Source of the DNA: Isurus oxyrinchus
Lineage: Eukaryota
NCBI GenBank assembly: GCA_026770705.1
Contig: JANJGN010000034.1
Location: 3,844,001 to 3,908,000, forward strand
Direction: 5' to 3'
DNA length: 64,000 nt
Positions within the stretch are counted from its first letter, which is position 1, and each line of letters begins with the position of its first letter. This document shows, in pieces, positions 1 through 64,000 of this stretch. The notes beneath the pieces are model-generated. The model did no database searches, was not told where the DNA came from, and saw only the letters and a list, made by a program, of their open reading frames with translations. A program made the translations under genes and the position numbers.

Positions 1-269
1 ATGACATAAGTTAGAAAATACATATTGAGACTGACAGAAGTGCGGCGTTGTATCAAAATAATATTGCAATCACTCCGAAGTCAAGGTAATAAATACATTA
101 AGTGCAACAACAAGAACAGAATTAGTGTAACTTAAATTTCACGGAACACTTTCTTTTTAGTGCCGAAGTATTACGAAACCACGCATGGTATTTAGGTATC
201 TGTGTTCCTCTAATTCAGTCCATTTTTGCAACTCAAATGTTAATGTTCAACATTTGGCGTCTATGCATT

Positions 270-860
270 CACCTGCCTGGGATCTAAGTTCTGGCATTTT
301 ATTCCACGTTGCATTCATATTCTGTTCTTTACACCATGAAGATGCTGATCAAAAACGAGTGTTAACGCAAACATCTGGTCTAGTGCCAAAATATCTCCTT
401 GTGCGGTTCGTTGTCAGATATATTTGATAACGCTGCCACATGTGCCCCTGAGGCGTATAGCTGGTTGATCTCAATATGTACGTGTAGCGTCTTGTTTCAA
501 CTGGTGATCTAATCGATTTTTTCAGAACACGAAGATGATTTGAAAAGTTAGATTGAGATCAATATTTCCTGTTTGTGAGAGGTTATAGGATTCAGGTTCT
601 TAATCTTAAGATCAGAGCCATCCCATTTTGTAGAGAAGTTAAGAAACTTGCCTTCTAGTCAAATCTTGCAGAGGCATGCAGCTCTTTGCAACATTAAAAA
701 AAAAAATCTGCATTCTTAATAAACATAGCAAATTTTGCGATAGATGTTTTTCCCAAATTGAACAGCTGCAAGATAACTGATTGGATTTCGCACTTATTGA
801 AGACCTGGTATCATTAAATGAAAAGACGGCGGACTGATTGCTGTACTTTTGCTCCAACGT
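270..860 (+). mobile_element. Decayed CR1 LINE 3' fragment
   Basis: Degenerate ORF2 C-terminal motifs (ggtgatctaatcga = GDLI; aatcttaagatcagagcc) followed by 3' UTR-like sequence. Confidence 0.5.
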
Positions 861-1719
861 TTCTGTAGTGCCAGTAATTTAGCTCGAATATGTGGGGGAC
901 TGAAAAGTGAGATAGAAATGTTTTGCCGCAAGTGTTTTTTTTTTCCATTGTTTCAAAGCTGCCACTCAGATTCGAAGGGGCAAAGATATTTCAGAATTAC
1001 AACTTAAATATATGATAGTGGGTTTTCTCCTTTAAAATCTAACATTTTTCTTACCTGAAACACGTTGATTAGGATGCAGTTTAGATGTACTCAATTTTCA
1101 ACATGTGTCTGATGCAAGTCAATACAATTAAGAATAATGAAGGTCCGCATTCAGTTATGCAGAAGGAGGAGATCCATATATGGTAAGTTATTGAATTCAA
1201 TAGTTAGCGCGGGAGAAAGCGACTTTCTGAGGCACCTTCAATATAATTTTGGAATATGGATGGGAATGTCGATGTAGCTGCCTAGAAACTGAAAAGTTTC
1301 CAGGTCGGTTATAATGTAAACAGGATGAACACGGTCCTGGAGCATTAACAAAGCATAATAACAACACAGGAAAAAAAAAAACGAGAACACATCAAAACAT
1401 AAATGTTACGCAAAAGGAGAACTGACAAAATGATTGAATTACATGGAACGTAGTAGAATGGATAGTACATGATCGATAGTATGGTTTATGTGTTCCACAT
1501 CAGGGCTGCTGCTTCCAATGAACCAGCTTTCAACCTTCTACATCGAACCCTTTTAAAATGTTATCACGCTGCATGTCATTTTGAAGCGCCTTTCCCTTAA
1601 ATACACCTGTTTTATCCACCTAAACTACTTCTTGTAACATCGATTTCTACATTCTGTATTGCAACTAGCTGCATTTCAACATTTACCCGCCGTGCCCGCA
1701 CAGCCAATTCGATTTCAAG

Positions 1720-1830
1720 GCAACAAAGTGCTTTGAAGTGTGGTCAGTCTATCAATGTACAGAAAACAGCAGCCAACTTGCCCACAGCAAACTCCCACAA
1801 ACAACAACGTGACATTGACCAAAATGTATC
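1720..1830 (-). mobile_element. Deu-domain SINE (SacSINE1-like) fragment
   Basis: tttgaagtgtggtca...gcagccaacttgcccacagcaaactcccacaaacaacaacgtgacattgacca resembles the Deu-SINE 3' region. An opposite-orientation copy lies at 62240-62445. Confidence 0.55.
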
Positions 1831-2036
1831 CTACTTAACCCCGTTATTCAAGAAGGGAGGGAGGCAGGGAAAAATAGATGAAAGAATGTATGAATTAACT
1901 AAATATTGATTTATCGAGTAAGTATACAGTTTAACATAATATTAACAAATAAAGGAAACATTTAAAAATAATCATGCAAAAAGTAGCGAGATCAATCAAA
2001 AGCTAATTGTATGGGATGATTGAAAGGAGGACTTAC

Positions 2037-2078
2037 CCCGAATTGTTCTACACATGAAATGTTGGTTTATTTTAGAAT
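2037..2078 (-). CDS. Candidate 42-nt exon, (D)SKINQHFMCRTIR
   Basis: Consensus donor ggg|gtaagt, 3n, open in phase 1, but the polypyrimidine tract is poor (tgtgcatctgttag). Confidence 0.28.
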
Positions 2079-2536
2079 CTAACAGATGCACATTTTTCCA
2101 ATTAAACTTTTATACATTCATTCATTCAATCATCATTTTTTCCATTCATCGTTTCCTTAAAATATCATTTGAATCAAAAATCAATCCGGTATTCATTCAG
2201 TGTCCCATTCATTCACTACGTCCTTGATATCATGAATAATTTAGCCATCTATAATTAATGAAGTTATTTCCGCTTCCATTCTGTCAAAGTTGACATACTT
2301 ATTCAATTTAGATTTGATGCATAAATGCATTAATTCCTTCATCCGTACTTGCAATCACGACTTCAACAAATCAAATATTGATTTGTTGCTTAGTTATTCA
2401 TTCCCTTATCTTGAGCTGCTTTCCCAAATTTGTTCTCATCACCTCCACGCAAGGGGAACAATAACAGCATCTTCAATCTAACTTTGTCGCATAGAAACGG
2501 CAATTCATTCAACGATTTGGGAAAACTCGCCCTTAC

Positions 2537-2569
2537 CACTTCTAAGGACCCTCATATATTTCCTGAAAT
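2537..2569 (-). CDS. Candidate 33-nt micro-exon, (D)FRKYMRVLRS
   Basis: gttcagttctgatcaacag|ATTTCAGGAAATATATGAGGGTCCTTAGAAGTG|gtaagg. 3n, open in phase 1, ends in G. A competing AG 7 nt inside would give 26 nt. Confidence 0.42.
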
Positions 2570-2579
2570 CTGTTGATCA

Positions 2580-2835
2580 GAACTGAACACGAGTCGAAAC
2601 AAGCGTGGACGATGCACCCCGCTCCATCAGCACCACACCGGCCGTTGTAAACATTCACTCCTTTCACCGCCCATGGAGAGAGGTGGGAGTGCATGACATC
2701 TACAAAAGCCCAGATATTTGCCTGCTAGAAGGTCAAGGGCAACACCAATATGGTCTAACCATACGTGGCAAGTTTTCCTCCAGACAACGTTATCCTGAGT
2801 TTGGACTGCAACACTCTCCCTAATCAGAGGTATTA
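2580..2835 (+). mobile_element. CR1/L2-clade LINE (second family, 'B') 3' fragment
   Basis: aacattcactcctttcacc...ctagaaggtcaagggca...caagttttcctcc. The same block recurs at about 10620-10800 and 22770-22800. Confidence 0.6.
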
Positions 2836-3169
2836 AAACTTTGAAAATATGGTCCCTGCCTTTGGGCTGAACACCTCTATTGAGCTCACGATCCAATATG
2901 CTCTGCTCTTTAATCTCGTACAATGCGGTTTCACTTTGAAAGGGACAAACATGTAACTTCGAAGGCTCATCTGCCCGAGTGCATTCTTTGGAACAGGATG
3001 ATTGTGCCTTCCCCTTTTCCTTCCAAATGAATTCATCACATCGCACATCATCCACATCTTAAAATCCACGTGCTGCTCCCTTTCCCATTCTGCTTGCCAG
3101 TCCATATTCTGAATGCATAACTTGGCGTTTCCTCAGTGCTTGCCACACGTACATGCTTCCCATTATGTT

Positions 3170-3660
3170 TACATTATTCGTTGTTGCTGAAGCCATATTG
3201 CCCGTGAGGGGGTCTTGATGAGCATGCATAAACCGTTGCAGTCCATGCAGTGCAGTTACAAACACCGATTTTTGGAATGGAGTTCCAGCATTTTAAACCA
3301 ATCGACAGGGGAGCAACAGCGATTTAGCTCCAGGTCAGTAGAGTTTGACACTTGGAGGGTATTTTGCATGTATTGGCTTTGTTCTATGTCTGCTGCTTAA
3401 GATGATTTATTGAACACAGTTCGACGGTTTGTATAGTGCTGTACAAGGCACCCTGGCGAGCTTCTGTAATGCGTAATGTACATTGTGCACCCCCTTACCC
3501 ATGTGTGTCAATCGTCCAGGTACTGAATGTTTTAAGGTGATGGATGCTGTGCCGATGGTTCCGGGTGCTCTGAGCATAATTATATCGATATCGTTCAGGG
3601 TTGTTGAGTTGCACTGTTCCAGAAAAATGGTCAGGATTCCATGGCAATCATTTATTGTGA
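3170..3660 (-). mobile_element. Family-B LINE 3' fragment
   Basis: aaccgttgcagtccatg...ggagttccagcattttaaacca is the reverse complement of the family 3' end. Similar blocks at about 30750-30900, 43700-43850 and 45330-45470. Confidence 0.58.
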
Positions 3661-4206
3661 CCTGTCGAAAATGGACACTCATCGAGGAAAAAAAAGTCAT
3701 TTAATCTCAGCAGAGTAAACGGACTTTGACTCGCACTTTTAATCAAGTTATTTAGACAGAGAGTGCATGTAAATGTCTGTTCAGTGGTAACCAAACAATA
3801 TTAATGGTGAGGGATTCAGCGATGAATATGATGTTGAATGTCAGGTGGGAATGTCAGGTTCTGACATGGTGCATACAATGAAGCTTTCTATTTGTGTGAC
3901 ACAAAAAAATGCATGTCACTTATTGACGGAAATCTGAAAATTACCTACCATAGTGCTGCAAATAGATATGGACTGTATTCAGTGTCTGAGCTAATGAACA
4001 TTTCGAAATCAGCACTAAATACCCAGACTACAGATTTAATAATGCGACAACTTCATTTATGCAACAATTACAGAGGTTTGGAGCGAAGGAAAAACTATGA
4101 GAATTTCCTAAAGGTATTAAAAGAGTTCCAGGGCTGCGATGATTGGCCTCCATAAAGCATGACCTTCGATATGTGCGTTAGGTATGATTCAAAAGGGTGC
4201 AATGCA

Positions 4207-4245
4207 CTCTCTCTCTCTCTCCCTCTCTCTTCCTCCCTCTCACTC
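4207..4245. repeat. Imperfect (CT)n microsatellite
   Basis: ctctctctctctctccctctctcttcctccctctc. Confidence 0.85.
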
Positions 4246-4439
4246 CACTCACCTCGCCTATTGTTGCTTGCATTCCAGGATGCCACACTGACATTGATTT
4301 TACTTTGATACCAAGAATAATTAATGTCACCTCACAACCTAATTCAGCTACATCGTTCATTTTAAATGAAAGGGTGAAATGCTGTACAGAGTCTAGCCTT
4401 CCCAGTAGAATATAAAGTGACTGAGGTTAAAAAACATTT

Positions 4440-4900
4440 CTGCTGTGCAGGTGATGGTATCATTCTTCAATCTGATGATGATCGAGAATATGTTCATTTG
4501 GCAGTAGTTGGATAGATTAAATTTTCCTGTTTTCATTGAACACTGCATTTTCCCACGTTGTTAATTTGATGTTAGCAGAAACGCTTGGCTGGTTTATGCC
4601 TGGAGCACCATCATTCAGTACTACCAGGGTGGTATTGGTGGTGCCCATACACCTGGAGGCATCCACTGTCTTCAGCTGTTGCCTTTTATCACGTGGAGCC
4701 AATAAAGTTCGCCCTGCACCGGCATTCCTAATGTTCGGTGCCTCAGGACTTTGCCGAAATGGATGATCCAGTCATCAGACACAGATAATGCTTGTTGTTA
4801 ATGATTCATCATTAACTTTTGTCATCAATGTGCTTTGCTCTCTCAACACTTAGGATGGCTTTGCATGTTGTCTTTGCTCACTTACTTCGTGTAATTGCCC
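4440..4900 (-). mobile_element. Family-B LINE ORF2 (pre-RT/RT start) fragment
   Basis: Minus strand atgggcaccaccaataccaccctggtagtactgaatgatggtgctccag resembles KAMGPDNIPAxVLKxCAP, followed by W-K/E-xA and NY-PI-like remnants. Confidence 0.58.
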
Positions 4901-5029
4901 CTACCATTAAAAGGTGTATGTGGATTGCTAGTGGCATCGCTCAGCTCTTGTTTTGCTTTTAATTTGTTGCAGGTTACGCAGTCAATTGTTGTCCATTCAC
5001 CAGCAAGGGTATTGCATTTGCATTTATAC

Positions 5030-5420
5030 CCGGGATTTTTTTCGCTCCGAATCCGAATACTAATGTCATTATATATGAAAAAAATATCCGTGGTCCTAGA
5101 AGTGACGCCCTGGGAAACTCAATGATTACAAAAATCCCTTCTGAACAAGAGAAAAGTCCGATAAATATCCAAGATACTTTTTTCTGTCTCTTTTTATTTA
5201 AACCAAGTAGTTTTCGACACTGACATCAATATTCCTCTTCCAATGACGATTAATTCTGGTAAACAGCCTGTTGTGTGATTCTTTGTCAATATTAGTTGAC
5301 CCAACATCCAACATATTCGGTGCGTTAACATTCACAGTTGCTTCGCAAATATTTCTAGAGTAGCTGTATAACCGAGTTCCTCACGTCAGAGAAGAGTTGG
5401 GCTTTGGAAAAGACCATGGC
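5030..5420 (-). mobile_element. Decayed CR1 RT fragment
   Basis: ggtcctagaagtgacgccctgggaaactc is the reverse of GVPQGSVLGP; cctgttgtgtgattctttgtca is the reverse of DKVPHxRL. Confidence 0.5.
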
Positions 5421-6302
5421 AAATCCACAGGCATGCAAGTCTCTAGAAACATGGAGCAGAAACTGGACTTGTGCCCTCATGGAGCATAAAAAAGGTTGCA
5501 CACATGTTATCTGGAATATAAAATAACAATGCTCCGAATGACCTCCTGGAGCTTTGTCGGGCTTTGTTGGCGTCGTAGAGGAATTTAAATGAAATCTTTT
5601 CTCTCAGTCGTCCTGGGTTATTGTCCGAATTTTCTTTTTCTGATCTCTGGCAAGATCATGCTGTATGCTTCGTTGATATGTGGGATAGATTGATATTTTT
5701 CTGCTAGGCTCAATGGGTTATATTTTATTTCACTGTTTATTATCGTTCATTTGATTATTTGCTGCAGGCAAACAAATGCATGGAAGTGTCGCGCACTATT
5801 CACTTTAAGAAAAGGCAAATACATTGCGAGACTCACAGAATGTAGATGCTGTATAAGCAAGGGTAGAGCTTCGAACTCTTCGAATGTCATAACATCTACT
5901 GCACCCTTATAATGTGTTACAATTGGTCAGCGTTCTAATATTTTCAAAATAATTTCCCTCCACTGTCATTTCTCTGTACTAATACATTATCCCCTTCATC
6001 AGCAATCATATATATTTTTAAATTATTCTTAAAATGTATTCGGAGTACATTTTGGCAGAAGATTCAGTTGATAATGAATTGTTACGTGGAACGAAACCCT
6101 GTACTTCATTAGTCACATTTATCTCCAGTTATCTTCAGACTTTATAATTGGTATTTTTTAAAATTTCGTGCAGCTGTAAATATATTTTCCTATTTGTCTA
6201 ACTCCGCCATTCGTGAGTTTAACAGCTCCACGAATCTGAAGTGGAAAATCAACCCAAGAAAATCCTTCACCTGGCAATCAATTATATACATGTCGAACAA
6301 GA

Positions 6303-6433
6303 TCAATCATCTCCTGGTTGCATGCCGAAAGAAAAAAAATATGCTGCGAAAGGGCCAGGTAGAACGACATGCTGCAAGTTAGCATAACCAACGCCAAACT
6401 GATCAGCATTAACTGCGTGCAGGCAGCCTTCAC
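6303..6433 (-). CDS. Candidate terminal coding exon, (G)EGCLHAVNADQFGVGYANLQHVVLPGPFAAYFFSFGMQPGDD*
   Basis: Strong acceptor ggtctttttttatttcag 1.1 kb after C3. The phase-1 frame is open for 42 codons to TGA. Minus-strand AATAAA at 5736-5741 and 5724-5729. No recognisable homology. Confidence 0.3.
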
Positions 6434-7563
6434 CTGAAATAAAAAAAGACCTATTAATTGTAGTAACGTGACTGGAAACAATGACAATAAATATACATAA
6501 CAGTACAACTGTAAGAGCAAGAAAAGAACTGAAACTTTGTCCAACAGTGCTTTTTAGTATGTGTTCGGTTTAAACATTTGCATCGTGAAGGAAAATAAGT
6601 GAAAATAGAAAGAAAAGGGAAATGTTTAACCCTAAGAGCTCCTACCGCTGCTCAATTACATGTCGGCTGATCTACATTTTTATTTTATTTACATACTCAG
6701 AAAAACGTCATATATTGCGAAAAAAAGTAATCTATTGATTTCAGTTCAATTTCATACACATATAAATTTAACTTTCTTAAGTTCCTAATTATTTATTATT
6801 GCCTGATTATGTAATATAAACCTGATCATCTTTCTCATTTTTTTCAACTCTTGCGCTCTAATACGATAATGGAGTACAATATCTGGACTGGGAAAAATAC
6901 AGACAATGCTACTCGTTGAGATATTTATTTTTTCTCACTTGAACGGAAGGACCACTGAAGGGGTAGGTCGAATGTCAATCTTCTAAGATGATGTGATGCT
7001 CTCTATTCCTCATCTGATTTATGGGATATGATATGAATTCTCACAGATTAACAGTATTTTTATGTGCAGATGAAAGCCATTATTAGTGCTAATATAGTGG
7101 ATTTAGCTCTGGCTAAATGAATAGGAAGAAATAAGCTGTTTGCCCACAACTTTTGCTTCTCTCGTAATATATTTTTCCCCACGACTGATTTTAATGGAAA
7201 CATAAAAATGTCTTTCGAGTGCTTTAATGTCTTCAAATGTTCCTCACTTGCATCCCAAGTGAATAACTTTCCCATTGTGTGCAAGTGTCAATATTATCAC
7301 TGCCTTTCTCCTTATTTTGAATATTATATAGTTATACATAATGGCTTCATGGGTCGCTTGCTTAAAAAAATGTCCTGATGTTCGGTTCTACTGATTGCAC
7401 CAGAGCTAATTCTAGGGCATGTTTTATAATAGCACCAAAATAAATGACCTGTCTTATTATTCCACTTGCTAGAATTCTCACAACGTACTGAATTCAAGTT
7501 TGAATAACATTTGACTTTTATTCATTTCGAAGTAAATATCATTCGTTTGCTGATTTGCATCAC

Positions 7564-7599
7564 CTTTGTCTTTTAGGGCTTGTGCTAATTTCCTTATTT
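7564..7599 (-). CDS. 36-nt micro-exon C3, (E)IRKLAQALKDK
   Basis: cctttttttctttcag|AAATAAGGAAATTAGCACAAGCCCTAAAAGACAAAG|gtgatg. Paralog of C1. Confidence 0.87.
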
Positions 7600-7879
7600 C
7601 TGAAAGAAAAAAAGGTTAACATTAGGACAGTGCATCTGGCTTATTAAATCAAATGTTTGTAATTTTGAATTAATAATCTTGCCGGAATCATTGTGTATTT
7701 GCAACTATCTTGTCTCTGCGTTGGACTGCTCTATTCATCGGTCTTCCACCTGAAAACCTTCATAAACAGGAGGGGAACGAAGATCTAACAGCCCAGTATC
7801 CGAATTTGCAATAATTTATGTTCACCCAGCACCAAAGTTTCTATATCCTGTATTGAATGTTAATGAGTTTTAGCAGGAG

Positions 7880-8310
7880 TTCATGAACCATTACCGGTTA
7901 TTCAAAAGGTGCACTATTGCGTACATATTTATCGACTGTTCTATGTGAATAATGTTAAGATTTTGATCAGTGTTATAAAAAATGCATAAACTGATGTCTT
8001 TCTTCTTAAAGAAGGGGTTGGGCAGAATATGTATTCAAATATTAAATGGATTGTTTTTGGACTGTTGGGGAAAAGCTGCCCCATCTACCAACTGGATTCG
8101 TCATCAGAGTTCAGAAATACAGATTATTAAGGAAAACGTTTGCATAATATTTGTGAATTAGCGTTGTCACGTCTGGAATTCTTGACTTGAATTGCCGTAG
8201 TAAATTCCAAAATGCCATTGAAAGTACATTTGGAACAAACAAATTCACACATTATAAAATGAATTGTAATGTCCTTCTGTAGATCCAACACAGAACCGAC
8301 AGACAGAACA
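7880..8310 (+). mobile_element. Decayed CR1 3' fragment within intron B3-C3
   Basis: Remnants of LEYCVQF (ggtgcactattgcgtaca) and RVVxxWN (agcgttgtcacgtctggaat). Confidence 0.42.
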
Positions 8311-8426
8311 ATCCCATCCAGTGGTGTTAATTTCCATGCATATACTTGTACGAGAACTTCTACTATTTGCTTCCCAGATAATTTTGTATCTCAACAAAAT
8401 GCACTCATCATAGTTCTTATAGGTAC

Positions 8427-8453
8427 CGTCATCTTTCTGAAGAAAAGCTCCGG
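8427..8453 (-). CDS. 27-nt micro-exon B3, (A)GAFLQKDD
   Basis: ttttcttcgctttttttcag|CCGGAGCTTTTCTTCAGAAAGATGACG|gtacct. Very strong acceptor, weaker donor; paralog of B1/B2. Confidence 0.8.
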
Positions 8454-8529
8454 CTGAAAAAAAGCGAAGAAAATAGATAGCTGAACAAGGAGAAAGAACA
8501 CATTTGAAACATTTTGCACGTTTAGCTGA

Positions 8530-9460
8530 CTATTGCATGATTATGAATGACTTTGGCACATCGATGCTATTCAGAAAATCATTCCATAATCTTTGAAAAA
8601 TGCAATGGCAAAAATTACTGAAGGGAACCAGGCCCAACTCACAACATTTATTGAAATAATAAATTAAGTTTGTAATAGCAATGATGACCAAAGACGGTCT
8701 GATATTATGGTTCTGGCAATCTGCTAATAGGAAGTGGGCGGATCTTTTCACATTATTTCCAGGAATCTCCTCAGATTAGACAAAACATAAGGAGACAATT
8801 GAACAACATGTCCATATTTCGTTTCTGCGTGTCTTGAAGTTCCACATCACTTTGTAACCAATAAGGCGCTTTAGCAATTTGTTCACTGTTGTAATAGCCG
8901 TCAGGATGACTTCTATAATGCAAAATCCTAATGACAAAATTTTGTATGAATGATGCAATTTGGAGAATTTATCTTGCCGATACGGCGTTAAATTCTTTGC
9001 ACACTCAAGTGAGTATAAGCAGTCACATGAGAATCTCCCGGACAATGGCAAGCGAGTTGTCCAATATCTTGTATCCAGTGTACACCTCTCAGTAAGCAGC
9101 TATAAAATCATTAAATTTAGACATGAGAGCATTGTCATTCGTAAGAGTGTGGCACGAGGAACTGTAACTGTGGTTTTCAATGTTATTTCAATAACTGAGG
9201 ATCCAGTAAATTTCCATTGATGATAAAGTTTTCCTGATTCATATGACCCCTAATGTTGCTAATGACCCCTAATGACCCCTAAGCCAAAGGTATGCTGTTG
9301 CTGTCCATCGATAACAAGGGAGCAGATTTCATGCTTTGCCACTTTAATTAAGTAACGGAAACAACGCGCCCTTTCAATAATCTTTAGCCCGGATAAAATC
9401 CTGGCTATGGCAATTATAGCACTAACAAGTATTAGGTACTGTATGAATACCCACAACCTG
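8530..9460 (-). mobile_element. Decayed CR1 ORF2 fragment
   Basis: Reverse-strand RPVSL-like and SPG-D-like (tagcccggataaaatcctgg) remnants with many stops. Confidence 0.5.
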
Positions 9461-9599
9461 ATTATTGAGGGAGCTCATTGTTTCAGTGTAGCCAAAATCA
9501 GTCAGAAGTGCCGAAGTGATTATTTATATTGGCCTCCTCTTGGGGTCATCTAATCTCCCATATAACAGCTATCCACCAATTTGATTCATTGTACGCAAC

Positions 9600-10990
9600 G
9601 CCATGAAATGCAACTGCATTCTACAAAGGTTCTGGACTCTGAGAACATCAATACATTTACAATGAAGGCTCGTGCTCCAGAGGTGGACACTAGAAACTCA
9701 GTTGTGGCATTGTGGTTGAAACTTTGATATCGACATCCAACCAATTACAGGTCTATCGGACTACATATGATCATCCGAACTTAATGGAACTTCACGATGC
9801 AATGAAATGGCATTTACACGCAAGTGACCTGTTCACTGCTGGCCAGATTTGATTATGTGAGGTCCATTTGCCACGTTATTCATTCTAACCTTGATCCAAT
9901 TATTGACAAAATAACTGACACAAGGATGTGAGATATGTATGAATGCACTTGGACTTGATAAATCGTGGCCTCAAGCAGCTGCAGAAAAAAATGTCAACGA
10001 CAATGAAAGAAAAACTGATTGAAATGATAATTTGCAAAATTAGGAATGTTGTTGTTGGAGCCCAATGATCTGAGTCCCAACACGTGATTACGTCCTTCCC
10101 GTACATCGTTACCCGCATAACCTATGATCTTCCGACCAACATAGAGTCGGAGATGGCGATTCATGCTGATGATAGCATAATGTTCAGTGCCATTCGCAAA
10201 TGATCTGTAACTGAAACACTCCCTGTCCATTTGCAACAACACATAGATAACAATCTGGCTGGAGCTTGTAATTGGCACAGAAAATTTACACAATAGGTCT
10301 GCATGTAAGTGAACATTTACATCTTCAGAGACTATAATGCTTCCCGTTAGCATGGCATTACATTCATTGAATGTCCCACTTCTCAAAATTCTTAGTGTAC
10401 CACTGAATAGAAACTGAACTACACCAGACCGTGACATATCTTGGCTAGATGCACACGGCAGAACGTTGAAATTCTGCTCTAAATAACTGCCTTTCTTTCT
10501 CCCCAAAGCTTGTGAACAACGTGGAAGTGCAGAGTGATTTGAAATGGACTCGATGGCCTGGATTTTGCGGCTCCAAAAAATAATTAGGCAGGGCAATATC
10601 AGGACAACTGTAACAACTTTATCTCTAATTGCTGATGTGCCAAATTCAATATTCAATAATTTCACCACTAATGCTCAGGGTCCACCAGAAACCACGAGAT
10701 CTATTACTAAGAATGCTACCAGCAAGAAACACATAGGACTACATCATGTGCAAGTACCACGCCAAGTAAAATACTGTGCTGATTATAGCTATGTTGGTAT
10801 TTATTTTTTCGCTGCTGGTGCACTAAGATCTTTGAGTTGCTTCCAAACAGCATTGGGCACGTAGCTGTAACACATTGAATGCAAAATTTTAAGAGGAGTC
10901 TTTACAACCCCTTGCATGATCACTGCAGCTTAGGTAAAAAAAGAAAATGCGTTCTTAACAATACACAAATCCCATGAATTAATCCAAAGA
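9600..10990 (+). mobile_element. Family-B LINE RT-to-3' end fragment
   Basis: gctgatgatagcataatgttcag (ADD catalytic motif), ttggagccca (LGP) and a family 3' end near 10900-10990. It explains the 224-aa antisense ORF. Confidence 0.62.
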
Positions 10991-13149
10991 AAGATGGATT
11001 TTGATCATTCCTGTATACCAAATATTCCACAAGATTGGCTTCGCTGACACTGTGGTGCCAAACTGCCATAAACTTTCTTGCATTGCAAGTGTTGAAATTC
11101 AGGGAAAAACAATATAAATTAGGATAAGATATTCTTTAAAAGAACAGGGAATTCACAGTCCGTCAAACACTATCTGTGGCGGGAAAAGCACTTCAATTTT
11201 CAGACCGATGACTCATGATCGGTGTTGAAGAATGATTCAGTCCATTTAATGGAGAGTTGCTCTTCCGGCATGTTACAGAAACGAAAGTAAGTGAAAGGGA
11301 ACTAAGGACATTCGAGGTCTGAGACCTGAATTTCAGATGTTTAATATGTAATTAGACAAAATATTGTTTGGATATTTTACTTCTTTCAAAACCGTGTCAT
11401 CATTTAAAGGTCTGACCGTGGTCATGAAAGATCTGTGTTCCAATTATTATCCGGCTTGTTGAACAGCTTTGTTATATGAGAATATAATCGCTTCAGCGGT
11501 ATTTTAAAACCTGAAAAATTAATTATTGAAATCCAATAAAATATTCCTGAAAGCATAGGTGATATGATGCACCTCTAGCATACACCTGCTTGGGGGATGC
11601 CAGTGTGCTCCACAACATCCGCCTCTGCAATGATGGCTTGCAGTTCAAGAAATTTTGGTTCGGAGTGGATGAACTGCTGACCAAACTCCGAAAACCTGTG
11701 GTGCATTAATAGTTAGGATTAACTGGATTTTTTCTTTTGCCAGGAGTCAGTCGCAGCCTACTGGCTTGCTCCTTTAGATATGTTCTGTCGTCAGGGCCAA
11801 AAGGGTGGCAAAACACGTGGGGCAGATTTTGGAGTACTTAAGACATCATTGCAAGAGCGTATGACCTAGCACTGGTTCCGGAGGTTCAGGTTCATTCTGA
11901 CTGAGGGGCCAACTTGATAACCTGCAGCCAGGCTAAGCATATTGTCCATTGCACCGAGTAACAGGCGCACCTGACGGGCTGAGTAAAAAAGAAAGTGGTC
12001 CTAGTATGTTCCCAGCCGTCTTGAGGATGAAAGTTGTGTTGCTAGCCTAGTGCAAAGGATCGCTGGGCATCAACTTGGGGCTGTAGGTGACATTGGAGAT
12101 GAGGGACACGGTCCAGTTCTAATGGTCCACCTGCATGTCAATCTCATTTTACTACAATGAAAGCTTCTGCAGAGAGGGTCTGATCTGCTAAGTTTGAAAT
12201 TAAAAGGCTGCGTTGGTCACCAGCACCACCAGCGTATGTTCAGAATAAGAGCTTGGATGTCAATGAGAGCGAAAACCCAGGCAGGCATACAAATTAAAAT
12301 GGCAAAGATAGAAAATAAATTCAGAAAGTAAAGCACTCGTCTGGGTCTGCATTTTTCCAAACGCCTCTGCATTTTCCATTTCACTGCGAACTTCTCATGA
12401 TTGCAACATCACATATTAATGTAACTCTTACCCCTGCCTTCTCACTGAATCCTCAAGTTCCTCTCGTCGCTTTCTATTACAGCTGTCATCAACCTAAGCC
12501 TTTTTTTCCGATGCTTCCTTCCCCTCCATGCCCTCACCAGTCTACCCCCACAACGCCGCCTGCATACACAACATTCCCGCCATGTCTCCTCCCGTGGCCC
12601 TTTGCTACATCCAGCTCAGCCCGTCTTGGTCTCCTTCTGCTTCATTGGTCTTTTCCCCATGCACTCATCCTCTGTTTCCTGCCTTCACCTTTCCCTTCGG
12701 CTCTCTCACTCTCCATGCTAACTGGATGGGGTGAAGTTGCGATGGGAACAATTATTCGGCCGAGGGATAGTCTGGGAGGCGAGAAAACCTGAAAGGAAGA
12801 TGAGTGTGTCTGTTACGGTGAGGGGATGTGAAAAAAAGGGCTGGATAGAGCAGCTAGGAGGACCGAGGAGGATGGCAACTTTCAGGGATAGCGGGAGGGA
12901 GCGGCCTGCAACAAGCTAAGGGAGCCAGAAAATATTATAATGGAGGAAGCATCAAGAGCTAGTGAGAAAGTGCAGCTCGAGAGCGAGGGAGTAAGTTTGG
13001 GGATGCAATCAAAGGCAACGAGGATGAGGAGAGGAAAGTAAAAAAAAGGGTGGTGAAATAGTGTGGTGGAGAAACAGCGACATTACGGTAGTCTGACACG
13101 GGTAAGGTGGAGTGATTAGAAGCAGCTGAGGTTCATTTCTCTTTCATCC

Positions 13150-13383
13150 AGATTATCCTAGGTTTTCGAAATTACTGCTCGAAATTGTAGCAGTGGCAGA
13201 AATTCCCAACTCATTTAAAACGTGCCTGGATATGAATTATAAGGACTATAAACTGCAGGGCGATGGTCTCGTGCTGAAAGTGGGATTAGGCTATGTGGCT
13301 AGTTTTTTTGGGCAGCACAGATACAATGGTTGAAGTGGGCTCTTTCTTTGCCATTAAATACCTATTTTTCTATGATTCTATGG
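13150..13383 (+). mobile_element. CR1 3' end with octamer-like tail
   Basis: aagtgggattaggc...ggcagcacagatacaatggttgaagtgggctc...ttttctatgattctatg. Confidence 0.62.
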
Positions 13384-13899
13384 CTTACCTGAATCAGACG
13401 GAAGAGTTTTGAACAGGTGTCTGCAGAGCTAGAGGATATAATTGTCCTAAGCTCGGACAATTCCTAAAATCTGGCAACGATGTAAATGTTTGAAGACACC
13501 GAAGTAGAGAGGCAAATTAACTTAGGGCTGTATGCTATCGGCTACATTGCCTAAATATGTCATTGAGAAGTGCAGATATGCGTCCTTATGGGGGTATCTG
13601 TAGAAAATTTAAAACAAAGCAGCTCGAGAGAACCATCCAATTCCACAAGTATTCATGAAAGGGACATGGTGTTTGTAAAAAAAAAAAAATTATTCTTTGA
13701 TGATAAGGAAAGCACTGTGAGAAAAAAAATACGAACGAGGTGATATAGAATATCTGGATGCTCAAAATGCAATCGAAAATGTACAACATACATATTTGCT
13801 ACAGGGGGCAAGAACTCATGATGTTGAGGTATCACATAAGCATGGCTAGAAGATTTTTAACGAAGGGGAAGTATAAACCTGTAGAAAAATTAATGATTT

Positions 13900-14960
13900 C
13901 CACGTTGGCAAATTTTAACTTGTGGAGAGCCACAGGTATTGATGCAGGAGCATCAACGAATTAGGATCTATATTCATGACTTGGATAAAGAGATACAATG
14001 TATTGCAGCCAATTTTCCTGTGAAAACTAAGATAGGCAAAGAAACAATGCATGAATCATAGGCAAATGGGTGTAGGGAGCAGAAACACTACAGATCGACT
14101 ATAAGGTGTAAACTTGAAGTTACATGCTTTGGTTAACATAATGTAAAATTAGAATGTCATTCAACTGAGGAGATATTCCAGAATTATGTGGTGCAGGTAG
14201 CTTTGCTTGTGCTTGTATATGATTCATGATAAAAGTTAGCATGACATTACACCAATGCATTCGGAAGGCAAACTGACTGTTAACTTGCATTGCAAGGCAC
14301 GTGGGGTGTAGGTGTCAGAAACAAAAACAGGAACAGAAATAGCATTAAAAACTTAGCAGATCTGGCAGCATCAGCGGAGAAGAGCACAGTTGACGTTTCG
14401 AGTCCTCAAGAACATAACACGGTTTTGGTGTCAGCATATCTTGCTACAACGGTACAGTACATTGGTGACCCTGCACAACGAACATTGCACAAATTTGTTT
14501 GTCCCCGAACATAAGGGATATATTTGCATTTGCACCACTCGATTAATTCATGTCATGAAGGCGTTGCTTCTTGAGGAACTATTGAGCAGGTTTGCTCTAC
14601 AATCAATTGAGTTGAGACGAATGAGTGTTTGTTTTTAAAAATACAACATATTGAGGCAGGCTGGACAAGATCTATGGTAATAAGTATTTCTCCAAGTGGG
14701 GGAAGAAAGAACTGGGAAAACATTTTCCAATTGTGCTGTCCCCTGTTCAATACAGAATTGAGGGTGAATTTCTTCCAGTAAGAGTTATTATTCTTTGCAA
14801 TAATCTAACGCAAGTAACAATTAGTTAGATGTCATCGAATATCCTCGTATTTCTTACAGTAGCAACTAGCTTTTGAGCAACAGGAAAAAGGAAGGTAGGA
14901 ATGGAAGGAGCAAATGGAAAGTTTAGTGCTTGCATGGCAGGCAGCGTAGAACAAGGTAAA
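13900..14960 (+). mobile_element. Decayed CR1 RT/3' fragment interrupted by a Penelope-like terminus
   Basis: KFxxxTKIG-like (aattttcctgtgaaaactaagataggc), IRKAN (attcggaaggcaaac) and NFFxxRV (aatttcttccagtaagagtt) remnants. Confidence 0.55.
14317..14415 (+). mobile_element. Short Penelope-like terminal repeat (shark-type)
   Basis: aaacaaaaacagg...aaaacttagcagatctggcagcatcagcggagaagagcacagttgacgtttcgagtcctca. An older copy lies at about 11135-11225. Family assignment is from memory. Confidence 0.55.
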
Positions 14961-17929
14961 TACCAATCAGAAAAAAAGAGGCAGCGATAATGATGTAAGC
15001 ATTTTGCACATGATACCAGGTAAAGATGGCTGTAGAATGATGAGCCTAAACGTGAACAAATCATTGTACAGCTTTTCTTGAATTCGATTGGATCTCTGTA
15101 AAAAAAATGGATAGAATGGCGAAAAAAGCTGGCTAATGCAAAAAAAAAATAAAACAAACGAAATCTCTGGATAATATTTGAGATTCACAGCATGCATAAT
15201 GTTTGTTTTTGCACCATTTGGTGCTGTTATCTGAACATAGCTTTCAAATCAGTAAGTCAAAAACTGGAGCCAAACTTTTGCAAGAAAATCTGGGAAACTG
15301 TTCCATGCCATAATGCCGGTAGGAGGTTTGAACTCCCTCTCACCAACAACATTTTATTTTTAAACGTCACGTCAATGCTGAGCTTTTAGCCTGTGATTGA
15401 CGAATTCATTTTAACCACAGGCTTCTGGGATTTGAGACCTCTCAAATTATAATGTAACACACTCGAGGTGCTCGATGGTCTGCACCTGCTGCTATGGTCC
15501 TAAGCCTCTTTGCAACCACCTTTATCTAAACAGGTAAACATATACTCTGAAGCATCTCGCCTGCTTTAAATATCTAGATCCTTCTTAGCTCTAACACAGC
15601 TGCTCGCTGCAGCTGAACGTCGCTGTGTCTATTACTTTATAATAGTCTTTCTCGGTCTCTGTTATGCCTCATCATTATGATAATTATGGAGTTGACACTC
15701 ATTGGGCTGGTTGGGTGCTCAACAGCCAGTGAACGACTCGCTGGCCTTCCCAGCAGGGATTGATCAGCTTCACTTTAATTGTTTTCAAGGAGTATTCTAT
15801 AACCCTGAATGCAGCAGTGCTCTGATCTGGGATACCTCCATACGGCTTTGTTAAACTGTGGTCATACAGCTCACACTTCTGTAACAGCAATTATTTCAAA
15901 TCGGTTTCTCTAAATGGTTCTGCTTCGGATTAGAAGTCCAAACCAACACTGTCATTTACATCATCAGAAGAAAATGCTTTCTTAGTTTCGGATGAAACGG
16001 AGCAGTTCATTAAGGGCAGAGTAGAATCTTTCCTTAAAATCTATATTTGAGACAAGAGTCATGGCATAAAAGCTAATGATGGGAGCATATTGGTTATGGC
16101 TGAGTTGTAGGCGGGACGTCATACACCTTTTATCCATCCGATAGCAGAGTTTTGGCCTATTCCAAATTAAACATCAATCCGTGGAGAGGAGGTTCCATTT
16201 CCACCTTCCTATTCCATTTGAAAGTATGCCACGCAATTTGTCCCTTCTCTTGCTCCTGCTACATTGTGAGGGGGATGCCAATGTGGATTCCTGATAACTA
16301 ACATAACACAATTGCAGTTGTTCTGCAGGGTGATCACTCTCAGGTTTATCGATGAGCATTCTGACAATGCACGTTGCAAAATATAGAGTTTAATTTGCTT
16401 GGCAAATAACTATGATGATACAGCTCAATATGGCTCCCCAGGCAGAGGGGAGAAGAGCGCATATGTGTAGCGTACCTTCCCTGGGTCCTTCTATATCACC
16501 GTAGACGTGTCGAACAAACGTCTGCAACCTCTGCGCGGAGATTTTGTCTGAAGACTCCCCGTTGTAGATTCCTGCCCCGGCTCTAATCCTCGGAAAACAA
16601 GAAAACAGTCAATGGCATCATTCCGCTGTGAAATATATCTGGTGTAAAGAATGTGTGCATTTATGAATGGGTGGGGTTGCTGAACGTGAGGCTTCTTCTT
16701 CACACTGGGCTATTCATGGCATTCGATTTGCTGTTGTAGCCAGATGCATGTTTATTTATTTTTTTGCTGGCGCTTCCAAAGGAAAAATTAAAAAAAAACA
16801 ACCTGCTCAATTGTTAACTCCTGAATGTTATTAATTGGGATATTCAGTGATTTGTATTTTGGTAGGAATGAAGGAGAGATGGTTAGTATTCTTCCTTGCT
16901 AGAGATATTTACTGCCTGGCATTTAGGTCGCAAGAATGTGACATGTTGCTAAGCAGCCCAAGCTTTTACGCTGCCCAGAAGATTAGCATTAGAAAGGGCA
17001 TCAGAGTCAATGAATTATTTCACAGCTTTAGTCTAAATTTGTGGAATTATTTGTGTGACAACATATTTTGTCACACTGTCAATAGCACATTTTGTTTCAG
17101 TAAGGCTACAGCTAAGATATCTGTTCAGTTGTTGGAAAATGCAAGATCATTACACTCTGGTTAAAATACATATACCCCCAAGAACAGAACGAATGGTCAT
17201 TTCCCAGGTACTGTTTGTCACTGAATGTGCTTTGGACGCATGTAATGTAGACTGTCTTTCTACGAGGATTCTTCTATGCTGTTTATCCAAGACCCCCACT
17301 GAGCATGACTTCACCTAGCCTCAAATAATGGCCTAAAAAAGATTCGATCAATCCATGCCTCAAGGAAATGAATGTTTTCTCCTGTTGATTAGAGCTGACT
17401 TTATAGGAAAGAAATGTTTCGTGCCATAATCGGTCACCAGCCTGCGTTTTTTTTTTACAATCTTGCTCTCCATGAAATTCTATGGACAGAGGTTTATCTC
17501 GAATTTTGCTAGTTTTTTTGCACAACTAAATTGCAAGGAATCTTATATATTCAATTGCTGTGAAGGAGAGATTAGTTTCTATATATTGCTGACATTATTG
17601 CCTTTAATTTTGAAAATATCCATAATTCAAGGCAACATTTTCCCGAAGCAATTAAGACACGGTGGCCTCTGTGCATAGCTTGGTTATTTTGTATGTAATG
17701 ACGTATGATCATACAGATTTGAGTACCTGCGATGTCATTGAAGTGTTTAGCTCTTACTTATGAAACGCAAACCCGTCTGCCATTTGGATGAAGTTTGAAT
17801 TAGAACAATTCATACTTTTCAACAACTGCAATGTCGATAACAGTTCATTACAAAGAAGGCCCACTCGGGTGACTGTCATTGCTTAGTAACTTCTAACCAG
17901 AACATATCAAAGCCAATGCTTCAATATAG

Positions 17930-19200
17930 CACAGTAAGAAGATTCTCATGACAGTTAATTTAAAATCAGTTAGCGAGGTACTTAAACTTCTCCTGTTAAT
18001 TATCAAGAAAATACAATACCCGTATATCCAGTGATCCTTAAAGCATGTTTCCGTTGGGGTACACAGACTGGGTCATTATTGGAGGGTTGCACATCAACAT
18101 TCACACTTTAGAATCACTTTCAAATTTTGCATTTCAAGTGTTTATGATGGAGGGAAGGCTATCGATGAAACAAATGGAAGTAATTGTGCTGAGGACGCAG
18201 CCAAGGTATATTCACACAGTGATGGTACTCAAATAAACTTTGATCTAAGCATATCACCAGTGAAAGAAGATTTTTCCCCTGGTGATCTCAACTGACTTTA
18301 AATGCACTAGTTTTTTTTTTTCCGGATTGGAACTTTGATGTCAAGCTCAGTGACTCTCACGTCAATTCTGAGTTCTGAACATTCACTCAATACATCTAAT
18401 AAGGAGAGGTGCCGCTAATCAAGTGGAATAGCAAACAATGCTTTCTGGGCACATTGGCAGTTGAGCAGCTTGATGTGGCCGATGCACCTGCCATGCTGCA
18501 AACTTATCTTGTAAGGCGAATTCAAGGAATAAAAATATAATCGCTGTACAAAATTTTACTCAGAAATTTCCACTTCATAGGAATATTGATAGCAACTTCT
18601 GACACCTTGCAGATGATTGAAAATCGACCGATAGGCCGGCAATGAGTCACGATAGATATGTCCTTTTTTAGTTTGTTGAGAAGGCTTATGTCTTCCATTG
18701 CCAAGTTGTCACCAAAATGTTTATATTGCTAATTTACTGGTGCAGCTGAGTTAGTTGTAGAATTATTTCTTGGGCATAAATCTTCAGCGTTCTATACAGA
18801 GTGCTATATAGCATCCAATGCCTCCATGCGGCTCATGACGTCACGAGGAGTGAATCAAATTGGCTGAAGATTATCATCAGTGAATTTCTCAGCTTTAAGA
18901 GGAGATCGAGATGAATTATCTACACTTCTCTGAAGTTAGTTGTGAAAGCTTCATAATTTGCAGTAACATGCTATGCTTTAACCATTATGTTTGAAGGACA
19001 TATTCTTGGATATTCTCTGCCGGCTACATACTTAATTATCTCCCATCATGCACCACTAGATGAGATAGGACTACAAAAACTGATCTGATACACTTTTTGT
19101 AAAATCATTTACTCTGCCCGTGGCTAGCTACTTCTAACTTTTAGCATGGTTAGAGATATTTTTCATAAATTCTACTGAACATAATATCCATAATGTTGTT
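17930..19200 (-). mobile_element. Decayed family-B LINE RT fragment
   Basis: Reverse-strand remnants of RPIxxxSIIxKVxE (ccttgcagatgattgaaaatcgaccgataggccgg) and LDIK (ctttgatgtcaag). Confidence 0.55.
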
Positions 19201-19399
19201 GCTTTTGACGTTAAATAGGTTCATATAATAGATTCATAAGGGACAGTTACTCATACATTTTAACGAAGTGGTTACCAGACATCCCTTGCCAGTTTAAATT
19301 AGAGGAAGGGGAAAAATCGAAGTTTAATGGATGAAATGAAATAACAGGGAAAAAAAAAGAAAAAAAATCATTCATATATCTTCCAAGATATTTCCTTAC

Positions 19400-19426
19400 C
19401 GGCGTCTTGAAGAAGCTTGTCTAACA
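19400..19426 (-). CDS. 27-nt micro-exon A3, (V)LDKLLQDA
   Basis: ggctttattgaatttacag|TGTTAGACAAGCTTCTTCAAGACGCCG|gtaagg. Near-duplicate of A2, 18.3 kb away. Confidence 0.92.
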
Positions 19427-19904
19427 CTGTAAATTCAATAAAGCCTTTTTGAAAACAATCAACATAGAAATCAGACATCATACAATATTTTTTGGGCGGA
19501 ATCTTGTTGTCCGCCAGATTATCCCTTCTCCTTCCTAAAACATTCCAGTGATTTAAACAGAGGAGCATATCGAGAGCACCCTGTCACATTTATCTTATGT
19601 AATGCCACCTGTTGAGCAACTATAAGCCAAGATGATTCTGAGCGTAATTTGTAAAATGTTTCCTCAGATAAAAAAAAATGTTACAGGCAATAATAAATAA
19701 TATCAAATAATAGCTGTGATGAATTTACTCAATTTGAATGAGTCACAGAATTATTTGGTCCTATTTTGATTTCAAAAGGAATTTCCATGAAACTGCTTGT
19801 TTCAGCCCATGGCTGTTCTTATCAATAGTATCAAAACCAATGTAAGTTCTGTTCTTTCAGGTCTAACGCCTGCATTTTGAGAGCAATTCTTAATTCCATT
19901 CGAC

Positions 19905-19978
19905 GGGGAGGGGGAGTGGGGCAGCGTGTGTGTGTGTGTGTCGGGGTGAGGGGGGAGTGGGTGGGTAGCGGGGTGTTG
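19905..19978. repeat. (GT)8 microsatellite embedded in G-tracts
   Basis: ggggagggggagtggggcagc(gt)8cggggtgaggggggagtgggtgggtagcgggg. Confidence 0.8.
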
Positions 19979-20688
19979 GATTTGACACCGAGACTGCTAG
20001 ATGCCACTTCAACACTGAATCTTTCTCCGCACTTTGCATGTTGAAAGTCAGGAGACTTGTGTATTACTTATCTTTCGTTTGCGTGGGACAGTCATAGCAG
20101 CAGTCTTCAGGAAAATGGAATGTATCCAGCAGGGGGCAATTTGTATCCTTCGAGCCTCTCTCATCAGCTCCAAAACCTAACCTCTCTAACAAGATGTGTT
20201 TGCAACAGAAACAATCTGCAAAATGCAGCATTGCAATCAGGCACCTTTCTTTCCGCAGCACCCAAAGGACATTTAGTGTGAAGGATGATAATTATGTTAA
20301 TTTGCAAAAGTGAAGTGAATGTGTGGATACCTGATGCAGGTAAGTTTTCTGCGAATGTTACAAACCTTGAAAATTGGATTGAATTTCTAAAGAAATTTGT
20401 CTTTGATCATAATCTGTTTTCGCAGATTGGAAGTTCAGCAGTTTAAGGTGGAAGACTTCTCTATTATATCTTTCCCCTTGCGCATGCCCACTATGTTTTT
20501 TTTCTCCACCACCAGCTTTGGAGATTGAAATTCGAACACGAAGCAAGTCTGAAATCAACAAGCTTTGCACATCAGTCAATGCAGTAATCCTAACATTCTT
20601 TTCCATTGCACAATGCAGGACTGCCATTAATAAAACAGACAATTCGCCGGTCGAGTCGTCCCTTTAACAAATAATCTCAGAATAATAC

Positions 20689-20715
20689 CTGCATTGTCTT
20701 TTTTCTCTGGTCCAG
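20689..20715 (-). CDS. 27-nt micro-exon E3, (A)GPEKKDNA
   Basis: cacttattttgtataacag|CTGGACCAGAGAAAAAAGACAATGCAG|gtatta. The K(D/E)NA end is shared with E2. Confidence 0.8.
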
Positions 20716-23099
20716 CTGTTATACAAAATAAGTGAACTTTTACATAATGTCAGCATTGAGTTGCATGTCGACTCTAAAAATGTTAATGCACAATTTAAAG
20801 AAAGAGACCCTAAATTGGGGGATGATTTAGACAACAGAAAATACATGGAGAAACATATTAGTAAGTAGATAAGTTAAATAATGAGTTGGCAGTTGTTTTC
20901 CTGTGAGCGGCATTTTCTTCAATGGCTGATATTCTACCTCAACAACTATTTTAAAGCAGAAACTCATGTCCGTTGAAACCCTAAAGTAACAAAAAATGTA
21001 CCTACCATACTGTTAATATGCTTGATGCTGCAATGTTCACAACTTGGTCCGGTAGTTAATTCAAACCATTCAGAAGAGCTGACTGTAGCAATGTCTCCTA
21101 CTCTCCCTTCTGCCTGGCGGGACTTATTCTGAGGTTTCGATCCAGTATTTAATCAGCATTACATTTGCTCCTCTGCAAAGCTGTTTGTGAAAGCTGTTTG
21201 CTCCGCTTAGTTTACATTTCACTCTCTAAACCTCAATGTATGAATCTATTTCATTACCATCTGATCACAGGACTATTTTCTGCTTCAGCAACACATGTAC
21301 AAAACCTTATGTCCAATGTTTCCCAGTTAATGATATCCTCCATTAGAAATGGACACCCAAAATACGTATAAAATTTCGAGTGTGGTTGTCGACAAGCTGC
21401 TTTCAAATACAGCACGTGTTAATTTTTCTTGTATTTCAGTCCCATTTAATGAACATAAACATGACTTTTGCCTTTATGATTACAATCCGGTTATCTCTAC
21501 TCCACGTTAGAGTCCAAAGAATCGTTTTGAAGCATAGCTACTAAGTATATTTATGGTTTAATAAACAACGTTATTTCTTAGCTATTTTCATATATCTTAC
21601 TTATTATTACTTAATACTTTACACACCATGTTGGCAGTTACAAAATTTAGTTTGGAATTCCTTTCTATTATGAGCGCTGTTCCCCAGCAGTTGTTTTCCA
21701 GTGATACTCCTGATTAACTTTGTTTCATTATGCAATGTCAGATCTGAAATAGTTCTATGTCTTGTTTTGTCTTGAATGTAGTGCTCTGGTAATCTTTCGC
21801 CAAGGAATTCATAGTCTCATGCTGTAGCCTGTCTTTGGCAACGCTACTCATCTTTCTATTAGTCAATTAAAGTCCTGCATGTTTAGTCCAGATGCTGGAA
21901 GTCAAAATCCATTATTTTTTATTTTATTCTCTTTTCGAAGTTATAGGTACTGTGACTAAGCCTAGAACATCCTCTCTGCAGCTTTCCCTATAGCCTTTAA
22001 GTCCTAAATTCCACACATAGTGTTTCCACAGACTTAACCTCTGAGCCAAGTTCTTAATTTACGACTTTCACTATGTCAGATTTTAATGGCAGGGCCGCTA
22101 ATCTTCCTTTTCTATTTCGTCTGTCTTTTTGACATGTTGACCGCTCTGAAATACATGTGTCCCAATCTTGGTCACCTTGAAACCACATATCCGTAATGGT
22201 GATCATATCAAAGTATGTGCCTTGCTTGTCTAACCTTTTTAAATCATTCTTCTGACATTCATTTAACTAAAACTTAGTTAAAGTTATTCACCACTGTACT
22301 TTGCATGGAGCTTATTCGCAAATGCACAATCACCAATGTCAAAATATGTGGCAATATATGTCATTCCATGCAACCTCCGCCTCATTCCTGAAAACGTTAT
22401 TCTGTTTGGAAATTTCAAGCCTTAGTGTAGACTATGAAATATAACGGAACCATTTTAGGGATTTTTTTTTTCATCGAGGAAATAATTGAAAATCCCCAAA
22501 GACTGGGGTGAGTCCTTAGCTATGTGACCACACAATGCTGAAAATTATAATTTCCGATGGTAGAATTCACGTCAGGATACTTCGTTGGCAACAGGCAGAG
22601 GCAAAACACATGAATCAGAAACGTGTACAAATCCCCAAATAACTTGTCTACCAGAAACATGAAGGAGCACCGATCCTGGCGTGGCAGATGCAGCAGATCA
22701 CACAACAGTGTTATCAGCCCTCTTAGAGTACAGCAATCAAAATGGAGGGTAAACAGCTACGATGTTGAGGAACCGCCTTAGAAGGACAAGGCTATTCCCA
22801 TTAAACGTTCTGTCCTTCACGTTGCGAATGTATTTGCCTTTTCCAAAGTAGTGCATTGTTCTGCAGCTTTGATCTGCTGATTTCTAACTCCCCATTCGCA
22901 TCAAGACTTCTTCATGTTTCCCTTATTGTAATATTGAGATGCATCCATGTTGTAAAATTCAGCTGTATCCAATATTGTCTTATGAAAATAATTTGAAAAG
23001 TTGCGCAGTATCTCCATAATAAAAGCAATACAAAATCATTGCACGGCAGGTACCTTGAATTGATTAGATTTTTTTAAAGTCTAGTGTTGTCAAATCGAC

Positions 23100-23780
23100 G
23101 TTTTTAAAATGGACCAGTTGCAGAGTAACGTTCTGGTCTTTGAGGGCATTTCATGCTACATGGTGCCATCTTAGAATGACGCCACTTGCCTTAATGTGCC
23201 CCTGCCAGATACTTATGAGAGCAAGTCAACTAACACCCTCCCACGTTCATTATGCTAATTTTCCATTTTTCTTGGGAAACATAATGAAATGCACTGCCAC
23301 CACAGTCTCACGCAATTCATCTCAGCTTGCAAACACTCATTGCATGACATATTCTCTTCATGAAGCCTCTGATGTGCTTAATTTTCCTTGCCCGCTCTCC
23401 ATTATGATGCATAATGGTATCTGAGGTTGGTCAGAATACAATGCCCAGTATTTTGGCAATTTCAATGTTTACACCCCTAATTATCCTCTGATGCAACCTA
23501 TTCAGCACTGAATAGTTATCCAACTTCTTTATCAATTCATAGTTTGGCCAATGCCCGAACAACCTCTTCCTTCCTACTAAAGTCTTAGAATATTTTCCTT
23601 GCTCAAGATGAATGGACCTTAAGCATTTAATGCCTCTGCCTTGCCATCGAGCTGATGAGCAAATCATCTTTTTGATCCGCAAGTGTTCCTTTTCCTTCTA
23701 TGCCCTCATCAAATTACTATCCAGATGCCAATAGAGAAACTCTGCATTATCTTTGTGCCTGTCAACATTCTGACAGTCTC
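23100..23780 (-). mobile_element. Decayed CR1 ORF2 fragment
   Basis: Reverse-strand CR1 motifs (ttttccattttt, cccctaattatcctc...ttcagcac, ttccttttccttcta). Confidence 0.42.
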
Positions 23781-25982
23781 TCGGCAGCTATTCTTATTTC
23801 CATTCCCTGCACCCTCAACTCGCGCCAGCCCGCTGAACTTCAAAAAAAAAAATTGCCTGTCATTTGTTGCTGCCAATTTGCATGTACAAGTTGAGATATA
23901 CATCAATGAAATTTATCTTTCCTCAATTATTTTAGACGTTCTAACGGCTGGTTCACCCTTGATTTTTCCTCAGTGCTAGTATCAACCTTATGATACTCTG
24001 ACCACCCCCCACCCCTGAAACATTTCCCAACTGGCAATTGATGCAAAAGTCAGAAATCTTTCAATAAACGGATCCAGCAATGTCCCATTGATCTTAAAAC
24101 AGCAACAAACAAATCCTGAACATTCTACCAGATCTACTACATCAACTATTAGTACAATTATTAACTACTGTTCTAGTTACACAACAAATGCTGCTTCACT
24201 ACTTACTGTATTTGTAAATTTGCTCACCTACATCTTTCCCATGGGTAGCTCCCCCATATAATGCACGTGATAGTTCAATTCTAACTCTAATTTTTTAATA
24301 ACACTATACAATTTGAAATTCATCTCTAAAGTTGAAAGCCACTCTCTGTCTAACTTTCTGTCATTTTATTGTAAATATGTATTTCAAAACGTCGTCCTTT
24401 ATTTTCTGCCATATGACTTCTGAACATGCAAGTATTCATTAATGTTTGCTGCACAACCCTGTCCCTTTTTGTGCCAGTTGGCGGTAATCACCAACGTAGC
24501 AAAATTCTCAAGTGGATACCTGAGCCAGCAATGCACTACCCATATTTCGCTCGTTCCATATATAAAATACATTCATGTTCAATCCAAATTTCGCCTTGCT
24601 ACATTCTGTTATACTCTACGCCACATTATGTGTCTCTTATTTATTCAAGTGCTAAATGTGGGTTTCTTTGATTCTTTCTCTCTGCAATCAGAAACTCATG
24701 AATCAGCTGCAACGATTGCACTGTATGCATCGATGTATTTTATAGGACGTCAATGAAAGTACTCTTTTGTGCGAACTCATTACTTAATTTCCACAGGGAA
24801 CTCAGTATGTTGTGTCATTAAATATATTTTACAGTGAATTTGACAAACCTATTGTTCTAAAACGCAGTCAAGATGGAGGGGGCCAGTCAGGTACCTGGAG
24901 CCCAGGCACAGTCAGTTCAGGAGTAAACTTAATGACTGTAGAGGTAGCTTCTTGCAGACAAATGGCCTTCGGCAGCCTGTAAATCTTATCTTCACATTCC
25001 CCAATTTCAGCTAACTGATAAACTCGAACATTTTGGCGTTACTACCCTTTGTTATTTAATTAATATCCCTTCATCTATTGAATTAAAGGAACAGCAATTT
25101 ATATGTTATTGTCAACTATGCAATATGTAGCAAAATTTCATGTGAAGATATTGATCACGTTTTACTTTACTGTTCATTAATTTTCATGCAATTAATGGCA
25201 TGTTAGGTTAAAAAAGTGGAAATATTTTTTAACCTGGCATCATGCACTTTTGCTTCCTTTTTCTCGTTCAGGCTCACTGACTGACCGGAATACAACTGGC
25301 TTTACGACCCTTCCCTCTTGAAAGCGTATGAGGACTATTTATCTAATGAAAACTTTTGAAGCATTGGAATTGTCTAGCTGGGATGCATAGTCGTTGAGCT
25401 TATTTAAGGCAGAGGTGGTAGATGATTGGCACCACAGCAATAAAGGATATTTACATCGCCATCGCAGATGCAGATCATAAGGTAGAAATTCATACAACAG
25501 ATAAAGATAAACAAAAGTCTTGGTTGTAGTAGTTTTCAATAAGGTGTCAATACATTTTAATTGAAACTATGCAGGTAATGGTTAACATAGAATTAATACT
25601 TTCAAGGAATTTTTTCGCTCAAATCTGTATTTCCTTCTGGCAATAAGCTGATGATCGTGGGGAGAATTGGCAAACGTTGAAAATTGCAAGTACGGGCTTC
25701 TGCTTTTTTTTAGTATTGAACAATCTCATACAGCTAATAGTGTGCATTATCAATAGAAACATTTTGTTATGTTTTCGTTATAAGCCATCCAGATTTAAGT
25801 AATTTTGAAGGGTAAAATTCATGTACTATTGGTTTATATTTCAGTCAGGAATGTGCACTTACCATTCTGTTAAATGTGACAAACAGCATGTTGTACGCCG
25901 AAAGGAAAGAATTCAGCAGGTTTTGCAGAGTTGAGGAAAGGCATCAACTTCACATAACGATATTAACACTAGAATATATTAC

Positions 25983-26003
25983 CTGGACTCGGTCCAACAT
26001 ATT
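25983..26003 (-). CDS. 21-nt micro-exon D2, (E)YVGPSP (helix-breaking linker)
   Basis: catttcttttttgtatag|AATATGTTGGACCGAGTCCAG|gtaata. Strong splice sites, 3n, open in phase 1, 329 nt downstream of C2. Confidence 0.75.
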
Positions 26004-26332
26004 CTATACAAAAAAGAAATGACGCAGTCAGCTTATCATACATGAAAATGGTCGGCATGAATGTACATTCGAAATTCAAAAAGAAATCACAAAAATTGAA
26101 GCTTTGCGAACGCTTGAAGTTTTATATATTTATTCATTATATATATTTACATTTGGCCTGACATTCATTTTAATTCCCTACTACTGAAATTAGTATCAGC
26201 CCATTCCTATAACTGGCGGGAAGAACTATCCTTCTGGGTTGTGCCTTTGCTAAAGTTCAATGTGGATTTGATGTTATACTTGCATTGATGCTATAATAGC
26301 TTGGACTACATTTATTAATTTATTTTCCGCAC

Positions 26333-26362
26333 CTTTTAATTTTTCAGTTAATTTCTTCAGTT
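26333..26362 (-). CDS. 30-nt micro-exon C2, (E)LKKLTEKLK
   Basis: aaccttttattttcag|AACTGAAGAAATTAACTGAAAAATTAAAAG|gtgcgg. Paralog of C1/C3, 6 nt shorter at the 3' end. Confidence 0.82.
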
Positions 26363-27559
26363 CTGAAAATAAAAGGTTAGTTGTTCACTAATGCACACCA
26401 GAGGTTAAAATATGTTCCTCTTAGTAAATGCACTGTGTTTAACAACGAAAATGTTGTTTCATTTTTTTTTAATTTTTCCCCTATTGTACGTCCTGGTTAA
26501 TCTACCAACTTGTAATCTCAGGAACATTAAGTAATTCACAGCAGCAGCCGCTCGATATTCAAAGTTTAACCAATTCCTGTTCATCTATCATTCCTCTGCT
26601 AAGTTACCATGATTGATGCACATTCTCAGTTAGAAAAAGGTTATCACTTAACACTGGTATTTTAGCCCTCACTAAATGGGACCATCTGTAGCATTATTGG
26701 AGCTAGAAAAATAGCCACAATTGAGGCTCCCTCGGCGACGCATAATTAAATCATCTCTGAATGCTGCACCTGCCTTCAGTTTATCGATCTCCCTAGGTTA
26801 ACTCTTTACGTATTCAGAGATGAGTGTTTACAAGGAATTTCCCAGGCAGAGAGGGACAACCTACCAAGAAAACTGAATGAAAGTAAGAATGAGAACCGCA
26901 GGAACCAAGGCCTTGATTTCGCACTAAATAATTTAGTAGAGCACACACAGAATTGATGAGTTAAAAGGGGGGGATTGCATCTTGGCCTTTGCAGCGTGAG
27001 TTCACATTTGCGGCGCTGAGTTCATTCAGCAGGAGTGCAAGAGACAAAAGAAGATTGGAGGAATAATACATGTAGTAAATCAATTACATAATTCAACAAT
27101 ACACAATTTCAACTTGCGATTTCAAGATTTGCTTCAGGCAGCAACATAAAATAAGTCCCAATAATATTTTATAAGCGCGACAATTTGAAAGAATGATATA
27201 GAAAAACAATAAATATAATACATGACTGATGGAATCGATGAACACTTTGCAACTGCTTTCACAAAAGTACCAGATGGAGTTCATGTTTCAGTAGAGGATC
27301 GGGTATGTGAATATCTCACAGGAAAAATAGAAGGAAATGACTTGTTAGTTAGATTATAATTACTCAATTTTAAAACCTCAGCTTGTCCAGATTGCATGCA
27401 ACCTAAACTTCTGAGGGTAGCCTGCTTAGGAATAGAGGAACAATAATGGATGTTGGATATGGAAGAGATGTCAGATGTCTGTGTGATAGCCGTTCTGTCA
27501 CCCCGCACCAAAACAGCCAAAAGAATAAACCTGCAAGTATGTTTCCATAACCATAAAGG

Positions 27560-28670
27560 CAATGGTGGGAAAGTAACTTGAGGCCATGATCAGAGACAAA
27601 GATTCTTACCACACCACATGTTTACAAAGAATATGCAGTACAGAGATTTATGCTTATATCCTACCGGACTAAACTGTGTGAAAAGCTTTATGAAGTAAAT
27701 ATGTTTGAGAATGTGGCAGAGGCAAGAGAGCTGAATGATAATGATAGTTTGATGAAATAGCTTAATTCAGCATTACTTAAACAAAAATGAGACATACATT
27801 ATATCAATTATATGGAGGGGTTGTATGCTTCAATTTGTAATGCATAGTTAAAGGCCAAATACGTGTAAGTTATGTTCTTCTAACTGGAATTAAAAATGCC
27901 ATGTGGAATCAAAAGGCTCATTATGGGCTTTTTAACTCTCTTCGAATTCAATGAACTGGGGCTGCTTTACAAGTGTAGATTTGGAGTTTTTGTGTGATGC
28001 TGTTCAATACTGAGCACGCACTAACGTAATTAAAATGGAAAGGAAAGCTGATAAATGGGCAACCATCGTTCGGGATGGACTTTACAGTTGTTGATTTTAA
28101 AGGGACGAGATTTGTAGAAAAAAGACAGAGGGATACCATGGACGTGAATGGTATAATATTGGATGAGATGCAAAAGCACAGAGACCTGGCTGTGCACTCT
28201 GAAAAATTCCTTGGTGATAGGAGGGCAAATTGTTGAGACACTTAATAAATCATGAGCGATTTAGATTTTTTTTTTGCCAAGAACATTGAATTTAAGGTGT
28301 AGGTTTTTAAGTCACTGTTAACACCTCTGCTGCAATATGGTTTTGGATGTGAGCCTTTGAAAAAATGTTTCATGCTTCGGAGCATCTAGAAAAATTGACA
28401 TTCTGGCGCTGAATCTAGCAAAACATCTGAATAAATGAAATTGTTTCAAATGTTGAACTGTTTAGATGGAATAAGTTGGACAAAATTGGTTACCCTCTGA
28501 AGTGCAATGGTAACCTTAAATGCCAAAATTTCAAAATGTAATTTTTACTGATTTTCAATGGAGTTGACACATATTTATGGGACCGTTTCTGGTGTACGTC
28601 AAAATTAACAAGATTCTTAGCAAATCCAGAACAGAAAAAGCAGCCCTTACGCTCTCACATTCTATGATTC
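27560..28670 (+). mobile_element. Decayed CR1 RT-to-3' fragment
   Basis: gtggggaaagtaacttgaggccatgatcagagacaa (VGKxLExxIRD), cagagacctggctgtgc (RDLxV) and a tail attctatgattctg. Confidence 0.55.
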
Positions 28671-28750
28671 TGCACGATGATTTTTAAATGCTACATCGCC
28701 ATTGCTCTGTAACTCAAAGACATGCAGATACGCAAAAGTGACATATTTAC

Positions 28751-28777
28751 CAGCATCCTTCATAAGCAATGCCTTCG
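28751..28777 (-). CDS. 27-nt micro-exon B2, (A)KALLMKDA
   Basis: tcaatttaatttacag|CGAAGGCATTGCTTATGAAGGATGCTG|gtaaat. The AxA(L/F)LxK(D/E) motif is shared with B1/B3. Confidence 0.85.
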
Positions 28778-31039
28778 CTGTAAATTAAATTGACACAGAA
28801 TCACATAATTTTTCAGACACAGAGTGGAGGCATTCGGCCCATCACGCTACCACAATAACTGTGTGGGGGTGTTTTCCGTAATGCCACTTCATCAACTTGT
28901 CCCAGTAGACTTCACATCTCTTCTTGTAAAAGGAAGTGTTAAGTCTAATGCTATGGTTAATGGTAATTATAATAGTTGTGTACAATGTACAATGTGGACC
29001 ATGTTGCAACAGTGACACCAGCAGTCTTGTGTTTCAACCTGGGAAGAGAGGATGGAACAGAATGTGTTTTTAAGAGCCATAGCGACTGTGTAACCTTCCT
29101 TATACAGAAGGTTAATAAACCAGTTCAAAGTAAACCCGTGATTAATATTACATCCTATTTAGGTAAAATCGGCAATGGGTACAAAAAGATACCAACCACG
29201 TCAAACATAAGTGTAACAGTAAACAAGAAGTGGGTTGTGATAATATATGTTTTTACAAAGGTCATCTTCTTTAACTAACGATAAAATATGCTAATTCGCT
29301 AATGAATGTTTCTTTTAATAATGCAGCGAGTAACATGTTGAAGATGTAACGATGAAGTGTTGAATTGTATAGGTCCAGGCATCGAAACATGTGTTTACCA
29401 ATAAAACAGTTCATATTGGTAAATGATAATGACACAACAATGTGTTATAACTTTTTTGTAGCTTTACATCATTTGCCTTTACCCAGGAGATGTTCTACAT
29501 GTTCTTTGCTGTAGCACTGGCAGATGTGACAAGGCAGAAGAAAGTAAAACAAAAAAACTGAAAGAACCTCTTCTATTTAGGGAGAGCTTTTCCTGATCTC
29601 CGTATGTCACAGATAACATCTTCTCCAATTAGTTAAGTTGCAGTTGTGTTCTGATTTTCCAATAGCCAATTTGCACAAAATAATCCAGGACAGAACATAA
29701 AGAGCATCAGTTTTGAAAAGGCAGTTTCAGAGATGAATTATTTAAGCAAACTCTCATTAGCTCAAAATAGGAGGAGGGAAACTTAGAGAGTCACAGAATC
29801 CCTGAACAGACATGAAGGGTGATAATAACTTCATGTCAGTTTATATTCATTGGCATGTAACTTCAGGGTCAAGGGCTTGTGCACGCAGTACAGGCACGGC
29901 CGGACAACTGACAGAGGATCTGCTGGTCAAGACCACTGAACAGCCAAGGATTGTTTGGCGGCCAGAGACCTTTGAACCACTTGTTTATTCCAATACTCTA
30001 CTGTTGTTGACACATCCGTATATTCTCAAAATACAGCGTGTGGTCAGGGAAGACATACTTGGGCTTCCAATGGATGTTAGAGATGAGGGTTTCAAACACA
30101 CCTTTGCAACTGCCATGTCTCCATTCCTTGTACACATGTTTTCCTGATTTTGATGACTGTTAAGGAAAGGCAAAAGCTGTACGCCACTCACAGGATGCTG
30201 AAAATATGTTAAGAGCTACAGGCAGCCTGTCCTGCAGGGGATCAGTAGTGGCTAAGCTTTGAATCTGGCATTTCCTCTCATGGAGCACTTGGTGTGAACA
30301 TCGCCTCAAAACAGCTTCTGCCACTGATGCAAGTTTCTCAAGTAGTAGAAACGAGAGAAGCGTTCCCTTCATTCATCATGCTGCAAGCGATGAAAGGGAG
30401 AATGCCATGGAGCTTTAGAGCCATGGAAAAGCGTGTTCCACATCCAGCCAGCAACTCAGTTCAAACTGCAGGGTGAGAACCATATAGTAGTAAACGTAAA
30501 AAATTTTGAAAGTGCAGCTAGCTACACTTGGTTTTAAGCCAAGAAGAGAAAGTTAAAGTGTGAAGCGACACACTTCTTGCACCATTTAATAAGCATGTTA
30601 ATGTGGTGGCATGAAAACGCCCTCCGTGTTTCTTCTGCCCTCTGGAAATTCATGTGCTTCGTTCCTGAAGGGTTTGATGACAGAGAGAGTTTTATTTTTT
30701 ACATCATTACTCATTAATCGCATGTGTGTGCAGGCTGGCTAAGGCAGCATGTGCTGCCCATTCCTAAATGTCCTTACTAAGTTTATTGTGAACTGCCTTA
30801 TTTAATCTTTGCAGTATTTGCCGTGTAGGTACATGCACTGTGCTTTTAAGAAGGCAGTTCAAGGATGTTAACCCAGCAGCAATAAAAGGCAAAGATATAT
30901 GAAAATTATATCTTTGCAAGTCAGGATGGTGTTTGGCTTATGGAGGAGGGCGGGGTGGACGGGTGGGGGACCTTCAGGTGCTGATGTCTTGAGTGGTAGA
31001 TTTCCTATGCCTGGTACAAATAAAGGTGTAATTGTGCTG

Positions 31040-32320
31040 AGGATGATCGACTAATAAATAGAAGAGCTGACCTGACCTACATGTGGGTCTTGACTCATAG
31101 AAATGGTTGACTTTTAAATGTATGCCTAAATGGTCTTGACCACAGTTGTGTCATATTGATCCGATATTAGTTCGAAATGGAATGGGTAATGATTGACCAC
31201 CCACCATCAGGAATTGTCAGTGGTAATCACAGGATTGTCAAGCCTGAAGAACAGCACTTATTAGTTGTTGAAGTGCCAAATTTGCAGCGTTGGCTCGCGG
31301 GATCATACATTAGAACTAATGACTGAGAAATCTCAATCAGTGGAGAAGATCTATAATCGGGAGGAAGTTGTCTTGGAAGCCGTTACCATCGACTCCAGAC
31401 CACTTCATTCTCCATGGCATCAGGTGAACATGATGATTACAACCTACCAAAGCCCATCCCCATCAGCTCCCTCTTCAGCCCACTGCTAATGAAGCCGTAC
31501 TCCACCATGCTGATAATCACTCGGAGGAATCAGTCAGGGTGGCAAGGAGGCATAATATTCTCTCAGTGGGGCAACTCAATTTCCATCGCAAAGACATTCT
31601 GGGAAGCACCACTGCACACTGAGCTGGCCGAGTACTTGAGGACATTGTTATTTGACGTAGTCTGCCGAAACTGTTGAGGGAACCAACAAGAGGGGCAGAA
31701 AAACATGTTTGATCATTCTCACTAACAGGCCTGCCACAGATGCATCTGGCCATGTAATTATTAGTTGGACTGAGCATTAAGCTGCCCTTTTGGAGACGAA
31801 GCTCCCTTTTCAGATTGAGGGTAGGCTCCATGGTTTTGTGTGACACTGCCACAGTGAAAAATGTGGATCATTTCGAAGGATACAGCAGCTCAACCATGAG
31901 GCACTGTGGGCCATCAGCAGCAACATCATTGCACTCGAACACATTCAGTAACATCACGGCATGGCATATCGCCCACTCTGCCATTGCCATCAAGCCCGAG
32001 CGGCATTACTAGTTCAAAGTAGAGTGATGGAGGGCATGACAGGATCAGCACCAGGCAATCTTGAAAAAAAGAGTGGTGCCCACTTGGTAACGATACAAGA
32101 AATGACTCCTTGTGTGCCAGTATTATAAACAGCAAGTGTCAGAGATATTAAAGCGATCCCAACAACCAAAAAACAAGATCTAATTCTGCAATCCTGCCAC
32201 GTCTAGTAGTGAATGTTGGTGGCGTAATAAAGAACTCACTGGAGGTGGAGGTGACTCCTCAAATATCGTCACTCTCCGTGATGTGGGAACTCAGAGCATA
32301 ATTGAAAAAGGTAGGGAGGA
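31040..32320 (+). mobile_element. Family-B LINE 5'/endonuclease region
   Basis: APE endonuclease remnants: LITTYxxP (tgattacaacctaccaaagcc), GxFxxH, REPTRG (agggaaccaacaagaggg) and WW (gaatgttggtgg). Confidence 0.62.
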
Positions 32321-33699
32321 AGCAGAGCCTTTAGGAACATTGAAACACATTCCACTTATAAAATCTGTGGCCAGCTGGAATGCACAATGATAACCTATAT
32401 GCCTTCGATTATGCCAACCACCTGGTCGACTGCATTTTTTGTTACAAAACATGTAGCTCGCTCAGCTTTTCATCCCGAATCGGAGTGGTTGTGTACACCT
32501 TCGGCTGTTCACTTCAGGCACTATCGTTTTGGTTTATGTGCGACAGACTTCGAGATCCCAATTATTCCTCCAGTAACACGTGAAGATCCACAGGTGCATA
32601 TCTTTATCGCCATGGTGACCTTCGGTGTCACTGGCTTTGATAGTCACCAGCTCCAACGCAGCCCTGTTGAACTTTCACCATGACACACAATGACGTCCTC
32701 TTTGGTGAACCACAAACCTCGGCATCACTTTCATTTGAAAATCATAATCAGGCATGGAGACTCCTATTGTTTTCTGCGTCCTAATCTTTCCGATATTCTG
32801 AAGCCCTTCTTTTCAAGTGCACTTTTTGGAGTATGAATGTTTAAGTATAATGTTAACCTTTAGCTAATTTAGTAATTTAATGACCTTCCAAGTGCGCTGA
32901 TGTGTCATGTCCTCTCAACATGCTGGCTGACATTGGGAAAATCGACCGGGTCCATGAAGATATCGGGTGCGTGCCTCCAGATCTTCTGCGCTGTTATTTT
33001 GCCACCTCTGCCATTGACTTTGCCCCATATGTGTCCATAAAATGCAAACCACAGGCAACACAGAACACACATGCACAGATACACATAGCATAATGTCATT
33101 AATTGGCAAAGACCTCGGGAAGTCCATTTATACCAATGAAACGTGATCATTTTGCAGTCAGATTAAAATAAATATATTGAATTCGCTAATTCAACTAAAT
33201 GTATTGAAGGATGCTGAACGAAGAAGGGAGCTCAGCGCTTGATAGAGATGTACATGTTTTAGTCTGTGTACACATGCAAATTATCCGTCCTTGTTTTAGA
33301 AAGTAAGTGGGATGAGCATTAACTGGAGGTCACCATAAGCTGTTTTCCAGACATAGATAGTGCTGTCGATTGCATTTGCCCACATCAAGCAATGCAAATA
33401 CTGCGAAAAGCATCGACATCTGCTGATATTGCATGTTATGTGCCGCACAATTCTACCAACAATTGTTCTGCCACTTCCTCCAGACTCCACTGCAGGACCG
33501 AAGAACAAACACCTTGTGTTCTTGTTGAAGCCAGCTGCGCAGGTACTCATACAACCCACTGAAAAATTGACTACATGAACTGGGCACTGTTTCCTGATTT
33601 GCCGAACACATGTCTCACCGCAAGGTCATGTTTCCTCAATTCTCCCATGTTCGCCTCCAACGAGGACAGAAAACTAAATGCAACAAATTTAAGTTCCCA

Positions 33700-35200
33700 A
33701 TGAAGAGCGGCATCAGTGAGAACCAGAACTGGTCGAAGCTTGCTACAATATTTTAAAATGTTGACAATCTTTCTAGATAGGTCTAAACATTGGTCCCTAA
33801 TTATAGATTGTCCCACAAAACGAAACACTGCATTTGCCTTCCTAATTGTTTGGTGAACCTGCAGGTTAGATTACCCTGACTTATGAGGACGAATAATCAG
33901 GTCAATTTGAAAATCACCCGTCTCTCCCAATTGAAGATATACTCGACATTTCTATTTAACCTTCCAAATATTTCGGGGAGGTGTTCGTCTTGCATCTTCT
34001 TCCTTTAATAAGGGAACAGATATGTGTTTAGTTAATCAGCCATCACTTTATTATCCAATATAAATATTCCGTTCTCTGCCTGTCTTGGGCCTACATTTGT
34101 CTTTACTAATCGTTTTCTTTTTCACATCTTCAGAATGTTTTGTAGTCTGTTTTTTTTCCCGCAATTTCTCTTCCATATTCTATTTTATCTTCCTTTATCA
34201 ATATAATGGTTCGTCTTCGCTGAATTTTAAAATGCTGTCGAAAACTCAGCCATAAATTGTATATCCCTTCCCTTGGTCTCAGACAAACTTGAACTTCATG
34301 TGTTCTTCATGGTTGGATCACTTTTCTTACTAGCCTTTGTATGCTAAAGGAATGCACACTTACTTCAAACCATGCATTAATTCCAGAAATGTTAACCACT
34401 GTTTTTCGACCGTCATACCGATTAATGTATTTCCCCGATCTGCATCAGCCACCTTGCCTCCCATAGTTGCACAGTCATCTTGTTTAGATTTAAGAGTTTA
34501 GTTTCGGACTGAACTAAATCAATTTCCAACTTCATATAAAGTTCAGGTACATTATGGTCATTCTTCCAGAAAGTTTTATTTCAAACCAGGTAATTAATTA
34601 TTCGATTCTCAATATATAATACTACATCCAAATTAACCGATTCTCTAGTTGTTTCCTCAACATTCTGCTCTAGAAAATTGATGACTACGCATTGCACGAA
34701 TTCACCCACCTCGGCATGATTGGTAATTAATCTACTAGCCTATACATAGATATAAAACCCTCCCATTATATTAGTTAAAGGTACCTCAAATTTCCTGATC
34801 TGTACCATGCGTTGTACCTGTACTGTTACGATTATATTGTGACCTATAAATAACTACAACGGCTTTTTTTCTGCCTTTTCCCAGTTTTCTTTGTAACATG
34901 AAAACTGATTTTACATCTTCATTTTCCGAAATAATTTTTTCTCAAAATATTATACTGATCCCATGCCTCACTAACACTGTAAGACCATTTCTTTCTCCTG
35001 TTCGGATGTCCTTCGTAAATGCTAAATGCACCTGAACTCTTACTTCCCATCCTTGCCCCTCCCACCACCCCTCTGCAGCCAGCTTCATATGATGTCAAAT
35101 ACGTCCTATCTGTTTACTTATAATTTTGCAGTCATTTCACCCATCTTGCTTCGAATTCGGTATGAATTCAGATAGGGTGTTTCTGTTTCTGTCCTATTAT
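33700..35200 (-). mobile_element. Decayed CR1 ORF2 fragments
   Basis: gcatttgccttcctaatt...cctgcaggtta and ttcaggtacattatggtcatt (reverse of SDHNxxEF). Confidence 0.5.
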
Positions 35201-37703
35201 TTTGGTAGACTCCAACTTTAAACTGCCGGCACATTTCCCGCGTGTATGTTATGTCCATTCCAGGAGCACTCTGATAACAAGTGACATGATAGCTATCCTT
35301 CTGTCTTATCTTCTCCCTCTTCAGTATAGCACCTTTTCCCTCAGACATACTATTTACTGTAAAACCCTCCATACGACTCAAAAGATGTCTGCTAAATAAC
35401 TTTTGCAGTGAAGAGTGTTACAGCTCCCGCATTCCCCAATGGTGGCGCAACACTGAAGCTCTTTTCAATCACATTAATCGCTGACAAACATGTTTTGCGC
35501 ATAATCTCATTTACCCTACGGCAATTCGCTCCTGGCTGAACTAATAATAACCTTCACGGTTTGACTCTCTTTAAACCTTTAAGCAATACCTGCTCATCAC
35601 CTCTAAGCAAAAAGAAAATGTTTCCTGGAGCATGCTATGTCGCCAGTATGTGCGTGAAGCGCGACCACCTGACCTCCCCTTGACCTGCATTTTCCAAAGA
35701 GGTATGGCAGTCATAGACTGTTGCAAAGGACAGCTATAAACAGTTGTAGCACCAAAATGACACCTCTCCCCTGTCCGCAATGACACCTTTCGACCTCCCA
35801 CAATGAATGGGCGATTTGGGCGACTGTCACCGATCCTCATATTCATGTCCAAAACTTTGGCTTGCAATCCAGTGCAATGCTGAAATTGAGATATATCTGT
35901 GCCTTTCTTTATTATTATAAGATGTCGGATGGGTGCCCGGCTTGTCCTATCATTGGCTTGCAACAAATCACAATGCAGTATTTCTCGAATGAGTGTTGCA
36001 ATTCTGGCAAGTGCCCGTGGTTGAATCCAATAGGCAACACTAAAAAAAAACACTTTTTTCTCAAAAAGTGTTATTTTTGGAACATTTTAAAAATATTTTT
36101 TGCATGTTAGTAGTTGTGTGTCCTACATTACTGATCTCCAAATGTCCATAAATGGAGACGACGCACAGTATTTGGCTGCTTGGATTTATTGGATGGAGAT
36201 TAGAGGTGCAAACATACCCTGTTATGCAACAACAGCAATGTTTTAAATCAAACAATTTAAAATACCTATCTAGACATGACAATAGAAGGTGCCTGTTAAC
36301 TGAGCACTAGGACATTCCGAACAAAGAAACAAAGGCAATTTAGCATGACAAAAAATATGATATTGTGTGGTATCATATTTCTCATTGACGTAGGACATCC
36401 CACTGTAGTTTCTAGCATGATATAAATAAATCCTTCTAACGAGCAACCAATATTGGAAATAGCAATTGCAAAACACATTATCTTTCTTAACAAAGAGCAG
36501 CAAACTAACTTCTTAATGACTCGGCCATCTTTTCCCATATTAATTGATGCACTGATACTATTCAGAACATTGGTTAAGCCGAACCTGCTCCTTTTTCGAA
36601 ATCCTGCCTTGCATTAACATAAGTGGGCAAGTGGTGCCTTGAATTAACGTCACAGTCAGAAGACAGCAAATGCAATGGTATATCACCCCACCAGGGATGT
36701 AATGGTGTCTGCGTTCATTTGTTTTACTCAAGATTTGAGGAAGAAAATGAGTCCATGAATTTCCGTGTTGGATGTGAGCATACTACAAATTGAACAAATG
36801 GCTAACAGCGTTGAATTAGATAAAATAAGATTCAAGTCGGTTTGAATTCCATGCACACAATAATGCCCATACATTTCTGCACCTATATTATCACATACCT
36901 GTGCAGGCTCTTGTCTACATCTGGACTGAATTCTACATCACTAGCTCTATCTGTTTGAATTAATCCCTCTTTTTGAATATATAACAGGACGTGTTGTGGC
37001 CTAATTGTTAGCATCACTGCTTCTGAGGCCGAGTCCCCAACTGGAAGCCAAACAACCGGAGTTGATGGCCAGGGAAGATGCCACCATAAAAGGGTCAAAA
37101 CGGTTGAGGATCGTCTATTAATTCATTCCAACGGTTGCGAGGGACAGGCGTTAATATGTGGAGAGATTTCCTGTTGGCAGTTCCATTGAAATAATATTGG
37201 AGCCTCTACGAGCGCTATTCACATTTTCTGACAGCAACATGCAGGCGAACATTTCTGCATTCATGGCAAATCGCGCTATTTGGTGTGCCAGTTAGCTCAG
37301 TTGGCCGTTGAGTGTGAGAATGGTACCAGCAGCAGTGGATTCGGGATCTGCCTCCCTGTTCTTTCTGTGCTTGAATTCGTGTTGTCCTATGTCCGGTTTG
37401 GCTGTGGCTGAGAACTGAAAATTCGAATAAGTGAAAATGCTCAAAAAAGTTGCGGAAAATAACCGGAAATTATATTCCACGTAATAATCTCAACATTGAT
37501 AATTTACTGAAACATCGATCCCTTACCAATTTCAAGTTATAGATTTATACATTGTTTTTGCCCTGATAATTGTTTTCCCTCATCCCCCGCAACATATATG
37601 TATTTCACTGGATTCCAATCAAGAAGTGGCACTGTTTAACATTTGTGTGGATGTAAATATGAATGTAAGATTTACTTTAAGATATTGGAAACTTATAGCT
37701 TAC

Positions 37704-37730
37704 CAGTGTCTTGAAGAAGCTTATCTAACG
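37704..37730 (-). CDS. 27-nt micro-exon A2, (A)LDKLLQDT
   Basis: ttattcatcatttacag|CGTTAGATAAGCTTCTTCAAGACACTG|gtaagc. 23/27 nt identical to A3; flanks unrelated beyond the splice sites. Confidence 0.92.
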
Positions 37731-38331
37731 CTGTAAATGATGAATAATATTTCTGAGTTGCCTTTCATTTCACTTGTCCGGAAGCAATAGAACTGAGTAT
37801 CAGGTTGAAAGGAGCATTTGGCGATGCAATCACTCCCGTTCTGCAATTGTCTAACACGATTAGTTTCGTGCAATTCATGCGTAATGTATTCTACCTCTAG
37901 AGAACATGTACAAAAATTTCTCCTCACTAGTCACTTATGCAATTGGCATCGGCAGGGCCATGTCTTGAATGAAAAAGGAGATTGACACCTCTGTTTTTGT
38001 TAAGAACAGCAATTTTTTAAAATGAGTTATTTACAGAATAGATTTGCAAACTCGTCACATTTCATCCGAGAATTGCTGTTGATCACCAGAATGATCACAG
38101 AGAACGTTCATTGAATCAAGATATTCATGGGAGGAGGGCGGCTACTGATGTGCACTGAAGAACGAGCGAACCAAATTGCTGAAGATTATAAACTGCAGGC
38201 AAGACAGGCACAAATTTCTCCTCAAAATAATGTAAATCTACGAGATAATTAAACGTGTCTTCACCTTCTGTTGCAGAACACTGACAATAGGTAAACAAAC
38301 AAATCTGTACTAGGGTACTACATTCTTGCAC

Positions 38332-38358
38332 CTGCATTCTCTTTCAAAATCTCTATAT
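38332..38358 (-). CDS. 27-nt micro-exon E2, (D)IEILKENA
   Basis: gcttctgttttgcattacag|ATATAGAGATTTTGAAAGAGAATGCAG|gtgcaa. Last 13 nt match E3 at 12/13. Confidence 0.82.
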
Positions 38359-38391
38359 CTGTAATGCAAAACAGAAGCATCAGAGTTTGCA

Positions 38392-39680
38392 TAAGAACAT
38401 AGTATCTGAAGAAACTCATTCGGCATTTCAAGCCTGCTCCACCATTCACTAAGTTCATCGCTAAGCTGCTTATGGTCTCAGTTCATTTCCCTATCTGCAG
38501 AAACATAACTGTTGGCTCCCTTGCCTAACAAAAATTGCCTAACGTTGCCTTAGATAACTTCATAAACAGCCTAAATTACTTTCCCGGAAAGAGAATTCCA
38601 AACACCAACGACCCTTTAGGATAAAAGGAAAACTAATTTATATCTAAACATCTATTGCCCATCGTCTAGGCTCCTCCATACTCGAGACCATCCTCCGCAT
38701 TCTACCTTATCACGTTCAATCAGGATCTTAAATATTTAAATAATATGACATAGCATTTATCTAAACTCTAATAGTAACAAGAATAACATGTTCAAACTTT
38801 TATTTTAACACAAACCAAGCGTCAGAATCCCCAGAATGAGTTCAGTGAACCGTTTACTTTTGACCTGCTGGTCAAGCAAATATATCATTTTAATGTGATC
38901 AATTATGCACACACGTCTCCAGGTGTGGCCTCAGAAACGTCCTGTATAGGAATAGTGAAACATCCGTAATTCTGCTTTTCTTTCTTACAATAAAGGTCAA
39001 TATGTCATTTTACCCTCTAATTACTTGATTTCCCTGGACATGATATGGGTTTCGTTTACCAAGGCAACTTAATCATCCTGTACCACGGAGTTCTGTGCTC
39101 TTTCTCCATTTTAAGAGCATTTTGGTTTTCTATTTTTCATGCGAAAGTGAAAATGTTCCTGCTCTTGACAACTTACATTGGCACTTATTCTTGGGTTTAT
39201 CGGCGACTTTAGCTACCATACAATTGCTAGATTCATGAAAACCACTGATATAGATCGTAAATTTGTGAGGGGCAAGCGCTGTAGAGCACCATTGGTTATA
39301 GCTTTCCTATTCGAAAAATACCGATTTATCAACATTTCTGCTTCCTTTTCGCCAATCACCCTTTCATCCCTGCGAATAGTTTAAACCCCTGCACCATGTG
39401 CTCCCACCTTGTTTACTAAAATTTGATCTGGCACCTTATTCGATGTATTTTCAAAATCGAGGTACACCAACACCACCGGTTCCCCGTCATCCATCATAAA
39501 TGCAATTCGTCAAAGAAAAGCTCCAACAGATAACCTAAACACTGTTTACCTTTTACAGATTCATTTTGGCTCCTTCTGACCAAAGTGTGATATCGAAGTA
39601 TCCTTCTATAATCTTCTTAAGAATGTATTCTATGCTTTCCCTTTGTCCTATTTTTAGACTGTCTGGCCCATTGGCTCCTA
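38392..39680 (-). mobile_element. CR1 3'-to-RT fragment
   Basis: Starts with the reverse tail cataagaacatag...cattcggc...gcctgctccaccattca and continues to ggcaccttattcgatgtattttcaaaatc (reverse of DFxxAxDKVP). Confidence 0.62.
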
Positions 39681-40409
39681 CTTTCTGCCACAAACTTTTG
39701 TTCAAATGACATCACATCACCATTGAGTATCACATCGATTAGGAACATATTATTCAAGGTGTGAATGAAACGCAACAGAGTGGCAGGTTGACAATAAATT
39801 TATCAGGCAGGAATTTTATGTACAGCTAATGGGTTCGTCCTGGCGATTGAAAAGACAATGAAATATCAATATACTTTCTGTGCGAGAACATTGCCCCATT
39901 CATTTATATTCTTGCTGTGTTTGTCCTTAATTGGATTTCGTTGGGAAATGCTTTTCATATCTGCATCAGTCGTCTGAATGAACTGTCCCGTAATCTTCCA
40001 TGTACGATTAAACCTTCTACCTAGTTTGCAAACATATTATTATGGTTTTTACACCAATTGTTTCACATTTCCAACTGCCCTGGTATTAACACTAAGGTGG
40101 GATATTTGCTTGAGGCATTAGCGAGCAACAAAGTGAAAGCCTGTAGCATGCCCAAGTAGTCCAAGTTCATCAGGGCTTTGCCATCGTAATTTTATTTTCT
40201 ACATTTATCAAAATGAATTGAATAACTGTCCCCATCCATTAAAGCTGGTCGACGTACTGCAGCCAATATCCTGTCAATGCTGGAGTCAAGATACTGAACA
40301 CAACATATAACCTTATACTCATAACATGGAAAATAGAGTTATTATTACAATCGGGCAGTTTTTTTTTCCAGACAGTTTCAATATAACTAACGTGATGTAA
40401 TTTTAATCG

Positions 40410-41708
40410 AGTGATTGTGAGCATGGCTTTTACAGAGCGAGGTCATGCCTATCAACATGGTTGAATTTTTTTGAGGAGGTGACATGGTATGTAGATGAGG
40501 CTCGTGCTGTTCATGCTGTTTATATGGATTTGAGCAAAGCCTTTGACAAGAGCCCACATAGGAGACTTATAAAGAAAACAAATGCTCATGGGTAAAAGGG
40601 TGATTTCATGAGGTGGATTCAAAAGTTGCTTAGTTTTACGTGACAGAGTGTGATGATAGAAGTTGCTTTAGTGACTCGAAGCCCACGTCCAGGGGTGTAC
40701 CGCAGAGACCTGTGCTGGGTTCACTACTATGTGCCAAATAGTTAAGCGACATAGATGACTATGTGGGGCTTAGGATTAGTAAGTTTGAGGATGACACAAA
40801 AATTGGGCGGCTGGTTAACATTGAGGTTCACTGTCTTGGGCTACAGGAAGATACAGATGGAATGGTCAAATGGGCTAATAAGTGGCAGATGGAATTTAAC
40901 CCTGAAACCTGTGAGGTGATACACTTTGGAAGGAGGAATTTGACAAAGAAGTATTCAATGAATGGCATGACACTGTGAAGTTCTGAGGAACAAAGGGACC
41001 TTTGCGTGTTTGTCCATAGATCTCTGAAAGCGGAGGCACATGTTAGCAGGGTGATGAAAAAGGCATATGGGAAACTAGACTTTATCAATCGAGGCATACA
41101 TTACAAAAGTAAGGAGGTCATGTTGGAGTTGCCTAGAACCACGGTGAGGCCTGAGCTGGAGCACCGTGTGCAGTTCTAGTCGCCACATTGTAGGAAGGAT
41201 GGGATTACATTGACGGAGGTGCAGAGGAGATTCATCTGGACGTTGCCTGGGATGAAATATGTAAGATATGAAGACACGTTAGGTAGACCTGTGTTGTTTT
41301 CGTTGAAGCGGAAAAAAAACTGAGGGGCGACTTTAACGAGGTTTAAGATATTATTAGGGTCATGAGTAGGGTGGATAGGGAGCAGCTGTTCCCTTAGTTG
41401 ACGGATCGGTCACAATGAGAAAAAAAAATCAAGTTGAATGGCAGGAAATTAAGAGGGGGTGTGAGGAACAATTGTTTTAACCAGAGTGTGTTGAAGGTCT
41501 GGAATGCAGACACTGCGAAGGAGATGGATGCGGGCTGTCTCAGATGCTTTATGTAGTACCTGGGTGAGCACTTGGCTTGTCATAACATTAAAGGATATGG
41601 GCGAAATGCTGATAAATAGGATTAGGTAGATAGGTCAGGTGTTTCTCACTTGTCGCTGCAGACTAATCGACCAAAGGGCCTCTTCTGCACTGTGTGATTC
41701 TGTGATTA
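40410..41708 (+). mobile_element. Relatively young 5'-truncated CR1 LINE
   Basis: HGF...RSCLxNxxEFFEEVT, YMDxSKAFDKxPH, GVPQxxVLG, SKFEDDTKIG, WQMEFNPExCEVIHFG; 3' tail gtgattctgtgatt. Confidence 0.9.
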
Positions 41709-41709
41709 C

Positions 41710-41736
41710 CTCCATTTATGTAAGTAGGTCGATGTC
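41710..41736 (-). CDS. Candidate linker micro-exon, (G)HRPTYING (27 nt; or 36 nt to 41745, (G)SAGHRPTYING)
   Basis: Donor gag|gtaatc with two in-frame AG acceptors; open in phase 1. It lies between C1 and E2, the position D2 occupies in the next repeat. No clear paralog. Confidence 0.4.
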
Positions 41737-43146
41737 CTGCAGATCCTAAATGCACAATAACATTTAACAGTTATTATTATAATAAAGTGTTAAAAATGAA
41801 ACACGTTTGCTGGGCTGCATTCAACATGTCAACTTTGAGTTTGATTGAATGTTGCCCAAATTATTGATTCCAATGATATTTCCCTTCATTTCATTGTTAG
41901 GGTGGATTGTTGAAATTGCCCAATGCATTCAATCCATGTGTTTCAGCCATTTGCAAAAAAAAAAAATCATGAAACAAGTATTCCCTCTTTCCTCTGACGA
42001 GTTATCTGTAGTTAAATTTAGAATAATTCTGAAAGTTTCCATTCAAAGCATTCTACACGGAAGGGTTTTATGGTCTTAAATGTAGACAATAAACTTTGGA
42101 TTTCATTCAGAACAAAAAACGAGCGAAGTGCCAATCTTAGATTTAAAGTAATGCACCATTTTCATTCGGTGGCCAAAATCTTTCAGTTGGGTTTGAAGGA
42201 ACGACAGACAACATTGCCTTTTTTAGAAACATGCCCACAGCAGTTCATCTGCTATAGCGTGTGGAACTCTTCCATCAGGACATCAGTTTTCTGAAAGGCA
42301 AAATGGTCGGTAGCATTCTGCAGCAGTGAAAAGAGAAGGCTGCTTAACCAATCGAAATGGATTGTTAGCATAGTTAACTTTCAGGATGTAAATGTCACAA
42401 GCCATAATACATATTGAGATCAGCTTTCAGAAAGGCTGACTAAGGTTTATTGTATTTTTCTTATTTACAGTGATAACAATGGATAATTGATTGCAACTGC
42501 TAGCAATCATTGCCTTGAACAGTGATTATATCTACAAAAAATGCAGCGCCTCTGAAGAAGCAATGGCTACCCAAGAGAAACCACCGATTTATCTCCATTT
42601 TCCTATGTCATCATTGCAAATCATGTCAGCATCTTCCAGAGCACTGTTAAAATATTTTTGGAATCAGTAAAGAGGCGAAGCGGGGCATTATGAAATTAAA
42701 TAATATACATGAACTGCAGTGCTGGCTAAAATGATCCACTTCAATGTATTTAATTGTTGTCCACAACCGAGAGCAGTAGTGGGTTGGATGTCGCACGGGC
42801 TCATTCAAATTTTCGGAAGTTTTTTTTTCAAGCAATGCATGGATCTGCTTATGGCACAGCCGCAGATCTCCTCACTGAATAGCCTCATAGAGTATAAACG
42901 CATCATGTCAAGATTGCAGTGCTGGACTTATTTCAATGACATATCAAGGTGAGAATTAATTATCGAGAATTTGTTTATTTTATCAGAAATATAGGTGTAA
43001 CGCTGTTTAGCTGCGATTTAATATAAGTCATTATTGGCCACAGATTGTGCTGTTTGCTGCAGCGTACTATACTTATATACACCAGTCTGTCAGTATATAA
43101 TTGTCCATCTATCTACCAACCTACATCCGCCATTCTCTCTAACTAC

Positions 43147-43328
43147 NNNNNNNNNNNNNNNNNNNNNNNNNNNNNNNNNNNNNNNNNNNNNNNNNNNNNN
43201 NNNNNNNNNNNNNNNNNNNNNNNNNNNNNNNNNNNNNNNNNNNNNNNNNNNNNNNNNNNNNNNNNNNNNNNNNNNNNNNNNNNNNNNNNNNNNNNNNNNN
43301 NNNNNNNNNNNNNNNNNNNNNNNNNNNN
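43147..43328. other. Assembly gap (182 N)
   Basis: Run of N flanked by degenerate (CTAT)n. Confidence 0.99.
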
Positions 43329-43388
43329 ATCTATCTATGCATCTATCTATTGTTTTACCTATCGACTGATCTATCCATCCATCTCCCT

Positions 43389-43448
<60 letters not shown>
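43329..43448. repeat. Compound microsatellite (CTAT)n-(CT)n-(TA)n
   Basis: Read directly from the sequence. Confidence 0.92.
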
Positions 43449-43455
<7 letters not shown>

Positions 43456-43669
43456 AAATATTATACATATTTATATTATAATTCTGTGTTTGTGGTTTAT
43501 TATGCGGACCAATCCATAGAGTTGCGCTTTGTACTGAAGTATGTACAAGTGTTTGTAATGGATGAGTTGTTTCCCTGCTTCACAACAATGCTAGCACCTT
43601 GGACGACATGTCTCATGAATGAAAAATAGAGGTTAAATTGTATTTTTCTGCTTTTCTTTTGGTTATTGG

Positions 43670-45060
43670 GTGTACGAATATCTGCCAAGGCCGGCATTCA
43701 TTATACAGTCTAAGGTTCTCATGAAATGATGGTGGTCAGTAAATTTCTGGCAGATGTTATGAAAAAGCTGCAGTGCTAAGATATACCAAAGAAGTCAATG
43801 CTGTTGGGAAGCAGGTACCAGGAATCTAATGCAGCTACAATGAAGACCGGCTATCTTTCTATCTATCTATCGCTCTATCGGTGTTTGCTGATCATGGCAA
43901 TGTTTAGCTCCAACTCTTGCTGAAGTTTGAATTGGAAAAAAATCTTGCAGCTGCTGGAATTTAGATGTGTCTGCTATCTTTGCGGTTCTAAGTGCTAGAA
44001 GTCGTGAGTTTGGGAAGTACTGCCAAAGGAAGCTTAGACTACTGCTAAAATCAATTGTGTTGATTGTGCACACTCCTGCCACTCTGTACCATTAATGAAG
44101 GGAGAAAACCTTTAAAATCATTGACAAGGCACTGATCAAGTGAGTTGCCATTTGTTAAATCATGTCGAGGTGCTTCAGTGTTCTCGATATTTCATTCGGC
44201 AGGCACGTGGATTTCATAAGATCGCCTTATTGACGTGTTAATGTGATTTGTAATTAGTCCCGGGAGAATGAGAAGGTGATGTCATCCTTGGAGAATTGGG
44301 AAAATATGTTCTCACCTCAATGCTTACATAGCTCATCTGGTTAATTTTCTGCATATCCGTAAGCGTCGGGATGTTGACTTTGGGGTAATCAGGTACGACA
44401 AGAACGGCAAATGGGTAGATGATCTTGAATTGGAGCTCATTGCTTGTGCTTACATTGTGCCAAGGTCACTTGCCAATATCAGCCCAAAACTAAATGGTGT
44501 CCTGATATTGCTACGCGCTCAAATGGACTGTTTTACTATCTGAGGGAAATTTACATGTCTCCATGACATTTCCATCATCAACATACACTTTCCACTTCCG
44601 ACGATTTGAATGAGGGAAAGTCATTGATAAAGACGCTGTAGATGATTTGATGATAGAACTTTGCCGTGACGGATTCATCTGGAAAATGTTCTTTGACTGT
44701 GGTTATTGGCCTGCAGTAACTGAAAAAAATGCATCTTTTAGATTGTCATTAGCTAGTAGAATTTTCCGCCAAATTTCCAGTGAGATCACTTTTGCTGGGC
44801 CTCCTTTATAACATGCCCAGAAAAAGAATGTTGCCGCGATGTTAATGTACTTCAATGGCACCGTGCCTCTTGAATTTATCTCGTTTTCCCTGGCTTGATA
44901 TAACGTATGATGTCAGGAGCAGCATGTCCCTGTTGAAACGTAGACTGCGCATTGAGCAGCACGTTGAGGCTGAGTAAATGCTGAATTATGGGAAGTTAGA
45001 TAGCGGATTCCAAAGCATTGCTTACATATTTTCTACATTTTACATGAGAAAGCTAGGCAA
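43670..45060 (-). mobile_element. Decayed family-B LINE, 3' end through RT
   Basis: ctgccaaggccggcattc 3' end; ccatcatcaacatacactttcc (reverse of xFxDD); gaaagtcattgataaag. Confidence 0.6.
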
Positions 45061-45309
45061 TATTCCAAATTCTCACATAGCTGCCAATTTGTCGTTTATG
45101 AGGGGGAGGGGGGAGGGGGTGTGGGGTCGGGGAGTGATGTTGGGGTGGGAGAACTTTTCAGGCCATGGTTGGTCGTGGAACACAAACATTCACTGCTGTA
45201 GCAAAAATGCCATTTACCATGGATTATGCTATCTGCAGCGACTTCTGCCGCTTACTTGTCTAAGTGGAAGCGATATTTATTTTGTCCTGTTTTGTTTCTG
45301 TTCATTTTT

Positions 45310-46520
45310 GTGATGTCTACGCCGCTAGCTAGGCCAACATTTGAGTCCCCATTTCTAATTAACCTTCAGGAGGCATTGGCCAGCTGCCAATTTGAAACTC
45401 TACGCCCCCTGATGTTTCGGTGCACCTTCAGTGCTGTTGGGGAGGGAGATGCATGCTTCTGACCTAAATGAAGGTAAAGGTCGGTGATATGTAATCAATG
45501 CGAGGATGACAACTTGTTTTGGGGGAGATTCGTTGCACTGGTATTTCCATATATCTGATGTCCTTGTTTATATAAATGATGGAGGTGGGGGTTGTTGGGG
45601 GGGGGGGGGGGGGGGGGGGCGGCGGGGAGTGGTGGTGGTGGCAAGTACTGCCTGAGGACACTTGGTGTTTTTTCTGCTCTGGGAATTGTAGATATGGTAG
45701 ACTGCTCTCATTGTCCGTGGGTTCAGGGGGAATTGAAATTTTTTTGGAAGGGTTTCCAATGAAATGGAATGATTTACTTGGATGATGAAAAGATACTTAA
45801 TGTTTTTGGAGCTGCAGTCATCCAGGCAATTGGATAAATTTGCATTATACTCCTGACATGTGCCTTATTGCTGTTGGATGGCATTAGTTAGTCCGAAGGT
45901 GAGTTTCTCGCCGCAGGTTTCCTCACCTCTGACGTGTTCTTGTAGCTGATTCAGCTTGGTTTAGGTCAGGGGTATCGCACATGATGTTGATAGTAAGAGA
46001 TTCGGCGATGGTTATGTCATGCAATGTCAAAGAGCATTTGTTAGATACTCTCTTGTTGAAGATGGTATTTGTCTGTTACGATTTATACTTGCCATTGGTG
46101 ATCGCCCAGGTCTTGTTTCATTTATATTTCTATTTTTTCAGTACCTAAGGAGTCGTGAATAGTCCTGATTTTGTGCAGTCAGCAACGCACTTCCCCACTC
46201 CTGACCGCATGATAGAAGGCTGTTAATTTACGAAGCAGCAGAAGAATGTTGGGCCTAGGACGCTACCCTGAGGAACTCCTGCTGTGATGATATGGAATTA
46301 AAAAGCCATAAGTCCAGCAGCCACAATGATCTTTCTTTGTTCTTTGCATCACTACGACCACTGGAATGCTATCCCCATGATACTGATGGGCATCATTGCT
46401 TATATAGCTCATGGATGCCACAACCTGTACAATTAAGTCTTGATGTCGCACACATTCACTCTCAGCTCACCAGTGGCGTTCAGCTCTTTTGTTCATGCTT
46501 TGACCAAGGACGCAAGTAAC
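45310..46520 (-). mobile_element. Family-B LINE, 3' end through RT, containing a poly-G expansion
   Basis: gttgggcctaggacgctaccctgaggaactcctgc is the reverse of AGVPQGSVLGP; cttgatgtc is the reverse of DIK. Confidence 0.72.
45581..45642. repeat. G23 homopolymer within G-rich tract
   Basis: G run at 45597-45619 plus GGT repeats. Confidence 0.9.
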
Positions 46521-47249
46521 CGATTAGACTGAAGTCTTACATTGTAATCCTGCAGACGTCTGGTAAGACCAAGATGGATCAGGAAAGCAGCACTTCAAGA
46601 TCAAGATTTGTTGAAATTTCTGCTGTTCTAATGTGCTTTCCTCCACCATCATTTGGTTAGCAATATTTGTGATGATTTTTTTCCTTCTGCTACGTGTACA
46701 ATTCCTAGCGCCATTCGAGTCCAAATTTGGCAAAATAGTACCGCATGTCAGGTTAAAAACGTTTACAAAATAGCACAACACATTCTGCAGCTGAGCCCTC
46801 GTTGTAAGAATATGATCCCAACATTACGGGAACTGAAGTGGTGGAAAAGGGGAGGGCGGCAGTAAAAACAATCACTATAAATGGTTAAGTAAATTTACTA
46901 ATTGCTAAAATGTCAATTGAGTGTGCTACCCTGAATACAGATGCTTAAATGAAGAACCTGCATATGTAGATGGTGGCTTGGTTGCAGTCTTCCGAAATCA
47001 TATCAGCTGCCACACTGTTCCTAAAAGTATATCAACTGATGGTTTTCAGTGTATTATTTTCTCATGATCAGCTAACTAACAGGAAACTTAGAGGTCGTAT
47101 AAATGTACCATTTATAGACTGGGAAACTGCACATAATGCGGTGCTGGGGCATCAAAAATTTGCAAACGATACTGAAGACTCGGATGCTATGCTGTCACTC
47201 ATTCTGCTGATTTTTCAGTGATAACTTCGGAAACAACATGTGCAGAAAA

Positions 47250-47925
47250 TGCTGGAAGTTAGCGAAGGAATGCAGGGATGGCATTTTACTGGGGGAATTG
47301 AGAGATGGCATAGAGCGTTGGCAAATGTGACATCAAACCAGCTTGGAATACTGTGGACATCCTAGGTTTGCTTATTTAAGGGGCAATATATTTGGATTCG
47401 AACTAGTTCACCAACTTTTTGCTCTGGTTTATTCCAGAGGCGAAGGCGTTTTCTTATGAGGAACCACTGGCAGCCTGGACGTGCCTTCATTGGAGCCTAG
47501 GAGAATGATCAATGTTCCTAATGAATAAAAAAAAATGTTCAGAATATGATAAAATTCATGATGCGAGATCCTTCTTCTCATTGGTCAATCTCGAACTTTG
47601 AGGAAGAGTTTAAAATGTTGGCACTCTCTGGAAAGGAAGGAGGAGAGGACGGCGGGTTGTTGGGGTCAGCAGAGACACAGCTTCTCTCAGATCTTCGTTG
47701 ATGCTTAACATTGCATCACACAGAACGCAGAGGCGATTCGGTTATTGATCATTTTCAGTGCTGAGTTGGGCAGCCTTTGATCATGCAACCGAATTAAAGT
47801 ACTGAGAGGTGGGAAGGATGGAACGTCATGTTAGAGTCACAATCAGATCATGGATGCAATTATTGAATGGCGTAACAGCTTGGAAGGGGCCAATCACCCT
47901 ATTCCTTATGTTCTCATGTTCTAAT
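47250..47925 (+). mobile_element. Decayed CR1 3' fragment
   Basis: cttggaatactgtg (LEYC); atcagatcatgg...ttgaatggcg...ttccttatgttctcatgttct tail. Confidence 0.58.
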
Positions 47926-49199
47926 CAGCAAGAGCTTCAATTAACCATGCTTGACTTAATACAATTTCCTCTTATGGGGTGTAGTAACAATGTTGAACAC
48001 TCCCAAGATCATTGCCCACACATTGTACACTGCTCTGTCTCCACATATTTTAGGCCTGGCCTACTGGTCAATTCAATATTAAATCTGTCCCCACAGTTAA
48101 TGTATTCAGATAGCACTTATTTTCCCCCCCTTTACTTTAGGTGAACTCTCATCAAAAATTCCGCCTTCGGAAGCAACTTCTCCTGATGATTGGCATGGAA
48201 TCTATTAAATTGTTTTTAATGATCATTGCACATGATTCATGTGGCGTATCCAGATAATTATCAGAATAGCAGTCATACATCATTCCGGTAGTTGCCTCTT
48301 AGTTATAACCGATGGAGAAAACAATTTTGCACTAGCTGCAGAGACGGGAGGCAATACTGAAAATTCGCACAACTTGTTCTATTAAATTCACGTTACCTAT
48401 TTAAGCCAGTTATCAAAAAGAAAACGCATAATCTGGATAATAATATTGTCAGCCATAAGCAAATGTATTCACATGCTCATATGCATCAGTTATGTTGCTG
48501 TTGAAAATTAACTCTGAAAAACCTAACACCAAACCTAATCTACTAACACCAAATATAACATGTGAAAAAGTTTAGACCATGTTGTGCATACCATGGGAAA
48601 TTGGAAACATAATGGGGCTTTTTCAAATTGTGGAACTATTGTTGCAGATCATGATTGATATGCCAATTAACTCCATCAACTGATCCTGTCTTTAATTAAG
48701 TATGGCAAAGAAAAAGCCCATGTTTGTAATTGTCAACAGGCATAACCTTGTCAGCCTAGCGTGGACGACATTTCCAGACTCATAGCACACTCTATGTGAA
48801 GCGGCACCATATGATATCTCTGAACGGAACGACAAATGTTTTATGTCTGACTAATTTCCGGGTGTTGGCCGACCACTCTTGTAAAAAAAAGAACAGGGAA
48901 CTTAATATTTCAAACGTGGATTGATTTGGCTAAGATCTGTTTGCAAGGAATAAAGTTCCCTACAATTGAAACTAATGATACCATAAATACCTTGTTGCAA
49001 TTCTGCACATATCGACATGAATTGAAGTGCCCAATTTCATAAATATAGTTATAACTACGGTACAATGATTCAGATAACCTCGCCACCGATTGGCCAAACG
49101 TCCTGCGCTAAAGTATAAGAAGAGACATCTCGATATCGGCGTATGGTGCATGGATGGTGACGAAACCGTTCAGAAAGACTGTACTCGTAATGATAGATG

Positions 49200-51800
49200 A
49201 ATGATTAACGAACTTACAATAAAGAATCAAGTTGTTTAGAATAATCATAACATGATTGTATTTAACACCCAGTTCGAGGGCAAGCAACGTGAAATTGTAA
49301 TTACAAATTCAATGAAAAATAATATTTGCAAGAGTATGATAGCAGAGTTTCCTGAAGTCTATTGGGAAAGTAGCTGAAAATAATAAAATGGTCGAGAAGC
49401 ATTGGCATTCATTTAAGGAAACATTTCACATTTTTCAACAAAGAAATGTTCTTTTAAGAAAGAAATACCAAATGTTAAGGCTGCACCATCTGTGGCAAAA
49501 TACGACCCTTAATGATCATATTAAATTATAAAACGGCAAATGCAATGCTCTAAAGTGCATTATGAGGTCAGAATACTTGAAAAAACTTATAAATCTGCAG
49601 GTTATGAGAGAAAATAAGAAAGTGGAAATTGTAGCATGAGAGAAATCGATCAAGAGATATGCAAACATCGAGTAAAAATGACAAGTCATGTTTAAAAAGG
49701 GAGAGAATAAAATCAAAGCTAACGTATGCGTTGTTCCCTTGGGAGGATGTGCCTTGGGACTTAAAAATAGGAACAAGAAACTGCATGGACTTTGAATATG
49801 CATTTTGTATTTGCCTTCGCAGTAGAAGACACAAAACGAATGCCAGGAAAAATACAGATAATAGGGCAATAGTGAGGTCGAAATGTAAAATAATTACGAT
49901 CATTGCTTAAAAGAATTGGAAAAGGTAAGTGGTCTCAGGACTTGTAAGGCAGTTTGATTTGATGGCTCTACATCTTACGTTATAAAGGTTAGTGGTTGCA
50001 GAGACTTGCGATGGTTGTAATCTTCCAAAGTGTAATAGATTTTGTAGCAAGTGTACTGATGTTTGGAAACTTAAAATGTAACTCCATTATTAAAAAAAAA
50101 TGAAATCAGGAAGGACGTAGGCTATCATATGGCATTGGAAAACGCTGGAGTTCATTAATAATAGAAGTCCACAGGAACATAAACATAAATCAAAATGCAA
50201 CAAGGCAATGTCTAAATAATATTCTGAATTGGGTTTCGAATTTATTAAATTAACTGGAGAACCTAAAAGGTGCAACAATTAAGGTTGGCAAAGCATAAGA
50301 TGTGTCGTGCATTTGACTTTTCAAAAGACATTTGATAAGTTTCAGCAGTAAAAAAAAACTAACTTGGAAGTCCGAACTCAAGGCGTTCGAACGTGAAATA
50401 TACACATTCATTAAGGCAAAGGAAACAGGCAGTGGTGATAAATCATTCGTTTTTTCTCTTAGGTTTGAAATCTCTATTGGGTGGAGTCAGAAGCGCATCA
50501 GTGTTCGGGCCTCAATTAGTTGCCATCCGTGTTAATGATTTGACTTCATTGACACGTTGTATTGCAGGAACATTTTCCGTCTAGTCAATGGTGGCTAGGG
50601 GCGCAGCATGTGAATGTAAGGATGAAGATGAGCGTGAAAGTGACATAGATAAGTCAGGTGAGAGGCGGCAAGATGGTAGATGTAATGGGATAATACTTGA
50701 GGATGTCTACTTTTGAAGGAAGAATGTGAAATCAGTCCATTATTTACATGGAGCGAGCTGCAGGACTCCGCAGTGCAGTCTACCATGTGTCCATCTGCAT
50801 GAATCGGAGAAAGAAAATGTGTACAGGTAAATCAATTAATTAACAGCACAAATGGAATGTTGGAATTTATTACAATGGGGTTAAACTATTTAATTTGAGA
50901 AGACTTGCTACATTTCTACAGCATTAGCTGAAACCATATCTAGTTTATTTTGCGTAGTTTTGCTTTTGTTACAGATTGAAGGATAAATTTGCATTGGAAG
51001 CATTACAGAGAATGTTCACCACCATGATTCCTTAGATAGAAATAATATCCTACGATGTGAGTTTGAGCAGGATGGGCTAAAAGCCCATTTCGAAGGATGG
51101 AAGGCGATCTCGTTGAAAATATACGATTCTTAAGTGGCTTGACAGGATAGATGCTCAGAGAATGTATTAATTCGTCAGAGAAACTCGAACTGGGAGGCAT
51201 TTTTTAAAAATAAAGAATCCTCTATTTATGTCAGAAATTGTGAACAATTTCTGCTGTCAGAGATGTGTTCGTCTTCGAGTGTACTTCCTCAGAGAACAGG
51301 GTCCAACTGATTTGGACATTCCTTTTATTTTGACTGCAAGAGACTTGCTGCCGGTGGAGGGTGAAACTGCTGAAGACAGGGTGCGAAAGTTTGACAATTA
51401 TGGTGAACGAGAAAGAAACGGGAGTAATGAAGAGGTAATTGTGGGTGAGGGAATGTGCTATGGAACGTGAAAGTAGGGAAAATAGGTCCCGCTCAAATCC
51501 TTTATTCTGCTCGCTGAACAACTGAGGCCATCCCAATCGTTTAATGAGTGAAGCCGTCTTCGCGCTCAATAACTCATGTACACCTCAAATGTTTACCACT
51601 GATTCAAAATATGAAATGGAGATACACATTGGATGTTTTTTACAAAGAAAGTTTGGCAAGCACTGTGCAAGTATATCTATGGCCTACACTGAAGTCCTAG
51701 GATTTAGTTTTTATGGCAGCTGGCAGGACGTTAGATTTAACGCCATTATCAGATCAGCGTAATCATATCAAATGGTGAAACAAGTTGGCTTGGACAAATA
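49200..51800 (+). mobile_element. Long decayed CR1 ORF2
   Basis: gacttttcaaaagacatttgataag (DFQKxFDK), tcagtgttcgggcctcaa (SVxGPQ), gaaggcgatctcgttgaa (GDLxE). Confidence 0.62.
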
Positions 51801-52923
51801 AGACAATAAAACACAGGAAATTAGGCCATTTGGCCCAATGAGTCTGCTGCGCCATTCAATCCTGGCTGAAAAATTTTGCTAACCCATACTCCTTCCTTCT
51901 CCCCTAACCTTCCATAATCATGAACCTATCTATCTCGGTCTTAAATACTCTCAAAGACCTGGCTACCACTGAATTCTGTGGTAATGAATTCCATAGATTC
52001 ACCACTCTCTGGTTAAATAGATTTCTCCTCATCTCTGCTCTAAAAGGTCTCCCCTTTACTCTGAGGCCGTTTTTCTCGGGTCCTAGTATCTCCTACTAAT
52101 GGAAATATCTTACCCACGTCCACGCTATCCAGGCATTTCAGTATTTTGTAACTTTGAATCAAATCCCCCCTCATCCTTCTAAACGCCATCGAGTATAGAC
52201 CCAGATTCCTGTAACGTTCCTCATATGTTAAGACTTTCATTCCTGGGATCGTTCTTGTGAAACTCATCTGGAACTTCTCTAGGGCCAGCACTTCTTTCCT
52301 GAGTCTGGGGCCCAAGATTACTCGCAATATTCCAAATGCGGTCTGGCCAGAGCCTTATAAAGACTCAGCAGCACATCGCTGCTTTTACATTCTAGTACTC
52401 TCGAAGTAGATGCCACCATTGCATTTTCCTCAGTAACTACCGACTCAATATGCAAGTTAACCTTCAGAGAATGCTGAACTAGGTTTGCCAAGTCCCTTTG
52501 CACTCCAGATTTCTATATTATCTCCCCATTTAGAAAATAGTTTATGCCTCTCACCTTCCTACCAAACTGCATGACCTCACGTTGTTTCCCATCTGCCAGT
52601 TTTTTGCCCATTCTCGTAACCAGTCCAAAACCTGCTGCAGCTTCTCCGCCTTCTTAATACTACCTGTCCCTCCACCAATCTACTTCATCTGTAAACTTTT
52701 CCAGGATGCCCTCAGTTAGATCATTAATGTATAAAGTGAAAAGTTGTGACCCCAACACCGACACCTGCGGAGGTCTTTTAGTCATCAACCGCCATCCTGA
52801 GATGGACCACCTTATCCACACTCTCTGCCCTCTGCCAGACAGCCAATCTTCTATCCATGCCAGTACCTTTCCTCTAACACCATGGACACGTATCTCTCTG
52901 TGCAGTCTCCTGTGCGGCACCCT
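51800..52923 (-). mobile_element. Relatively young 5'-truncated CR1 LINE
   Basis: Minus ORFs read VPHRRL..IRVHGVRGKVLAWIEDWL, SVLGSQLFTLYINDL, LYKALARPHLEYC and RRMRGDLIQ. Confidence 0.9.
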
Positions 52924-53141
52924 TTCCTATTTCTGTCACCTTATTGCACTTACGATTAAAATATTAAATAACGTTGGTGTTAATAGAGCAGCATAACATA
53001 CATGGTTGTCAAAGCAGATAGTGAATATGCTGGGAGCCAGCACGTTAACACAAGCACGTTCACACTAACAGCATTACATTGTAAACTAAAATTATGCATT
53101 TTTAGGTTTGGAAGCAGAGATCAACATCTGACTTTCCTGAC

Positions 53142-53177
53142 CTTTGCCTTTTAGTTCTTCCTTTAATTTTTTTATTT
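53142..53177 (-). CDS. 36-nt micro-exon C1, (E)IKKLKEELKGK
   Basis: acattttgcattgcag|AAATAAAAAAATTAAAGGAAGAACTAAAAGGCAAAG|gtcagg. 27/36 nt identical to C3 at 7564-7599. Confidence 0.85.
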
Positions 53178-55254
53178 CTGCAATGCAAAATGTAACAATT
53201 CGGAAGCATATTTTGGATCACGAGGGCATCTGAATTCAACTCTTGATGATGCAACTCCTTCATCTTTTCAAGTGTCTTCCCCATTATTACCTTGGAGACA
53301 TGAGAATATTCAACAGTCTCCTATCCCGACTTCCAAATTGAATTTCCCTGAACCTTGCCTTAATTCAAAGCTCTGCTGCGCATCAAGAGAAGCTGTCATG
53401 CAATGCGTCAATATTCTGCGGCCCGTCCGAGCTGCAGGTGCAGATATGGCTCTATTTCAAAAGCCGATTGATTTGTTTTAACATTTTTCACCCTGTGGTA
53501 ACAGGCTCCATCTTTATCGTATCTGGCACTAAATAAACAGGTATCCCCGTCATTTCAAAAATGGCATTTTGTAATTCAATTATAAATCAAATTTTAAACC
53601 CCCAGCAGCCCTGCATATATTTCAGCTCCAGGTTTTGAGGTCCTCACCACTCATCCTGGCAACACTTTGTAGTCATTACGGTACTTGAAACCTACCTCTA
53701 CAATAGAACTTTTGGCTTCCTTCCTTATATCATGTTTTTTTTTTCTTAATGTGGCTTAGCTTCACTTCTGTTTGCTGTTCTTGTTCACTAAAACCGAAGT
53801 TAAGCCATCCGCGGTGTGTTATGGCTTTCAATGGTCTATTATATGCAATTATATTTTGCAGTGTAATGCTATATTTTAATGTTGCATTGACCGTTATCTT
53901 AACAACTGCTTCTCCGAGTCTCCGCTTTCTGAATATGTTTTTTAGTGAATTTTCTGATACTTGCAGCTTGTTACTCATTCTCGCTGCTAACATTGATTCG
54001 ACTTTCACATAATTGAACAATGTCCCACTTAGTAAATGTATTACTACATGCATTAGTAAATTGAAGTAATTTCAATGCCATTGCACTCGAAGAGTTGTCA
54101 AAATTGCCCCATTTTACAGCTCACATCCATTTTGGGTGGAGAATGGACCAACTTCCCAGTTAGATTCATCCTACAAATATGCATTTTCTTTCTCTTTTTA
54201 TCAAATCTATTGTAGAGTGCAATTGAGAATTTTTGTAGGTTCAGAGCAGGCGGTATTTCCCAACATCCCAATATAAGCTGCATCAGAAAAAGAATGTCAA
54301 TGAGTGCGTTGAAACTGATTGTGTGGCGTTTCTTAAATTGGATTACTAAACATCTTTTGCCCCTTCATTGTGTATGAAAATTATGCATTTTAACCTAATT
54401 CTCCATAAGAGCCTTTCTCCCAGACTCTCCGTTACTTCCCAGGTGAAAATGGCGGAAAGAAGCTGATAAGAACTCTAGAAAGCACCAGTGGAGCATTCAG
54501 GATTTTTTTCATTGTAAGATTATGAACATATGGGAACATAAATTTTGACATTCTTTTTACGCAAATGGAGATGCTTGGTAGGGCGACAGTGTTTAAGATC
54601 TGAAGAGGCAGGCTCCGCTATTAATATTGAATGAGAAACTTTGGGTGGGGAATAAGTGGTCATAACAATAAAATGCCCCAAGTCCTACACAGGGGCGATT
54701 ATCAAAGATAATCTGCCGGAAAGAATACTAACTTTGATTCGGTAGATCGCCAAATATTTGTTCAATGAGGCAGAATTTAAAGGATATATTGCCCTCGAGG
54801 GGCGGCATTAATTAGGAAAACAATCTCCTATCTTATTTAACTCCTCAACTGAAACACACCAGCAAATGAGGGACAACTGACAATACTGGTTGCGCACGAG
54901 AAGAAAATTGAATGCCTGCATGCTATCTTGGAGATGTAGGGCCTCCACTTCCTAACAGAGACGTTGGAATACATTAGTACTGTACGTAAACACATACATT
55001 AATGCTAATAAGGCTCACTTGCATTTCACAGTTTCCCGAGTGTTGCAAAGTTTGTGATGTGGAATACCATTCAGTGAGAAAAACAGAAATATTCAGTTAA
55101 ACATAATAAACATCAACGATTTAAGATTGCACAATTTTGGTTGTGCAGTATCGGGTTTAAATTGATGAATTGTCCAGTGAACTTTTCAGACTGTTACCTA
55201 GATGCCATAGCATCCTAGGTCGAGTTTAATTTAAAAAAAAACACTGACACTTAC

Positions 55255-55281
55255 CATCCTCTTTTTGCAACAGTGCTATTG
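55255..55281 (-). CDS. 27-nt micro-exon B1, (A)IALLQKED
   Basis: ctgtttgtgttttgcag|CAATAGCACTGTTGCAAAAAGAGGATG|gtaagt. Consensus donor; paralogous to B2/B3. Confidence 0.88.
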
Positions 55282-56149
55282 CTGCAAAACACAAACAGTT
55301 AATAAAAATCAATAAAAATCAGCAGAACAAGGGAAAATATTTTCCTTCCATTATATGTGCATTTTTTTTGAAAAAACAACAATAATAAGGAACATTGAAA
55401 TAGGAATGTGATATTAATTGCTAAATGGATGTAGGTAAATTGACGCATGCATCACCTTTATCTCATAGCTGTAGCCCGAAGCAATATGTTAGAAAACATT
55501 TAAGAAAAGCAGCGCCGATTACATGCGGTGATTTTTCTAATATCTAAGAGCAATGATTTTCCGAAACCTTTGTTCTCGCCTCGGAACTGAGCCCAGGAAA
55601 TGGAACGGGAAAGAACGATTTATATTTCTGCATGGTCAGTAAAACTCTCAAAATCTACCTGGCATCATTACACCCACTAAAGTTCTTCTGAATTCCCGTT
55701 GCTTTCGTTATCAATTAGGCAGATTAGTTATTTTACATGCTGTAAGCTTTAACTGAAGGGCTATGCAGCAAGTGCTGCACTACCCAGAAGTCGTACTTTT
55801 ATGGAACAAAAACGTTGGATCAACTTTTTAACAAATTTCCTGCAGGGGACTTTGGCAAACTCCTTCTGAATGAATACATTTATAACACGTGTATATTTAT
55901 ATATATGTGTGTGTGTGTAAATTTTCGACCCCCCACACATCCCTCCACCGCTAATGAAAAAGGAAATTAATTAGTCTTTACCAAATCCATGTGTGCACTC
56001 CTTGATTAACATAAGCCTTCTCACATTAATTTTCAATATGTTTCTCCTAATGTTTTCCAATATCCTCGCCACAACAATTATTCTCCTCATTTTCCTGATG
56101 TGTCCTTTGTTACCAGACTAACCTTCATTTGATAAACATGATAGTTTAT

Positions 56150-56482
56150 TGTTTTCGTGGGATGTGGGCATTGCTGGGTTGTCAGCATTTACTTTCGATC
56201 CCTGTTCAAAGGACATTTGTTATGATTTAACTATGTTAGTCTGGATTGAGGCATATATTGGCCAGACCAGGTAAGGGAAGCAAATATCCAACAGTAAGGG
56301 CAGAAGGGAACCTGGTCGCTTTTTATTACAGTGGTTAACAACGTCCTGGTCATCATTCGGCTAATCTCCAGATTAGTGGATTCAAATTTCACCATGTGTT
56401 TCGTGAGTGTAAAATTGAGTCCCCAAAGGATTAGCCTGGCCCCCTGGATTCTTCGTCCTGTGACAATACAACTCTGCCACCA
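56150..56482 (-). mobile_element. tRNA-derived SINE sharing its 3' tail with the family-B LINE
   Basis: gggatgtgggcattgctgg tail, ggccagaccaggtaaggg and attcaaatttcaccat body, ctctgccacc head. An opposite-orientation copy lies at 62690-63070. Confidence 0.6.
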
Positions 56483-57379
56483 GCAACTTTCCAGTGTCAA
56501 GGCAGTGCACTTGTGAATCCAGTCAAAATTAGAATTTTGTGGTTAATATTTTTCTTTTCTGATTATCTTATCCATTGCCGGTCAACCGAGGATCATTTCC
56601 AACTGAATATGCAACTTGTGAAAACCTGCAGTAAATCTCCTTGTTCTATGGTCTGCCCTCTGGGCAACAATATGCGTTAAACTCTACAACAACTTAACGC
56701 CTCCAGTTCTGAAGCACTCACTCTTAACTCATGCCTTGCAATTTCGTGCCCTGACTAAGTGCTAACCCTGCGTCTAAATAAATGTCTTTTCAAGCGGCGG
56801 TCCCTGAACTTTTCAAAATTCCAAGTTAATTCTTCTTCAACAATTACCAAGGTGCAGTGCAGTCTTTCTAACCCTGTATTCACCTCCAAACGCGAAGTAC
56901 TATGGCTGCTTTCCAAGAGCTCAGTGTTGAATCTTACAATGAGGTTTTGAAGAGAAGCAAACTCCCATAAACAAAGTGACAAGTATGAATGCCTTGCATT
57001 TTAATCATTTCCTATTTGACCATTGAACACATTGCACTAATTTCCCCTGCTGGAATTCAACATTGGCTTCGACCACAATCAAAAATTTTACGGATATACA
57101 GCCGTCATTCCACTGACATTCTCCGAAGCATGACCAACGCTTTAGCAGTTGCAGATTGTGATCAGTATTGATAATTGAACATTTCATAACGCAAAGTGGG
57201 TTTTGATTAATTAACGTGCTGCAAGACAGAATAGATTCAACTTATTGCAAAACGAAACGGACCAGTAGAAGAAATAAATGCCTGAGTCCTGCAGGCCTGA
57301 AGCCACTAATTTTTGCAATTTCGTATTTTTTGCATTTTGTTTTTTTCTTTGCTCTTGATGTTTAGCCTATCTGAATATG

Positions 57380-60260
57380 TAAAGTGATGTTGTACTGAGT
57401 CTTAATTTGATTAAAACCCAGCTATGATTGTGCAATATTAATTTATCAATAATGATCAGTAGTGACCTGCTTTGCTTGTTTTTTTTTCAGAATGGCCATG
57501 CACATCTGGTATTGATGTGCTATTTTTGTATTCAAATTTTCAAGATGGAACATATAAAAATAATTTTTCTTATGTTTATTATTATTTTTTGCTTCATTTA
57601 GTGATCCTTGGACTACAGGCCGGATCGATGAAAAACCTGATAGTGGTCATCGGAAGGTGAAGCTTCATTGTTGGATGTAACATGTGAAGGATGACTTATG
57701 GGTAGACAAAATGAAAAGATACGTAAGCAAATTGGAAACTGTGTGATTTGTCTAGCTTCACAGTGCCTATAAAAAGAATTGATTAGAACTGACTTGTTTT
57801 GAGAAGCGATTCTACCAGACAACGCAAGAAGAGAATAGATCCAGAAATCTGGCTGGAAGGGACAGTTCTTCGATGTCTTGTTGCTGCAGCCAGTATTGGA
57901 GCAGTCGCCAATGAAGACGAGTGGAAGGGACATAAATGACTGACTGACCTGGTGCCCACCCGTATGCTGGTTAGTGATGTGGCAATGTGTGTACCAAAGA
58001 CATTGTGACATATATGCCACCTTAGGGTGCTGCGGTGGAACAGACTGAATTACACCTATCCATTGTCCAGAGCTGCCTTGGAACAGACCACTTTGGCGTC
58101 ATTATTTGTATCTTCTGTCTTCTATTAGATTGATAAATGTAACTTGTTTCTTTCTTTCAAATGATTTTATTTTTCTTTAATTTCGTGTATACTAATATAT
58201 TGTCATTATAAATGTTATTTGATTATTACTAATATTAATATTCAATAACATTGCTGTTTTAACACGATATTTGTCAAAGTCAAACATTCCTATTACGTTC
58301 AGTGTATGGCTCTGGAACTAAGCGAGACTCAGAAAGGGACTCGCAGGCCCCTCCTATAGAAAATTGGCGAGAGGGAGAGGAGCAGGATGTCGAACATGGA
58401 TCGCATTCTGTGTTCTGGTTCAGGTTGACAAGCTACATTTAAAATTACTAACATAGTTTTTGTTCTGGAGCGTGAGTGAGAAGGAATATCCTGAAGAGGC
58501 AAATATGTTGGGTTTTGGAGGTACATACAATGTATGCAATGGCAGTCAGGGGCAGGTGGATAGTGAGCATTTCTCAATTCGTTTGTTCATGTATGTAAAA
58601 ACCTGGAAATTAATTTCCTCCCCACCACCCCACCCCCATTCCTGTTTCTGAAACTTTCTTTTGATTATTTTTTTGCGATTCCGAAAGTTATGTTCTGCAA
58701 ATCGTTTCATTTATTTAATTTTGAATTGCAGTTTTATTTGAAGAAAGATGATTCAAGAGAACTGACGTAATCTATTTCACTTTTACATGGAACTGTACCC
58801 ACTTGTTGTTTTGACTACATTTTAAGTTGTAAAGATAAATTGTGTAGTCGGGAAATATTCCAATGTTATTGCTCTTATAATGCGTATGTGTGTGAAATTA
58901 ATGAGCTTCCTTCCCTTGACTTGAATGTTGCATAAGAGTTTCAGAACTTTCACTTTACAATGAGGATTGTGATATGGATGAAAATGGAGAAGTTAATTAA
59001 ATAGTTTAAATATTTTAATTTATAAGATTAAAGTTGTGATTTCTGGCCAAAAACAACAACTTGAATAAATGTTGAGCAAAATATAGGAATTTTTATCCGG
59101 ATGCAAATTCACACATGTGAGGAAGGGGTAGATTCAAAGTTTCTTTTAATGTCAATTGGAAGAATAAAGAAAAAAATGAGCTTGTTTAATCTTGGCTGAG
59201 GAAGGTCTTACGAACGTTATGAGTTTTTGAAATGATTGGAATTTGATGTATCCTTGTCAAAATTGAAGAGAATTTTTAGAGAAAGAAAGATTCATCAAGA
59301 ACAATGAAGAGGGAAGACTTGATAGGGATTTAGTCTTGACCTGTGAAAACGTAATATTTAACGTAATAGTTCAATGATAATATTGTTGGGAAAACGTTGC
59401 ATCATGACGTGTAACATGAGCTGGAGTCAGTGATGCTGAATTTGATGTGGGTGAAAGGGAATAGCTAATGACAGAACCAGAAATTTAACATGGGGACATC
59501 ACTAATGAATAGTTGGATTTACCTATTCTGGAGGTAGAAGTGGAAAGCTTAAAATGGGAAACAAAATATATTTCATCCAAAGGGAATACCAACCAGGAGT
59601 CTGAGCTAAAGGATTAAGAAATTATGGACCATTTCCAATATAGTGTGTCATACATAGGATTGATTCGGGATGGCGCATTTTGCAACATCAATATAGCTAT
59701 CCATACGCACTAACATGTGGGAGATTACGTTTTAGGAACTCGGCTGGAAGCATATAAAAAAATGTGAGAAGTGATTATGCACCCGTGTGAGATCAGGGAC
59801 TTCACCAAAGCAACAAGTGGGTATCAGCAATCACTTGTAAATTGTGCAATGGAAGATGTTAGATTTAATGTCAAACGGTCACAAACTGCATGTATAGGCA
59901 AGGGACAATACTTTTACTGCTATAGAAAACGCATACATTCATGGACACGACAATCCATGCCCTGCTCCCGAAACAGCCTAGAAACACCACTCAGGATTGG
60001 TGTTCGCGAGTTCAGGAATACTTAGTGTCAGAATATTACAGAAAACATTGCAAAAGTTAGGATGACAGTCCAATTATCGGATTTTGTGTAAAGGTTTGAT
60101 GCCTATGCCTCACAGCTGCCACAACAACTTTCAGAATCATTATGTGCATATTGATAAAAAAAATAAAGTTGTTGATATCAGAAGTACCAGATGAAGGGAA
60201 AACTTGTGGGATTGGGACATCAATATGAATATTCATCCAGGGATTAGCATTATATCAAAT
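57380..60260 (+). mobile_element. Highly decayed LTR retroelement (Gypsy- or ERV-type): LTR-like block, PBS-like site, integrase remnant
   Basis: TATAAAA at 57768; TGGCGAG...AGGAG at 58365-58382. Stop-ridden frames at 59690-60230 give H-x3-H-x-G..CEK*, W-x-M-x-D, W...PCxRN, VFAxxGI and DWD. Boundaries are uncertain. Confidence 0.45.
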
Positions 60261-61424
60261 GTTATATGCATTGCCCAATACTCAATCTAATTGACTGGAA
60301 GTGATCTGAATCTCAGATGTCTAGCCTGAAACGGACGTTAGTTGTTGGCTTTGCAACCGACTGCAAGTGCAAGTTCGTACCAAACGAAATAATATTAATA
60401 GGGATGAAAAATGCCAGATTCGATATACTTGTTTTACTGATTTCTTCAAATAAAGATGCATATCCCCCTTTCCGATGATAACAGCTTGCATGTCCGTATA
60501 TGAAGCTGGGAAGAACGTAACATAAAGTATTTACCACAAGAACACCAAATTACCAATAAAATACAAAAAAATAAATTTCGAGAACAATTCTGCTCATGGT
60601 AACTATAAGCCTGGAAATCTGAAGGAGTAAACACACCAATTTGTAAATGAATTTTAAACCAACAAGCACAGGAACAAACATAAAAAAATCGGAGAATGTT
60701 TGGGTTTCATAGTGTATTTATGAATTGCCCTTGCGTTCTACAGAACACCATTTAATTGGCGAAATATGCATTGAATGGAAAACTCAACAAATGGCTGGGT
60801 ATGCTCCACTAAAAGCAAAATCTATTGACAAAATTTAATAATGTTAATCAAAGTCATACAACTTCCATTGACTACAGTAGTCAGAATAAGTATAAATAAC
60901 ACACCCACAGACAATTTACTCAGCATAACGTATATTTAAATACATTTCATTCGAACATTAGAATATGGAAGTTGTACCTACGACCAGAGAAAATTGTCTC
61001 CGTAACTACCGGAAATACATGTAGGCAAGTCACATAATACAAATTGTGATTTCGAAATTTATTCCATCCAATCACATGAATGCAATCCTGAGGGAGAACC
61101 CATGGGGTAAATATATTCAGTGTGGATGGAATTCGAGATGCCAGGATATGCAGACCTTAATTCTCAAAGCAATCCAGCAGGACAATTGTGGTCACCGGGT
61201 ATTGACTAAATAAGAACACAAACTCTTGAAGGAATCTTAATGGCAATTTGTGTTTTTTTTTTCCCATGCCGCTTGGCATTTGAATGCTTTCTAATAAGTC
61301 ACTTATCTCGAGTGCTCATTCTATGAGTTTGAGTTTGGAAGTCAGCTTTCCCAGTCACGACACTGCTGCAAATTAATTGTGTTAAAAGTAAAACATGATG
61401 TGTTCTAAGAAACAAATTGTGCAC

Positions 61425-61451
61425 CTGAGTCTTTCAACAACTTGTCATGAG
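61425..61451 (-). CDS. 27-nt micro-exon A1, (A)HDKLLKDS
   Basis: tattccatttttcag|CTCATGACAAGTTGTTGAAAGACTCAG|gtgcac. DKLLxD is shared with A2/A3 despite Leu codon changes (CTT vs TTG). Confidence 0.8.
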
Positions 61452-62239
61452 CTGAAAAATGGAATATAGAGATGGTTCATATTTTTTAAAGGAGCAAAAC
61501 TTAAACCCAAACTCACGAGGCACTGCTTTGATCTAACATTACGAATTCTAAGGACATGCCACAGAACTCCAGAAAAAAAAAACATAACACTCAATATGAA
61601 GTTTCTGAGATTATGATTGGGAAGAAAAAGAGCTAACACAGTATTTAAACGGTATTTTTTTCTTGCCTTCTTTTGACTAAAGTATCACACAAATTAAAAT
61701 TCATTAAACTCTGTTTGAACGGAAATCAATAATAATCCATTATGGTAATTAACACATTTTCGATTTCGCAAGGAATGTGGAGTTCTCATGCAAATGACAT
61801 CACTTTAGGCAGAGCGCCCAGAGTTGAGATTCAGCGGGAGGGGCTGTTTGCAATCGAGGTTAATATTGTACTTATTGGGGGGACTCACAGATATGCTTTC
61901 TGCCATTATATTGACATCATGATTCAATGGAACTTTTTCAGCTCCAATTTTGTTCTCAAGCATTGCAGGACGTAGTCTAAGTTTTTGACAGTCAACAAGG
62001 TTTGATGCTCACCTCCGAGATGCGAATTTCCAGCTTCATATCTCCCTCCAGCGTTTGAGCAAAAAAAAAACGTAACATTCCAGGGGCGTAATGAATGAAT
62101 TTGGCACAGCCGGAAATGCACGCTTTCCTATGTAACGTTAAATTGTCATTCAATTTCATTTTTCAGTGGCACCTACATGCTCCATTTTACAAATTTGGAG
62201 AAAAGACTAGGGGAACTCCAGTGCCCTTCCTAATGATAA

Positions 62240-62445
62240 TTCTTCGAACAAAATCCCAAAGATGTTATCTCACCATTAGCGCATTGCAGTTTTTGGGAGA
62301 GTGCTTTTAGTAAAATCATTGCCATGCTTCTTATTGACAATTGCTACTAGGCTTCAAAAGCATTCGATTGTCTGCAAAACACTTTGAGACTGCAGGTTGT
62401 CAAGGAAACTACAGTATTAGTGCAATGAGTATTTCTTTTTTTTTA
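62240..62445 (+). mobile_element. Deu-domain SINE 3' part
   Basis: cattgcagtttttgggagagtgc...cttcaaaagcattcgattgtctgcaaaacactttgagac. Confidence 0.55.
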
Positions 62446-62689
62446 CTCCCGTTTGTCTTGCTTTTTCGCAGAGGGAGCAATACATGTTCTTGTAATAACG
62501 GCTGTCTGTCCTTCAGTGTAGCTATTTAAAGTGAATATTCTGCTTTCCTTGGAAGTATATTTTAATTATACTACAATTTTGCCTTCAATTTCTGTTGGTT
62601 TTGTTTAGTTAATAAATATAACATTTACAGATGTCCTTATTGCATTTTCGAACGAACATTTGACGAAACAGGAATCATGCACTGTAATA

Positions 62690-63070
62690 ATGCTTATGTC
62701 AGTTGTCCTGTAATACGTTGGTCTGGAAAAGTGACAGAGTAACAGCCCTGAGCTCATATCCCACCATGGTGGTTTTCGATGCAAATTCAATTAAGTAAAT
62801 GAAACGTTGTAACATGCAATATAGTAATGGTGACCATGACCAACCAGGCTCTGCGAAAAACTCAAGTGCTTCTGCAAAATACTTTATGGAAGGAAACTTG
62901 GGTATAACTTTTTGTAATTTCGTTGAATGCTAACTGGGCCGCAAAATAGTCCAGCCAATCTTTGATTCTATTCCAGGAAGCAGATAACTAACATCTCCAA
63001 CAGAGCAAATAAAGATGGATAACAATTAACAGCCTCCCAGCTACACACACTTCGTGGGCATGAGTAAAAA
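62690..63070 (+). mobile_element. Decayed tRNA-derived SINE
   Basis: tcccaccatggt...aattcaat...ggtgaccatga...ggaaggaaac; reverse-complement similarity to 56150-56482. Confidence 0.5.
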
Positions 63071-63189
63071 TATGATAAAATATACCCCATTACCCATGTG
63101 TTCAATGAAGTACTGGCTATGCCAATTATCATTGTGTAGTGGCATTATAGGATATTATGTTTCACGCTGAATGCTCTGCCATAAGCTTT

Positions 63190-63840
63190 ATGCAACATTT
63201 ACTTATTGCCAAGGCATTAAGAAGGCTAATTTAATTTTATCCATTAAAATGAGTGTAATTGAATACAAAAATAAGCATGATATGATTCCATTAAGCACGA
63301 CATTTCGAATTTTCTTTGCAATATTGGACTCATTATTTAAGGAACAATGTAAAGCTTTGGAAACAGTTCAGACGAAGTTTACAAGAGTGATACCTTGAAT
63401 GAGTGGATATCTTATATTGAGCGGAAGGGTAGACTGGGCTTGTTTCTACAGGAGTTCGGAAGAGTGAGTGGCAGCTTACTTAAACTGTGTCAGGTCTTGA
63501 ACTATGTGCAACACGTGGAGAGGCTAATTATATTTCCCAGTGTGAATGAGTCCCGAAGAAGGGGGCACTGCTTTAAATTTATGGATTGACCCCTTTAGAA
63601 CACAGATAAGGTCTTCACATTCTTCCGCCTATCAGCCTCAGTGGAGGCGAAATCATTGAGTGTTTTTGAAATGGATGGTTAATAGATTATTGTTAGGGAA
63701 GGGAATCAAAGGTAATCCGCAACAGATGGGAATGTGGAAGTCTAAACACAAATGGATCAATCATGATCTTATTGAAGGGCGGAGCAGGATCGATGACTCT
63801 AATTGTTTACTTCAGTTCCTCTTACGTATGTATATATGCT
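63190..63840 (+). mobile_element. CR1 3' fragment
   Basis: ALETVQTKFTRVIP, RLGLF, RGH; gatcaatcatgatcttattgaagggcggagcagg 3' UTR. Confidence 0.72.
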
Positions 63841-64000
63841 TATATGCCTACTGCTATATTCAGACAATCTGAAAACTGCATCTGCAGTATTTTGCGTTTA
63901 AGCGAGGAGAGGATGAAAAAAAAAAAGTGGAGATTACGTAGGTTTGAGATGTTTCATCACTGTTTGGGGGAAATAAAGGAATATAGTAATTATTTTGGGG

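Follow-up and report, generated by a model that had tools for sequence, protein, structure and literature searches.

A 475-kb array of 27- and 36-nt micro-exons closed by a B30.2 exon in Isurus oxyrinchus: a putative gene for a coiled-coil rod

The window analysed was a 64,000-nt stretch of the Isurus oxyrinchus contig JANJGN010000034.1 (C34; positions 3,844,001 to 3,908,000), and its minus strand was found to carry part of a large array of 27- and 36-nt phase-1 exons. The array spanned 475 kb, starting about 41 kb ahead of the window and extending 370 kb beyond it, and terminated in a B30.2/SPRY exon. The array may represent one gene, presumably spliced as a unit, for a parallel coiled-coil rod of about 1,200–1,400 residues with a B30.2 tip, which is likely secreted; a probability of about 0.5 was assigned to this reading. 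That the exons are real is close to certain. It is highly probable that those of the window belong to one gene with the B30.2 exon, and we infer that they are spliced into one transcript with it.

The initial annotation described 12 minus-strand exons in the window (eight of 27 nt, two of 36 nt, one of 30 nt and one of 21 nt; 339 nt in total). A splice-site scan recovered all 12 at these lengths, each bounded by AG and GT, open in phase 1 and ending in G. When the 339 nt were joined by script, they encoded 113 aa without a stop, and the remaining two frames contained 16 and 6 stops. The claim that no normal-sized exon lay between them was also borne out: none of 119 candidates (46–600 nt, open in phase 1-1) passed the strict cut, and the loose cut gave 6 on the minus strand vs 5 on the plus strand, which is background; this search covered phase 1-1 exons only, and the 182-N stretch at 43147–43328 was unreadable. 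The exons of the window, the next exon beyond it and the terminal exon were as follows.

61425..61451, minus strand: 27-nt phase 1-1 micro-exon of an exon subfamily seen only on this contig strand
55255..55281, minus strand: 27-nt phase 1-1 micro-exon with a strong donor
53142..53177, minus strand: 36-nt phase 1-1 micro-exon with an a/d hydrophobic pattern, sharing 27 of 36 bases with 7564..7599
38332..38358, minus strand: 27-nt phase 1-1 micro-exon
37704..37730, minus strand: 27-nt phase 1-1 micro-exon, sharing 23 of 27 bases with 19400..19426
28751..28777, minus strand: 27-nt phase 1-1 micro-exon; acceptor weak, paralogous exons exist outside the window
26333..26362, minus strand: 30-nt phase 1-1 micro-exon, probably a shortened 36-nt type
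25983..26003, minus strand: 21-nt phase 1-1 micro-exon candidate, less certain; contains proline, a likely coil break
20689..20715, minus strand: 27-nt phase 1-1 micro-exon candidate with the lowest splice scores among the 12
19400..19426, minus strand: 27-nt phase 1-1 micro-exon
8427..8453, minus strand: 27-nt phase 1-1 micro-exon
7564..7599, minus strand: 36-nt phase 1-1 micro-exon; the array continues past the window
C34:3843233-3843259: next micro-exon beyond the window
C34:3474116-3474636, minus strand: terminal B30.2/SPRY exon, 521 nt, phase-1 acceptor (splice site and Pfam)

With generic, untrained splice scores, the window yielded six candidates of 27 nt and four of 36 nt vs a mean of 0.57 for each other length, and the plus strand yielded none of either length; phase 1 was open in 7 of these 10 candidates. 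Seven of the 12 exons were similar to paralogous exons outside the window, vs four weaker plus-strand matches in the same test. The least secure were 20689–20715 (splice scores 0.3/0.5) and 25983–26003, which had good splice sites yet fell under the trained model's cut of 12; these two single exons may be false calls. The window exons formed a distinct module with three 27-nt exons per 36-nt exon and a period of 3.6–3.7. Their 113 aa had no significant match to any relative in a 7-sequence database (best E 0.01). A search of sequencing runs for window positions 53001–61500 listed no RNA run containing them, which counts neither for nor against expression.

The same untrained scan over 664 kb found 62 candidates of 27 nt and 46 of 36 nt on the minus strand; every other length between 12 and 60 nt had 2–16, and the plus strand had 5 of 27 nt and 7 of 36 nt. 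A trained scan over the array span gave 145 candidates on the minus strand vs 23 on the plus strand (117 vs 2 for the 27/36-nt subset). Among 90 unfiltered strong 27/36-nt candidates of the array, 84 were stop-free in phase 1, 29 in phase 0 and 52 in phase 2, and 85 ended in G. Introns reached about 20 kb. Strand and phase were uniform and unbroken from the window to the B30.2 exon, and exon lengths and splice sites were kept despite wide sequence divergence. The 12 exons are not a unit, as the initial annotation had it, being about a tenth of the array, and its description of a gene made entirely of micro-exons holds within the window only, since the last exon of the array, beyond the window, is 521 nt long. 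One 36-nt class, probably a repeat, also occurred away from the arrays.

Analysis of the encoded residues revealed a heptad pattern. Hydrophobic residues lay at positions 2, 5, 9 and 12 of the 36-nt exon and at position 4 of the 27-nt exon, and a 27+36 nt pair encoded 21 residues, exactly three heptads. Hydrophobic periodicity was maximal at 3.5 (4.55 vs 0.9 in one shuffle), and a 36-nt exon directly followed another 3 times vs 17 in shuffles. Cys was found at position 5 in 19 of 45 36-nt exons. The whole array chain shared 26% identity with the coil of an elephant shark protein (E 1e-12, partly compositional). For two copies of residues 375–520 of the latter, an in-register parallel dimer was predicted with a score of 0.43 (best of 3 controls 0.00), with all 4 Cys in the interface, contacts agreeing by at least 93% between runs and pLDDT of at least 82. 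Among microbial structures, 21 of 30 solved pairs and none of 23 single chains reached the dimer mark; for eukaryotes the numbers were 17 of 29 solved pairs (animals 7 of 16) and 0 of 30 single chains. The pass may come from model memory, coiled coils being well known.

The terminal exon matched Pfam SPRY with an E of 3.4e-18 (66.3 bits, cut-off 26.3), and the B30.2 exons of four paralogues likewise scored over the cut-off. No Pfam PRY match was obtained in the five C34 B30.2 exons, and two relatives gave weak sub-cut-off matches. A PRY family search listed no C34 match among the 150 scored of 313, because the B30.2 of the array is divergent. The B30.2 profile aligned across the full B30.2 of BTN3A1, and its best solved relatives were BTN3A1 (E 3.8e-29) and TRIM21; AlphaFold2 on a 5-sequence B30.2 alignment reached a mean pLDDT of 44.8, and this model was set aside. 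Inside the array, no further exon of the same B30.2 subfamily was found. In the B30.2 tree, which had a midpoint root and only the best-scoring matches as outgroups, 14 rows formed one clade (support 100/100) separate from 55 TRIM/BTN-type rows.

The B30.2 exon at the array end speaks against a type II stalk with a lectin tip. A PLVAP/tetherin-type type II coil had been rejected in a strict first look, in which PF06637 matched on contig C12 and not on C34. Over 864 kb (C34:3194001-4058000), tblastn with 5 Ig-bearing N-terminal queries gave 0 matches at E 0.05, and 4 RING-bearing queries gave 0 RING/B-box matches; in a protein-level control at the same database size, the Ig and RING queries detected other proteins of their kind with E values no worse than 1e-14. 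Pfam found no Ig, RING or B-box in 6 database relatives. A genome search with a butyrophilin-like query gave 107 matches, none on C34 and every one to its B30.2 part, so this query says nothing on Ig exons. With no Ig, RING or B-box exon found, the locus is neither a typical butyrophilin, BG nor TRIM. The suggested butyrophilin/BG-like tail pointed to the right neighbourhood, as the B30.2 terminus showed, but not to a conventional tail, no Ig exon being found in the 864 kb.

Five micro-exon arrays, each closed by a related B30.2 exon, lay side by side over about 4.8 Mb of C34, and two further B30.2 relatives were located on contig C21. Micro-exons on the right strand were found upstream of all 4 other C34 B30.2 exons and of both C21 ones. 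The window-type module reappeared at the opening of the next array, directly after the first B30.2 exon, a layout that duplication of the whole gene would produce. The two largest arrays spanned 1.1 and 1.6 Mb and might contain several hundred exons apiece, matching or exceeding titin; one of nine 10-kb mid-array samples (at 4.40 Mb) was without an exon candidate.

The B30.2 clade of the array took in mis-named database models ('TRIM39-like', 'TRIM69-like', 'A33-like') of sharks, skates, rays and elephant shark, among them XP_042192744.1, XP_038668997.1, XP_038672308.1, XP_069775385.1, XP_055510696.1, XP_042191567.1 and XP_078422387.1. In these seven cartilaginous-fish models, a coil lay upstream in 6 of 7, with 9- and 12-residue steps like the units of the array; unlike the array, they were mostly short or partial, and they were untreated in the literature found. 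The label "undescribed" fits the literature searched, in which no paper on the family was found, but not the databases, which hold automatic models under wrong names. The closest model, XP_038668997.1 of Scyliorhinus canicula, matched four of the last micro-exons of the array in the same order and then its B30.2 (72% identical); it keeps only the last few micro-exons, in agreement with the prediction that annotation would handle such a gene poorly. Elephant shark XP_042192744.1 had 1,697 aa, comprising a coil with 8 E-L/I-x-x-C motifs and a B30.2. Its two database versions differed in 15 blocks, 11 of them of 9 or 12 residues. Of 9 isoform pairs compared, 3, from three species, differed by exactly 9 residues and a fourth included a 9-residue block; in the others the difference was 6, 7, 16, 18 or 25 residues or lay at the start. 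Several relatives were short (202–460 aa), and the family therefore includes shorter genes. A search for longer relatives found none for the catshark protein (weak evidence) and only the older version for that of the elephant shark. Two ESM Atlas chordate coil+SPRY clusters (1,579 aa, 137 members, score 0.92; 1,277 aa, 55 members, 0.90) were found, so the architecture may extend beyond cartilaginous fishes.

The first coding exon was not located. ATG/hydrophobic scans gave signal-like candidates at the background rate (3.7–11.4 per 100 kb vs 5.1–6.3 in controls), tblastn with the N-termini of relatives gave nothing above background, and the three 5' regions, compared with one another as nucleotides and as protein, had no conserved exon in common, only retroelement-like and inverted-repeat matches. 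In the flanks there was no candidate for a transmembrane exon before the heptad exons; the start of one relative is possibly an anchor. An apparent signal exon at C34:3478419 was rejected as a 27-nt micro-exon with T-rich intron. The elephant shark and little skate models had a hydrophobic start with no membrane segment after it. The skate start resembled a cleavable signal; the elephant shark start, followed by a run of basic residues, would fit an uncleaved membrane anchor with a cytosolic rod equally well. Hydrophobic starts of automatic models may be translated intron, as is likely for the Hemiscyllium model, and 4 of 6 distinct coil-bearing relatives (Hemiscyllium excluded) had none, possibly being 5'-partial. 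The B30.2 domains of the clade had a mean of 0.64 Cys vs 2.38 in 155 other domains, and their N-glycosylation sequons were not enriched (observed/expected 1.0). The elephant shark protein also has what we take to be a basic site of furin type and a repeat rich in Thr, Ser, Asp and Pro.

In the proposed mechanism, the micro-exons and the B30.2 exon would be spliced into one mRNA and the rod would dimerise, its two chains being cross-linked through the Cys that many 36-nt exons carry at core position 5. Export would use a signal peptide, of the kind that two database relatives seem to have. Rod length would be set by exon duplication in evolution and by exon skipping among isoforms, neither of which shifts the frame because the phase is uniform. 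The product would form a spacer or fibre of roughly 200 nm offering paired B30.2 heads to a ligand, and it would likely have arisen from a gene of butyrophilin type through loss of the Ig and membrane exons and multiplication of the small heptad exons. More tentatively, cartilaginous fishes may possess an ancient, unstudied family of secreted, disulfide-linked, B30.2-tipped coiled-coil fibres, with a five-gene cluster of 4.8 Mb made almost wholly of 27/36-nt exons and with exon skipping setting rod length.

Secretion is somewhat favoured over a cytosolic location. It is possible, at well below even odds, that the same gene and protein are intracellular, either membrane-bound through an N-terminal anchor that is not cleaved or free within the cytosol, acting as a cytoskeletal or trafficking tether with a cytosolic B30.2 sensor in the manner of a BG tail or zipper protein or an enterophilin. 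The B30.2 domains of butyrophilins and TRIMs, to which the best solved relatives belong, are cytosolic, and the basic residues of the elephant shark start and the unenriched sequons agree with this location; the cleavable, signal-like skate start, the concentration of Cys at one core position, the Cys-poor B30.2 and the presumed furin-like site and repeat argue for export. BG tails are cytosolic coiled coils from 21-nt exons (PMC5938342), which also suits an intracellular rod.

The remaining alternatives concern the exons themselves. It is unlikely that those of the window form a shorter transcript of their own, whether for a BG-like coil lacking B30.2 or from one of several tandem genes: their distinct module, the known short relatives and introns of up to about 20 kb that could hide terminal or first exons are consistent with it, but strand and phase show no break up to the B30.2 exon, the same module opens the next array after the first B30.2 exon, and elephant shark has a single model of 1,697 aa. 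A decaying or rarely used exon bank, in which the micro-exons are for the most part relics of duplication and just a few close to the B30.2 exon enter mRNA, would explain the mostly short models of relatives and the absence of detectable purifying selection in nearest paralogous exon pairs (62 of 237 single changes synonymous, 0.26 vs 0.257 neutral expectation). Changes in paralogous pairs were mildly enriched at third codon positions (165 vs 125 and 119, p 0.01). The phase-1 and G-ending bias of the unfiltered candidates, the preserved lengths and splice sites and the intact heptad pattern make an exon bank very improbable. Lone short candidates do appear in plus-strand controls, and a 36-nt class lies outside the arrays; even so, the excess in length, strand and phase together with the heptad pattern has already refuted chance AG/GT-bounded stretches chosen by eye for the set as a whole, and leaves this explanation a negligible probability.

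If the single-gene reading is true, few kinds of vertebrate gene are as rich in exons as the array, whose exon lengths directly encode the geometry of the protein (27+36 nt for three heptads). Such arrays would account for several Mb of seemingly empty shark sequence and show why current gene models are truncated or mis-named. The array would offer a natural setting for testing how non-neural micro-exons are spliced across kilobase introns, and would bear on B30.2 protein evolution near the origin of jawed-vertebrate immunity.

Among known systems, Schistosoma micro-exon genes (MEGs) have many short symmetric exons that permit in-frame skipping, as in the array, but encode small proteins not known to have a long coil or B30.2; no homology is claimed. 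The enterophilins of guinea pig are cytosolic enterocyte proteins with a long leucine-zipper heptad run (about 45 heptads) and a B30.2, and with no known Ig or RING, and on this general description the heptad run and B30.2 are their likeness to the array. Enterophilin-1 is described as binding sorting nexin 1. TRIMs with a B30.2 (TRIM39, TRIM69, A33, finTRIM) have a coil and then a B30.2, as in the array, but also a RING and B-box, of which none was found at the locus or in the 6 relatives scanned. Butyrophilins (BTN/BTNL) share phase-1 heptad exons followed by a single-exon B30.2; they have few heptad repeats vs about 1,200 residues in the array, for which no Ig-V/Ig-C exon was found in the 864 kb and whose B30.2 sits in its own clade. 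Chicken BG, including the zipper protein, is described in PMC5938342 as forming, like the array, a long alpha-helical coil from many tiny in-frame exons with the first codon split (27–37 exons of 21 nt, varying in number). BG genes lack a B30.2 and carry exons for an Ig-V domain and a transmembrane segment, whereas the array has a 27+36-nt unit, more than 100 exons, a B30.2 end and no Ig found. The array would unite two features known separately, a micro-exon coil of BG type and the B30.2 head of butyrophilins and TRIMs.

In the window (G000:C34:3844001-3908000; G000 is this Isurus oxyrinchus assembly, genome size 4.98 Gb, and C34 its contig JANJGN010000034.1), an AG...GT segment scan returned exactly the 12 minus-strand micro-exons of the initial annotation (8 of 27 nt, 2 of 36 nt, one of 30 nt and one of 21 nt; 339 nt in total), all G-terminated and open in phase 1. 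Scripted splicing of the 12 exons gave 113 aa with 0 stops, while the alternative frames contained 16 and 6 stops. The reported absence of a normal-sized exon between them was borne out for the strong phase 1-1 class (0 of 119 candidates). The exons at window 20689-20715 (27 nt) and 25983-26003 (21 nt) were less secure than the remaining ten. At 14.8 kb, the window's longest intron included 182 N at 43147-43328, where exon content was unreadable. Three minus-strand open frames in the window (2627-3058, 9994-10674 and 52040-52354) are presumably LINE/reverse-transcriptase remnants, antisense or decayed.

Generic splice scores alone gave 62 candidates of 27 nt and 46 of 36 nt over 664 kb of the minus strand; every other length gave 2-16, and the plus strand had 5 and 7 at 27 and 36 nt. 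Within the window, 6 candidates of 27 nt and 4 of 36 nt were obtained under the same scores, compared with a mean of 0.57 per other length, and 7 of these 10 were phase-1 open.

The hidden micro-exon gene was real, but its proposed extent (window 7564..61451) was far too small: same-strand micro-exons spanned about C34:3949179 down to 3478419, continuing outside the window. Across this span, an exon model trained on 66 exons outside the window gave 145 candidates (training exons counted), including 117 of 27 or 36 nt; the plus strand gave 23 and 2. For 90 strong 27/36-nt candidates picked regardless of stops, phase 1 was free of stops in 84, phase 0 in 29 and phase 2 in 52; a set of 75 candidates with other lengths gave 49, 37 and 38 in the same order. 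The last micro-exon was followed, 3.8 kb further down, by a 521-nt exon (C34:3474116-3474636) whose acceptor is in phase 1 and which matched Pfam SPRY (E 3.4e-18). Including this terminal B30.2 exon, the first array measured 475 kb; its first coding exon was searched for at the locus and not identified.

Other elements were observed in this part of C34. A plus-strand open frame of 199 aa (C34:3913815-3914411), opposite in strand to the array intron containing it, has a hydrophobic stretch at its C-terminus and is taken by us to resemble a retroviral envelope remnant. One retroelement family was represented by near-identical reverse-transcriptase-like fragments at C34:3962957, 3498557, 3487977 and 3428286 (minus strand). 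A near-identical 36-nt exon-like class, found inside and outside the arrays (C34:3786307, 3342419, 7491871 and 8006067), probably represents an interspersed repeat able to satisfy the exon model.

The 36-nt exons (n = 45) carried a large hydrophobic residue or Cys at residue 2 (91%), 5 (91%), 9 (84%) and 12 (42%), with Cys at residue 5 in 19 exons and Leu there in 18; the 27-nt exons (n = 72) had a hydrophobic residue 4 in 75%. A 36+27 pair comprised 21 residues, with the key hydrophobic positions falling on heptad a, d, a, d, a. Neighboring 36-nt exons occurred in 3 cases versus 17 in shuffles (as low in 0 of 5,000). For the spliced chain of 1,188 residues, hydrophobic periodicity peaked at 3.5 (4.55 vs 0.9 in one shuffle); the window segment, where 27-nt exons outnumber 36-nt exons three to one, peaked at 3.6-3.7. 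The chain contained one junction stop, caused by a candidate without the terminal G, which was missing in 3 of the 117 27/36-nt candidates. Paralogous exons diverged with a synonymous fraction of 0.26 (0.257 expected if neutral), suggesting loose constraint on sequence alongside retention of length, phase and core pattern; these exons alone do not separate decay from positive selection.

The best database match was Scyliorhinus canicula XP_038668997.1 ('TRIM39-like', 358 aa), with 72% identity across B30.2. Its residues directly before B30.2 matched four of the last micro-exons of the first array in the same order (ranks 1, 2, 4 and 10 among the best 25 rows listed), and its first 120 residues look like a translated retroelement. 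A profile search for B30.2 relatives across 1.84 billion proteins added single-domain matches, which include the following relatives.

Database relatives of the first-array B30.2 protein
Callorhinchus milii XP_042192744.1: 'nuclear-pore anchor-like', 1,697 aa
Callorhinchus milii XP_042191567.1: profile-search relative
Narcine bancroftii XP_069775385.1: profile-search relative
S. canicula XP_038672308.1: profile-search relative
Leucoraja erinacea XP_055510696.1: profile-search relative
Cetorhinus maximus XP_078422387.1: profile-search relative, 93% to a copy on C21, another contig of this genome
Hemiscyllium ocellatum XP_060706632.1: profile-search relative, partial

Pfam analysis of six relatives placed SPRY alone above threshold, the rest being PRY below the cut-off or a coil family judged spurious. 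In the midpoint-rooted B30.2 tree (69 rows, excluding isoforms, the partial Hemiscyllium, one Logan row and lower-scoring matches), all 7 copies from this genome grouped with 7 relatives (100/100) on a long branch away from 55 TRIM- and butyrophilin-type rows, and the first-array B30.2 was sister to the catshark model (100/100). Of 9 isoform pairs compared, 3 (one each in C. milii, S. canicula and Narcine) lay exactly 9 residues apart. Between two versions of the long C. milii protein in the databases there were 15 differing blocks, 11 of them of 9 or 12 residues. Judging from these residue steps, we infer that the relatives likewise have 27- and 36-nt exons. In XP_042192744.1, the coil is broken at residues ~900-1010 by what we read as a Thr/Ser/Asp/Pro-rich 8-residue tandem repeat, and a presumed furin-like basic site is located close to residue 60.

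Further B30.2 relatives were present in this genome.

B30.2 relatives in the genome
C34, 2.71 Mb, minus strand: B30.2 exon, ~44% identity
C34, 4.82, 6.40 and 7.50 Mb, plus strand: B30.2 exons, ~44% identity
C21: two B30.2 copies, ~33% identity

Micro-exons lay immediately upstream of all four other C34 B30.2 exons, several in a common order, and upstream of both C21 copies. The first B30.2 exon was followed 44 kb further down by the start of the second array, for which the 237 kb examined gave 50 candidates, 45 of them with 27/36 nt (plus strand 6 and 3); the third started on the plus strand at ~4.01 Mb. Exons of 27/36 nt occurred on the expected strand in 8 of 9 ten-kb samples between B30.2 exons, and a 9-kb sample beyond the cluster (8.0 Mb) had only one 39-nt candidate and the probable repeat. 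A degenerate pattern of one exon subfamily had 7 genome matches, all on C34 minus at 3.29-3.93 Mb and 6 of them at places used to build it (reversed control 0). Per 10 kb, samples from the two largest intervals (1.6 and 1.1 Mb) contained 3, 2, 3 and 4, 7 exons. Should each interval be one gene, extrapolation from these five samples would give several hundred exons, which may equal or exceed titin's exon count.

Two long inverted-repeat pairs (C34:3953800-3956300 and 3993900-3996000) lay in the interval that separates the first array from the third, the two being arranged head to head. A possible ATG exon with a hydrophobic start (C34:4009851-4009938, plus strand), 328 nt ahead of the third array's first exon, is equally readable as a 39-nt internal exon. 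On C21, more than 100 PRY/B30.2 exons clustered at 82-118 Mb, and the micro-exon clade members inside this cluster (89.72 and 91.35 Mb) hint at the clade's origin.

Most likely, one mRNA would encode a parallel two-chain coiled-coil rod of ~1,200-1,400 residues with paired B30.2 heads. Coiled coils rise 0.15 nm per residue, and the predicted rod length is ~200 nm. For two copies of C. milii residues 375-520, the predicted structure was a parallel dimer in register (score 0.43, against 0.00 for the best of 3 controls; runs agreeing at least 93%, pLDDT at least 82), although this pass may be drawn from the predictor's memory and concerns a relative's piece with the dimer as the sole state tried. 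The dimer-score mark was reached by 21/30 solved pairs and 0/23 single chains of microbes, and by 17/29 pairs (animal pairs 7/16) and 0/30 single chains of eukaryotes. All four Cys of the predicted dimer were at the interface, two among the closest cross-chain pairs. Because phase is uniform, in-frame exon duplication or skipping is possible; arithmetically, skipping a pair would keep the heptad register and skipping a single exon would shift it.

Secretion of the rod-B30.2 protein is predicted with a modest lean in its favor, because two relatives have a hydrophobic start without a later membrane segment, Cys occupies a core position and B30.2 is Cys-poor. However, N-glycosylation sequons were not in excess, a basic run after the C. 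milii hydrophobic stretch suits a membrane anchor, and the relatives' hydrophobic starts are at risk of being translated intron.

No paper on such a family was found by title or abstract opening in full-text searches that reached a minority of subscription journals. The gene was undescribed in that literature, as initially proposed, but not absent from databases, which carry only mis-named fragments or uncharacterised models of this coil-plus-B30.2 design.

Published work describes BG tails as many heptad exons of 21 nt that follow Ig-V and membrane exons, and mammalian butyrophilins as having few heptads and B30.2 as the typical end (PMC5938342); B30.2 as a single-exon domain present in TRIMs, butyrophilin and stonustoxin (PMC2657112); and enterophilin-1 as a sorting-nexin partner (PMC13749957). 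Across 864 kb that cover the entire first array plus 109 kb upstream of it, no match at E 0.05 was obtained by tblastn with N-termini containing Ig (5 queries) or RING (4 queries), and the same queries readily found comparable proteins at that database size. The butyrophilin/BG-like tail suggested initially held in part: the first-array gene is built as a BG tail and ends in B30.2 like a butyrophilin, but unlike both it has no Ig found at the locus, and it differs from TRIMs in that no RING/B-box was detected. Consequently, it was placed in neither butyrophilin/BG nor TRIM. Since the ESM Atlas includes clusters of long coil-plus-SPRY proteins, the design may extend beyond cartilaginous fishes.

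Follow-up and report, generated by a model that had tools for sequence, protein, structure and literature searches.

The window (the 64,000 nt of Isurus oxyrinchus contig JANJGN010000034.1 analysed here, with window position x at G000:C34:(3844000+x)) contains micro-exons, all on the minus strand and bounded by AG and GT, and is likely to lie wholly (1..64000, minus strand) within a predicted gene that continues past both of its edges. In the order in which they would be read, the first module consists of A1 (61425..61451, a 27-nt phase-1 exon encoding HDKLLKDS), B1 (55255..55281, 27 nt, IALLQKED) and C1 (53142..53177, 36 nt, IKKLKEELKGK); the second of E2 (38332..38358, 27 nt, IEILKENA), A2 (37704..37730, 27 nt, LDKLLQDT), B2 (28751..28777, 27 nt, KALLMKDA, with a weaker splice score) and C2 (26333..26362, LKKLTEKLK), a C-type exon shortened to 30 nt from 36; and the third of E3 (20689..20715, 27 nt, GPEKKDNA), A3 (19400..19426, 27 nt, LDKLLQDA), B3 (8427..8453, 27 nt, GAFLQKDD) and C3 (7564..7599, 36 nt, IRKLAQALKDK). 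A preliminary description of the sequence had reported these exons as an E-A-B-C module, and they are genuine. The exon D2 that it added to the second module is probably the 21-nt minus-strand candidate at 25983..26003; its score of 12.5 is near that of noise (23 controls from the plus strand exceed 12) and nothing equivalent occurs in the other two modules, 1 and 3, and we therefore regard it as doubtful. In four RNA runs compared with window positions 19000-38999, no joint was seen and the matches were confined to short pieces resembling repeats, which speaks neither for nor against splicing.

A recount reproduced exactly the similarities first reported: A2 and A3 share 23 of 27 nt, C1 and C3 share 27 of 36, E2 and E3 share 12 of the last 13, and the DKLL of A1 is kept through a codon swap from CTT CTT to TTG TTG. 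The best other matches of A2 (23/27) and C1 (27/36) lie above all 30 shuffles (maxima of 17-19 and 22-24, respectively); the best DNA matches of B1 (18/27) and E2 (19/27) do not. When all AG..GT/GC candidates on both strands were ranked by peptide, the top places went to the A and B exons, four of each; all E exons rank below two chance candidates from the plus strand, making E the weakest class. Beyond the splice sites the window pairs are no more alike than background (16-21 of 57 nt in the upstream flanks and 9-22 of 54 nt in the downstream ones), so the similarity does end there, as had been claimed. The copies of A, B and C have a pN/pS of 0.38 over nine pairs, with synonymous sites near saturation, and codon position 2 is identical at 50 of 67 sites versus 33 of 67 for position 3 (the pairs are non-independent and the classes were defined by similarity). 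For the E exons pN/pS is 1.28 (one pair) or 0.90 (six pairs). The proposal of an old intragenic duplication under protein-level constraint is thus supported for A, B and C, and the E exons show no such constraint. The intron sizes quoted in its favour are exact (601 and 1262 nt for E-A; 6143, 8926 and 10946 nt for A-B; 2077, 2388 and 827 nt for B-C), but the pattern fails beyond the window, where E1-A1 is 13,722 nt, E0-A0 2,942 nt and A0-B0 2,904 nt, and it is therefore poor evidence.

The E1 exon predicted beyond position 64000 is present at +75174-75200, and the further upstream module that had been anticipated lies beyond it, with E0 at +91457-91483, A0 at +88488-88514, B0 at +85557-85583 and C0 at +83371-83406, all on the minus strand (positions outside the window are given on its scale). 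The modules are not a self-contained triplication: the window is a single old segment within an array spanning ∼500 kb (+131 kb to −360 kb), which continues for 370 kb downstream to a B30.2 exon. The array comprises between 125 (strict) and 150 (loose) phase-1 micro-exons, mostly of 27 and 36 nt, whose positions, phases and open frames are observed directly. About 100 of them lie downstream of the window, from −741 to −360047; the uppermost 27/36-nt minus-strand candidates lie at +130935 and +129872. The strict catalogue holds 72 exons of 27 nt, 43 of 36 nt (together 115 of the 125) and ten of other lengths, four of them 21 nt, for a total of 1,252 codons, and its largest gap is 21.9 kb. A scan of 264 kb gave 24 candidates of 27 nt on the minus strand versus none on the plus strand and 15 versus four of 36 nt, with one to eight minus-strand candidates for each other length. 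A trained model gave 129 minus-strand versus three plus-strand exons at scores above 16, and length-specific profiles 115 versus none above 12, although training on minus-strand seeds inflates the minus-strand scores. Two candidates, a 39-nt one at +147816 that resembles what we take to be a piece of LINE reverse transcriptase and another at +90035 that is presumably LINE-like, were rejected as likely LINE remnants. Alternation of 36-nt and 27-nt exons is strict from −228 to −282 kb. Alignable introns had been named as a sign of recent neutral duplication; the window pairs are similar in their exons only, whereas in younger downstream modules the introns can still be aligned as well (over at most 4,753 nt, with 71% identity), and the 27-nt exons of the young block have a pN/pS of 1.0.

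The terminal exon (−369881 to −369364, minus strand; G000:C34:3474119-3474636) is intact and encodes a B30.2/SPRY domain (Pfam SPRY PF00622, E = 3.3e-18, above the cut-off); the PRY model did not match it, and no other SPRY, Ig or RING exon was found inside the array. With this exon found, the micro-exon genes for calpastatin, triadin, CD99, SCPP and collagen were dropped as identities. We consider it probable that the B30.2 exon, 377 kb beyond the window exons, and at least 125 same-strand phase-1 micro-exons belong to one transcript, which would encode a coiled-coil/B30.2 protein of ∼1,400-1,450 residues. Splicing into a single mRNA is likely judging from annotated orthologous proteins. As catalogued, the exons all have lengths divisible by three and are entered in phase 1, and their last base is almost invariably G; the junction codon would thus be GNN, which is never a stop, and the duplication, loss or skipping of an exon or block would be frame-safe.

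Joined together, the micro-exons would encode ∼1,250 residues of K/E/L-rich helical repeat (K 17%, E 16% and L 14% in the catalogue). The 43 exons of 36 nt encode a hydrophobic residue at positions 2, 5 and 9 in 95, 93 and 84% of cases, respectively, and the 36+27 block has a period of 3.5 that was reached by none of 300 shuffles. A 36-nt exon plus a 27-nt exon would give 21 residues, or three heptads, and two extra 27-nt exons would extend this to the 39-residue unit of the window, equivalent to four heptads and an 11-residue stutter. Among 33 repeat units, 21 are of 21 residues, five of 39 and two of 30 (P = 0.002 against a fair null, the copies being non-independent). In the window region the heptad signal is weak (equalled by 47 of 300 residue shuffles) and between −60 and −225 kb the best period is 3.35 rather than 3.5, from which it follows that the rod is interrupted or the catalogue gapped. 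The coiled-coil fold is predicted from this residue pattern; dimerization is also a prediction. AlphaFold run on the skate protein as a single sequence gave a mean pLDDT of 45 and was left out of the argument.

The gene is one of five micro-exon genes in a cluster, with four flanking paralogs, over 4.8 Mb of the 19.9-Mb contig. A head-to-head paralog starts at about +161.5 kb, the downstream paralog opens with the same A/B/C/F exon classes and paralog 5 carries a run of 21-nt exons. C21, the contig with MHC class I (31 of 33 MHC_I matches, none of the 33 falling on C34), has two more family genes, at 89.7 and 91.3 Mb, inside its large B30.2 cluster. Annotated proteins of catshark, skate, electric ray and chimaera fall in one clade with the shark micro-exon genes, and the family is common to sharks, rays and chimaeras. 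In a midpoint-rooted B30.2 tree of 34 rows, 12 rows of our own and of the cartilaginous-fish type are split from 22 BTN/TRIM rows by a 100/100 branch. Catshark XP_038668997 is 72% identical in the B30.2 domain and has the peptides of two of the last shark micro-exons in the same order directly before it, although only two of the nine final catalogued exons map clearly to this model. In two other annotated proteins, XP_038671249 of catshark (945 aa) and XP_042192744 of chimaera (1,697 aa), a long coil is coupled with a B30.2 domain of the family type. The B+C junction pattern of the window recurs in both, as well as in ray and skate proteins, and was reached by 0-1 of 100 shuffles in four of six family proteins; one of 225 control proteins scores 28.8, above the skate protein at 26.8. 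Annotated isoforms of electric ray and of chimaera differ by nine residues, and of the 15 places at which two chimaera models differ, 12 involve 9, 10 or 12 residues (one being a 12-for-9 swap); these steps are the sizes of 27-, 30- and 36-nt exons. A whole chimaera protein used as a query matched only itself and its other model (two of 7,999 candidates), and a profile search of proteins of 652-2,000 aa added one family member among 23 matches. No named member outside the cartilaginous fish was recognized among the matches listed, which does not imply absence from bony vertebrates. We found no description of such a gene family in the open-access literature searched, and public models of its relatives are mostly 3′ fragments named ‘TRIM39-like’, ‘A33-like’ or ‘nuclear-pore anchor-like’.

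The predicted product is a long, segmented coiled-coil rod that would oligomerize, with a B30.2 domain as the binding head on the C-terminal tip. The rod would have been built by repeated block duplication, the old blocks, such as those in the window, now being similar in exons only and the younger ones also in introns, and exon skipping would adjust its length among isoforms. Its most likely role would be that of a spacer or tether setting the distance between a ligand-binding B30.2 pair and an N-terminal membrane anchor, by analogy with the short heptad tail of the butyrophilins but without the Ig ectodomain. ATG-to-donor scans, cross-paralog blastn and ortholog N-termini yielded only unconvincing candidates for the first exon (+153802 and +144866-144913). 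Two of six ortholog models (chimaera and skate) have a hydrophobic N-terminus (mean KD of 2.3 over 15 aa); the other four do not and may be 5′-incomplete. We tentatively predict a membrane-anchored protein with the rod and B30.2 domain in the cytoplasm, at somewhat under an even chance; a soluble cytosolic protein is rather unlikely. Slightly less so, but still unlikely, is a secreted or extracellular product of the same gene, with a cleaved signal peptide, a disulfide-locked rod and B30.2 heads outside the cell (in plasma, mucus or egg jelly). The cysteine at core position 5 in 19 of the 43 exons of 36 nt could cross-link parallel chains in such a product; a 111-nt exon common to paralogs 3 and 4 opens with a short hydrophobic run of the sort that closes a signal peptide, a 49-nt ATG-to-donor candidate in paralog 5 resembles a signal exon and the skate model begins with a signal-like stretch. 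The chimaera model, however, has a basic cluster after its hydrophobic stretch, which by the positive-inside rule puts the remainder in the cytoplasm, and no signal-type exon is tied to this gene. The heptad tails of BG and the heptads ahead of B30.2 in butyrophilins are likewise cytoplasmic (PMC4046983, PMC8813856).

It is improbable that the array represents several smaller genes or decayed fragments, with the window modules outside the B30.2 transcript. Separate tandem genes had been raised in the preliminary description, and the unlike exon classes and age of the 5′ part (the window) and the 3′ part, several gaps of 15-22 kb, two stop-containing exon-like candidates (+88096 and 13362) and the 3′-end-only span of most public relatives' models would fit them. 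Against this, there is no second SPRY exon or strand switch from +131 kb to −370 kb, the B+C pattern and a B30.2 domain occur in one protein in the long orthologous models, the A/B/C/F exon classes also open the downstream paralog, and pN/pS is 0.38. An ordinary butyrophilin/BG or TRIM gene with an inflated stalk and Ig or RING/B-box exons farther upstream is more improbable still. Among solved structures the family profile does match the BTN3A1 B30.2 domain best (E = 4.8e-35), with TRIM21 as the next family (1e-30), relatives carry TRIM39-like and A33-like names, and paralogs 1 and 3, like the skate and chimaera proteins, have a short W-containing segment ahead of B30.2, a feature also seen in several BTN/TRIM proteins. 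However, 103 TRIM/BTN proteins matched 864 kb only at the SPRY exon and two retroelement-like spots; Ig and RING/B-box profiles that recovered held-out skate and shark controls (E < 1e-14) otherwise gave nothing at E < 0.1 among 28,698 targets; none of the six family proteins has these domains; the B30.2 domain falls outside the sampled BTN and TRIM rows; and the head-to-head paralog already occupies the sequence from about +161.5 kb. For the array as a whole, chance matches or transposon remnants are ruled out by the bias in strand and exon length, by the residue pattern specific to each position, by selection and by the orthologous proteins, even if the B and E DNA matches do not exceed shuffles and single candidates are false (such as that at +147816) or doubtful (such as D2).

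Returning to the single-gene reading, it is possible, but less likely than not, that the family is an undescribed third TRIM/butyrophilin B30.2 branch, retained throughout the cartilaginous fish from before the shark-chimaera split, with genes of half a megabase to a megabase whose more than 100 interchangeable micro-exons would encode rulers of up to ∼180 nm. Such genes, overlooked almost entirely by automatic annotation, would through block duplication and the skipping of exons provide a large, splicing-based repertoire of rod lengths with a B30.2 recognition head, of immune or structural function. Gene finders overlook most genes of this type, and the cluster alone has five of them over 4.8 Mb. 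Provided that their transcription is as predicted, these genes would to our knowledge rank among the most micro-exon-rich in vertebrates, and would serve to study how 27-nt exons are spliced between introns of kilobase size and how the length of an exon determines the geometry of a coiled coil.

Several known proteins share parts of this architecture. Guinea-pig enterophilin-1, a mammalian butyrophilin relative expressed in enterocytes, combines an extended leucine zipper, shorter than the predicted shark rod, with a C-terminal B30.2 domain and is not known to have Ig or RING; the likeness is one of architecture. TRIM-B30.2 proteins (TRIM39, TRIM21 and fish btr/finTRIM) also have a coiled coil followed by B30.2, and a period of 3.5 is seen in the 3′ block of the shark array, weakly in the window region. 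The TRIM coil has ∼100 residues in few exons, whereas the coil of the shark gene would have ∼1,250 residues in micro-exons, with no RING or B-box found. A role for enterophilin-1 in connection with SNX1/EGFR is given in PMC13749957 and PMC9205943. Butyrophilins (BTN1/2/3, BTNL and ERMAP) have few heptads, next to a transmembrane segment and both Ig V and Ig C domains (PMC4046983, PMC8813856, PMC12841164). Like the shark gene, in which the linkage would be by splicing, they place heptad repeats before a C-terminal B30.2; the shark B30.2 is only ∼30-34% identical and on a separate branch, and no extracellular Ig V (+C) domain was found by the profile search, although its positive controls were recovered. 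Chicken BG genes, of the butyrophilin family, have 13-36 coil exons of 21 nt (sometimes 24) per gene, an Ig V domain and a transmembrane exon, and no B30.2 (PMC4046983, PMC8813856). They resemble the shark genes in having a long coil in many tiny exons, an exon number that varies among genes, alternative splicing (predicted for the shark) and a tandem cluster; the 21-nt exons also recur in paralog 5. The BG product is a disulfide-linked dimer at the cell surface. The shark gene differs in its 27/36-nt exons, at least 125 in number, and its terminal B30.2 and in having no Ig found. With no Ig, RING or B-box found, the predicted protein would not be a member of the butyrophilins, BG or TRIM, although it is built like their tails. 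As a small-exon coil with B30.2 and without Ig in cartilaginous fish, with some members on the MHC class I contig, the family bears on the origin of the heptad tails of butyrophilins and BG.

The feature is real and much larger than the window. Every named window exon is read from the minus strand, is bounded by AG and GT and has phase 1 on both sides. Signed positions below extend the window numbering beyond 1-64000, the window itself being C34:3844001-3908000. The identities reported in the preliminary description (A2/A3 23/27, C1/C3 27/36, E2/E3 12/13), the CTT-to-TTG codon swap in A1 and all eight window intron lengths are exact, and similarity does end at the splice sites, with the exon flanks matching at background level only. 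DNA matches among A and among C exons exceed 30/30 shuffles; those of B and E are not above shuffles (30 shuffles), and peptide-level scoring recovers the B exons but not even then the E exons. The doubtful candidate D2, likely 25983-26003 (minus strand), scores near noise. Self-comparison gives no intron-spanning alignments around the window, as expected of the ancient duplication that had been proposed, and the proposed protein-level constraint holds for the A-B-C copies (pN/pS 0.38) but not for E (about 1). E1, predicted beyond position 64000, was found upstream at +75174 (minus strand), and the further modules anticipated there are represented by a fourth at +91457 to +83371 (minus strand); the supposedly constant relative intron sizes break down outside the window (E1-A1, 13,722 nt; A0-B0, 2,904 nt). 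The preliminary description was essentially right, yet covered about one tenth of the exons. An N stretch at 43147-43328, adjoining a simple-repeat tract, lies within the C1-E2 intron. Exon-like segments with in-frame stops at 13362-13388 (27 nt) and +88096-88131 (36 nt) are possibly decayed exons or noise.

In 264 kb around the window, 27-nt AG..G/GT candidates number 24 on the minus and 0 on the plus strand, and 36-nt candidates 15 and 4. When the scan was widened to 864 kb (from a 4.98 Gb assembly that homology assigns to a shark) and its scoring trained on seeds from the minus strand, 150 exons without mutual overlap passed a loose threshold, as did 23 plus-strand controls. The strict threshold left 125 exons (72 of 27 nt, 43 of 36 nt and 10 other; 1,252 codons) and two controls. 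This strict array spans +130,961 to -353,632, with introns of median 2.3 kb and maximum 21.9 kb. It is followed on the minus strand by a terminal B30.2/SPRY exon at -369,881 to -369,364 (phase 1, 172 open codons and a stop; Pfam SPRY, E 3.3e-18), with AATAAA ∼30 nt past the stop; there is no further SPRY exon inside the array. On the 5' side a head-to-head paralog begins at about +161.5 kb, and a 430-nt inverted repeat (88%; +150011-150432 and +151316-151747) lies between the two genes. Long open frames of 393 and 487 aa in the last introns (-356667 to -355489 and -346108 to -344648) are multi-copy retroelement-like sequence.

The translation joined in silico from a 131-exon set is ∼47% K + E + L. 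In the 36-nt exons, positions 2, 5 and 9 are hydrophobic in 95, 93 and 84% of cases, and position 5 is Cys in 19/43. G is the last base of 119/120 27/36-nt exons (partly from seed selection), and junction codons are therefore GNN. The 36+27 block has a strong period of 3.5 (0/300 shuffles); this signal is weak in the region of the window (47/300) and missing between -60 and -225 kb, where the best period is 3.35. Successive 36-nt exons are spaced by 21 aa in 21/33 cases, 39 aa in 5/33 and 30 aa in 2/33; in coiled-coil geometry, 21 and 39 residues divide into heptads and 11-residue stutters and 30 does not. This preference fits a coiled coil, but is only a hint because the copies are not independent. 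In the young block pN/pS is 1.0 for 27-nt and 0.75 for 36-nt exons. Intron-spanning alignments (up to 4,753 nt at 71%) are confined to the 3' part, which, with their absence around the window, indicates an age gradient of block duplications along the array.

The array and the B30.2 exon most likely form one transcript, which would encode a segmented coiled-coil rod carrying a B30.2 head. Symmetric micro-exons can be duplicated or skipped without a change of frame, and this would set the length of the rod. At a helix rise of 1.5 Å per residue, 1,250 residues would make a rod of up to ∼185 nm. The core cysteines in the exons and the signal-like exons of paralogs would suit a secreted product; the hydrophobic start of a predicted chimaera model, with basic residues after it, would suit a membrane-anchored protein whose rod is cytoplasmic.

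Among the 150 B30.2 matches scored genome-wide, five lie on this contig (C34; SPRY at 2.709-, 3.474- (this gene), 4.817+, 6.396+ and 7.496+ Mb), 138 on C21 and seven elsewhere. The four C34 paralogs have 44-45% identity to this gene in B30.2, and micro-exons precede the SPRY exon in 4/4. Micro-exons occur in most 10-kb samples from 3.0-7.0 Mb, and no such runs were seen in samples at 2.2-2.69 and 7.5-8.0 Mb. Exon classes A, B, C and F also open the downstream paralog, so the module types of the window likely predate the duplication that gave rise to it. Paralogs 4 and 5 duplicated recently (pN/pS 0.37 over eight micro-exons, 0.48 over SPRY). Just upstream of their first recognised coding exons, 22 kb of sequence is shared as a duplication with 76-83% identity (C34:4827827-4850373 and 6433690-6455835). 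The 5' part of paralog 5 (C34:6459146-6528923) shows ∼10 one-heptad 21-nt exons (the BG-type size), several with Cys, before changing to 27/36-nt exons; upstream of it, an ATG-to-donor candidate at C34:6421428-6421476 resembles a signal-peptide exon, although no link to downstream exons was found. Paralogs 3 and 4 share a conserved 111-nt phase-1 exon (C34:4005537-4005647, i.e. +161537-161647, and C34:4859457-4859567) that starts with a short hydrophobic run and is the best lead to the family N-terminus. Four 27-nt candidates with identical peptide, 2-4 kb apart at C34:7701102-7709070, suggest that a tandem repeat of kilobase scale is present outside the cluster. C21, which holds 31/33 MHC class I matches, has two further family genes with micro-exons. 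The B30.2 cluster there is very large (138 of the 150 scored matches; C21:82-118 Mb), with MHC class I loci scattered through it; several of its matches have internal stops.

Relatives were found in catshark (XP_038668997, 72% identity in B30.2; XP_038671249, 945 aa), chimaera (XP_042192744, 1,697 aa; XP_042191566-8), electric ray (XP_069775384-90), skate (XP_055510696) and basking shark (XP_078422387). SPRY is the sole Pfam domain above cut-off in 6/6 family proteins scanned, and the B+C pattern of the window recurs in 4/6. A 34-row tree (midpoint root, limited sampling, XP_038671249 left out) separates 12 family rows from 22 BTN/TRIM rows by a 100/100 branch. Of the nine most 3' exons of the array, two have counterparts, in matching order, directly before B30.2 in catshark XP_038668997. 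Among predicted models rather than transcripts, ray X1 and X3 are 9 aa apart in length, as are chimaera X1 and X2, while ray X1 and X2 are 6 aa apart; a pair of chimaera models shows differences of 9, 10 or 12 aa at 12/15 places. This suggests the same exon sizes in ray and chimaera.

No description of the family was found in titles and abstract openings of the open-access literature, although supplements to shark genome papers might list the genes. Enterophilin-1 is an analogue. Neither tblastn with 103 TRIM/BTN proteins nor profiles that detect held-out skate/shark controls (E < 1e-14) found Ig, RING or B-box exons; the gene thus differs from chicken BG and butyrophilins in the first and from TRIM in the other two. 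Chicken BG genes combine an Ig V domain with a heptad tail of 13-36 21-nt exons per gene, without B30.2 (PMC4046983, PMC8813856), and butyrophilins combine Ig, a transmembrane segment, few heptads and B30.2 (PMC8813856, PMC12841164). The array of this gene would work in the same way as the heptad-exon tails of both BG and butyrophilins.
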